Below, one piece after another: positions 1-63,894 of a stretch of DNA of 63,894 nt (position 1 is its first letter; every line of letters begins with the position of its first letter). The stretch lies in contig MU004240.1 in the NCBI GenBank assembly GCA_010405405.1, forward strand, positions 10,337 to 74,230, written 5' to 3'. The translations under genes and the position numbers were made by a program. Under the pieces are notes generated by a model. The model was not told the origin of the DNA. It ran no database searches and saw only the letters and a program-made list of their open reading frames with translations. Origin of the DNA: Microthyrium microscopicum (taxonomy: Eukaryota).

Positions 1-1264
1 ATTTTATAACTTACTTATACTATTTATATTATTCCTAATATAGTACTTATACTTCCTAAGGATATAAGGTACTACGTAGAATTATCTCTATATATAATAA
101 TAATAAAGCTATAATAATATTAGAAAGTCTTTATATAGCCTAGTTTAATTAAAGATTATAGTAGAAAATTATAGTAGTTAGCTTTAGTTTTTAGGTAACC
201 TTCCTTCTAATTACTAACTTACTAGTATTTAGTTTAGATAGTATTTAAATAATATACTAGTTTTTAACTAACTTTCCCTTATATTATAAAATATAAGCTT
301 TTCTAATATATAGAATAACTTAATTGCTATATCCTAGTCTAAAGTATAACTACTATATAAGTATAATAGGTTATATAGAACTATAGCCTTAGGAGAGCAT
401 TATTAAAAAAATAGATAAAGGAAAAATAAGATTAGACTTAAAAAGTATACTAGAATTACTCTATTATAACTAGTAAGCCTATCTATAAGATAAAATCTCT
501 AAATAAGGAGGTAATTAGTTGTTATTAATAAGCCTACTATAGATAGTAGTCTATAGTAAGTTATAACTAATAAAGGATAGTAATATTATTTATATTCTAT
601 ATATAATATTTCTAGGTAGTAAGTAGTTATAGTATTTAGTATAACTAAAATACTAATTAATTAATAGTTAAAAACTATCTATATTGCTATAGATTAACCT
701 AGTGCAATATAATATATTAATATAAAATATATTAACGTTAAAGATATTAAAACTTTTTTTTAAAAGAAAAAAATTAATATAAAAAATACCTTACTATTTT
801 AATTTTTTCTAGAAAGCATATTAGAGAAAAATAACTAATAAAGTATAATAAGATATCTCTAATAATAAATATTAAAGTATAAATAGTTATAAAGATTATT
901 ATAATATTATTACTTTAAAAGAGTCCTAATATTAATTAAGATTTACTAAGATACTTCTATAGTAATTTTACTAAGTATTAGTATAAATATACTACTTAAT
1001 AAGCTTTATTATAAAAAGCTCTACTTACCTAAGTAATATATAGTATTAAATAATACTACTTAGTAATAGAAAGGCTTTATAGCTATCCTAGCTAGTTAAT
1101 ATCTATATATTTAAAAAACTAGATTAGGTTATAAAGATAAGTTAGACTAGTAATCTCTACTAGTTTTAGCTACCTTAAAGCTAAGTAATTATTAAATAGT
1201 ACTTTAAAAAGTAACTATAAGTTATTCTTTTTATTTTATTAAAATAAATATATATAATAAGTAA

Positions 1265-1470
1265 AATAATATCTTAATTCCTTATATAAAGTATCTCTTT
1301 ATAAAGGGTAAATACTTTAACGTATTCTAATAAATAATATCTTAATTCTTTATATAAGGTATCTCCCTATAAAGGGTAGATACTTTAATATATTTTAATA
1401 AATAATATTTTAATCTCTTATATAAGGTATTTCTCTATTAAAGGATAGATACCTTAATATATTTTAATAA
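1265..1470 (+). repeat. Degenerate tandem repeat, 68-bp unit x3
   Basis: Unit aataatatcttaattccttatataaagtatctc...tattctaata starts at 1265, 1333 and 1401. Confidence 0.85.
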
Positions 1471-2911
1471 GTTATCTATAAAGCGTATACTATAAGAAAA
1501 ATACTAAGTATTTTACTACGAGGTATTTTACTATATATATTCTCTTAAGTAGTTTTAAGGAAGGAATAATATAGTAGGCTTTATATTTAAATTAGATAGT
1601 TATAGAAGTATACTATACTAAAGAATATAAGATTAAGAAATAGAGAGAGCTTTTTAACTAAGAAGACTTACTTTATAGTAGTAAAACGTTATTTCTAAAG
1701 TAATACTTATTACTAAATTATTAAGATTTAGTATAGTAAGACTATATAGGTATAAAACTACTATATAGTATAAGCTTAAATAATTATTATAAATTCTATA
1801 TAATTTTAGGTTATATAAAATAATAATTATTTAGCTAAATTAGCTAATTAATTTTTCTATTCTTCTATAAAAGAACTAAAAAAGTATTATTCCTCTACTT
1901 ACCTAGCTCTTAATATAGCTATAGAGTAGCTTAAAAAGACTTAGGTATATATACTACTTACTATATAAACTAGCTTAGTACTACTTAGATATAATAGCTA
2001 AATTAGAGTTATAGTTCTACTCTTCCTTAATACTAAAAAATTTTACTTTACTAAACCTTTTCTACTATAATTTTATTACCTAATTGTATTAATTATACTT
2101 AATTTAATAAGAAAAGATAAACTTATATATAATTTAGCTCTATAGAATTATTATATAGTAGTACTAACTATTTTAATACTAATCTTATACTATTTTCTTA
2201 CTTTTTTTATATTTTCTATAGTATAGTGTTTTATAATAATAGGCTAGCCTCTTAGATATTTAAGTATAGATACATTTTATAAGATAATTAGTATTTATAA
2301 AGAATACTTATATATTTAGCGTTAGTAATTCTACTAATTAGTAAGCTAAATAGTATATATAATAGTTTAGTATATAAGTTAAGAAATATAGGCCTACTAA
2401 AACGTAACTTTACCTTATATAATATATATAAAGAAGTCTAAAATACTCTATATTAACGTCTTAAAGCTTATATAATTATATTAAAAGCTAAATATTACTT
2501 TTAAGGATGCAAATTAGTAGTAAAGGAGTATTAAAAGACGTTACTACTAAAGGGACAGAAGTCTTTAGTAACTTAGACTTACTAAAAGTTAGTAAGGTAG
2601 TTATAAGTAAAAAAAACAACGTACTAGAATAATATTATTTAGTAAAGGATTACGCCCTTCTTATTACTAAGATATAATACCTAACCTAAAGGAATAATAT
2701 ATACGAAAGAGATAATACTACTAAAAAGATATTATAACTAAGGCTTACCTATAAAGTAATTTAGTAAGAAACTACTACTACTAAGCTTTACTAAACTTTA
2801 CTATAGTTACAAATCCCTAACTATGCTTTTATCCTTTTAAGGGAGGAGCCCTATAGTATTTACCTTAATTAAAACCTTTATATAGTATTATTTTATTTAT
2901 TAAAGCTATTT

Positions 2912-3880
2912 TAAGAGAGATATTACAAGTATAGTCTTCTTAAAGAATATTCTCTTACTAAATTTAGTAAGCTTTCCTATAAACTAATATTTTTACTTAT
3001 AATACATCCCTATAACTATACTAAAATCTATGTATAACTTAAAGAATATTTCTTTACTTAGTAAGCTTCTCTACGAACTAATATCTTTTACTTATAATAC
3101 GTTTCTATAACTATACTAAAATCTATATATAGTTTAAAGAATATTTCCTTACTTAGTAAGCTTCTCTATAAACTAATATCTTTATTTATAATACGTTCTT
3201 ATAACTATACTAAAATCTATATATAGCTTAAAGAATATTTCTTTACTTAGTAAGCTTCTCTATAAACTAATATTTTTGCTTATAATACGTCTCTATAACT
3301 ATACTAAAATCTATATATAGCTTAAAGAATATTCTCTTACTTAGTAAGCTTCTCTATAAACTAATATCTTTATTTATAATACGTTTCTATAACTATACTA
3401 AAATCTATATATAGCTTAAAGAATATTTCCTTACTTAGTAAGCTTCTCTATAAACTAATATCTTTACTTATAATATATTTCTATAACTATACTAAAATCT
3501 ATATATAGCTTAAAGAATATTTTCTTACTAAATCTAGTAAGCTTCCTTATAAATTAATATCTTTACCTATAATATATTCTTATAACTATACTAAAATCTA
3601 TATATAGCCTATCTAAGGGAAGATATTATAAGTATAGTCCTCCTAAAGAATATTCTTATACTAAATTTAGTAAGCTTCCTTATGAATTAATATCTTTACT
3701 TATAATATATACTTATAACTATACTAAAATCTACGTATAGCCTGCCTTAAGAGAAATATTATAAGTAAGTAGTCCTTATAAAGAATATTCCCTTACTAAA
3801 TTTAGTAAGCTTCTTTATAAATTAATATCTTTTACTTAAAATATAACTCTATAACTATACTAAAACCTACGTATAGCTTA
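2912..3880 (+). repeat. Degenerate tandem array, 9 copies; ~94-bp core with 99- and 133-135-bp variants
   Basis: The aaagaatatt anchor recurs at 2942, 3041, 3136, 3230, 3324, 3418, 3512, 3645 and 3780. Confidence 0.9.
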
Positions 3881-6800
3881 CTAGACCCTTCTAAGCAAGC
3901 TATAGTATTATATAAAGGCGCTACCTTACTAAATATTAGTAATCCTATTATAAATAAAGATAATTTCTACTACTAAAATAGAAGTTTAGAAGTTTAGAAG
4001 TTCTTAAAGTAGTATAGGTTAGTAATAATATATTATAAGTTAGACGTAGTAGGTAATATTATTAAGAGCAACGTGCCTCTTTAGGCTTACTATTAGATTA
4101 AATACTAATCTAATCTAAATATTAATTATTTAGTTATACTTATAATATTTATATTATAAGCTATAGTAGCAAGTTAAGCTAATTTATAAATCTCTATATA
4201 TTTACCCTATTAAATATTAGATTTACTTATTTTGCTTAGGACTTTTATACCTACTTCTATTAAATTCTATCTATTCTAAATTAATAGTTTATCTTATTTT
4301 ATAATTCTATATCTTTTAGCTTACTTGCATCTTAATTTAAATATTATTTATTATATAAGATATTTACCTAATACTTTTTAAATCTTAGATGCCCTTCTCT
4401 TAGTAAGTATATAAGCTATATTAAATCTCCTATACTTATTTAATATTTAATAATAGTAGTTAGAATAGAATAGTATTCTCTATATTACTTAGGTCTATTA
4501 CCTTTATTTAAAGAAAGAACTTTATAGATAGTATATTTACTTTACCTTAATTATTATAAGTATAGTTATTACTAGTTATTTATCTAAGTACTAGTAGATA
4601 TAGGTTTTTCTTTAGTTTATTAGCTTTAGCTCTTATTTACTTACTTATTCTCTATAGGCCTTAGTTCTTATAGTACTTATAATTTTTTATAATCTCTTCT
4701 ATAAAGGTCTATTAAGATACTACTTTATTCTAGTGTAGAGATTTCTTTAGCTAGACTATAACTAATTTATATATATATTTATTCTAGTTATTTTTTATTT
4801 AGAAGTATCTTCTTCTTACGTAGTGCTTTCCTTATATTAATAAGATAGTTATAGGTAACTACTTATATAAAGTTTACTTTAAGGGTTTTACTTTTAAGTA
4901 GTAAATCTCTAGTACTTTTATTATTACCTTATATAGAGCCTTTATTAGTATATTTTTAGTATCCTATAAGCTATTATTTATATATTTAATAAATTATTCT
5001 ATATCTAATTTTTATATATTATATTATACTTTTAGTATATACTTTTCTTATTCTAAAGTAAGCTAGATTAGTACTAGGATATAATCTTCTATTAGTACCT
5101 AGGTATTAATTAAGCTATAGAACTCTAGTCTTTTTTAAAGAAATTAGAATATAAATATAAGATTAATTATTATCTTTACTATTCCTACTTCTTTTCTTTT
5201 ATATAATCTATAAGTTAGCTCTTTTTTTAATATACCTAGGTAGAGTTTCTATTAGATTATATTATAAAGTAAGGTATTTACTTAAAGTTTAGTAGCTAAT
5301 ACTATACCTTTCTATTAATAGTAGTAGTAGTTAAAGTCTCTTACTAATAGAATCTCTTCTTTTACCTTATTAATTACTTTTATTAGTATTAAGCATTTAG
5401 TAATATAGTTATAGTTACTTACTACTAGGCCTTTACTATATATATTAATAATTATTAGTATTATATATCTACGCTAAAGGTGTAGTATTAAGATAAATTA
5501 GTTATAATATCTTACTTATTAGTCTTCTATATTAAGTGCTTTACTTATTATAAAGTATACTTTTAATTAATTATTTTAGTTATATACTAGAGCGTAGCTA
5601 GAAGAGTAGTACGTCCTTCTTAGCTTTATAATTCCTCTAAGGTCTTAGACTACTATAATTAGTTACTTAGTATTATTTAGTAAATTAAAGAATAGCCTTA
5701 CTTTCTTCCTATTTAACCTCCTATAGTTATATTATATAATATTAATACTATTTATCTAAGTCTATTATTTAGATTCTACTTATTTTATTACTAGAGATTA
5801 GTCTAGAGTTATTTATAGCCTATTCTACTCTTCTATAGTTATTCTCCTATTATTTTTCTAAGGTACTATCTTTTATAGTTTATAAGCTATTATTACCTCT
5901 ATTAAAATTAAATATACTTATAATTAATTTTTAAGTATCCTAGACTAGGTTATTACGTATCTTATTCTCTATTTCTTATAACGCTAATAGCCTTCTAAGG
6001 TTCTTAGTCTTTACTTTTCTTTTTTTTATACTATTTACTATAATATATTTATTATTATTTATAAGCTAGATTAGTATAATTTAGATAGGCGACATAACTC
6101 TTATCTATTCTATATATTTTTTATTTGCTACTTAGAATTCCTTTATACTCTTAAAGTAAGTTTAGTATACTTTATATATATTCTTCTACTATATATAGTA
6201 TTCTTAGCTTTACTTTTTCTCTTTCCTTCTTCCTCTTTTATTATCTTTATAATTAGAGTATTAGACTAAGCTTATTCTAGTATAGTTCCTAGTATTATAA
6301 TTACTTATATATTTATTATAGTTTAGTTTATATTAGGTATAAGCTATTTATATATAGTCTTAAACTTAGTAGTAGAAGTACTATTTAGTAGTATACTTTA
6401 AGTTATATAATCTAGTAAAGAGCTTCTCTACCCTAATAATAAACTTCTTCTAAATAATCTTATTCCTTATTACTATTATTAAATAGAATAGTATAAGTAA
6501 TTCCTTAGTATATACTTTCTTATACTTTTCTAGTTCTTCTTTTACTTATTTATATTCTATACTTCTATAGAGCTATTAAACTATTCCTATCTTTAGGTAT
6601 TTAAACCTTATTTTATTTCTATTAACTAGTTCTTTAATTAGTTTATTATTATTTATATTTTTACTATAAGCTACATCTAGTTTAAGTAGAGCTCCTAAGA
6701 TTTCTACTAGATAGTCTTATTATAAAACCTAGACCTTATCTAAGCCTACTTAGTATAGCCTATTTTAGATATAGTCCTTATTTAATTATATATTAACTAT

Positions 6801-7062
6801 AACGTTAATATTTTTACTAGGTAGTAGCCTAATAGCTATTACTTATAAGATAGTTTTCTTAATCTTTTTAAATAGCTTTATTTTATCTTACTTATCTTCT
6901 TCTAATATATTTTTAACTACTTTTATAATATTAATTTAGACTATTAAGCTTATAAAGAGGGCCTTTTAGTTAGAGATTAGTAGATTAAGTCCTTTTATAA
7001 CCTTCGTCTAGAAGTTAGAAGTTATTTTAATCTTAGTAATTTACTTTATAATTATATTAAGT

Positions 7063-7512
7063 NNNNNNNNNNNNNNNNNNNNNNNNNNNNNNNNNNNNNN
7101 NNNNNNNNNNNNNNNNNNNNNNNNNNNNNNNNNNNNNNNNNNNNNNNNNNNNNNNNNNNNNNNNNNNNNNNNNNNNNNNNNNNNNNNNNNNNNNNNNNNN
7201 NNNNNNNNNNNNNNNNNNNNNNNNNNNNNNNNNNNNNNNNNNNNNNNNNNNNNNNNNNNNNNNNNNNNNNNNNNNNNNNNNNNNNNNNNNNNNNNNNNNN
7301 NNNNNNNNNNNNNNNNNNNNNNNNNNNNNNNNNNNNNNNNNNNNNNNNNNNNNNNNNNNNNNNNNNNNNNNNNNNNNNNNNNNNNNNNNNNNNNNNNNNN
7401 NNNNNNNNNNNNNNNNNNNNNNNNNNNNNNNNNNNNNNNNNNNNNNNNNNNNNNNNNNNNNNNNNNNNNNNNNNNNNNNNNNNNNNNNNNNNNNNNNNNN
7501 NNNNNNNNNNNN
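7063..7512. other. Assembly gap (450 N)
   Basis: Run of n characters. Confidence 1.
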
Positions 7513-10500
7513 TATACCTAGTTCTAAACTATAATTATTAAGATAAATTATATTATAATAAAAGATATAAATATTAAAGTTAGATATATTAGTATAAAGT
7601 TAAAAAGATTTTAAAGTTATAATATAATATTAAGTATTATATACTAATAATTAAGTCTTATTATAAGCTATTTAATTAGATTAATATTTTTATATAACTT
7701 AAAATATTATTTAAGAACGTTTTATATTATTTAAAAATAGTTAAGTATATCTTAGTTTATTTATTTAGAGTAAAACCTTAAATCTAGCCTTACTTAAATA
7801 CTACTAGCTTTATAACTTATTATTATACCTTTTACCTTTATAATTTAGTTTTATTCTATAGATAATATATAGGTACTTATAATTATTTTCTTTTTTATTA
7901 TAGATATAATAATTATAAGGTAAGATTAATAATAAGCTTTAGAGTATATCTTTAAATATTAAGTTACTTATTAAGCTAAAGCAAGCTATTAATATATTAG
8001 TAAGAGTAATAGTACTACTAGTTTCTAATATAAGGCTCTAAGTAATTATAATTAGAGTAGATCTATAAAATAGTTTAACTTATAGACTAATATAAACTAG
8101 CTAGTATTTAAATATACAACGTACTATTATTTTATTCTAAAGGAAAGAGATTTTAGAAATTCTTTTTTAACTTTATAATATTAACTTCTAAAAGTATTAC
8201 TACTTAGTAGTAATTTAAGACATTCTAATTATAAGCTAGTAAAGAACTTTACTATATTATTAAATAGCTTATATTTATTATATTATTTAAGATATAATCT
8301 ATAGCTTAGCTTTATTACTACTAGATATAGTTAGCTAAAATAAAAAATATTTAACTAGGATATAATCTACTAATATAGCTTATATACTACTATACTAATT
8401 AGGCTTTATAGATAAAGATAAAATAAGCTAAAAATAAAGATTACCTAATCTAAATTTATAAGTATAGTATAGTTAGTTATAGATTGCTTATTCTATTTAT
8501 AGTTAAGAAGTATATTATTACTTATACTCTAAAAGTACTTATAGAGTTATAGAATCTAGTAATAACTTATAAGTATATAAGCCTACTAGTAAGTAGTAAC
8601 GTAGTATTAAAAATAATAAAAATTTTCTAAGTCTAGTTTTAAAAGATTAAATAAGAATTATTATTTATCTATTTTTAGATAAATAATATATATCTTATAA
8701 GAAATTATTATTAAGGTTATTAGTTAAACTAAATCCTTTTAAATAGCTATATTTTAAATTTCTACTCTTTTAATTACTATCTTATATTATTTAGTCTTCT
8801 ATAACTTCTATTTTTTCTTACTAATAATAAAGTAAGTAATTTACTAAGATATAAATTTATTAAAGTCCTTCTTAGCCTTTCTAGTCTTTATAATATTAGG
8901 ACATAGCTTAGGTACTAATTACTTATTATTTTTATAAAATAAGTAAGTCTTATAATATCCTTTTATAATATAATTTATATAAGCTTTCTTAAATAAAACG
9001 CTTTTATCCTTAACTTTTATAATTATATAAATAATATATACTAATATTAGTTTTTTACTATTCTTTATTTAAAATAAACTAAGACTTTAAATTTTAGAGT
9101 AATACTAATAAAAATATTTAATCTAATCTATAGTAAGGTAATATACTATTATAATATATAGTAAAAGTAGTATCTTTAGAATATTTATAAGCTAAGAAGT
9201 AGAACATTTATACTATTATAGACTTCGTACTAATTAATATTTAAAAAGTACTTAAAGTATTATTAGATTAGTATTATTAGGAATCTATTTTTAAAGTAAG
9301 TAAAAGAGTAGTTATATAACTTAAATATTAGTAGTTTTAGTATAGTTATTAAAAATAGATACTTTTATATTACTAAATATATATTACTTCTCTAAGAATT
9401 ATAGAACTAGGACCTAAAAGTCTACTTTTAGTATTAACTTCTTACTTATAGATAATTTAGAAAATAGTAATAGCTTTTTAATTATAATTTAAGTTAAAGA
9501 AGTTATTAAACTTTTAGGTAATATTATAGTCTTTATATTATTTCGTAACGAAGTTATAGAACCTATATTAGTTATATTATCTTAAGTACTTTAATATATA
9601 CGTACTTAACTATAAGTAGTTTTTTCTATAATAAGTTCTAAGTTACTTACTTAACGTTTTTAACGTATCTTTTTCTACTATTTTACTATTTCTACTTTAC
9701 TACTAGCTATATAGTACTTTTCCTACTAAATCTATAAATTTCTTTTATAAGTGCTATATAAAAGTATTATATTATTATAATAGCAAGTTACTATAGTTAC
9801 TAGTAATTCTTTATAATCTAAAGTTAGTTATACTTCTTCTCTTTTTAAAAGAAGAATAAATCTATATTTAAAACCTCTTTCTATTATAGTAATATTCTCT
9901 TTACTACAAACTAGTATTAATAGATAATTATAATTATAATAGCTTTTATCCTTTTTAACTAATTATTTAATAGAAGTAAAAGCCTAATTTTTATTACTTT
10001 ATATAAATAACGTAGTAAGTTAATTTGCTATTTTACTAGTAAGAGTAATTATAGCTAGCTAGGCCTAGTTAGGCTTTAAAGAGTTTATAGTAATTATACT
10101 AATATTTCTTAATAAGGATAATTTTTATTATAAAATTAGGAATTAATAGAAGGTAGAAATATCTATAATAATTAGACTAGAGTAATTTAATAGCTTATTA
10201 AACGTACTTAGTTTAAATTTATAGACTACTTAATTAAAGTAGCTTATTAAGTAAATTCTAGTAATAAGAATTTATCTAAATTTAGGGTTATTAGGTCTTT
10301 AGTAGAGCTTTTAAGTATTTTTAGTATACTTAAAGTAATTATAATATACTTAGTATTAGAGCTTATAAATATATACTTTAAAGCTATTATTATAAGTTTT
10401 AGTAAAAGAAATTATATTTTATAGTTATTTAAAGTATTCTTTAAATATAAAAATATAAAGAAAAAGAAGAAGAAGTAGAAAAGTTAATAAATTAAGAGAT

Positions 10501-10849
10501 TAAATAAATTATAACTATAAGCTTTTACTATTAAGCCTAAAATTACTTTATTATAAAAGGTTACTACTTTACTTAATTACTAAAGCTTTAGCCTTTAAGG
10601 CTTTAGAGCTTTAAAGCGCTTAGTTAGTTTAGTTCTTCCTTACTATATATAGTATCTTACAATTATTACTATCTTACCTACTTTATTAGTAAATTACTAA
10701 CTACTATATTATAATAGATATATCCTAAAGAAATAAAGACGTCTAAATATATAGTTAATATCTAATAGTATTCTAAATAACTAGCGCTAATAATATCTAA
10801 GCCCTTCTAAATTACGTAGTCTTAGTTTTATAAATACTATAACTATTAG

Positions 10850-11200
10850 CATAAAGAATACTATTTTATTATTAGAATAAGTAATAAGAAGAATAATATA
10901 CTTATTATAAAGAATAGAAAATATAGTAGATATTTTATAAGCGTAAAGAATATTACTTTATTAATAAGACGAATAATAAGTAGTATAATATATTTTTTTT
11001 AGAAGGTAAGATATATAATAAATATTTCTATAACGTAAAGAGTATTACTTTATTAATAAGACGAATAATAAGAAATATAATACGCTTATTTTAAAAGGCA
11101 AGATATCTAATAGATATTTCTATAACGTAAAGAGTATTATATTATTAGTAAAATAGATAATAAGAAGCATAATACGCTTATTTTAAAGAGTAAGAAACGC
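10850..11200 (+). repeat. Degenerate tandem repeat, 92-bp unit, ~3.7 copies
   Basis: The cgtaaag anchor occurs at 10942, 11034 and 11126 with a collinear shared sequence after it. Confidence 0.8.
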
Positions 11201-14200
11201 TTTATAATTCTTTCTAAAGCTATATAGAGTTTATATTTTTATAATAATATATTATTATAGTTATTAGCTTACTAAATATACTTATAGTAGTTATTATAGG
11301 CTAGTTAGTAGTTCCTATTAGCTAAGGAAAAAATAGTATAAAAGGTAGTAGTATTTAAATTAGATAAATATTTTAAGGGCGTAAAGAAAATAGTAGAAGT
11401 ACTAGTAAAGGTATAGAATTTAAATATTAGTATAAGAAATAAAAAAGGTAATTTATAAAATAAAAGATAGAAAATATAAAGGTAAAGACTAGTAAGAATT
11501 AGAAGTTAATATAGTATTAAAAATTAATAAGTTAGGAACTAGATAAGATATAAACTATATAATTAGAACTAAGGTAAATAATTAGCTTAGAAGTAATAAT
11601 ATTATCTAAGATCTTAAAAGATTATTATATAACTCTATTTATCTAATTAGATTTAGTAAGATTAATATTAGTATATAGATTTCTTACTATAACCTTCTAA
11701 ATTCTAGTAACTACTACTTCTTAATTCTTATACTAGTATTTATATAATATAAAATATTTATACTTATTTTATATACTATATTCCTATTAGCTATTATATT
11801 ATAATAAATAAGCTTACTAAATGAAACTACTATTTTATAGAAATATCTTTAATTATAAATAACTTCTTATCTAATTTACTATTAGTATAATTACGACGTA
11901 GAATATCTTTACTATAAAAAGACTAGATTACTTTACTAATTCCTTTTATAGATTAATTAAATAGAAATAAACTATCTCTTCTTTTTAGCCTACTATATAT
12001 CCCTCTAATTTACTATATATCTAATTTAGAAATACTTTATACCCTAAAATAAAAGCTTTATTATCTAGACAATTAGTATTATTATATTATATATAAGAAG
12101 CTTATTACGATATTAATTTATATATTTTTATTAGTAAAATAACGAATTTATAATAAGTACTACTCTTAATTACTAGCTAGCTACTAGCTATATATAAGAT
12201 TAATTATTAAGTTAACTATTATTTCTTATATTAATATTAACTATATTTAATTACTAGCTAGCTTATTGCTCCTTCTAGACTACTTACTAAATATTCTATT
12301 AATTTCTAAAAGTTAGTAATAATTATATAAAATATATATCTAGTAGTACTTTTATATAAAGTCTCTTTACTAAATATTTTATTAATATCTTAATACTAGT
12401 AGTAATTTTATAAAATATACTACTAGTAATAAATCTATTAAAAGCCTAATTATTAAATTCTTTATTAGTTATTAAATATTAAAGGTAATAACGCGAAATA
12501 TAAAAGTAGTAATACCTCTTATTAAAAGCTATAATTTATATACTATATTAACCTTTAAATATTAAGAATAATAATATAGAATCTATACCTAGTATTACTT
12601 ACTATCTAGAACTATTATTATAGAGAGTATCTTATCTAACTAATATTAGTAGTAATTATATAAAATCTCTTTTTAAGTAGTACTTCTTAGTAAAAGAGCT
12701 ATATTAGTTAAAATTACTTTTAGTAATTATTTATAATAACTAAATAGTAGAATTAAAGAATATAATTTATAAAGCTTATTCTTTACTCTAGTTAATATAT
12801 TATTTATCTCTATTAAGTTAATAATATCTCTTATAGTTTAATAGTTATAAATTATAGAAATCTTAGCTTTCTTTAGATAAAGATATTTTATAGTATATTT
12901 TTACGTATAAACTATATATAGTCTTATTACTATCTACTTTATATTATTATATAAAATATAACGCTTTATTAAAGTCTAAAACTATATAATTATATTAGAT
13001 AATAATATAGAAATTTAATATATTTAATAATATTATAATTATAAAGAATAATATTAGAAAGATTTAAGTTTATAAGCTAGTATTATCTTCCTTAGCTATA
13101 ACTAATAAGTAAGTAAAGCTTTTAAAGTACTACTATATAGAATCTTATTAGTTATTACTTTTTACTTATATTATTCTTAGTAACTAAACTAAAGCTAAAT
13201 CTAGAGCTACTAGATATTAATAGTAGCTAAAGCTAGTAGATATTATCTAACTATAATTATATCTAATAATTATAACTATATACTTCCTTATAAGTTAAGT
13301 ATAGCTAAAAGATTAGCTATATTAAGAAAAAGAACGTAAAATATTAATAATAAAAAGCTAGTATTAATTATTAGAACTAATCTAGGTAGTATAGTACTAT
13401 AAACCTATTCTCTATCTTTTAAAGTAAATAGATAAAGAATAACGTCTTTAAAACTATAGTATATACTATTCTATATATAGTACGTATATTAACTATTTTA
13501 ATATTTAAGAAAGTTAATATACTTTATTATTACTAGCTAGTTAATTTAGAACTAAGAATAAGAAACTACTACTAAGTAATAAAATAAGTATTAAATATAT
13601 TTTTAATTAGCTATATAGTATTTCTTACGACTATATAAAACTATAGCTTTAATAAAGATATTAATAATCTTAGTACTAGACTACTAAAAAATTTAAGAAA
13701 ATAAGTTTATTATTAGGTATAGAATACTAAACTTTCTAATTATATATATATAAAATAGGTTACTACTTCTTATAAGAAAACTATTTAGATAGAGAAAAAC
13801 TACTTAGAGTTACTATAAGCCTAAGTCCTAACTAAAGATTAATAAAATAATTTGTAATTAGAAGAATATATACTTACATTTACAATTTAGACTAAGACTT
13901 AGAAAATATAATAAGTTAAAGAGTAGTAGAAATTAATTTAAGTATACTAGTTATTATTTAATCTCTAGTAAACTAACTATCTACTTAGATTTTATATTAT
14001 TACTTATTACTAAGTAGGGAGTAAGCTATTATCCTTTAATCTAAGCGTAATATAAATAGCTATTATAGTAGAGAGCTAAAAAAGTAAGCTAATCTAACTA
14101 AAAGAACGTTACGCGTTAATATTAGCTTAATATTATATACGTATAAGTATCTTTTAATACTTTCTCTCCTAACCTAATATAAAAATAGTATAATAATATA

Positions 14201-17200
14201 ATATAAGTACTATAAGAATAAAACTATATTAATTAAAATTAGCTTTAATTTAAGACTTAAACTATATTACGTAGAGAGAGAAGTTCTACTTATAGAACTA
14301 CTAAATACTCTAAATAATAAGAGGCGCGTAGAAGTAAACCTAAAAGCAAAGGCTAAGTATAGTACTAACAATAGACGTAGTTTAAATTATAGGTTAATTA
14401 TTAGAAATATAATACTTAAAGTTATTATTATAATTTAGAGTTATATTAAGATTTAAAGGTTAAAAGGTTCTTAGTAAGTTTTACGCTATTACTTAAGTAG
14501 TATAATTGAATAATAATTATAAACTAATAATATTAATAGCTTCTCTTCTAAAATTATAAAGACTAAAGACTAATTTATTAAGTAGTTTAAGTAGTTAGAA
14601 AAATATAAATACGCCTAAGTATATATCTATAAAGCTAAATAGAAGTATAAGTTATTAAAATATAATTATAAAATAAAACTTATAGCTTTCTTGTTACTAA
14701 GCTAATAAATAGCTAAAAACTAAAATAGAATTACTTCTCCTAATATAAGTAGTAGAAGGAAGTACTAGGTAATAGTAAATTATAAAAGATAAGAGATTCT
14801 TACTTTAAAGATTAGTAAATAAGAGTCTATATTAATAATACTAAATAAATAAGGTTAGTTCTTAAATAAATATAATATAGTAAAACTTATAATCTTTTAA
14901 TATAAAGCTAAATATGAGATACTATTATAGTATATAATAAGTAGTATAAGTAATTAAAATAAATAAAAATAAAGAAGTCCTTACTCTTAAAGAGAGTAAG
15001 GAACTTTAATAGAGAGTTAAAGAGTAGTATAAAGAAGTAATAAAAATATAGATAAGTAGAAGGGTTTTATAAATAATAACTTAATTAAATAGCTATCTAC
15101 TTAATAAAGAATAAGTAAAAATAATTAGTATAGCTATAGATTATAATATAACCTAAGCTAAAGTAGTAAATAACTATATAACTATTATTATATAACGTAA
15201 TAGTCTTTACTAACGTAATATTCTAAAGAAACCTTATAATTAATATACTATAAATAATAACAATATCTATAAAAATAGTTATTTTTCTATAGTAATAGTA
15301 GTAAGTATAAGTATTAGTAATATTAAAAGAGTTTATAAAAACTAGGAACTTATAGTATTAATAAAAGGATATAAACTAAAATGGCTAAAAGTAATAATAA
15401 TTAGTAATTACGACTAAAGTATTAATATTAGCTATTATAATAACTAAATATATAGAAAAAGGTAAAGAAATTATAGTTCTAATAGATAATAATCTTTATA
15501 AGAAGAAGTTACTTTCTACTAATATAAAGTAAAGTATAATAAGAGTAAGAGTTTTAAAAAAGGTAAGATAATAAATATAAGTATCTAATATAAGTAATAA
15601 CTTAATAAATATTAAGAAACTTACTTATCTAATTTTATAATTTAATATTAATATATAGTAAATACGTAGAGCCTATCTAGTAGTCTCTTAGTTAATAGTA
15701 ATAAGTAGCTAGTAATAAATAAACTAAATTAGTATTAGAAGTACTATTTTTATAATAAAAAGACTTAGCTAAAGTCTAATAAATAAAAATAGTAATATTA
15801 ATATTATAAGAGATACGTAGTAGATATAATAATAGCTCTTTTAAAGCTAAACTATTAAGAGTAGAGGCTATATAATTAAAGCTAAGAATACTAAGTTAAT
15901 TTTCTTAAGATATATTAAAAGATATTAACTAATAGAAAATATATATTTAATTAATTAGTATTTATAGCCCCTTTCTTTAACTTTATTTTATTAAATTTAT
16001 ATTAACTTTATTAAATCTTTATATTAGTACTTTAATTATATTATATTCCTTAACTTTAAGTATATAATAACTTTCCTAACTATAATAAAGTATAGCTACT
16101 TTACCTTCTAAATTAATTTATATATAGTATTAAATACCTATAGTTATAGTTAAATAATTATAATAAGAATAAGAACTAAGTTTATATAATTATAATAGTT
16201 TTATTTATTATAATTATATAAGATATAAAGTCTTATAATTAAAGCTACTCTAAAACTTATAGCTATTTAGAAAAAGTTAGACTAAGCTTATAGAGCTAAG
16301 TTAAATTTTACCTTACGAAGATAAAGCGTATTAAAACGTATTTTATAATATTAAGCTATACTAGATATTTATAATTATTTAGTAGAGTCTTATAAACCTA
16401 TAGAGCTAAATTAAATTATTAATTATAAAGAATAAAATACGCTTAAGTAGTTACTATTATTATATATAAAGTACGTTAAAATGCTACTCTCTACTATATT
16501 ATATTTATTACTACTTAAGTTAATATACTAGCTAAACTTCTACTAATAAGTAAAATTGCTATAAACTCTTTATATTCCTTTAATAATCTTCCTAATACCT
16601 TCTTCTTTCTAATTAGTATATTTATAAGTCTAACTATACTATAATTACTCTTTAGTAGCTTTACTATATAGTATTATAAATACTAGAACCTAAGTTTTTT
16701 AAAAATATTTCTTACCTTTAAAATATATACTTAATATATATAACTCCTAAGTTAGTAATACTTATAAGTATTATTACTAGTTAGAGTCTTACTAGTATTT
16801 ATTTCTTCTATACAACTAATATAAATTACCTTACGTTTTTAATTAGGCGATATAGCCTCCTACTAGTTAATAGTTACTAACTAGAAATAATCTAATACGA
16901 GAGAGTAACTTAAAATATTACTACTCTTATAAAAATACTAAGGAATTTTCTTAACTAAACTATAAGCTTTAATAATAACTATAGCCTTTAAGTTAAAAAA
17001 CCTAACTAAGCCTAAAGAAGAGGCTTTTATAATAGTAGCTACTACGCAAGCTATAAATAAAGCTTTTATAGCTTTAACTTCTTTATTAAAGTCTATATAA
17101 GTAATACTATTATAAGTACTAATAAAAGAAATTAAGGCAATAGGAAATAATAGGTTAAAAAGAGATAATATAATAATATGAATAATAAAAAAGTTTATAA

Positions 17201-20200
17201 CGTAAGAAAAAACTTTATTAAAATATAGCATACTAACTAACTAAGAAGAAAAAGAAGAAAGAAAAAAAAAGCTTTAAAGTATCTTAATAAAAGGAGTAGT
17301 AAAGCTCTCTTAAGAGTAAAAAAGAGAAAGAGACTAAGAAAGTATAAATAAATTATAACTATTATTATTATTATAATTATTATTATAAATTAATGTATTA
17401 TTTCTATTCTTATCCTATATATATAAATCCTTTTTTTCTATAGTAAAAGGAACTTTTTTAAAAGTAAGTAAATCTTCTTCTTATAAGGTAAGTAAATTAC
17501 TATTAAAATTAATAGGTAACGCTAAGAACTTTCGCCTAGAAGAATATAAGAAAATAAGCAAAGTAAGGTATCTATGCTTATCTAAGAGCTTAGGCTTAGA
17601 TAATAATAATTATTAAATTATACCTAGAAGCGTAACTACGTAAAAAAACTATTATAATAGTAGTAGTAATAGTAGAGAAAAGAAGAAAAGAGTAAGTAGA
17701 TTTAAGAATAGCAAGTCTTAAACTATTACTTATTTTTCTTAATTATTATTACTATAATATTATTAATATTATTATTTATGATTTAAAAGTAAAGAAATAT
17801 ACTTATTAGTATTAGAAAGAACGTCTAAGAAGTTTATGCGCTTATTATAATATAAATATATCTCTTATTAATAAACTATTCTAAATTCTTTAATAACTAC
17901 TATATAGGCTTTTAGGCTATATATCTTTTTTTTACTCTTAAAATTATATTTAAATAAGTTAGTATAAATATATAGTATATTATAGCGTACTAAATATACT
18001 AAAAGCTAGTAATATTAAGGTATCTTTAAAAGTCTAATAGAAAACTAATATTTATAAAAAGTATATAAAGCTAATATATATATTATTAAAGAGCTTTAAA
18101 ATATAAGGCAAGAGAAGGTTTTATTATAATAATACTTCTATCTAATCTATACTCTTATAGAAATGAAGCCTAGTTAGTTTAGGCTATTATTCTCTATTAA
18201 AGCTATCTTTAAGAATAATATTTTATTATTTTTTTCTAAAGTATAAAGTTCTAATAAATTATATAAAGTTCTATAAAGATATTAGTTAATTATATACTAG
18301 AATATTTTTATAAGAGCTTATTTACTATAAGAGTATTAATAATATAAGATAGTAAATATTATAAAGTAGCCTAATTATAATAGCCTTATAATAGAATAAA
18401 TTTCTTAAAAATATAAAAAGTCTATAGGTCTATTTTTTAAGTACTAGAAGTATTATAAAAATCTAGAGTACTTACTATTAATCTTAGAATTAGATATTAT
18501 AAAACGAGATTAACTTACTAAAAGCTATAATAATACTACTACTATAAGGCGTAAAATAAATAGCTACTATATAGTCTATTTCTAAGCCTTAAAATAAGAA
18601 AAGTCTAATCTAATCTAATAGTATATAATATAAATTTTAGAAAATAGTCTCTACTATATAAACTAAAGTTATTTAAATTTAGTAACTAAAATCTTACGCT
18701 ATAAGACTAGAATTAAACCTATAAGATTAGTAACTATATTATTACTTATTTATAAGTAAGTTAATAAGATTTATATAGTATTATCTATTAAATATTAACT
18801 ACTTATTAGCTACTTATAAGCCTATAAAGATAAGCTATAATAGGCTTAGAATAGGTAGTATTTAAGATAATAGTCTACTTAAGGCTTATTAAATAAATAT
18901 AAATTAACTTAAAGAACTCTCTTAGTATAAGGCTTAATAAATAAATAAGAGATATTAGACTAAATACGTATAAATAAGAACCTAATTTTCTAGGCTACTA
19001 AGCTACTAAGAAGTAGTAAATATAATTTTAAATTTAGCGCTATAAATTTAAAGGTAGTAACTAGAGATTTAATATTAGTACTATAAAGATAATAATTAAG
19101 CTTAAAGAAGTATAAGAATTAGTCTAAGAGTTAAACTTAAAAATAGACCTAAATAGCCTTATACGCGCACTAATTAGAAATTACTAAGTAAGTAAAGAAA
19201 CTTAAAACTACGTATAGAAAGACGTATAAGTAATATAGTATATAACGTTAATATTAACGTTAAACTTACTAAATATCTCTATAAGGTAAAGCTTTATAAA
19301 GCTTAAATATAAAGTAAAGGTATAATAAAGAGATATAGAGGATTTAGAGTAGTAAATATAGTTAAATACCTATTAAGCTCTAGTCTTAACTAGTTTAAAT
19401 AGGCACTATAATAGGCTATATTTACTTCTTACCTTTTAGCTTACTAACTTCCTTTCTATAAGTACTAATATTAATAATATTACTATATAATAATTAATTC
19501 TTCCTACGTACTATAAGAATTAAGTTAAGCTAGTAGTAACTACGCTTAGCTTATTATCTTAAGTCGTTACTTTATATAGAAATCTAATCTTTACTTAAAC
19601 GTAGTAAAATATAATATTAAAAGTAATATACTATAATAAATAGAAGGCTATTAATATTATAGTAAGACCTTTTAAAAAAGAAGTAAATATATTTTTTTAT
19701 ATACTTTAAACGCTATAGAGTAATAGCGTTATACTAAGGAATAGCTATACTAGCAAATAGTATATTAACTAAAAGCTTTAATAAGAAAAGTATATAATAT
19801 AATTTATTATATAATTATACTTTTACTAAAAATATAGTAAAAGTTATTAGTATATATAGCTTCTATTAATAGTATAATAATAAAATATAGTCTTATTATT
19901 AGTAAGCCTATAGCTATATACTACCTTATCTAACTTTACTAAAAATAATATACTTAGATAGTAAAAGTTTAGTATTATTATAATATATTTAAATTTATAA
20001 AATTATCTAATTTAATCTTAAATAATCTTAATTAATATTAACTAATTAAAGAATAATATTTTACTAATATTAAATATAAAGTAGGTAGCTTACTAAGAAT
20101 ACAAAACTCTATATACTAGTATTAAAAAATATACTAAGCTAAAGTAATAATTAGTTAGAAAAGGTAATATTATGCCTTTCTTTTTCTATAAGAATTAATA

Positions 20201-23200
20201 AATACCTAATACGCGTTTTCTAAATATAGCTTAACTTAATAGTTCTTTATTAAACTCTCTTCTCTACTTATTTAATACTAATAATACTTAGTAACTAGAT
20301 AGCTCTTTTATAACTAGGTAATATACTTAAAATATTTCTTACTTATCTATTAGCTCTAGCTTAAATTAAGCTAAGAAGTAACTCTATAAGAGTATTATAA
20401 TATATAGTTCTACTAGTAAGTAAAGATATAGAATTACTTAGCTTAGAATCCTTAAGAATTATAGTATTAACTATAATTTATAATATATAGTAATAAGAAA
20501 GCTTAGAAGCTAAAGAAGAGGCTAATAGTTCTAAAGCTAAACTAGATATTAATATAATACTAGATATACTTATTACTTAAAATAGTAAGCTATTCTAGTA
20601 ATGCTATTTTTTATTCTATTTATACGCTATAGCTTTAAAATAAGCCTTAATATTAGTATAGTTAGCTTTTTACTACTATCTAATAGCTTTATTAGTATTC
20701 TTAACTAAGTTAATCTTAATTACTTATTAATTAGTAGATTAAGATACGTTCTAGCCTCTTATTATTTCTTTTTATTTTCTACGTTCCTACCTCTATTATT
20801 TAAGTTTAGTAAACCTTATAAGTATTAGAATAGCTAATGCCTTAAGCTTTTTAAGTAAGTCTATACTATAGTTATTATATTTATTCTAGTTATAAAAAAG
20901 AGTTACTTAATCCTTTAACTAATCTTATTCTATTAAGGATAGTAAATTACTAAGCTTAGTAGTACTAGAGAAAATATAAACTAACTACTATTAAGTATAA
21001 TAGCTTAGTACTATAAAAGATAATATACTATATTTAGATATAATAAAAGGTAAATATAATTTTTATACCTAGTTTTACGCTTAAGTTATAATCTCTTCTA
21101 AAGCAAACTAGCTATAACTATTAAGAATTAGAGATTTTAGTTTAGCTAATTTATTTTTATAAGAAGTAATCTCTAAAAGTAATAGGGCTAAATTATATCT
21201 ATTATAATAAAGTAGTAAATCTTAAGCTAGTAAAGATAGTATTTAATCTTTACTAAGAAACTTCTAAATTATAGCGTAAATATAATTAGCGTTTACTAAA
21301 TTATAGAACTCTTAGAAAGTTTTCGTTTATTACTTAGTCTTAGGTTTAAAAAAGAACTCTATCTTCTTTAACTTCTTTTATTTTCTTACTATATTCTAAA
21401 TTAAAGGTCTAGCCTAAAATAAACTAGCTATAAGAAATTCTAGTTTAGTAGATTCTTATTCTATATTAGTAAAGCTATTTTTATTAATATCTAATATATT
21501 ACCTAGTATTTATACTTATAATAAAAGATATAATAAAGCTTACTAGGAAAGAGCCTATTAAGACTAATATTATTATTATATAGCGTAATATAATAAAAAT
21601 ATATAATGCGTAGTAATTTTCTACTAGCGCATTATAGCTATACTAGGCTTAGGTATATCCTAAATAGGTTATTCTTTTATATATTTATTATATAAATAAT
21701 ATAAGAGCTAAATTTTAACTATACTATAGTTATCTTTACTTTACGTACTATAACTAGTACGTTACTAAAAATCTAGTATATTATAACTAATTAGTATTTT
21801 CTAAATAATAATAAGTATAATACTAGAAATATAGTAGCTAAGCCTAAGATAAGTAGTTACTATTATAATTTAAATTTTAAAATTAAGTTTATAGAAAGTA
21901 GTATAGTAATAATTTTAATTATACTTAGATAACTAAAATATATACTCCTTAATAATCTTATTAATATAAAATACTCTAATCTTTAGATTATATAAGTACT
22001 TCTTAAAGTAATTATTAAGAAAATAAAAAGTAAATATAACTAGTAAATAATAAAAGTATATAAGTACAATTTAGATACTAAAAATACTATTAATAAAGAT
22101 AATTATCTTTAGTATCTTAGATAGACTTCTAACTTTAATCTTATAGTTAGAACGTTTACGTATATACTTATACTTAAGTTTAAAATATTAACTAGAACTA
22201 TTAATATTAATATCTTCTTTATCTAAATATTTATTATTAATATTATCTTTATCCTCTATAAAATAAAAATTAAATCTAAGACTTACTATATCTATATTAA
22301 TACTATACTTATTATTAGACTATATATCTTAGCGTTAAATATCTTCTTAGCTAGTAGTTACTTTATAATAATTCTTATTTACTAAGGTAATAGTTCTATA
22401 TACTTATTAAAACATATACTATAGAATATTATAAAGATTATTAAAAAAAGTAAGCTTACCTTTCTTAATAAAGCGTATAATAATAGATAAATCTAGATAA
22501 TTAATACTTATTCTTAATAAAGTAGTTTACTACTAATATTAACCTAATTATTAAAAGCTACTAAGCTAAAGAACTATTTCTTACGCTAGTTAACTTAATA
22601 TATTAATATATTTAAACTAGATAATATTCTATAGTAGTATTACTCTAAGCTTACTAATTATAATAAACTTTATTTAAAAGTTATACTACTAATAAATAAG
22701 GTAATACTTATTAATAATAATATATCTAATTCTTTACTAAAACTCTATATCTTTTAAAAGTTTTTAAAAGTCTAAAGATAATACTAGCTTTAGTAATAAA
22801 AGAATATAACTAAAGTCTCCTTTCCTTATTCTATAAGTAAGATATTAAATCTTTTTTTTAGAATTCCTTATTAGTAGATAAAGAGTATATCCTTCTATAT
22901 TCTTAATACTATTATACTAGTTTTCTTTAAATCTATTAAGAGGAATAATCTAAAGTATAATTTTACTAATTAGAGCATTATAAATATATAAGATTAGGCT
23001 TTTACTAAACTTAGTTTTAGCTATTAAAAGTATATTTCTACTACTATAGATTAATATATAAAGAGCTTAAATCTAAGCTTCTTTTAGCTTAATATCTAGA
23101 TAGAATTATTTTAAAGCACTTCTTAATATACTAAACTATTTCTTTAAATAACTTTTACTCTAGGTTAAGATATTAATTATCTTCTAGATAGTTTCTAATT

Positions 23201-23484
23201 TTATTCTAGGTATTCTCTTAGTACGTTTATTAAGTTCTTTTAGCTCTATCTTATTTAAGTTATATAGTAATAGAGAATACTATATCTCTTAGCTTTTATA
23301 ATAATTAAGAAAACGTTCCTTATTATTAGTTTACCTATTTACTAACTTTTTTTAAAATCTTTAAAGAATTTTTAGTATTCTTTTTATCTTTATAAATAGT
23401 ATTACTAACTTAGTTAAAATAGTTTAGACCTAAAATATATAATAAGTATAATAGTTTAGTAGTAAAGCATGAATAAAGTAATAA

Positions 23485-23550
23485 AATATCTTAATAGATT
23501 TTTTAATATTTTAATAGATTTTCTAATATCTTTATAGATCTTCTAATATT
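23485..23550 (+). repeat. 20-bp tandem repeat, ~3.3 copies
   Basis: aatatyttwatagatyttyt repeats at 23485, 23505 and 23525, with a partial copy at 23545. Confidence 0.7.
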
Positions 23551-24467
23551 ATCTAAATTTTATAAAAAGTAATAACTTTATTAAGCTTATTAAAAATTTT
23601 ATTAATATTTTATAGACCTTAATTAATATATAGTACTAAAAGACTCTTAATATCTATTAACTATAACTATTTAATAGTTTATATATATATCCTATAATAA
23701 GGAAATAATTAACTAAGTAAGTAATAATATAGTAGTTAGTAAAATAAAAAGGAAGAATATACTACTATTAATAATAATAATTTAAAAATAATATACTAAA
23801 TTAAAATATATATTAGTTTTAAATATATATATATATATAAAATTATATATACTATAGTAGTTATTTAGTAATTAATAGTTAAAGGTACACTTACTAAAAT
23901 ATAAATAGTATATTATTTTTAAATATATAGAGAAGAATATTTTAATATTATAGTTTTACGTTAATTCTAAATAAAAATATATTTATTAAAAAGCTAATTT
24001 CTAACTATAAAGATTAAATAGTACCAAATTTAAGCTATAGGGCTATAATTATAATAGTATTAAGTTATTTATAAAAATAGCAAAATTATAAAGTAGATTA
24101 CTATAAAATTTTCTAAGTTGTCCTTAGACGCGACTACGTTACAGCTAGTGGAGACTTGGCGCGATCTAATTAGCTGAGATAAGTAAAGCTTATATCAACG
24201 ACAGGTCACCTTGGGATCAATTTTGAACAAGGTTATGAAGACAAACAATTATTAGAACTGATAAAGACTAAAGCAACGAATAAGCCGGGACCCTCTACCT
24301 TGTTGCAAAGAGAATGAGCAGAGGTTTTCAATTCATCCTAAGGTTGCTGCATGATCAACCTTTAATTTCGGACGCATGATAGAGTAAGAGCTGGAAGCCA
24401 GCCGTGATTCAAAAGTTAGAATCACGACTGCTATCACAAGTCCAGCATCTTACGGGCCAAATGACAA

Positions 24468-25489
24468 CTACCAACCTTGAGATTTAACGATCTCTTCAAT
24501 CTTGTTCATTTCCTTGTTGATTTTTTTGAGGTTGCTCTCAACGGCTTGGACGTCGCGGACACCCGCGATCGAAATGAATGCTTCCATTCTCGCGGCGCGC
24601 GTACTCACCATCAAGGTCGCATTGCCTATGATGACCAACCGGTCTTCGGCATCGAACTAGAAAATATCATCAGCGGCCAGTTTCTTCACAATTTTGGGAT
24701 ACTTACCATTCCTCGGTAGCTCGTGTCGAGTGGCGGTAGATCAGCCATGGACAGCTTCGCTGCTGAGAGAACTTTCGAGGTTGCTTTCGATTTTTGCGTG
24801 GACTTGGTCATCGAACTGGCTCGCAACTCGTGATCAGAGGGCTGAGGAGGCGCGGGAGCTTGATGAGTCGGGGACCGGACAGGAGGCTGCTGAGCAGGCG
24901 CGAATTGCTGGTAGGCCGGGGACCGGAAAGGCGGCTGCTGAGTAGGCGCGGGCTGCAGGTAGGCTGGAGACTGGAGAGGCGGCTGCTGAGTAGGCGCGGG
25001 CTGCAGGTAGGCTGGAGACTGGAGAGGCGGCTGCTGAGTAGGCGCGGCCTGCTGGTAGGCTGGAGACGGGAGAGGTAACTGCTGGCCATGGCCGAGGGCA
25101 TTCTGCTGCTGGTGCAGTGAGAAGCCTTGAGCGGCTTGCATAGGTGGTCGGGTAGGTGGATTCTTGGCGGGATTCGCATTGTGCTGAAGTTGCTGTCTAG
25201 GCTGCGAGGTATTGGGCTGCGGAGTATTGGGCTGCGGAGTAGCACGCTGCTGTTGTGCTTGGCTCTTGGAGGTGGTAGAGCCCGAGGAAGGGACTTTGCG
25301 CCGTTTAGTGACCGGGCCGAGCTTGTCGTTGACTTGATAAGCATCGGTTGTATTCGCCTGCTTGCTTGGGTTGCCACCAGAGCGGAGGCCGCGCTTGAAG
25401 TGGTGATCTCCAACAATGCGCGGAACCAAGATCTTGCAGAATTGGCAATGATGGATAAACTTGCTGCTATCTTGGAGGATTCCTATCTG
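24468..25489 (-). CDS. Hypothetical Q/P-rich protein with 16-aa tandem repeats and a C-terminal coiled-coil-like exon; 5' end unresolved
   Basis: ORF 24686-25429 is joined by a GTAAGT..CTGAT..TAG intron (24706-24657) to exon FDAEDRLVIIGNA...VKSQGW* (stop 24468-24470). The frame stays open upstream through HHCQFCKILVPRIVGDHH. Confidence 0.6.
24850..25075 (-). repeat. 48-bp coding tandem repeat (SPAYxQxAPTQQPPLQ), ~4.5 copies
   Basis: Near-identical units at 24930, 24978 and 25026 plus diverged flanking units. Confidence 0.9.
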
Positions 25490-25821
25490 TTCAGGGATGC
25501 AGGGAAATTGTGAGCAGCAGAATTATGAGAGACAGAGGAAAGACGACAAGTAGCTGCAATATCAGACCCATCCACTAAGATCCGACGTCGTTGACCATGA
25601 ACCTTCATTTGACGACCCTTCCGTACTTTCTACGGGTCTCCTGGTTTTTTGAACGTGACTTTTGACTTGAAAGACTTGACTTTTCTTCCAGTGCCTCTCA
25701 GCATTGGCATCGTTAAAATTTTCCCAGTGGCATTCGGTGGTATGGGTGCCCGATAAGCATGCGGAGGGAGAGGTAATCCAGGAGGACGAATAGAACGAAT
25801 ACCTATTACAAGGTTAACCAA

Positions 25822-28197
25822 CTAGCTTCCTTTGCTCGCATGTTTCAATTTACCTCGTGAACGCTCTTCCACGATTGCAGCGTATTCGCTACTTGATCTC
25901 GATCTTCGCCTTCTCCCAAAATCTCGAGGTCGCCTCGACGGTACTGTTCTTGCGCCCGTCCTCGAACTGGATGCAATGCTATAAAGAGAATCGGCGTCCG
26001 ACCCAGATCTAGAAGAGGCCTTGCGTAACCTGCCCTCTTTGGCAGCAATCTTTGCCATCTCATCTCTTCGCTTCGCTTCTGACATTTCCTTTTCCGTCAC
26101 CTCAATTTGACTTTGGAATTTTGACATGGCCATCCGCATGACAGAGTCACCGCGCTTAATCAATGAAGTTCCGTCCTGAAGCAAGGCCCAAAAATCTCGT
26201 TCTGGTGGCATTGTGCTTGCCGCAATGTGAACTGTTCGACCTAATGATGTATAAGCGTTCTGAAGGTCTACCCCTGAGAGCATTATATTCCACATGGCAA
26301 TTCGGAGCTCTGCAAATAGACAACAGAAGATTACTTGGGGATAAAGCATATCAATATTCGGCTGGTTCTCAGCTACTGGTCGTGGAGCTTCTTCCATATA
26401 TGTTGCGAAATCGAATGGAATTCCCCAAGGATTAGCTTGGCTATCCTGCGGCGGATACACCACAATAACTCTGTTAGTAGTAAAGTCGAGGGTAGTATTG
26501 CAGGTCACAGCCTCAGTTACATGCTCCTTTGATTTGAAAACTAAGCTTCGAAAGTCGCTGCAAACGATAAACAGAAGAGCCAATGTCTGCATCTCAATGG
26601 ATTCTACGTCAAAAAGCTGTGAAAGTTCCACGTCCAGCTCCGAGAACGTTTTCATGGTCCCACGGCTCCACATAATTCTGTCTGTTTTGAGGTCTTGATT
26701 GATAGCCTCCGTCACCTTGGCCAACATGGATGTCTTCTTCTCATCCGTAAGTGTAGAATATGGCAAAACTTCCTTGCCAAGCCCCAGCAAGAGTCTCAAC
26801 CGATTCTGTGGGAAGACTTTGTTTAATAGTGCATCTTCGTCATCGTGTTTCATAGCTGGGCCCAGTAAATAGCCCCGCGGACTAGACTTTAAGTTCAAGA
26901 ATGACAGCACTATCGCGCAGACTTCCGTCTTATGCATCCAAGCACCTAGATCGGGGCTAGAATCCCGCTCAACGAAACAGTAGGGCCCTTCTGTCGCCCA
27001 CCCTCTGCTTGGTTCTGGTTCCGGTAGCTCGGCAGATCGTTGCTCTTCAATCTTATACAAGCCTGGTAGCTTGAGCTGGACATCAAACGCAATACGCTCA
27101 CGCCAAAGTGAAACTTCATCTTGATTCGGACCCACAATCTTCCAGACCAGTTTGAGCGGCTCTTCATCTTCGCTGTCACTTGTCGATGCTTTTCTACGCC
27201 GGCGTTGGGTGGAGTGATGATGACTTTGAAAACGACCTGCTTTTTTACCGCCCAACGCGACCTTGGGGACTTTGAGATCATAGAGTTTGCCACTTTTCGA
27301 CGGAAGGAGACCAAGAAAGAGATAAAGAAGAGACTTTGGATGGAGATCGTTATTGTTTAGACTTTGCATCTGGGATAGTGAATGCGCTCTGAAGCATATT
27401 CTGTCCAGATCATCGCCAAAGATCAGATCTACCGGGCGTTTGGGTAACGTACACCAAATACCAGTTAGCCCAGACAAGGCTGAGTCGTTAAACATCGTCA
27501 TCTCTGCGTCAATTTCGGCTTCTTGGGCTATGCCCATATCTTCGCGATTGGCATATCGACCTTTGAGGCCAATAAGAAGAAGCCATCCGCGATGGGCAGG
27601 CAGGTAGCTTTGCTTTTTGTGAAACTGTAGAAAGTCACCATAAACAAATTCCAATCCATATATTCTCAGTAAGGTAGAAAAGTTCGCCCAGCCAGTGAAA
27701 GATGTGAATCTACCAGCATTAGGAAGAAAATTGGATGACAGCGTCAATATGTTAAAATTCGGAGATTTCCGTAGATTCGGAACCTTGACTTTTCGGAAAA
27801 ACCTTTCCTTGAGGATCGCGATACCTGTAGAAATGTAGGTACCTTGAGGATCGTCGACATCTTGGAGGGCGAGATACCGGTCTGTTCTGGTGGCGCGGTA
27901 AAAGAGATATGTTGGAAGAATGCCTACTACCTCTGCTGCGCGTTCTGTGGTTATCACCCTAGAAAATTGCTGGCTTTCTAGACAGAAACCAGAGATCGTT
28001 TATTATTGGCTGCTTCAAAGTCTTGGCGGAGAACATCAAAGTATTGGCCAATCAGCTTGATTACCTGGGCCCTATTTTATGAGTGTACTTTTCTAGGGTG
28101 ATAACCACAGAACGCGCAGCAGAGGTAGAGCTACGATAGCGAGAATGGAGGCGAGCCATGTTCCAACAACTCCAAGAAGATCAAGTGTGTCTGTCAT
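25822..28197 (-). pseudogene. Uncharacterised fungal protein with N-terminal hydrophobic helix (725 aa when restored), interrupted after codon 24 by a MITE
   Basis: ATG at 28197 encodes MTDTLDLLGVVGTWLASILAIVAL. Removing 27930-28125 plus one TA joins it in frame to VGILPTYLFYRATRTDRY... of ORF 25822-27957. Confidence 0.8.
27930..28125. mobile_element. 196-bp MITE, Tc1/mariner-type (TA duplication), 37-bp perfect TIRs
   Basis: CCTCTGCTGCGCGTTCTGTGGTTATCACCCTAGAAAA at 27930-27966 and its exact reverse complement at 28089-28125; TA at 27928-29 and 28126-27; excision restores the host ORF. Confidence 0.92.
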
Positions 28198-28796
28198 GTC
28201 GTTGGCGGCTGTCAGAAAACAACTCGGATAGATGAAAAGACAGGTTGCGGATATATGTTACTCATTGAGGCTTCAAGCTTCTTGAAGGCCAGTCAACATT
28301 TTGCCACGGCCATTGGTAGATGGCTCCTCGCACAGCCTCTGCATGTTGTTGCTTACTATGTACTGAAGCGACGTGCATTAGCCCATGCAAAAATACGAGC
28401 AAAACTTTCTCTTTCATGGTAGAGCGTCAGGCCACCCGTCAAATAAACCGGCTTCGGGGGCTCAGCTGACAGTTTGGGCGGCTTTGCGTGAGGCTCAAAG
28501 GTCCGGGGGTCTTCATCTTTTCTCTTCCTGGCAGTAAACAATCACATTCTACCCCTGAACCCAAACAGGCTGGCAGCTCGGCGCTCGCTCTCGCCCAGCG
28601 GGAATTGCGAATAGGAGGCGGTGACATCGCTTAAGCTTCAATACTATCAAGTCGAAAGCCTACCGTATCACTGCCGCAATCACGCTGTAGATAGATTCGA
28701 TTTTAGGCACGACCTTCAAGGTGTCAAGTATCAGACTCTGGAGTCTGGGGGCACAATAAGGGGATTGAATCAGGCGCTTGTTAATAATACGGGTTA

Positions 28797-29270
28797 CAGT
28801 GCTATCAGGGTTCTGTTGTCCCCCTCTAGATTTGAATGGTTTGCAGAACACGCCGTAATTAGGTAGATGTACGGGATTGGTTGGGAGTTATAGTACAAAT
28901 TTATAGGGAGGCGCCTAGTCGCGGCCCATTAGCAGCCCTTAAAAACTATCCTTCCTAAATACTATATCTTGTATCGCTTTTAAAGCTATATTCGCGACTT
29001 AGAGAGCAAGATTCTAGTACTAAAAACTGCTCGCTACTAGCTTTAAGATATACTAAAATACTAAAATTTAAGATATTTAATAAAAATTTAGCTTTAGAAC
29101 TAATAATATTATTGTTTAGGAAGATAATAGAGTTAGTAAGATTAATTTAAGGGGCTACGCCGCTAAATTTATATACTAACACACTCTTCAGATCTTCTCG
29201 CCCTCTAATCAGGCCCTAAAGCGCCATTTCATGTTTTTAGGGGGGGGACAACAGAACCCTGATAGCACTG
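28797..29270. mobile_element. 474-bp non-autonomous Tc1/mariner-like element, 28-bp perfect TIRs, TA duplication, RIP-mutated core
   Basis: CAGTGCTATCAGGGTTCTGTTGTCCCCC at 28797-28824 and its reverse complement at 29243-29270, flanked by TA on both sides; CAGTG terminus typical of Tc1-like elements. Confidence 0.88.
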
Positions 29271-29631
29271 TAAGCGCGAGTGGCAGGGCTCGCTTAAGCT
29301 TCAAATGTTGATCGCCACGTTGACCACGCCTCCCGGCCCGCTCCGAACCCCTGAACTGACCATTTACATCAACGTCAACCTTTGTTCGCCCAGGCATACG
29401 GTACCTACATCTGCGTCAATCTGCACTCACCTCTTTTCACCTTCGTAGTAAATCAGTGACCGGTTCCTCAAGGTCTCTGTCTCGCTTGTTGGATTATTGT
29501 CCGCGCACCGTAGTATCACACCCGACACCTTGAAGCACCATTATACACTTCTCCAAAGTCTTCCAGGTTGCCACCGTAGGTCTGTTTGTAAAATCGCCTT
29601 TTCGCGTCACAGACATCTTAGTACAGTGTAC

Positions 29632-30788
29632 ATGTCTCTTCGAGCAGCACGTCTGCGGGACGAGTAAAGATCTGCATGGCCTGACCGGATCCACGCCATC
29701 ATCTTCAGGCACATTTACACGACAACATACGCGGAGTACGGACTGCTTATGTGAAGCACACCGTTGCAGCTCACAAATTACCACTATACGTTTCATTGTT
29801 TCTTAAACGGTATCACCTATCGAAAGCTCGGGCTTGATATTATATCTAATGATAGCTCAACTGAAGGCCTCTTTGAAAAGGGGCTGATAACTTGTAAGAG
29901 TGGAAATTTACAAGCTCTCAAATGGTCGATCAAAGCTGGCCTCTTCCAGGACCCGGCGACACTGCATAGTCCCTTCTCGGTCGCCATCCTCAAGGGCTAA
30001 GCGGCATACATGAATCTCATTGGAGCTGCTAGTATCAGTGGTCAAGCAGATATAGCGAGATATCTTCTTGCCGATTTTCATTGGAATTTCATAAAGCATG
30101 AGGATAATGCTCTATCAAATTATCGGTAGCTTATCGCCGGAAACCCTTCAATTTTCATCACAGTGGAGGCTACGACTCTTCATCAGATCTACAGATGGGT
30201 GAGTTTCACTGCTTCCATACATTTGAAAGTTCTTATCAAGTTGGCTACCGACGTCGTACGCTTGGCGTGGATCGCAATTGGTGCTGGCTTATCTGTAAAC
30301 CATGATCTCCTCGAACCCGACTTAGCATCACCTTGAAATAGGTTCTCGTTCGACCAAAACATTTGAGCTATACTATCACCCTCGGCCCTGACGGTAATGT
30401 CCTACAGTACGCTTCAGCAGGAGATACTTTGCCCTATTCTGTTCCAGGCTTTCGGTATCCAGACCAGGAAGATGCCAGTGTTCGCAGTGTGCTAAATTTT
30501 TCTTCTATCCGGCTTGGAGAAGCAGGACGTAGCTTGAAATCGAAGGACATGTTTGTCTTGAAACCCATGGATGAATACAACGAGCGCTTGAAGAGCCTAG
30601 CGTACTTCATTGGATTGCAACATGTAACACTGAAGGCTGCTGGTCCTCAAGTTCATCTAGAAACCTTAATGATCATGATCATCTCACTGGCATTGTGGAA
30701 CGAGTTCATTCACGATTGGATACCCGTCGGAAGGAGTCTTGGTGCGAGCCTTGGGGCTTTCCTTTCACTGCCGTCAACAAGCTATTGA
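29632..30788 (+). pseudogene. Probable F-box-like plus ankyrin-like pseudogene
   Basis: A single frame from ATG 29632 reads ...WPDRIHAIIFRHI...CKSGNLQALKWSI...LIGAASISGQADIARYLL with stops at 29665, 29752, 29998 and 30127. The link to ORF 30363-30788 (different frame) is uncertain. Confidence 0.5.
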
Positions 30789-31121
30789 TATGTTCAAGTT
30801 ATCGTTCTTTTATCGCGGTAAAGCTCACCAAAAGGCCCATCTGGCCTTCACAAGCAGTACTGTGAGGGATTGCTCAATGCTCATCCAAAAGAAGAATTGA
30901 CTACAGGTACCTCGACAAAGATACCTACAGCCACTGCCTGGGATCTAAAGATAAAGAGGAATAAATTCACGGTGCACCAAAACCAAAGCCCGGCACGTCA
31001 AGTCTCTTTTAATGATGAGAGCATGTGTTCAGTCATAGGTGAAGAGGTCAATGTGAGGTTGCATACATGTGAAGTATGAGCTCGAATTTGAATTTTCGTA
31101 GTCATGTAGCAATCTGTGAAT

Positions 31122-31687
31122 GGAGAGGGTCGGCAGGCCATTTGGAGTACCCTCGGAACGCGATCCGCAGGTACTCGGAAGGCGTTTTTACTCCTCGAAT
31201 AGGAATAGCGCGCAAAAGAGTAAAAGTCGTTTTTACTAAGTAAAATCGACTTGCACTCCACTTTTACTTCCCATGCTGACCTACTATTAACCTATTTTGG
31301 AATAGTACTAAGGTTGAGTTGACTTTAGAGTCGTTTTGGACGTTAAAGAGCTATATTCCTATTCTTCTACCTGTACCTACCTACGTAAAGATGCTAAGAA
31401 TATAGATTTGAATATTGGATTGATGTATACGCGTTTAGGCACCTAGAGTATAACGTAAGTTTTGGGCTATTTTGGGCTATTTTGGGTCTTATGGAGTAGA
31501 ATATCAATAGATATATCGCAAAGTCATGGCACAAAAACGCCCACAGGGGGAATTACTATAAGGGCAGTTTCTGCAGTTTGATATCGGAAGATGTTAGGGG
31601 CTAGGCTAATTCCAGCGTAGATCGCCAGTCAAAATCCGCAGTAAAAGTGGAGTCAAAATCCTAGGAATTTGGCTGCCGACCCTCTCC
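31122..31687. mobile_element. 566-bp non-autonomous TIR element with 3-bp AAT duplication (PIF/Harbinger-like), partly RIP-mutated
   Basis: GGAGAGGGTCGGCAG at 31122-31136 and its reverse complement at 31673-31687; AAT on both sides; internal inverted pair ACTCCACTTTTACT (31255-31268) / AGTAAAAGTGGAGT (31640-31653). Confidence 0.78.
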
Positions 31688-32612
31688 AATGCGAAGTCTA
31701 CTCAACGTATTCTACTGCCCCGTCGCATCACCATCTTAGTGTGACAGCATTAATTGACGCAGTAAATTTCGAGAATCCATCACTTTCCTGTCAGCTCGTC
31801 GAATAGCGAAATGTAGATGAGTCGATGCAAGAGCTGAGTTGCTCCGAAGAAGGGCACCCAGTTCTGTTTCTTACTCTACTCTTACATCCTGCAGAGTTGA
31901 GTTTTTATATCAGGATCACCTTCTCAGAGCAACCCGTTAATCGAGGAGAAAGACATCATAGCAACGTCACAAAAACACCATACCTCCCATCGCATTCGAT
32001 GGCGCCCATAGAAAGCGATTGAAAATGAGTGCTGTGGCTACCGCCGAATGCAGCCAAACCACGCATTGCGTCGAGCGCGTCGCAAACCCCCGGAGAGTTG
32101 AGCAACGCTAAAATCAAAATGTTAAAGAAAACCGACAACGTAGAATACTGAGAAAGGGGATATTTTATAGACTCTGGCGTGTTTGCGTGTCTGGATAAGT
32201 ACTTTGCCCCTCCCCTAGATTTATGTACCCCACCACCGCTACCGGTCGGTACCTATCAGGCCAATCACTTTTTATACGACGTCTGTATTGTCTCCAACCA
32301 CCATACATAATTTTTACGCTTTTCGTTTCTGGAAAGTCTGGACAAGAGATATAGCTAGGCTGTTTCAAGCGACCGGAAGGAACAAGTCAAGGTCTCGGGA
32401 GTCGTGGCGACAAACAACCAAGAGCTCCTTTCTAATCTCAGAAAGCAGTTGCTAGAGGCCCAAATTAGGATTGCGGCTCATTTGCCGTAGCATGAACAAC
32501 ATATCTTCGAAACAAAGGCCATAACAATCATCTGGCTGGGAGATTCGCCATAACGTATCCCGCCTCTAGAAAACATCATACATCATTTCAGTCCTCTCAC
32601 AACCACAGCGAA

Positions 32613-34198
32613 ATGGCTGAAGATCATGTAAATACTTCTGGCTTGAGACTAAAGATATTTCTAACTTTGTCTTCCAGGAATGTTGGATACCGAAGCCAGG
32701 CGAGTGGCCTGTTGATCCGCAAGAAGACATAGCTGTCTCAGAAGATAGAATCTGGATAGATGGATGCTTCGACTTTGCCCATCACGGTCAGTCATGGTTG
32801 AGAAGTCGTAAGCGCCATGTCTAACGGCTATCAGGTCACGCTGGAGCATCTCTCCAGGCACGGAAGCTCGGAAAGGAGCTTTTAGTTGGCATTCACTCAG
32901 ACGAAGATATTTTGGACAACAAGGGTCCAACAGTGATGACCCTTCCTGAGCGGTAAGTCGTCAATCTAGCAGCTTACAAGTCTTCTCTAACTTCATCAGT
33001 ATTTCCTCGGTAGAAGCATGTCGCTGGGTTACCAAAGCAGTTCCCCATGCGCCATACGTTACTTCACTTCGATGGGTTTCGCACTACGGCTGTCAGTATG
33101 TTGGCCATGGCGACGATATTACATCAGACAGCAGCGGAGAAGACTGCTATCGTTTTGTGAAAAAGGCCGACCGCTTCAAAGTTTTCAAACGAACACCTGG
33201 AATCTCCACCACAGATCTCGTTGGCCGAATGCTGCTATGTACACGATCTCACTTTATCAACTCTCTGGAATCAGTTCTTGCGGGACAGGAAGGAGATGGT
33301 GGAGATACAGAGCGCCAGGTTCGAGGCGAAGAAATGACGCAAAGAATCAAAGATTATGCTTCAGATGCGACTGGGTTCAATCCGTCATCCCAAGTCTGGA
33401 GCTGGACCCCCACGGATCGAAATTACTTCCGCAAGCAGGGTGAAGTACCGGACGATAGTGGTACATTCAAATTGATGACGGCCGGAAAAGAATCTCGCAA
33501 AGATCAGAGGGTGGTATATGTTGATGGCGGCTTCGATTTATTTTCATCGGGTCATATCGCATTCCTGGTCAAAGTAATCGAGATGGAAGAAGAGAAAGCG
33601 AAGAAAACAGGCTGGTACACCGAAGAAGCCAAAGCAGCGCGACTGAAAGATGCAGGAGAGGATTACGGCCCAGCTTATGTTGTTGCTGGAGTTCATGACG
33701 ACGCAGTGATCAATCACTTCAAAGGGGTTAACTATCCCATCATGAACATCTTTGAGCGCGGTCTCTGTGCTCTACAATGCAAGGTATATCTAGACTGGAG
33801 GCCCCAAATGAGATTCAGTCTAACACTTTCTTTAGTACATCCACGCCGTAATATTCTCCGCACCATTCGTGCCCACTGCATCCTACCTCAAAGCAATTCC
33901 CTACGGCCTCCCAGCGGCTGTCTATCATGGACCCACCTCATTCATGCCGTTCATCCAGGACCCTTATTCGGCTGCTAAATCACTTGGAATCTTCATAGAG
34001 GTATCTACTCATGACTTCTCGCACGTAAACGCGGGCGAAATTGTCGAGCGTATTTTGCAGAGTAGGGCCTTGTACGAGGAGCGTCAACGTGTCAAAGGTG
34101 TCAAAGGCTTGGGTGAGGAAGCCACGAGGACACGAGAGATCTTGGAGGAGGAGGCAAGGCAGAAGGCAGCTGAAAGGAGAGAGGAGGCGGGAATTTGA
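32613..34198 (+). CDS. ECT1: Ethanolamine-phosphate cytidylyltransferase (multi-exon)
   Basis: Two cytidylyltransferase halves: RIWIDGCFDFAHHGH, GHGDDITSD, KRTPGISTTDLVGRML and VYVDGGFDLFSSGH...NYPIMNIFERGL; four canonical GT-AG introns. Confidence 0.93.
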
Positions 34199-34670
34199 TG
34201 GAAGAATGAGAAAGACGTGATACTTCTGATTTGCTTTGTAGTATTTTGTACGATGGCTATCAACAGCTCTTGCGCTGCAGCGCTGCGACTTGGACCAGAC
34301 CTTCTGATAGATGAATTTTAACACATTCAGACGATATATCGCTTGAGCGCTCCTTCCGTCTACAGTGCCTTTTCTCCTGATCCCCGAATCGGAAGGCTCG
34401 CTCTCCCTTTCCAGGTGAGGATATCCAAAATTGCCAGAGCCTTTGAGGCCTCTAGTGAACGGCGCCGGTGACTGAAATTAGTAAAGTGCGATCACGCGCC
34501 TCCAGTCACGGCTTGAGCCGAATACTGACGCCTTCCATGTTGTTGAAAGAAGAAGCGCATAAAAGCATGTCTTCACCATACCGGCATTCTCTTCATTAGC
34601 ACCCTACACACTGGCAGTCAATAAGATCACCAAACCGAACATCAAGCCAAAAGACGATCAACAATCGGAA

Positions 34671-35227
34671 ATGAAGCTCACTACAGTCCTGACCGCTCTC
34701 TTCGCAGCCTGCGCCATGGCAAGCGCCATCCCACCCACCACCGCTTCCTTGGGTATGTCTCCTCCTACCCTCTCATCTCACCACCATCTAACCCGCCCAG
34801 AATCTCCTTCCATCAATTCAACCATCCTCGCCACCAATATCTACACTGCCCGCTGCAACACAGGCAACATCAACCTCGGCGACGCACGCATCTGTTCCGG
34901 CCTCATCGCCGGCCGCGGCACCTGTGTCGTCGATGAGCAGTCCCAGTTCTGCGTCTGGGGCAGCGCCTACATTTCCGGCCGTACTTTCTTCGAGGGCAAA
35001 GAGAAGCCGCAGGTAATCCACACAGACTGTGAGAAGGTAGCCAAGACGTTGGATCAGATTATCGGCATGTGTGGAAGCCGAGGCGGTAAGTCATGAGAAA
35101 GGATGATGGGTGGGAAGTGATGCTGACGAGGGATATAGGTTCGATGGGCGTGGTTAGTGGTGTGGCATTGGTTGGTGGTCCGGATACTCGGGATATCATT
35201 GTTCATTTGGCTCCTCATTGGGTTTGA
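34671..35227 (+). CDS. Small secreted cysteine-rich protein (151 aa; candidate effector or toxin)
   Basis: Signal peptide MKLTTVLTALFAACAMA; introns 34753-34800 and 35086-35138; six Cys in the mature part; ends ...DIIVHLAPHWV*. Confidence 0.85.
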
Positions 35228-35433
35228 GAACGCCGGTATGTTTGAACTCGAGACGATTGAAATCGATTCGATAAACGGTATCGGATTTGGTGGATGGCAT
35301 GCCGAGTTCTGGGCGGGTGTATGCTTCTAGTCTGATGGCCGGTAAGTCACCACTAAGAGGTTCGGGAATGTTGGTCTTTGCGATAGAAAGCCCTGGTTGA
35401 TGACACTGCACGTGCATACAATTGATGTCTAGC

Positions 35434-36804
35434 TCAATACCATAAAGACTTTTGAACAAGCTCTAGGTCTATTCCGTGCTTCTCGGCGAGTTCAAAGGCC
35501 ATTTCCTGTACATCTTCACTCTGCCAATAGCTTTCAATGTCGTAGTCCCAGCCTCTGCCCCTGTCATCTCGGTGAGAAGTTGAAGGTCGTTTGACTAGTA
35601 AACGAACTTTCGTTCCAGGCTGCAGCTTATTCTTTCGCAATCGAAACAATCCTTTGAATTCTTCCAATCTCATGCTTTTGACAGGCATTTCAATCAAAGG
35701 CGGAGGTGTAAGTTGAGAAATGCCATGGAGAATGGCAGCTCGTGTTGGGATGTCTCCTCCGTCCATGTAGATATGCTTTATGCCACTCCAGAGAGCCAGC
35801 GGCGCAGTTGTATTCTTGGCGAAGTGCTTTTTCGCACCTCCGTTACTTGATCTTGAAGTGTAGCTTAGGCATGTCACCTTGGACAAGAGCCCTTCGGTCC
35901 GGAGTTTCGATATCAAGTTGAAGGTGTCCCACTCGGCTTGTGGTATGAGGACTTCGAGATGCTCCAGAATGGTAGATGAGCCACCAGAAATCAGCCATCT
36001 TAGGGGTAGTTCTCGAATATGAGAACTGTATATCTCCAATTGTTTTAGGCGGAAAGGTGGAGGTTCTGTCGGAAGATACATGGGCGAACCCGCGTAAGAG
36101 CCATCTCCAGTCCAGCCAACTTGATATAATGTCAGATATTGGAGATTGGGAGTAACCATGAAAAGAGGAACCCAAGATGCGGCACCTGGAACATCACCAA
36201 GGATGGCTGCCTGGATCCTTTTAGTATGAGTCGTGTATTTGCAACTGGACGTCATAACTGGTGGACAAGATGTATGGCAAGCTACAAAGAACAGCGATAG
36301 CTAACAGATACATCATTTCTGCCTTTATGAATACAGTATGTTACTTACTTGTAATCCAGCAAACTGAGATGACAGAGGCTCAATCGGTGCGCGAACTGTG
36401 CCGAGCAAACTCAGATCCGCAGCATACGACCGGTCTCTAAGTTGTCCACGTTCATAGCAAATCAAAGAGCGCAACTGCTCACAAGCTGGCAGTGCTCGAA
36501 AGATGGCCAGTAAATCGACCACATAGTATGGCCTTGAATGCTCGGCGACGACCAGCTTGCGGAGATATTTTAGCCGATCGACTGGGCGGTGCAAGACTCG
36601 ACTAGAGACTTCTGCTTCTTCATTGATGACAATAGTTTGGTTGATGATAGGCTGGGTGAGACGATGCCAGCTACGGTCTACTAAAGCGCATGATAGCAGA
36701 GTACGGGTGGTTATTTGGTCGCGTCCAATCTCGATGGAGTTATCGGCAACTGCTTGTATAATGTGTTGGTATATGTCGTAGCTCAATTGGGGAATGGACG
36801 CCAT
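35434..36804 (-). CDS. F-box-like protein with LRR-like C-terminal region
   Basis: N-terminus LSYDIYQHIIQAV...TLLSCALVDRSW; a GTAAGT..TAG intron (36348-36301) joins ORFs 36325-36804 and 35434-36255 in frame; LxxLxL motifs. Confidence 0.7.
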
Positions 36805-37705
36805 TGGATTTGACGATGGTCGTTTTGACTGGCCATGCTTCGTGTAACGACACTGTCACACCACAGTGCAGTCGCGTCACCGCGTGTCGCTGAACGTGCT
36901 CGTACCTTATGTGCGGATTACTCGCACGTGTTCCTGTTGGAACCTACTTTTCAATTTCAAAGTCGATGAGTTTTTTTGGTGTATCTTTGTTTTCATTGCT
37001 TCTTGATCAAGGACTTGCTTTATTCAAAAGTGAGATATTTGGCGCGGACCAATTGACCTTCATACTGCGTAGATCTGTTGTACATGCCTGGCCCTGGTCT
37101 ACGCTGGACGGAAAGTTCCGGTGAGCGGAGGTTGTTCCGCGATATGTAAATCCGACCAGTTGCATGCTGACTATTTCAAGCTTTGAAGCTGCCACTTCAC
37201 TCGATACCAAAGGCTGAGAAATCAACCGGGATGTACTCGTTCCCGCTCCCGATCCGAGTTTACCAGACTGATAAGTGTCCCTGCTTGTATGTGCATTGTG
37301 TGGTACCTTATGTATGAGAGGGTGCGGGGGCTGACTGAGGCCGGATTTGATGCTGTACGGTAGTGCTGTACCGTTCCTGTGCCTTGAAACCACTCAGCAT
37401 GCTCTTTTTCTACAATAGACGCTCTGTGTTTAGAGAGTGGTTAGCTATTGCTTACTGACAAACCTCGTCTAAACAAAGCAGGCTAACCTGGGTCGTTTCG
37501 AGGGACGAGGGCCAGCTCACAAAGCTCCTGCAGTGGGAGCTGTATAAGAAGAGCTATCTCCATCGCAATTCAATTTTGTCCCACCATCACTCAACCCCAC
37601 CGCAAGTTCCACAACAATCTAAATTCTCTTCTTAGAGTATTGCAACTACTACCTTAAACAGTCGAGCAACATCAACTGGTTTCAATTCCAATATCAGACC
37701 TCACA

Positions 37706-38456
37706 ATGGCCGCCAAAATCTCCACCAACGACTACCTCACAGCTATCAAATATCGCCGCTCTGTCTATCCACTGAGCGACAAGGTCGACGTCTCCGATGA
37801 TCGAATTGTCGAGATTATCAAAGAGGTCGCTCTCACCTCACCTAGTAGCTACAACACTCAACCTGGCCGCTTCACCGTCCTCCTTGGAGCTCCACACAAG
37901 AAGCTTTGGGATATGATTAGTGAAATAGCTACTCCCATCATCACCCAGCATGCTGGAGAAGAAATGGGCAAGGCCATGGAGGGACGTTTCCAAATGTTCA
38001 AGGGCAAGCAAATACTCCTTACTACCAATCTTGCCAAATACTGACTCGTCACAGGCGCCTATGGAAGTGTAAGCTCCACTAATCAAATACTCCGGAAGCT
38101 TTTAGCTCTTACTGACCGCGTTCTTTTAGGTCCTGTTTTGGGAAGACAATACCGTCGTCAAAAAGTCAGGCGAGACTCACCAAGCCTCTGCACACATGTT
38201 CCCTCAATGGAGTGAGCACGCCGATGCCATGGCTCAGATACAAATCTGGACTGCTCTCGAGCTCGAAGGACTTGGTGCTAATCTTCAACATATGTCCGCA
38301 ATCCCACCGGTCGAGGAAGCCATTCGTAAAGAGTGGAATATCTCTGCAGACTGGAGTCTGAAGGCCAACATGAACTTTGGAGCTCCCACTGGAGATCACC
38401 CAGCTAGACCCGATAAGATTCCTGTGGACCAGACAGTCACAGTTTTCAAATCTTAA
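37706..38456 (+). CDS. Nitroreductase-like protein, Frm2/Hbn1 family
   Basis: RRSVYPL, PSSYNTQ, FKGAYGSVLFWED, WTALELEGLGANLQH; introns 38004-38054 (GC-AG) and 38069-38129. Confidence 0.9.
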
Positions 38457-38978
38457 AATTGACTGGCTAGTACCATCGATTCATAATCTTAACTTGACGT
38501 TTCATAGAACGATAAAACGAAATGCATTATGTTTTCTGCATGTTATCACCTTGATAGTTCCCAAGTTGCTCACTGTGACATCCATATTCATTTCCATGAA
38601 TGGTGCTTTGAAATTCCCAGCTCAAGAACAGGGTGGTTGGCGGAATTGGCAGCATCATCGTAATTTGAGCCCATGTTCAGCCAATGAGGTGGGAGCTACT
38701 ACAATCATTATCACTGCATTCAAAGTGTTTGACTATACCAGTACTTTCAGGGACTACTGTATTCTACCTTTGGCGCAATCTAACATTCGTCTTCGTGCCG
38801 TGCAATCTTGGAAAAGGCTGAAGACAAGGCTGAGATCAGGTGGGGCAATGCCGATAAGATAAGATCACACCAAGTTCCCTTCCCTTCCCGTCTTGTTTTT
38901 TTTTTTGACAAAAATCATTTTGCTTGTCCACCGCAACCTCACTTACGCAAGGCTTCCATCAGTAACACAGTCACAGCC

Positions 38979-40497
38979 ATGGCTCAACTATCGAAGAAAC
39001 GGAAGCTGAATGAGTCTCTCAAACCCACTCCCGCCAACGACGAGCCGCCCAGCAAAAAGCGTACCCCAATAGACACAGACAATGCGACAGAATCACACAC
39101 TACCACAGCCGATACGAATACATTGAAGACATTCAGAGATCTGGGAATCATACCGGAGTTGTGTGACGCTTGCGAAAAACTTGGGTTCACCTCTCCACGC
39201 CCGATTCAAGTACAAGCAATACCACATGCGCTTGCAGGACGAGATGTTATTGGATTGGCAGAAACAGGCTCTGGAAAAACAGCAGCTTTTGCGCTGCCAA
39301 TGCTCCAAGGTTAGACCGAGTAATTCAAAGTTGAAGTCTTTGACTAATGAACTTCTAGCCTTGATGGAAAATCCCTCTCCCTTATTTGGTTTGGTCCTAG
39401 CACCAACTCGAGAACTTGCAAGTCAGATTCGAAAGCACATTGAAGGTATAGGATCAATAATAAACGTTCGGTGTACGGAAATCACTGGCGGAAGTCCAAC
39501 CATAGATCAAGCGAAAGCGTTACAAAAGAGCCCACATATAATTGTCGCAACTCCAGGACGTCTACTCGACCACTTGGAGAATACCAAAGGCTTCCACCTT
39601 CGTAACCTCAAATTCCTGGTTTTTGACGAGGCTGATCGATTGCTCGATTTGAACTTCAGCGATGCCATCAACAAAATCCTCAAAGAACTTCCACACGAGC
39701 GTCGCACATTTCTCTTTTCCGCCACCATGTCCAAGCATATTGGATCTCTCCAACGGGCCTCACTCCGCGACCCTGTTCGTGTCTCTGCCTCTGCCAACAC
39801 CACCGTATCTGGCTTACATCAAGAATGGGTACTCATCCCTGTAGTCCAGAAGGACCTGTTGCTTGCATTTCTACTCAAGGACAAATATCCAGGTGCCAAA
39901 ACGATCATATTCTGTCGCACTATCAACAAGACCCAAGAACTCGCGTATCTTCTCCGCGTTCTCAACTTCAGCGCTATTCCAATCCACGGCGACCTCCCCC
40001 AAAGCGCACGAAACCTTTCTCTCTCCAAATTCACCACTGGTGGGCGCAATATTCTGATCGCCACCGACGTCGCCTCTCGTGGTCTTGATATCCCAGCCGT
40101 CGATCTTGTTGTGAACTACGACTTACCGGACGATGACAAGACTTATATCCACCGCGTCGGCCGTACTGCACGTGCTGGACGTACTGGACGAGCGGTCAGT
40201 ATGGTTACACAGTACGATGCGGAGCTGTGGCTGCGGATTGAGGCGGCGTTGGCAAAGACCAGTGATACTGCTCAAACTCAAAAACCGCCGATGGACGTGC
40301 CTCAAGATGAAATGATGGTTCTCGCGGGGTCAGTTGGTGAGGCACAAATTGCCGCAAAGAAGCAGCTGCGACAGGCTCAGGAGAAGGGGAAGAAGAGAGG
40401 TGGCATTGGTAAAGGCTCTGGTGGACCTCCGGGTGGATTTGGAAAGAAGGGTAGGGGTGACAGAAGAGGGCGAACAAATGATAGGGAAGAGGCGTAG
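38979..40497 (+). CDS. RRP3: DEAD-box rRNA-processing helicase Rrp3/DDX47
   Basis: [51 protein letters not shown]; intron 39310-39358. Confidence 0.93.
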
Positions 40498-40522
40498 TGT
40501 CTGAAATGATATGGTCATGGTA

Positions 40523-40710
40523 CCGACCCGTCGCAAAATAAGTCGCGCGCTCCCATCAATCTTGATGTTTACCATATTCTCTGATGTCAAATCAAGTCTC
40601 ATCTTTCTCATCAACACGACTGTCGACCATGTGGAGGATGCGCTGAATTTGCCTTCTTTCGCGGTTAGAACTTGACCGGAGATGTCTGCCAGCTATTTGT
40701 CCACCGCTTG
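40523..40710. mobile_element. Degenerate copy of the fold-back element family, just 3' of RRP3
   Basis: Left arm gcaaaataagtcgcgcgctcccatcaatcttgatg matches the family; right arm tgccagctatttgtcca matches the 47.1-kb copy; no clear TSD. Confidence 0.55.
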
Positions 40711-40978
40711 GCTAGAGTACCTCTCCATGTCATTGTCTTATTTTGGTCACAAGTAGCCAGATTTTGATGTTGTCAAATCACACGTTTTAACACAAAGAGA
40801 TTGAACTGTAGAATTGTTGTAAGCTCAGAATACCCTTGGCTTCTTTGCTATTTGGAAAAGCATTCGAGTTCACAGCAATCGACAGCATGTAGCAAATAAT
40901 AGAATAGTTAGATACTTAAGCACGCAAGTGGTCTTCTTGAGTCTCCATGCTTCACTCATCATCTCATTATCAAGCAAG

Positions 40979-42332
40979 ATGTCTTCTGCTGATGAACCAA
41001 AAGCAATGGTAGGATTGCATCCTCTGTTTCATTTGAATCACTTTGTCACTTACTAACTATTTTGCAGTCCGAGGGGAAGGCAGATCCAAACGGAGACCTT
41101 TATGTGAGAGTTGAACAGCGAGATGGCTCCGATGAGCCAGCTCACTATCTTGTATCAGCACAGGTTCTTTCCACCGCATCTGATGATTTCAAAGCCATGA
41201 TCTCCGAGCACAGTTCCGTCACCGGTCAGCGAGCACTACGAAATAACCTTCCAATGATCACCATTCCAAACAGCAACGTGGCTGCCATGGGTTGCATATT
41301 CTGGCTCCTTCATCGTCACATTGGTCTTAACTTGGAGGAGTTGAGCCACAAACCTGTTCCATGCCTGCTTCTGGAAGTTTACATCGAGGCTCGGAATCGC
41401 GACGTATTCGTGCCGGGCATCAAGCAATGGATCACCGAACGTCTCTGCGCCGCCTTGGAGCTTCCCGCTCTTTCGAACAAAGACATTGCAGACTTAACCA
41501 CTGTTGCCTGGTATTTGGAAGATGAGAGCAAATTCGAACAATTAACATTGAGAGCTATGAAATCAATGCCGGCGGATTTTCTGAGTCGCTGGGAACGGCT
41601 GAGGAATCGTTATCCAGTCCCCAGTTCCATACCAGGTAAATCTATAATTATGATTGCCATGTTTATCACTAATGACTGTCAGTTGCAATTCGCAAGCAGA
41701 TTCGAGACTCATCTGAGAAATTACTTGAAACACTCCATCTCGGTGTAGAGCTCCTTGAAGAGAACACTTACGTGTATGATACGCTGGTCAAGCTATGTCG
41801 CAAATGTGGCAGACAAGTTGAAGGTGATGCGACGAAATGCCAAACTTGCGACAACTCGGACGTGATTCCTGGCCACTGCACAAAGGACGTTCGAGTTTCT
41901 CTCTACTTTCAAGCCATCCGAAAGGTTAACTTGTGGCCCAAATTAGTGCGCTTCAGGGAAGATTCGTTTTCTAAGCTTGTCCACGACTTCGATCGATTGA
42001 AGGATGACAAAACTAGTAATTGTGCACGTAATCAAGGCTGTCCACTATTCGGCGTGCTACGTCGTGTACGAGAGGCCGTGGAGAAACTTGGCGATGACTT
42101 GAAGGGTCTGAGCTTGAGTGATTTTAGGGACCATGCTGTTGAAATGGCTGAAGATAATTCGCGAATCGTCAGCGTGAATGCATTGAGGGATAACGCGGAT
42201 GCGGAAAATGCTGCTCACACCGTGGCTCCAACAGACTCTCCGGTAGAGCTACCGAAAGAAGCGCCAGCAGAGACTCCAACAGAGGTTCCAGCTGAAGTTC
42301 CAACAGAGGCTCATACAGGTGGTTCAATTTAG
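40979..42332 (+). CDS. BTB/POZ-domain protein with Cys-rich C-terminal region
   Basis: DPNGDLYVRV...YLVSAQVLSTASDDFKAM is a fungal BTB signature; CxxC pairs and CP motif in the last exon; two GT-AG introns. Confidence 0.8.
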
Positions 42333-42493
42333 AGATATCAATATTTTTGACAATGGTGCTCAGCTGAGAGATTCTTTGAGATGTCTTTTCCAGTGTCCGG
42401 CCAGGTAGTCATCGGGTTTTCGCTCCTGAAGCAGTTTGGCCAAACTATACGTTGGTCAGTGAAGCACTAGAGCAAGAGATGGCTATAACCAGA

Positions 42494-42714
42494 CAACGGC
42501 ACGGCAAAACAACCGGCGCGGTCCCATCAACGGCGATGGCTCCCGTGAACGCTACTAACTGTTAGAGAGAACATGCTTTGTTTCCCATGGTATTCAATAA
42601 AGGGCTGAAAAGTCAAGACGGTCTTTGGCAAATAAAGCACTCGATGATAAATTGTAACATATGCCAACCAACGAGGCTGATGGGGAGCGCGCTATCTATT
42701 CTACCACTTCGTTG
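42494..42714. mobile_element. Fold-back element family copy, 221 bp, TSD CCAGA
   Basis: CAACGG...CGTTG termini; CCAGA at 42489-93 and 42715-19; core collinear with the other copies. Confidence 0.82.
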
Positions 42715-43333
42715 CCAGATACAATTTCTCCAAGCAGTTCTTTATCATATCACACACTTTGATTCGATTGCTAGTCCTGCGTCGGAAGAACCTAAACCTA
42801 TCTGGACACTTGGGAAGAATGTCGGTGGAAGTGTTTGATTCCATTAGTGCCCTCCAAAGTTGCGAATCGCGCGATTTATATCCGGATGACTTCTGTGAGA
42901 GTAGTTCCTGGCATTTAGAGCAAAAAGAAGCACCGACAGCATTCCTATAACTTTCTCCATCTTCCCAATCCATGGCAGCGATCCTCGATGCTGACGCCTG
43001 GTCGAATTCTACGCTTGCTGGGCTGAGCTGGCTTAAAACGATAACGACTTGAGATTTGTTGGAGGGATAGGAGTTAAGCGTGTTTGCTCTGGAGTCGGGC
43101 TATATTTCTTTCCAGTATTATCACTAGAGTCTAGGCCAAACTCTTGTTCTTATTCGGCTTGGTACGTTGGGTAGGTCGCTCGAGCGATCTGGCGATAGGG
43201 TGGATTTGAGACAGCTCGCAGTTGATATTTAGAAAAAGCTCAGACGAAAAGACAATGATAGTTCATAGCTGATCGCGTGGCAATGTTGCTCTCCGAGGTT
43301 CAAATAAGATCTGTCTGCCTGAAAGCTAAGAGG

Positions 43334-43538
43334 CAACGGCATGGCAGGCGTACTCCCATCAACTCTGATGGCTACCACCAGCGCTGCTAACCAAAAGGTG
43401 CTTCAATTCCCATCGTATCTAATAAAGATCCCTAGTCTAAACGCCGGTTATGGCAAATATAGCACTCAATCACTAAGCGTAGCGTCTAGGTACCATCAGA
43501 GCTGACAGGGGTACGCCAATTATTTTGCCATGCCGTTA
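43334..43538. mobile_element. Fold-back element family copy, 205 bp, TSD AGAGG
   Basis: CAACGGCATGGCA...TGCCATGCCGTTA; AGAGG at 43329-33 and 43539-43. Confidence 0.85.
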
Positions 43539-44997
43539 AGAGGTTATGTATGGTAAGGATATTGCTTTTTGACAGTGTTGACTGCGCCACACTACGGAGG
43601 TACCTAACCACCTAACCACGAGAGCTTTAAAGTATCATATCTTTCTCCAAGACTAAGGCGGCTCACGCATCTTCCCGAACAGGTTGTGTTGCAGTCAAAA
43701 AGATGTTTTCCAACTTTGCTGGTAGCTGCTAATCAAATTGTGCGGTTGCCTATCAAGAACTTGACCTTTGACTTAACAAGCGTTTGGTTGAATAGCCTCA
43801 TATTGTATGGTGTAGACAAATGAGGCGAAGCATCGTATTTTTGCGCCCCAAGCCCAATGGAATACCGTCAGGTTGGGGCCAATGACTCCTCAGCCCGATA
43901 TATATATGCTCAGTTCTTACTTCTTGTCTTTTGTGTCTTTTCCTTTTCAGACGATCACCATGACTTTCAGAGTTTGCCCCTCTTGCAGCATTTCAAACAT
44001 CTTGTTGTCTCTCAAAGCGACTGGCAATTCCGAGGATTGTCTAAAAGCCCGGAATAGGGTCAAATATCCGCGTTTGATGAGGGATACCCAGTCTACTTGC
44101 ACTTCTGCTAGTGCTATCAGAAACCCCCTAATTTCTGTAAGTCTTCGACTTGTCCGCAAGGATCACGGACTCTAACAGTAGACAGCGAGTCGAGCGGCAC
44201 CATATCTCGAGACAACTGGTCTCATATAATGTACACAACTCTACATCCGTCGAGCAGCATGCCCTCCGCATGAGTACATGCGATGTTCGTGGACGCGATA
44301 AGCCCAACCGCAGTCACGAAGGACCATCGATTTGACAACTACTCCCATTCTGACGACAAAGGCAATTATGAGAAATTCAGAAGCAAGATTAGGCCAGAAT
44401 CTCGGTGTCGAAAACAATGCGTGCTGATAATTAAAGAGCTTGGGAGAATTGACCGGTCAGTTTGCATGCACGGCTTCATTCGTGCAGCACCATTTACCCG
44501 ATCGCGTTGTGTGATTGGAGTCGATAAACCTGGTCGGACACGTCAATCGGCATACATACGAGCCTAGGGTTATCAACATGGAAATCCAGAGGCTTTTGAC
44601 AAAGATTTCACAACTTGAAAGCCTTTCGAGGACCTGTCCAGCAGAAATTGTCAACGAGCCCGTAGGATTACTGGCTTTCAAAGCATTCTGGAGCGCCACT
44701 AGCTCCCGGTATTAGACCAGAAATAGGGGCAATTATCACTTGGTCAGATCCGTTTCAAATAAACCCATCCTTTGCGTCCTTTGCCTGTATCTTCAGATTC
44801 CTGGGAAATCTCTGCTCGTGGCCACAAAAGTATCCTGATGTACTCAAACAGCACCAGGTCACCAGATTGATAGCTAAGCTCTCTTGGTCTTAAAGCTATC
44901 TGCTCCACCAAGAATGCCGGCTTCGCTTTGATATTCCCTCTCCGCGCTTTCCGTCTTCTATGATCCAACCATTTTAATTTCTTTCTTTTCAGCCGCC

Positions 44998-47066
44998 ATG
45001 GAGCGTGCAATTGGGCGGACTGCGCAATCCGCTGAAGATGTATGCTCCGGACTTCAGCTCTTTCTTGATAACATTCCTCAACGCGATGCTGGCATCTACG
45101 AGTCAATCCATGAACTTCTCTCTCTCGCAAGAGGTCTCGGAGAACTGCGGCTTGATGCTGTTCAGTATAAACGCCTGCCAACTCCAATTGAAAAGGATAT
45201 TCGCATCTTTCTTGAAAGCATGAACCTGACTCTTGGACGAGTGCAAAATATGTTTGGAGAGACCAAATTAACCAAGCTTAATGGCGAAATAGCCTATTCA
45301 CATATATGGAACAACTTTTCAATGGAGATGGATGAGACTGTTGGTGGTGGTTTATGGCCAAGGTTGGAATTATACAATCTCTTTCTCAAGGCCATGCTCG
45401 AAAACGTTCGAGGGTATGTACTCAGTCTATACTCCTTCGTCCACCCCCTCATCATAAAACCCCTCGCGCCTTCCAGCACATTCATCAAACGCTCTGAAAA
45501 GACCATTTGGTCTTTTCAGCGTGAAACCGTAAACCACCAATCGCACTCGATGGTGGCCACAGCACTCGATGGTGGCCACAGCACTCGATGGTGGCCACAG
45601 CACTCGATCAGAAGCACCTTCTATGGTAACCCCCACAAGAGGATACTTATACATCATAGAGAAACAGTCGAACCAAAATCACTGGGCAGACACCGTCAAA
45701 AGATTACTAGACTTCTACAAAGCCAGCAGCCTAGTGAACCTGGCTATCCAAGTGGTACGGCGTGTAATCCTAAACTCACTCTCGAGGGACAAAATAAATG
45801 AGCCGTTTCGACGACCACTCCCATCGATTACGATGACTGCCAAAGCTTTTCTTCAAGATTGATTACTTTAATTCCTATCAGCGTCGTAAAATTCATATCG
45901 AATTAACCAAGACCATGGTAATCAAAGCAGTCACTCTTTAAGAAGTGTTATGGCAGCCATCGCAATCGATGGGGGTTAGTTGTTGAAACGGCTCATTTAT
46001 TTTGTCCACGCAGAGACTCAATAGTCCCTTCTCACGAATGACAGATACCTCCTCTCCCATCTCACCACACGTGTCGTTTCCACCGATGCCACCAGCCTGG
46101 CCAGGCGGACCGCCTGCACCATCATTTCCATTTCCAGGCTCGCTCGATATGCGTCAATACGGACCCAGCTCGCCAACCATCTCCACTGCTTCCTGGTCCA
46201 CCCACACCAGCGGCTCCATGAACTCTGCCAGCAACCACTGGGCCTCTTTCGTCTTCACTGGCCGCCACGACTCCACCCCCTTTCCCGCCGCCCTGCGTCG
46301 CCAAAGCATCGTCTACGGCCGCCCTATGCCCAGCGCCCTCGATCGTCTCGCTGAAGACAACTACAGCCAAGTAAGCCGCATCGCCTTTGAAGCCGATGAC
46401 ATGGAAGCCCGCTTCTATTGCCGATCCGCTGACGCCCGCGCCCGCATCCTACTGCTCAAGCGTGACTCAGCAGGCGCCTTACTGTTCTTCTGTATCCCCC
46501 TAACAGCACTCAAACTCACCCGCGATGCCGCGACCCTCGACTTGTACCGCATGGACCGGCAGCAACGCAAGTATGAGATCTGGGCATCCCTCAACTTCGC
46601 CGACTACGAGCGCCTCGTCCTCGCATACAGCACTTTCGCAGCGCTCAAGAACCAAGATGCCGTGATGGCACCCGAAGGTCTACACGACGATTACTTTCAC
46701 ACCAATGCGCGCGAAGAGAAGCTCCTGTTCGGCGGCATCACCGTCTATCCACCCTCACGGCGCCATGCATTACGGTTGTTCCGCGATACCCTCTCAGGTG
46801 GACTGCGGTTTGAAGCGCGGCCACTACGTGGGCCGAAGATGCATGTGCCGCTGTGGACGGCCTTTGTGGCTCGCGAAGTGCACGAGACTGGATGGGTAAG
46901 GCGAGTGGGTGGGACTCAATTGGAGCTCAAGAGGCTTGACCAACATATTTTTGTGGATGGATATATACCAACACTGGGACGGAGTGGGCGGTTTGTGATT
47001 GATTTTGACAGTCGAGATGACTGTGACAGTTTTATACGCGCGATCAAGGAGGCTCGCATGGATTGA
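44998..47066 (+). CDS. Conserved-looking fungal hypothetical protein (helical N-terminus, Pro/Ser linker, beta-rich C-terminal modules)
   Basis: Exons 44998-45413, 45660-45754 and 46045-47066 join in frame through GTATGT..TAG and GTACGG..CTCAC..CAG introns. Confidence 0.8.
45543..45608 (+). repeat. Perfect 19-bp tandem repeat GCACTCGATGGTGGCCACA x3.5, intronic
   Basis: Units start at 45543, 45562, 45581 and 45600 (partial). Confidence 0.95.
45779..46015. mobile_element. Fold-back element (divergent subfamily), 237 bp, TSD ACTCA, inside intron 2
   Basis: ~90-bp imperfect inverted arms starting GGACAAAATAAATGAGCCGTTTC; ACTCA at 45774-78 and 46016-20. Confidence 0.88.
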
Positions 47067-47096
47067 TATACGTTTATTTTTACAAGCACGCGATGG

Positions 47097-47213
47097 TGGA
47101 CGGATAGCTGGCATGTTACCATCAAAGACGATGAGTAGGAACGTACTCGACCATAAAGTGTAGTACGTGGCACCAGCGATGTTGATGGAAGCGTTTGCCA
47201 GCTATCTTGTCCA
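47097..47213. mobile_element. Short (internally deleted) hairpin relative of the fold-back family
   Basis: tggacggatagctggca..ccatcaa / ttgatgg..tgccagctatcttgtcca inverted arms plus an inner acgtact/agtacgt stem; no clear TSD. Confidence 0.6.
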
Positions 47214-47537
47214 GAGGCTGAACAGCCTGATTTACTTACCGGTTTGGCAGCGATTGTTATATTTGGGAGGAAAGATTGGATAAAATGACGACTATCACGG
47301 CTTTTACGATTGACATGTATACAACGACGAAGATACCCACCCAGCACATCAGAATGGACAAATTTGAGCTCAGTATTAGTATTCCGTGAAGCTGGTACTA
47401 CAAATACAGGAAGTTATACAAACAAATCGGTATTACCCACTGGGCGTGTGCTCAACCACCAAAGTAGGAGCATCAACCCCGAAGGGTGATCTCACCACAA
47501 AGGCAGGAGAACAACGCCCAATGGGGTCAACAGTACA

Positions 47538-50147
47538 TTAATATCCGTCGGAGAAGTACTCTGGATTCAATGCAATTGCATCGTAATCCAGCTCCTCTTC
47601 TTCCTCCTCGTCCGACACATACACAGGCCGCGGCCCATCCGCCTCACTGTCCCAATCCTCCTCCACCAACTCCTCCTCTTCCTCCTCCTCACTATCCCCC
47701 TGAGGCAGGAAGGATCCGCCAGGCGCCACCCCAGCATCACCCTCCTCCTCAACCTCGATCAACTCCTCCTCCTCCTCCTCCTCCTCCACCTCCGCGCCAG
47801 GGGCGTCCCCCTCAGCCGCCACCACCTCAGGCTGCACCGGGCCGATGCCGTAGATGACGTGCAGCTTTGAGTAGTCTAGGTGCCTAGAAAAAGGGGTGCG
47901 TCCTCCCTTTTTGGCACCTATCACTCGCTGCACGGCTTCGGCCGCGGTGCTAGCCGGCGAATGCTCGGCTGCCTTTTTGGTGGTGCGCGGCTTGCGCTTC
48001 TTCTCACACGCCGCATCCATCTGGCGGTTCAGCATGATCTCTTGCTGCTTCCGCATCCAGTCGTGGTTGTTGGTGATCCACACCACTTCCTTGGCACCCC
48101 GCTCTTCGGGTGTGAAGAGCGCGTACTTGACTACTGGGTCATCGTCGAACTCGTCGTCGGCGATTTCCTCGTCGTCAAGGTGAGAATCATGGGTGCCATT
48201 TTTGGATTTTGCGACGACTTTGGCGCGCTCGATGGCGGCAATTGCTCTTGAGCGGACTCGGGTTATTTCATAGTACCCCTCGTCGTCAAGAGACACTTCG
48301 TGTTCCACAATTCTATTGATTTCCGCGGCAAGCTCATCCTCGGCTAGAAGATCTTCTTCGGTGGGGACGAATATCTTTGCTGGGACAAACTTTTTGGTTG
48401 CTCTTCGCTTTCTGGGAAGGAAATCTTCGTCATCAGCTAGAGCGCTTTCTGCCAATGCTGTCAGATCAATAGGTCCGTCAAGAACTGATGTGAGATCGAT
48501 GGGGGAGCCTGAAGTAGAGCCGCTTTGTTGGGATTGGTTTTTGCGAGGACGTCCACGCTTAGCTGGTGGTTTCGATGAAGCGGTGCTTGGCGTGCTTCGG
48601 CCAGAGCCTTGAGATGGATCGGGTGTAGGTAATTGACTGAGTGCCTTGCGTTTTCGACTGAGTGCTGAGACTCGAGGTGCTCTAATAGCGGTAGTCTCAG
48701 TGGGTGTGGAGTCGGTATGAGCTGTGCTTGATGGTGTTGTGGCGGATGATGAAGAAGCTGCAGGATTTGATGATGTCGGAGCAGATGATGATGGGGCTGC
48801 AGTCTTCGATGAAGATCGTGTTGCTCTCGTGGATGGTGTTGGGGCAGTTCGCTGTCTTTTGGATGGTCTAGCAGATTCGTCTTCTTCATTTTGATTAGAC
48901 TGGATGTCTGTAGTTGCTGGTGAGTCAACGGCGCGCGGTCGTTTTGTTCGAGAGTTGGGAACTTCAGGAATGGCAAATCCTTCATTATCAACACGTCTCT
49001 CTGGTGATGGTCGGTCTTCAGGCTGTGGGGTCTGGCTCGCGCTTGAGCTTGCACCTGGACTTCTGCTGCGTCGCACGTTTTCCTTGCGTTGTCTACGCTT
49101 GGATTTCTCCGCTGCCTGGTAAACAGCAGGGGGCAAGGCACCTCCAACCTTGAGGCGATGACCAACTTCACGAAAGGATTTGACAGTCATGTTGCCAGCT
49201 TTGGTTTTTCGAAATTCAGCCAATCGCTTCAGAACAGTAGCTTCGCCAGCTTTGACAGTGAAGACAACTTCGCGGACGGTTCGAGCATAGTTGTTCATAC
49301 GGGCAGCAAGAACTAAAGCAGCGCCAATGTAACCAGCTGGCTGTCGTCCAGTAACGATCCAATCACGATTCCAGCGGGAGACAATTTTGACAGCATCGGT
49401 AGCGACTTTTTTGGTGTCACCAGCAAACTCCATACGTGCAGCAAGTCGATGAATGATGGCTTCGATTTCAAGGGACTGCGTCTTTTTCACGTTTTCTTCC
49501 ATGGAGACATCTCTGACAAATCTTTTGTAGGTGGCACCAAGTTCATAGACATTTTGCTTGATTTTTTCGGCAATGTCAATGAGAAGTACTGGCTCATTTC
49601 TCTCTCGACAAACGATGTAGAGACAGACAGCTACACTTTCAAGGAGAGGTTTGCGGATATGCATTCTTGCGAGTTGGTAGATGTGAAGAGCGCGGTCAAC
49701 AAATTTGGTGATCATGAGAGTTCCAGCTAGTCGAGTCATTTCTTCGCGAGCAGCTCGGAGGTTGGCATCTTGGACTTCGTCAGGGGCTCGACCACCTCTT
49801 CTAAAGGCAGTGCCGCTGGACTTTGCCATACGCTGGCCAGCATGGACAGTGGTTCCTTGAACAAGGGCGGCTCCATTGGGAGCTTCTCCAAAGGTGACAT
49901 CGTTGACAATAATAGAATCGCTGACAATGACTGCACATCCCATGCAGACAAGCTGACCGTTGACTTCCTTAACTTCAGAGCTGATGCAGGCTTTACATTT
50001 TGGGCCGCTGTTGTTGTTGTAGTTGGTGCTGGAATTAGAATTGGCAGTTTCTGGAGCTGGAGTGTTTCTGAGACTTGGTGGGCGTAAACTGGGATGTCGA
50101 GGCTGGCGGCGTCCAGCGACAGGTCGAACCGGGGCAACAGTAGACAT
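47538..50147 (-). CDS. BRF1: RNA polymerase III transcription factor IIIB subunit Brf1
   Basis: Zn ribbon CKAC..CMGC, VTFGE..NGAALVQG, cyclin folds with RDWIVTGRQP and AARMNN, C-terminal Brf1 block (KEVVWITNNHDW, SRHLDY); single exon, likely ATG at 50147. Confidence 0.92.
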   Translation of the reverse strand: MSTVAPVRPVAGRRQPRHPSLRPPSLRNTPAPETANSNSSTNYNNNSGPKCKACISSEVKEVNGQLVCMGCAVIVSDSIIVNDVTFGEAPNGAALVQGTTVHAGQRMAKSSGTAFRRGGRAPDEVQDANLRAAREEMTRLAGTLMITKFVDRALHIYQLARMHIRKPLLESVAVCLYIVCRERNEPVLLIDIAEKIKQNVYELGATYKRFVRDVSMEENVKKTQSLEIEAIIHRLAARMEFAGDTKKVATDAVKIVSRWNRDWIVTGRQPAGYIGAALVLAARMNNYARTVREVVFTVKAGEATVLKRLAEFRKTKAGNMTVKSFREVGHRLKVGGALPPAVYQAAEKSKRRQRKENVRRSRSPGASSSASQTPQPEDRPSPERRVDNEGFAIPEVPNSRTKRPRAVDSPATTDIQSNQNEEDESARPSKRQRTAPTPSTRATRSSSKTAAPSSSAPTSSNPAASSSSATTPSSTAHTDSTPTETTAIRAPRVSALSRKRKALSQLPTPDPSQGSGRSTPSTASSKPPAKRGRPRKNQSQQSGSTSGSPIDLTSVLDGPIDLTALAESALADDEDFLPRKRRATKKFVPAKIFVPTEEDLLAEDELAAEINRIVEHEVSLDDEGYYEITRVRSRAIAAIERAKVVAKSKNGTHDSHLDDEEIADDEFDDDPVVKYALFTPEERGAKEVVWITNNHDWMRKQQEIMLNRQMDAACEKKRKPRTTKKAAEHSPASTAAEAVQRVIGAKKGGRTPFSRHLDYSKLHVIYGIGPVQPEVVAAEGDAPGAEVEEEEEEEELIEVEEEGDAGVAPGGSFLPQGDSEEEEEEELVEEDWDSEADGPRPVYVSDEEEEEELDYDAIALNPEYFSDGY

Positions 50148-51024
50148 CTTGAATGACAGAATGCGAGCAAGGCTGGCAAGGCTGAGTGTTAATTGTTGAC
50201 GATGGTTTGGTTGGTGTAGGTTGGAGAAGTTGGGCGACAAATTTTGGAGACGTGGAGTCAGAGTGTTAAAAGTTAAAGAGGTTGAGCAGTCAAAGCAGAA
50301 TTTGGTGCGGGGGATAGCATACACTAATCGAATCTGGGCTTTACTAAGCAGCGTGTTGCCTAGCGAGCTCATGACATGGGGTAAAATACAGCGGGCAGGA
50401 GCGACTCTCATGAGGAGGAAGGTACGAGGGGCATCCGGGCACCGTGTTCAATTCAGGGAAGCGACCACCTTATTAATGGTGGATCGTCCCTTCCTTTTCA
50501 GGTCACCTCAACACCCGCCCCTTCTGGCTTCGGCTCAACCCCGAGTCGTCCAATATTGTGTATTGTGTTTCGAAATTATTCAATGTCCATGTCAAGAGCT
50601 AGGCAAAATAAATAGCATTCTCTTATGGGAGCGTAAACCAAAAAATCCGAGTTTGGTCTTCAAATTCAACGATTCTCCTCAGGCTTCAAATCGTCAACAC
50701 CTTTTTGCACTCTAATTCTAAAACTCAAGTGCATATTGCAATAGCGGCAATCAAAGGTTAAAAAGCAGTAAAAACTTGATCATTAAAGCATCTTACGCTG
50801 CTATACACTAGAAAAGTCTACATAGTACCTTGCGGCAACTGGAAAAATCCAACCTCTTACAAGCAACAAAAAGCAACAACAACAAGCAACAACAAGCAAA
50901 CCAAGCGCAAAAATACAAGTCGCTAAACGCCCTAATGCATAAACATGAAAAAGCAGAGCGTACAAGCCCAGGCACCTGACTAATACATATCCATCATACC
51001 ATCCCTTTAGAACATTACCATCGC

Positions 51025-54000
51025 TCAACCACTGCACATGACACAGGACTCGGGATTTTCAATGCTACAGGCGAGTGCTGCGTCAGCATAGATGTCGCCT
51101 TCGCGGTCTTCATCTGCGTCTTCAGCCTGCTTTGTAGCGGGTGTCTTTTCATCAAGGGAGGCAGTGGGCAGCTCTTCCTTAGAGACTGGCGCATCTGGGT
51201 TGTCAGCAGTGACGAGGCGAGGCGAGTCGCCCTCTGGAACATCAGCCTTGAATGGTGGTGCGCTGAGCGGCGTGCTGGCCTCCTTCTTTGCCTTGGAAGG
51301 TGAAGTAGTGGCAGCAGCACCGTCTGTGGCATGGCCGTTGGTGCCATTGGTGCCGTTAGTGCCGTTGGTGCCGTTAGTGGTGCCATTAGTGCCATTCTTC
51401 GCAGTTCCGTTGGTGCCATTAACACCATTGGGCGTCTTGGATGCGTACATAGGACGTGGGACGGCAGAGACCGTTCCCTGGGCAGAGCCACGCTTCTTCA
51501 TGCCTGGATGACGGGCCACATTGGTGTCGGCGACCTTGAGAGCCTCTTGGTCGACAGTGAACTGGATAGGTGCCGAAGCAGCCATGGTACGAAGATAGTA
51601 CATGCCAGTCTTGAGACCAAGCTTCCAGCCGGCAAAATGCATGCTGGTGATCTTGCCCATGGTAGGTTCCTTCATATGGATGTTGAGTGACTGGGACTGA
51701 TCGATAAATGCACCACGGTCGGCAGCCATTTGGATAACTTGACGTTGCGAGATTTCCCACACTGTCTTGTACAAAGCTTTGAGGTCGTCTGGGATGTTTG
51801 GAATGCGTTGAATGGAGCCGCCATCAGCAATGATACGGTTCTTCATGTTGTCAGACCATAGACCCATATCAACAAGATCCTTCAACAGCCAAGGGTTCAC
51901 AACCTGGAATTCTCCAGCAAGAACACGACGACTATAGATGTTGGATGTATAAGGCTCGAAGCACTCATTGAAGCCCAGAATCTGGGATGTAGATGCAGTA
52001 GGCATAGGTGCACAGAGCAATGAGTTGCGGATACCATGTTTAGCAATGTCAGCCTTCAGTGATTCCCAGTCCCAGAGATCAGTGGGGGTGATGTCCCACA
52101 TATCATACTGAAGGATTCCTTGAGAGACTGGTGAGCCTTCGTATGTGGAGTATGGTCCATCTCGCTTGGCAATCTCGCAAGACGAGGTAAGAGCAGCGTG
52201 GTAGATGGTCTCGAATATTTGAATGTTGAGTTGGCGCGCTTCTGGGGAATCGAAAGGTAGACGCAGAGCCAAGAAAGCATCTGCGAGACCTTGAACACCA
52301 ACACCAATAGGGCGATGTCTCATGTTGCTGTTGCGAGCCTCAATGACGGGATAGTGGTTGACATCAATGATCTTGTTCAAGTTGCGAATCACGACTTGAG
52401 TAATTTCATGCAGCTTCTTGAAATCATACTCGCCATTTGCAACATCCACGAAGGTAGGAAGAGCAATTGACGCCAAGTTGCAAACAGCGACCTCATCAGG
52501 CGCCGAGTATTCGATGATTTCAGTGCAAAGATTTGAGCTGCGGATTGTGCCAAGGTTCTTTTGGTTGCTCTTGCGGTTGCAAGCATCTTTGTAGAGCATA
52601 TATGGGTTGCCAGTCTCGACTTGAGCCTGAAGAATGGCATACCAAAGCTTCTGGGCGCGGATGGTCTCACGACCTCTACCTTCTTTCTCGTACCTTGATT
52701 AAGTTAGTTAAGATATTCATAGCAGTGCCTGGATACATACTTAATAAAGAGTTCCTCAAACTCATCGCCGTAGACGTCAGCGAGGCCTGGTGCTTCACTT
52801 GGACAGAACAATGTCCAGTCTGCGTTCTCTTGCACTCGCTTCATGAACAGATCTGGGATCCATAGAGCATAGAAAAGATCGCGGGCGCGGCTCTCCTCTT
52901 TACCGTGATTCTTTCGGAGATCAAGGAAGCTGAACACATCTGCGTGCCATGGCTCAAGGTAGATAGCGAAAGCACCTGGACGTTTGTTTCCACCTTGATC
53001 AACATATCGAGCAGTGGCGTCATAGCATCGAAGCATAGGAACAAGACCATTTGACGTACCATTTGTGCCGGCAATGTACGAACCAGTGGCGCGAATGCGA
53101 TGAATGTTGAGACCAATACCACCAGCAGTCTTGGAGATCATGGCACAGGTCTTGAGTGTATCATAAATACCCTCAATACTGTCTGCCTTCATATCAACAA
53201 GGAAACAAGATGAAAGTTGTGGGTTTGGTGTGCCAGCATTGAAGAGGGTAGGGGATGCGTGTGTGAAGTACTTGTTTGACATGAGGTTGTAGGTTTCGAT
53301 GACACTCTCGATATCGTCTTCGTGAATACCAACAGCCACACGCATAATCATGTGCTGTGGACGCTCAGCAACCTTGCCATCGATTCTGAGAAGGTATGAG
53401 CGTTCAAGAGTCTTGAAGCCGAAATATTGGTAGTTGAAATCACGGTCATAGACAATTGCGGAGTTTAACTCTTCTGAATATTTCATGACAATGTTGTAGA
53501 TCTTGTCCGAGATCATGGGGCTAGGCTTGTTGTTTTTTGGGTTGACATAGGTGTAGAGATCTGAAACAACAGCGGAGAACTGTTTTTTGGTTTGCTTGTG
53601 AAGATTGGAGACGGCGATACGAGCTGCAAGAATGGCGTAGTCGGGATGGGTTACGGTCATGTATGCAGCGGTTTCAGCAGCCTAATGATGTTAGGAATCT
53701 AGCTCAAATAGTGACGGTATTATCAACTCACCAAATTGTCCAACTCAACGGTTGTCACACCCTGATACACACCAGAGATGACCTTCTGGGTGATTGCAGC
53801 AGGGTCTACATGCTCAGGATCAAGACCGTAACACAGTCTTGAGACACGAGCTGTGATCTTGTCGAACTGGACGCGCTCCTTGCGGTTGTCTGCGAGGTTG
53901 GTCAGTATTTTGCCACATGGTGCCATGAGAGTAAATGAGAACTACGCGTTGCAAACTGGAGAAGACGCGTAGGGTGTAATCTATGCTAGGGAATAGAGGT

Positions 54001-54025
54001 ACATACCGCGTTTGTACACGAACAT
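51025..54025 (-). CDS. RNR1: Ribonucleotide reductase large subunit
   Basis: MFVYKR.. ATP cone, [42 protein letters not shown]-terminal CxxC; three introns. Confidence 0.98.
53944..53970. promoter_or_regulatory. Two perfect MCB (ACGCGT) sites in RNR1 intron 1
   Basis: ACGCGT at 53944-49 and 53965-70. Confidence 0.55.
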
Positions 54026-54274
54026 AGTGACAAAGGCACTTGGTAATTGAATGGATGATTGAAAGTTTGTCGATTGACTTGGAGGCAAAGCTGAACTGGG
54101 GCAGTGCAATTGTCGGTGTCAGATGTGTAAAGAGGATTTAAGAGGACCTAAGCAGTCTCTGTTGTACAGAAACGATATTGCCAGGAAATGTTGGAGGATG
54201 AGAAGTGGTGGAGGAGCTGGAGGGGTTGGTGGTGAGGAAAGAGCAAAGCAAGCCCATTAATGTAGGAAACAAAA

Positions 54275-54313
54275 GTCGCGTTCGTTGACGCGACTCGCGT
54301 GGTTGGGACGCGC
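54275..54313. promoter_or_regulatory. MCB-like (ACGCG/CGCGT) cluster upstream of RNR1
   Basis: Four CGCG cores in 40 bp, ~260 bp upstream of the ATG; MBF control of RNR large-subunit genes is established in yeasts. Confidence 0.7.
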
Positions 54314-55504
54314 TTTCCCGCTACCGCTGCCCACCGTAGCTGATTAATCCCCTGCCATTCAACCACTTACAGACCTATTGCGAGATGGGCAATCATAGAT
54401 ATCTAGTGTAGTCAAATTTCTTGATACGATTAATGGTCAACATTACATTTTCTTCATAAGTGCTGAAAGATTAGGTACTTATGGCAATCGAAGCTTCTCG
54501 GGGCTCGCTCCACGTTGCCAAACCACATATCAAAAAATGGTATGCAAAACCACACACGACAGAGATACTTCTCACGTATGCAAGTTGTTCATTCAAAGCA
54601 ATGTTTTAGTCACTTCTATTACTACCATTAGTTTTCGCTCGCTGACTACTCCGCTCGACGCCTCACAAAATCAGTCCAAGCAATCCGCTCTCAGTGTGCT
54701 CCCTAACCGCAAAGTCAAAAGCACAAAGTCCACACCTTGAAATGCCAGTAACCACAAGACTCTGGTGGATCCTTTCGATAAACCAGACGAGTCCAAGTAT
54801 CAACAATCTCGAACATACCATGGTGAAATAGAATCAGCATGTTCTGAGCACTTCTTGTTGCCGCCGGAAATGTCGAGCTCATCGTATAACAGCGCGATGC
54901 TGTAAACAATCAAATGGCACAGATTCCGTGAAGGTAGATGATTATTGGCAGTACGAGTGTTCGACTGTCAATGCATTGCTGCTGCTCAACAAAGTGTCCG
55001 GGGAGCGAGCTTTTAGCACCAGAATCCAAAGTGTTTGTCAAACCCAAACGCCAAGCAGTATGCTCCCTTCCGCAGACCTGATGAGCTAAACGATTTGTGG
55101 TGAGGGGAAATGTCTTCGAACGTCCTAGGTAGTACCGTGGTAGTCCATACTGGAAGGACGTGGTCATGATGCTTGAAAGAACTTGACATCAAGGATTATG
55201 TACTGAGAATTCAAGCGCTCGGAGTCGAAATGACGCGCTTCGTTCCCAATAAAACAAGAAAGCAGGTTAAAAATGGATCGATATATATCAAACAGCAGTC
55301 GTCATCGTGTCGTGCAATCGAATGGCTATTATATCCTGCGTTCGGGGAGAAGGAGAGGAGGAGAGGCAGGATTGCGATTTGTGTCGTGCGCAGAGCGCGA
55401 CATAGTCGAAAGTAAGGAATTGGGCCGTGTTCCAAGTGAGAGTGCGAGTGTATATCAAGATTTGGGGAATGGAAAGTAGGGTTTGCGGGAACATGGGAAA
55501 GGTA

Positions 55505-57223
55505 TTATGCTTAAAGGTGTCAGTGATGATTGATGCAGTTTGAAAAGATACATACCGCAGCAAAAGACTTTCATGAACTTCTGCCAGGCTGTGGGCTTGG
55601 GCTCGTCTTGTCCTGGCTTTGGAGGACCCTGCGGGGACTGCGACGCCACTTGGGCACCGTTTTGAAGGGTGTTGCCCCTTGACCCAAGGTTTTGGTTGCT
55701 CTGTTGGAACTGCGCAACTGTCGAGCCTTCTGGGTGCCGAAAGTCTTGAGCAGAGGCTCTTTTGGACGCAAGTGCAGGATCCGAACCATATCCAGGATCT
55801 CCAGCCCTTCGTTGACCATTTCTAGCAGCCAGCGCTTGGGCATTACGACCAGTGCCGGGTTGTTTGGGAAGATCAGCATTCAAGCGATCATGCGGGATTT
55901 GGGTCTTGTTTCGATGGACTTCTCGGTTTGATGTGTTAGGAACGTGTTGTAGATGAGCGGCAGAGGGATGCTGCTTCATGGCCTCCCAACCCTTACCATC
56001 GTTGATCTTCATCCAATCGTAGATTCCATCTTCAGTTTCTCCGGTGTTCTTGAGTGCTTGTGTGAACAAATCTCGAAGGTAGTTGTAATCTGGCTCATCT
56101 TCAAACCCAAGATTTCGAACATAACTCAAATATTTGTTGAATTCCTCTGCAACAAAAGTTAGCCACCATTTCGTGCCATGCTTTAAGGAGATATACCTGG
56201 AAAAGTCTCACAGAGATCTTTGATTGCAGTAGTCTGTTTCTTTTCACCAATCTTCTCATATTTCTGCTTGTTTGTTGCGGCTTTCAAACCCTGCCACGGT
56301 AGACCACCTCGGAGAAAGTACATGAAAACATGACCGAGTGCCTCAAGATCATCTCGTCGAGACTGTTCTCGGCCCAAATGCGTGTTGATACTCATGTAAC
56401 GAGCAGTGCCTGACAGTGACTTTCGTTCTCTGTATGGAATGTGTTGCTTCGTCTTGGGATCCCGATACTGCTTGGCCATGCCAAAGTCAACAACATGTAT
56501 GACATTTGCGGTTTTCGTGCCTGGTCGTCCAATGAGAAAATTGTCAGGTTTGATGTCGCGGTAGATGAGGTTCCGTTCGTGAATAGTTTGGACGCGAGAT
56601 AACTGAGGGGAAGATTTAGCTAGAATGGCGCAAGGCTGGACTCGAAGAACTTACCATTTGTTTTGCAACCATAACCACAGTCTTGATAGAGAACCTGCGA
56701 TGACAGTGATCGAATAAATCCTCTAGACTCGGGCCCAACAAATCAATAACGAGAATGTTATGAAGCCCTTCCTGGCCAAAATAGTATACATTTGGAATGC
56801 CGGCTACCGAAATGTTAGCAATAGAAAAGTGATGCAAGAGCATAGATCTTGATCGAGTCCGCGCAGAGGCACGGGCCATAATTTGTTGAGGCAACACGAT
56901 AAGCAAAGGGATTGTGCTAAGATTGAAGGCTCTCGAGGTATGGGAATAATGCCGGCAGTGAGGAAAACTTACGACATCCGACAAGAATTTTGTAGGTTCG
57001 GTATTCGTCTCGAAGTTGTGGGGCATCGCTTTTGCGTGGTTCCTGGTCATTGTTAGCAGGAGAAATGAAGATACTATGGACAATAGACACATACAAATTT
57101 GATGGCGACCTGTTGATTATTGAGGAGATTTGTTCCCTCGAAAATGACACCAAAAGAGCCCTCGCCAATCTTCTTCCCTACGCGGTAGTGAACTCCCACT
57201 ACGTTGGAAGAGGACGACGACAT
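55505..57223 (-). CDS. YCK1: Casein kinase I, Yck1/Yck2/Cki1 (membrane-anchored) type
   Basis: [67 protein letters not shown]-terminal di-Cys (FCCA* after the last intron). Confidence 0.93.
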
Positions 57224-58728
57224 GGCAAGGGACAATCGTAAGAACTACGGGGTTGAAGCCAGCGTGATAACAGGAATTGGAAAGGCTAACAGGACGATTG
57301 ATGAGTTGCGGTCAGGCTGGTATTGATTGTGAAGTCGCGAGGCGTGGGAACGTTGGAGCGGCGGAGTGGGAGATGGGGAGATGGGGAGAAAGGCGTAGGG
57401 GTTGCCTAGCGCTGGGTTGGGCTAAAAGAGAGAGCCAACAAAACAGAGTAGAAATGGGGTTGAGACTTGTTGCGATGGTGGTGAGATTGATGGAGCGGAT
57501 TGGAGATGGACGTCAAGGAATAGTGGACTGGTCGGGTGCCAAAGGAATCTCGTGAGAGCGGAGGAAGCTGGAAAGGAAGTTGTTGTGAGTGGAGAAGAGA
57601 AAGGCCGTTGAGGCTTGAGGGAATTGGGAAGCACCGACTGAGCGTCTGCGCCTTCCACCAAAGCAAAGCACTGCATCGCACTGGCCCAAAATGCCAAGAA
57701 CCTTCTGGCGGGCTGGCAGGCGCAGATGGGCGAATTGCGCCTGTGCGTTCGCGCTACCTGGGGCTCTCCTGCCATTTTAGGATTGGTTGTTGCAACTTCA
57801 AGAGTGCTTGCCGCTTTCGTTATAACCTCTTGTGTTCTCCTCTCACCACCATTGACCAACCTCTAGACCGCCATCTCTACACATTGACTAATGACTACAG
57901 GTCCACTGGCAAAGTCTTGGAAGTCTGATGCTATTTTCGTGATCCTGAATCTACCAAGCAGCTGAAGCTCAGAACCATCAATCTGCCAATTCAACGGACT
58001 GCAGTCGGCATAATCTGGAGGCTAGCTCTAGGGGCCTATGCCGCCATTCTGGTGGCTTTCATTATGCCCAATCTTACCCGTTACGGAGTACTCTAGTCAG
58101 AACCAGAACGCGAAATTCCATTGAGTATTTACACTAGCTTCACCTTTCTTCCTTTTCTACACGAGCAGTCACACATTGAACAACTCAACCAGCATTACCT
58201 TTCATTATGAACTCAATCGCCGCAACCTTTGGACCAAAGTCACCAATGGCACACGCATATCAGCAAATGCAACCATTCCCTGTTTAACAAACCATTGTGA
58301 GGCCATTGCCATCTTGTATCCATTTGTTCTGATGACCTTTCGCTACCAGCTCTCCCTCCCCTCATCAAAGTTATCCCAGTACCAATGTTTCAAGTCCAAT
58401 AACCTTGCCTTATTGGCTTATTTTAAGGAAAACGAACAAGCAAGTGCATGAGTAGCATTTATCTATTATTCTTCCGCATAACGCGCTTCTTCTCCTTGTC
58501 CCTACTCTGTTTTCACCATGTTGAGGCATTGGGAAATTAGTATCAGTACCTATTTGGTACACTGAAGGCGAGTCGGAACCAAACTGCAGTTTGAACCTGC
58601 CTCTAGACTAATCAACAAACCACAGGGCTTTTTCCGAAGACATTCCACTTCAGATTATTCTTGTTCTGCAATCCAGTACATTGACGCGTCGATAGTTCAT
58701 CGAATGCAATAGAAAGTATGCTGCCTCC

Positions 58729-58941
58729 CAAAGGGTCGACAAAGTAAATGGCGCGCTCCCAACAAGTGCGATGGCTCCCATATAAGACGATCTGCTATCA
58801 AGTGCTTTATTTGCCATAGAGCGCGTTCAGACTTCGATTATTTATCGAATGCGATGGGAAATATAACACATTTGAATTAACAACGTTCGTGGGAGCCATC
58901 GACGCTGATGGGAGAACGCCAGTTATTTTGTTCATCGGTTG
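58729..58941. mobile_element. Fold-back element family copy, 213 bp, TSD CCTCC (opposite orientation to the 42.5 and 43.3 kb copies)
   Basis: CCTCC at 58724-28 and 58942-46; core collinear with the reverse complement of 43334-43538. Confidence 0.85.
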
Positions 58942-59131
58942 CCTCCCAGCATACTTCATTTAGAAAACCATCAGCGACACTTCATGATGGAAGGACGTCC
59001 CTTATTTCAGGCTTAATTCCTTGAAACATGTCATTAATGATTGATTTCTATTATTCTAACGAGTGACAAGCGTTTATCGGTCGTGCCCCAAAGAAACAGT
59101 TTCTAACCTGCTACTCCAACCAGCTGCACGC

Positions 59132-60754
59132 TCAGAAAGGAGTTTCGAAGGGTCTCTCTGCTTGAGGAGTTATTCGAGCAAGATGTCGTCTTTGACCATC
59201 GTCCCAATCGATCAACGCGGAATGAGCCGTGACTCGGTTCTAATTTATGCAATGTTAACAACCTGATTCGTTGACCACGGGAATTCAAGAGTTGTAACTT
59301 ACATCCCAGACCACGACGGTTCCTGGAGCCCACTTGACTCTGGCTTGAAAATCAGCACCCTTGGAGATGTGATCGTAGAGGAAGCGTAACAGATAGTCGC
59401 TTTCTTCCTTCTTGAGCTGAGGGATACGGCGGGTGACTATCAGACGAGTTAGATTTTGCGGAACATAAGAGCAGGGAAAACATACACTGTGGGTTCACGA
59501 AGAGTGCTTTCTCTCCAGTGGACTAGATGTTGTCAGACTCTATGCTTCGATATCACACATCTCGTCTTTTTGCGATAAGCTTACTGGATGTGTGCGAATG
59601 AGCGGATGCTCAGATGTGATCGGCTCTCTGCGAACAATGCCACCACGCTGCTTGCTGTTATTCGCCTGCTCGTGTGCAGAGTGAATAGCAGTCAGTCCGT
59701 GGAGCCGCTTTTGGAAGTCCGGTGAGAGTCTCTTGTACGCCGCAGCCTGGTTCACGAAGAGAGTATCACCACCAGCAGCCGGACCATCAAGGAGATAAAG
59801 GAAGGTGGTTCCAGGGGGTTGGTTCTCATATCTATTCCATATCAGTTAATTTGACTCCGTATCATCTTCAGAGCTACACTTACGTGACATCAGAGTGCCA
59901 TCTCACCGAATTGGTATTCTCTACAAAAAAGTCCCGAGCAGTAGTATCATCCGCGCCTCGATGGACGAGATGAACCTCTGGATGGTCTGCAGGTGCTCCA
60001 CTAGCAGGATGGATATGATGGCGTCCAAAGTAGCCGCCAAAGTCTAGTGCTTCCTGGATGGGAATGTCGGCAAAGTCTTGATCTCTGAATGCTACGACCT
60101 TGCGCTCGGCGACAAATCGAGCTAGTTCGTCTTTGCCGGCGTCGGTCAACTTGCTTAGCTGGATGCCATGGACTTCTGAGCCAGTGTTTCCGGTCAACTC
60201 GACAACTCTGGAAGCACCACCGAGGAGATTCGGGTATGACGTATCTGCGTCTTTGCCATGCTCGATATGCTCGAATGGTTGAAGTGGTGGGTATGCTAAT
60301 AGGTGTCAATGACTAGGAAGGAAACCGACCAGTGGACGAAAATCCGGTGTAAACCAATCATCTCCAATGACTTCCAATTACCACGCTGCTAGTTCAGATT
60401 ACATATGCCCCATCAGATGTTTATTGTTCAATGACACTTGATAGGAGATATAGCAGTCACTACTTTAAAGTGGTGATGGCGGCCATCATCGTCAATGGGA
60501 GCGTGCTCTTTCAACCACCTGTTAGTTGTCTTGAGTACTCTGGGTTTCTTACTCTTGTTCGCGTCCCAGGTTGGTAGATAATGCTTATACTTGGCAGCTG
60601 GTTGCGTTTCGGTTCCCTTCTCTTCAGCTTCCTTGCTATATACCTTTGGACCGGAGACAAAGGCTTCTGAGTATTGGGTGGGACCTGTTGGTGGTTCACG
60701 GAGTGCGTGAGTGAACACTCCAGAGGCAACATCAGCTGGTGGAGGAGGAGCCAT
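59132..60754 (-). CDS. Alpha-ketoglutarate-dependent sulfonate/taurine dioxygenase (TauD/Jlp1 family)
   Basis: GSEVHGIQLS, VAFRDQD, WHSDVT (HxD), GGDTLF, HPLIRTHP, LFVNPQF, ERPFETPF*; multiple introns. Confidence 0.92.
60325..60525. mobile_element. Degenerate fold-back family copy inside TauD intron 1
   Basis: agcagtcact...gatggcggccatc...atgggagcgtgc matches the right arm of the 45.8-kb and other copies; the host intron is 257 nt versus ~50-60 nt for its neighbours. Confidence 0.55.
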
Positions 60755-61921
60755 AGTTTTTCAGTATCTCGTTGAGAGGTGGTTATGCAGTGACTTGATT
60801 GAATAACAGATGTCTGAAAACAGCAACTGAATGTTCAAGTTTAAATGTAGAACAGGTACCATAGCACCGGTAAATATATTTAAATGTAAGGAAACAGCCG
60901 TGATCGGTTCATGTTAGAGTATGAGCCAAATTGCGAAATATATTCGCCATTCTTGCGACTCGTGGGGACGATCAGACGTTTTGACCATGATAGCTGTTGT
61001 AAGATAATGACAATTCTACTACTTTACAGCGCTCCAGGTCGTCCTCGTGCAACTCAACGCTTTGGTTCTGGTTTATTATCGTATTTCTGCAGCCCTGTGA
61101 AAACTCACTTGACTTTTCGAGTCTTTCCATAATCAAAACATTCCATTCTTCCATCATCATTATGATAACAGTGCACGACCGAAGCATCCATCTGCTTCAG
61201 GGCACTAACCTATAAAATCCCAACCGCCCCCATGTCAGATAGAGATACGTCCAACGATTATGGAAGATTTTGAGTTTGCCTCTTTGTATCCGGGAATATC
61301 GGAGAGCTATCGGAGTGAAGTTGGCAGATAACTTAATTCATTGGATAGTTGGTATGTACCGTGATGTTTGACATCTCCACTGGCAGTTATGATGTTGATA
61401 TAACCTGAAAGCACGCAATCATATACGTTGCTGACAACTTCGTCAATCATGTACCCCGCAAGGTGGACCAACTTCAATTCTAACTTTAATCTAATCTTTA
61501 CTTGAATAAGAGAATGGTACCGAGTGTGCCTTTCTTGCTTTCAGGGCGTTGTATCATGATTCGAGACGGGACAAGCGAGACATTTTTGGCCCAGCTTCCA
61601 CCAACGGCGACGTTCTCCACCAATGCTACTAAAGACAAAAGGCTATATTTTCCATCACACTATAACGAGTCAGAACATGACCTTGGAGGCAAACACAGTG
61701 ATCATATCTAAATAGAGCAGTTTGTTTTATCCTATAAGCTTGAGAAAGTCATACATTGCGGATACCCATCTTAACAATCAGCGATAACGACAACAATCCA
61801 CTTGATTTGAAAGCAACTGCTTGATTTGTTTTTTTTTCCATTACCATTTAATTTATGAAATCAGCTTTGTGAAAATAAGCACTGTCCATTGAAGTCTTGT
61901 CCATGTTATAATGTAGTCACT

Positions 61922-62135
61922 CTAACGGGTCGGCAAAATAAATGGCGCGCTCCCATGTGCCTCGTTGGCTCCCAAACGCTACGATCTTTTATCGCAATGC
62001 TTTATTTACCATTAAAGATATTCAGATTCGAGCAATTTATCGAGTACAATGGAAATATAGTATTTCTTGCTCAAGAGCGTTGGTGGCAGCCATCAGAGTT
62101 GATGGTAGAACGCCATTTATTCTGCCGTGCCGTTG
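61922..62135. mobile_element. Fold-back element family copy, 214 bp, TSD TCACT
   Basis: cggcaaaataaatggcg / cgccatttattctgccg arms; TCACT at 61917-21 and 62136-40. Confidence 0.85.
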
Positions 62136-62387
62136 TCACTCAAAACGAGCCAACTGTTTTGGCTGTTGGTCAAACAGCTTCTGAAGTGTTGATTCTCCCC
62201 AAATATTAGTCATGAAGTAAGCCTATGCTACTAATGTTTGGGCTCCTCGAAATCGTTGTGGTTTGTTCTTCTTCGGCGCGATATAATCTGGAGAAAGGTG
62301 CAAAAGGTCAAAGTTTCCAGGACTTTAGGACTAACACTACACTCATGATATATTCAAAAATAAGCGAAATTAGTCTTACAACGTCTA

Positions 62388-62485
62388 GGGGCCGTAGCAC
62401 AGTGGTAGCGCGCGTCATTTGCAGTCAGTTTACCGACTTTGAATGAATCTTGACGAGGTCTTGGGTTCGATCCCCAACTGCTCCA
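62388..62485 (+). tRNA. tRNA-Ala (TGC) with 26-nt intron (62424-62449)
   Basis: Acceptor GGGGCCG/CTGCTCC-A with G3:U70, D loop AGTGGTA, anticodon stem CGTCA/TGACG around TT-TGC-A, T arm TTGGG-TTCGATC-CCCAA, downstream T runs. Confidence 0.9.
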
Positions 62486-62816
62486 GCACCATAACTTTTG
62501 ATGTTTTCATTTTTTTGCTCGCCTTTACTTTTCTGGCTCTGAGGCTAGAGTTGTAGCTTTTTTGCTTTGTTCTCCGTTAGGAAATGGTGGCGTAACGGTG
62601 AGATAATGCGGGAACGCACTAAAAACTATGAGTTAACAAGCAGGAAGGGATGTCGTAGATTATTCATTAAATATATAGTTTAACTCCTTGATAGCCTTAG
62701 AGTAATTGCTTCTCTTTTCAATGACGCTGGAGAAAAGCACTAGGTAAGAACATTACTTATAGATGGAAGAGCGCAATTTTAAGTTTTCATTTACATACCT
62801 ATTATCGTATCTTTTG

Positions 62817-63894
62817 TAGGGTTGCGAACCTAGTAAGTCTAGTCTAGTATTAGCTAGAACTAGAATATAATTAGTATTTTATAATGCAAACTAGAACATA
62901 ATAGTACTAGTATAGTCTAGAACTAGTTATATAATAGACTAGTTTTTAGTAATACTAGATACTAAGTAAGTATACTAGCTAGTATACTAGCTAGTATTTA
63001 CTAGTATTTACTAGTATTTAATACTAGTTACTAATACATACTAGAAATTATATTATTAAATTTATCTAATTATAAGGATTCTAATACTAATCTTAGTTTT
63101 ATAATACGAGCTATAGTTGTAGAAATATTTAATATTTAAGAATTTAACTATTTATTTTAGTACTTAAAACTAAGTTATATAGTCTAATTATAGATATAAT
63201 TTAATAATATTCTAGTATTAGACTACTAGAATTATTAAAAGTATAGAAAAAAATAAATTAGAGCTAAAAATAGTAATTACTAGTTTTAAACCTAAAAACA
63301 TATTATTAAGAACTTAAAGTTATATAAGAAAATTATTTAATTAGATTAAGAATAAAATATATAAGTAACTTTACTAAATATTACTCTTTTTAGTATAATC
63401 TATATAGTTTTAAAATCCTTAGACTATAAGGAATCTAGTTCTATTATTAGTTTTTAAGAATATCTAATACTTATTAATATATAATAGAATTAAGTTTTTA
63501 TAAATTTCTATAAATTTTTAAAAATTTATAAACCTAACTAGAAAGCTATATTATAACTAAAATCTAATCTTTTTAATATTTTATATACTATTAAATAAAG
63601 CTCTATATTACTATAATAGTTACTAGTCTTATTTAGATCTAGTTCTATAGTTATAATATTAGTAATTAAAATATACTTTATTTAATTAGTAATACTAGAA
63701 ATATAAATAAGATATAAAAGCTATAATTTTAGATAGCCTTAAAATTCTAGTCTTATATACTACTTAAATATTTATAAATTACTATTTATATTACTTTCTA
63801 AACTAAGTTATAAATTTTAAAATAATAAAAATACTAAAATCCTTCTTTTATTATTCTATTAGTATATAAGCTAATAAAGTAGTAGTATTATTAT
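62817..63894. repeat. Second AT-rich RIP-degenerated block
   Basis: TpA-rich and CpA/TpG-depleted, no ORFs, clustered CTAG(T/A) short repeats at its left edge. Confidence 0.88.

Follow-up and report, generated by a model that had tools for sequence, protein, structure and literature searches.

Fold-back MITEs with varied 5-6 bp target duplications in Microthyrium microscopicum and their probable link to a Tc1-like DD34E transposase lineage

Members of the Tc1 family carry one open reading frame (ORF) between short inverted ends and encode a transposase with a DD34E catalytic triad, a DDE_3 domain and fold, and a G-x-x-T-K-Y-like C-terminus. The IS630-Tc1-mariner group to which they belong was assembled partly on its TA target (PMC7325037), and the structural work described in PMC8934666 ties the TA duplication to base flipping at TA. 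The same paper implicates residues P247 and K248 of Sleeping Beauty in target choice, and gives departures from TA in only ~0.5% of Sleeping Beauty insertions, even for the target-site mutant H187V. Among the fungal members of this group, the pogo Fot and Fot-like elements make duplications longer than TA, namely TAA or TAAA (PMC7386202). Ascomycetes also harbour MITEs with longer target duplications: the table of Zymoseptoria tritici elements contains two orphan MITEs, 375 (74 bp, with a 19-bp TIR and a 6-bp TSD) and 819 (511 bp, with a 41-bp TIR and a 5-bp TSD), for which it lists no associated family (PMC4522978). The degenerate EFT MITEs of Epichloe festucae are likewise old, diverged, high in copy number and under the RIP size limit, and for three of the EFT families RIP-killed relics of the parent are described (PMC3227409). 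Finally, the IS3EU/GingerRoot elements have a duplication that is usually 6 bp, TA..TA ends and an integrase-like transposase (PMC10045372).

Here we describe a MITE family of Microthyrium microscopicum that shares features with each of these systems and differs from each in others. In a stretch of 63,894 nucleotides (the window), a sequence-only reading had proposed a family of diverged fold-back elements, and the family is real, as all eight copies listed there match a profile HMM built from copies elsewhere in the genome (29 genome copies, the one at 61923 being the sole window copy included), while the GC-rich part of the window, when reversed, gave no match at E<=10. Two types of element can be distinguished, A (213 bp) and B (236 bp). 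The intact A-type copies are those at 42494-42714 on the minus strand (221 bp, E 5.9e-32), 43334-43538 on the minus strand (205 bp, one arm having an 8-bp deletion, E 3.4e-42), 58729-58941 on the plus strand (213 bp, subfamily A3, E 1.9e-40) and 61923-62135 on the plus strand (213 bp, subfamily A1); the last of these had been placed one base too early, at 61922. The copy at 45779-46015 (plus strand, 237 bp, E 1.1e-9) is also a member, although not of the same type as the others, as had been assumed, but of the separate 236-bp subfamily B, which has other outer ends. It is probably located within an intron, since contig pieces from sequencing runs break at 45412 and restart at 46044. No ORF of at least 100 aa was found inside the intact copies.

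The remaining matches in the window are degenerate or partial. The copy at 40523-40710 (plus strand, E 9.5e-6 over 40526-40631), for which no duplication was found at these bounds, starts directly past the stop of an ORF at 39226-40497. A one-arm fragment at 47117-47220 (minus strand, E 2.2e-4, and 7.7e-7 in a second profile search) is located downstream of an ORF that ends at 47066, and the copy at 60325-60525, with eroded ends and no duplication found, matches over ~60330-60518 (E 1.5e-8, second profile search 3.5e-11). Two further fragments had not been listed before, one at 61582-61718 (minus strand, E 8.8e-8), and a weak arm-like one at 31979-32057 (plus strand, E 9e-4), beyond the range covered by the earlier reading. 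The CCATC-N6-GATGG motif ascribed to the arms occurs 15 times in the window with at most one mismatch, and 14 of these occurrences fall within or next to a copy or a family-like fragment. Most of what had been taken for an orientation-specific core is the same palindrome continued inwards, to a loop of ~30 nt.

Throughout the genome the copies are uniform, short and non-coding, with lengths of 211-214 bp for most of the A type and of 234-237 bp for most of the B type. The end motif has 194 matches in the genome and none in the control, and a 398-kb genome sample contains 18 profile matches (reversed control, 0), from which we roughly extrapolate ~1,300 copies and fragments genome-wide; the window is ~10 times denser in copies than this sample. 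The ends are fixed, with a terminal C followed by nine variable bases and then RCAAAATAA at positions 11-19, and by far most copies have C..G termini. Terminal inverted repeats are present in all four subfamily consensuses, with pairing at 26-34 of the first 34 positions. A resemblance of these ends to RSS/Transib elements, in their heptamer-nonamer look, was set aside once a transposase had been identified. A metagenome scan with the 21-nt end motif returned one locus, on a bacterial-looking contig with nothing beyond the motif, which we attribute to chance.

The duplications flanking the copies had escaped the earlier reading. All five intact copies in the window have an exact one: CCAGA at 42494-42714, AGAGG at 43334-43538, ACTCA at 45779-46015 and CCTCC at 58729-58941, each of 5 bp, and the 6-bp TCACTC at 61923-62135. 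In the genome, an exact 5- or 6-bp duplication flanks 49 of 83 two-ended copies, with 0.26 expected. For the A type these number 25 of 5 bp and 14 of 6 bp among 65 copies (shuffled flanks, 0.2), and for the B type 10 among 18, all of 5 bp (shuffled flanks, 0.06). The duplicated targets are varied in sequence, and none of the 83 copies has TA/TA flanks. No clean empty site was seen among the 15 of 111 joints listed, in contigs of four of the six sequencing runs listed (three studies, no RNA run among them), a result without weight either way. The proposal of an old, high-copy MITE family, with elements too short for RIP to act on strongly, is supported.

A candidate for the parent was found on contig C3 (G000:C3:2831407-2832757), where a full-length relic of 1,351 bp has B-type ends, a 5-bp duplication (AGGAG) and a single broken ORF. 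Its inverted ends are 44 bp long and match at 89%; over the first 31 bp it agrees with B ends, including the type of end found at 45779-46015, at 27.2 and 26.6 positions on average (36 ends), and with A-type ends at only 15-16. Since only the first ~31 bp are in common, B is not a simple deletion product of the relic. The relic has 21% GC, and its mutations run in the direction of RIP: C>T or G>A changes suffice to account for 47 of its 92 differences at conserved columns, against a null of 15.6 with a maximum of 27. For the MITEs, the claim that they show no RIP signature is mostly right, as most copies have ~45% GC, except for an excess of C>T at CpA (0.07-0.125) over CpT (0.04-0.065). Searches by DNA, pattern and protein found no second relic copy, the two candidates at C16:52981 and C13:1160450 being an unrelated AT-rich match and an unrelated sequence, respectively. 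No A-type parent was seen among the ends examined (100 of the 194 end matches listed), and 14 matches to RIP-converted A-type ends, all in or beside GC-normal DNA, included no long element.

The ORF of the relic reads in the minus frame and leaves ~125 bp free at one end and ~75 bp at the other; it keeps the second D and the E of the catalytic residues, the first D reading N. Pfam gave no match in its six frames, and a word-based protein search none among 6,620 candidates, but the minus frame with X at stops matches 38 of 1.84 billion representative proteins (best E 6.7e-28). Named homologues are from the filamentous ascomycetes Curvularia, Bipolaris, Setomelanomma and Rutstroemia, and homologue DNA had no match in five scans of viral and prokaryote collections. 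The homologues are encoded by a single ORF of ~380-400 aa with a DDE_3 domain (five of 12 scanned pass the Pfam cut-off) and a G-x-x-T-K-Y-like C-terminal end; HTH_Tnp_Tc3_2 matches five of the 12, each below cut-off, and the N-terminus is helical in the predicted structure of one homologue (P0044). Of 61 proteins, 35 have motifs that can be placed, each with a D-to-E spacing of 34. The closest solved relative is Sleeping Beauty (5cr4), both by sequence (E 1e-24) and by fold, the first structural matches of the P0044 model being 5cr4 and Mos1. Judged by sequence and predicted fold, the intact fungal homologues are DD34E transposases closest to Sleeping Beauty, from which the clade differs after the second catalytic Asp, where its motif DxDSAH has Ser and Ala at the places of P247 and K248.

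We consider it probable that the MITEs are decaying non-autonomous cut-and-paste transposons, mobilised in trans by this fungal Tc1-like DD34E lineage. A Tc1-like transposase family would have bound the element ends, excised the elements and reinserted them at varied non-TA targets through cuts staggered by 5-6 bp; the A subfamilies would owe their movement to a relative of this transposase, one with other outer ends. RIP would then have killed the long coding copies, the MITEs of ~0.2 kb being mostly too short for it, and the loss of these copies suggests that the family can no longer move in this strain. The long arm matches may stem from arm-to-arm copying in master elements, as the first 46 bp on the left of A2 are close to a mirror image of the right arm common to A1 and A2. 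The combination of B-type ends, a 5-bp duplication and an ORF homologous to DD34E transposases in one relic points to a Tc1-like lineage off the TA rule. The transposase link runs through this single relic, and to subfamily A it is indirect.

A wider reading is that a DD34E lineage present across filamentous ascomycetes, and labelled "hypothetical", dropped TA for a varied 5-6 bp stagger like that of retroviral integrases, and, though undescribed so far, is the parent that orphan fungal MITEs with duplications of 5-6 bp have lacked. We put this forward tentatively, at somewhat less than even chances. A survey of Bipolaris maydis gives 29 Tc1-mariner copies with TA only (PMC4112212), which, as this species has a homologue, counts against a lineage off the TA rule. 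We found no report of a Tc1-type family with varied 5-6 bp duplications in the literature covered, with Repbase, Dfam and subscription journals outside its scope.

It is unlikely, but deserves consideration, that some other enzyme (of IS3EU type, hAT-like or of another kind) mobilised the MITEs, and that the relic is a B-ended element with a captured Tc1 gene, or a Tc1 element nested in B with its own ends lost. Only one relic is at hand, and 5-bp footprints of the RSS-like or hAT-like kind are known from other superfamilies. However, the ORF fills the relic, no inner TA-flanked repeat was found in it, and no TA is present from the left end repeat up to position 70, so that a nested element with TA flanks would not fit, and a TA-type Tc1 nested in a B copy was rejected. 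Unmutated RCAAAATAA is missing from all 12 other DDE_3 relic regions examined, most of which are cut at one end. As to IS3EU, its ends are described as TA..TA (PMC10045372), against C..G here, and instead of pointing to an integrase-like (IS3/IS481-type) transposase the homologues fit best the IS630 model (in 10 of 10 cases, at scores under its cut-off) and Sleeping Beauty.

Another possibility is that the Tc1-like lineage moved B, and that the far commoner A subfamilies, once their ends had been replaced, were moved by a transposase unrelated to it. The outer 10 bp of A ends do depart from those of the relic, as does the sequence past position ~24, and 6-bp duplications make up 14 of 39 in A and 0 of 10 in B. 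We nevertheless regard this as improbable, because A and B have the terminal C, RCAAAATAA (positions 11-19) and their entire inner core in common, the B profile matches A copies at E 1e-9, and 5 bp is the dominant duplication in both.

The suggestion that the copies are retained as structural RNA or DNA elements fares worst. Folding is strong (z-scores of -5.9 at 61922-62136 and -7.3 at 58720-58950), as expected from any inverted repeat. Across 72 copies of the four subfamilies, 657 arm pairs are broken one-sidedly and 27 are compensated, with 23.7 expected from shuffled halves; arm complementarity is a trait of the master copy of each subfamily and not, as had been thought, kept in each copy. 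Rfam, run over 24000-63000, matches one tRNA and no MITE copy. Paired arm positions change less (0.04-0.09) than the central loop (0.11-0.15). Pure decay leaves part of this difference unexplained, but copy selection and hidden sub-subfamilies could account for it. Despite this lower rate, an excess in A2 (14 compensations vs 9.5 expected, P 0.058) and the density of copies in the window, selection for structure is highly improbable, given arm changes not compensated beyond chance, the many fragments and the silence of Rfam.

Set against the known systems, the lineage would not be a canonical Tc1 member: the duplications of the MITEs are of 5-6 bp, varied and never TA, and the relic itself is flanked by AGGAG. 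The pogo Fot elements differ in having fixed, TA-containing targets of 3-4 bp and a DDD enzyme, and IS3EU/GingerRoot in its ends and enzyme. The two Z. tritici MITEs, compared by description only as the table holds no sequence, differ in length (PMC4522978), and the duplications of the EFT MITEs, in the part of the table covered, are TA, AT, TWY and 8 bp, with none of 5-6 bp among them (PMC3227409).

Taken by themselves, the MITE copies have the look of ordinary selfish DNA in decay. What is new, and where the interest lies, is the probable Tc1-type parent seen in the relic and the varied target duplications, both of which the sequence-only reading had not seen. If the proposed link is true, pipelines that require TA flanks would miss intact members, and classing MITEs by duplication length would misassign such families; moreover, stagger and target choice in this fold could be studied by direct comparison with a natural DD34E enzyme whose cuts, at varied targets, are 5-6 bp apart.

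A profile trained on 29 genome copies recovered all eight fold-back elements that the sequence-only reading had listed at 40523..62140 of the window, with E values from 3e-42 to 2e-4 and 0 matches in the reversed control; seven of the eight were outside the training set, and the claim that they form one family is borne out. The profile also matched further family fragments at ~61582-61718 and ~31979-32057. In the whole assembly (G000, 37.1 Mb in 58 contigs; window at G000:C11:10337-74230), BLAST returned 166 candidates with the copy at 61923 and 62 with that at 45779, 40 being scored in each case, and a 19-nt end pattern matched 194 times, its control not once. Forty evenly placed regions totalling 398 kb, one of them cut by 2 kb around a known copy, contained 18 profile matches within 10 regions (5 of at least 170 bp; reversed control 0), or ~14 elements after merging by eye. 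Extrapolation from this sample suggests roughly 1,300 copies and fragments genome-wide, including ~470 near-full ones, estimates that are loose because the copies cluster and the sample is 95% GC-rich; the 22-kb stretch of the window is ~10 times denser than the sample average. Clustering of 65 A-type copies yielded A1 (n=18), A2 (n=32), A3 (n=7) and eight outliers, while subfamily B, of 236 bp, has 12 additional bases in both arms. Mean divergence from the subfamily consensus is 8-11%, and features found in all subfamilies are the C at the terminus, the motif RCAAAATAA (positions 11-19) and, further in, the CCATC-N6-GATGG core.

An end-pair scan over all fetched genome DNA gave 94 pairs, of which 11 were removed, namely 10 longer than 250 bp (nine neighbour-to-neighbour spans and a relic on contig C3) and one with a misplaced end (region L026). 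Among the 83 kept, exact duplications of 5 bp flank 25/65 A-type copies and of 6 bp 14/65 (shuffled flanks, 0.2), exact 5-bp duplications flank 10/18 B-type copies (shuffled flanks, 0.06), and TA on both flanks was found at 0/83; these copies were picked by similarity or end match, not by flanks, and are hence the better-kept ones. The duplicated sequences are varied, with 56% GC in A-type and a mild purine-first bias. Exact duplications flank each of the five intact copies in the window (42494-42714, 43334-43538, 45779-46015, 58729-58941 and 61923-62135). At one B copy (G000:C2:4134912-4135147; regions L044/L068), 13-bp direct repeat flanks replace the usual duplication, the repeat extending into the left end of the element by 5 bases.

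The C3 relic (G000:C3:2831407-2832757), a candidate parent, was found via a pattern for B-type ends, which showed one pair spaced by 1,351 bp. Its inverted ends, 44 bp long, are 89% identical, an exact AGGAG duplication flanks it, and its first 31 bases agree at ~27/31 with B ends and ~15-16/31 with A ends. A transposase ORF fills the element, and an inner TA-flanked repeat was not found in it. One minus-strand frame, with X at stops, gave 38 protein matches in phmmer, the best of which (P0001; E 6.7e-28, 28% over residues 46-403) recovered the relic in the reverse search (E 2.9e-25). The relic has 21% GC in surroundings of 45-55%, and its RIP indices are 1.53 for TpA/ApT and 0.27 for (CpA+TpG)/(ApC+GpT); it keeps 57/149 conserved columns of its homologues, and 47/92 of its differences are reachable by C>T or G>A alone (null 15.6). 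Genome searches found no second copy, and no A-type parent appeared among the 100 of 194 A-type end matches listed.

The homologues, mostly unnamed or 'hypothetical', are DD34E transposases, full-length ones having ~370-400 residues; named hosts are Curvularia clavata, Bipolaris maydis, Setomelanomma holmii and Rutstroemia. Their closest solved structure is Sleeping Beauty, whose P247-K248 is replaced by Ser-Ala in the relic's clade. The gap between two aligned blocks, a stretch that we presume to hold the clamp loop, covers ~43 profile positions in the clade versus ~30 residues in Sleeping Beauty. The accessible text of PMC8934666 implicates the P247-K248 and clamp-loop regions of Sleeping Beauty in target choice. 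We hypothesise that Ser-Ala and the longer stretch might possibly have caused the changed target.

Ordinary TA-flanked elements coexist in this genome. The 202-bp MITE at window 27927-28128, with 40-bp perfect arms, is read as TA-flanked within a CTAG site; its outermost letters, CTACCT, recur in a 1,629-bp TA-flanked DDE_3 element (region L197:93-1721; G000:C5:1322092-1323720), a Tc1-like element with a frame-broken ORF, of normal GC (36-48%) and untouched by RIP. The 480-bp TA-flanked element at 28794-29273, with 31-bp perfect arms starting CAGTG and an AT-rich interior, is probably a RIP-touched Tc1/pogo-type derivative. The 566-bp element at 31122-31687, with ends GGAGAGGG...CCCTCTCC and a 3-bp AAT duplication, we take to be Harbinger-like. 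The C3 relic is absent from the 36 DDE_3 matches in G000 (34 of which are interrupted by TAA or TAG stops in frame), and further members of its clade could therefore be hidden from Pfam searches.

Retention as a selected RNA or DNA structure, which had been raised as a possibility, finds no sign in the arm changes. Every intact copy forms a single imperfect hairpin, with folding z of -5.9 and -7.3 for the copies at 61923 and 58729, and the supposed orientation-specific core is mostly the hairpin's inner part. Paired arm positions vary less than the loop, which pure decay does not wholly account for. Across 72 copies, a one-sided change has broken 657 arm pairs, 47 are altered on both sides, and 27 are compensated versus 23.7 expected; the strongest case is A2 (14 versus 9.5, P 0.058), and Rfam gave no match on the window copies. 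The left 46 bp of A2 approximately mirror the right arm common to A2 and A1, so arm matching probably arises through copying in master elements. The absence of a RIP signature holds as regards the GC collapse of long repeats, but C>T at CpA is up to ~2.5-fold above CpT in MITE copies, a mild RIP-like bias. Old MITEs below the RIP size limit present the same picture in Epichloe, as far as the available portion of PMC3227409 goes.

The copies lie in a gene-rich block (~24,100-62,600, ~47% GC) with AT-rich blocks (~19% GC) on both sides, a pattern that, with the hosts of the relic's homologues, points to a filamentous ascomycete genome with RIP. A tRNA gene at 62388-62485, probably with an intron (98 nt versus a 71-position model), stands ~100 bp before an AT-rich block. 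In the putative gene at 44998-47066, the simplest splice joint from contig ends of the sequencing-run set X5, 45413 to 46045, breaks the frame between ORFs at 44998 and 46038, and an extra small exon or alternative start may exist. Its probable intron, where the B copy at 45779-46015 would also lie, has four tandem 19-bp units (45533-45608) containing the family's GATGG motif. With an inverted match at 32006-32051 and contig ends that are loose there, these units may represent a further repeat family related to this one.

Given the observed ends, duplications, relic and enzyme class, we infer mobilisation by a relic-type enzyme, with strong grounds for B and an indirect link for A, because ends and duplication length are shared; the transposase link rests on one relic. 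After binding to the ends, a transposase of this clade would have cut the element out and inserted it elsewhere through joins staggered by 5-6 bp, with host repair generating the duplication. Short non-coding copies would have multiplied in trans, ends being swapped or homogenised into subfamilies, while RIP would have destroyed the long copies, the MITEs decaying since. No family of Tc1 type whose duplications vary in sequence and are 5-6 bp long was found in the accessible literature, beyond which lie Repbase, Dfam and most subscription journals. In the consulted sections of the sources, a survey of Bipolaris maydis counts against this reading in that TA alone is given for its Tc1-mariner copies, although it may have retained only copies with TA (PMC4112212), pogo Fot elements depart from TA towards fixed TAA and TAAA targets (PMC7386202), the new fungal family Dici retains TA (PMC13469147), and orphan MITEs whose duplications are 5 or 6 bp long are listed for Z. 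tritici (PMC4522978). We conclude that this is an ordinary decaying MITE family, which works like a Tc1 system but is not flanked by TA.
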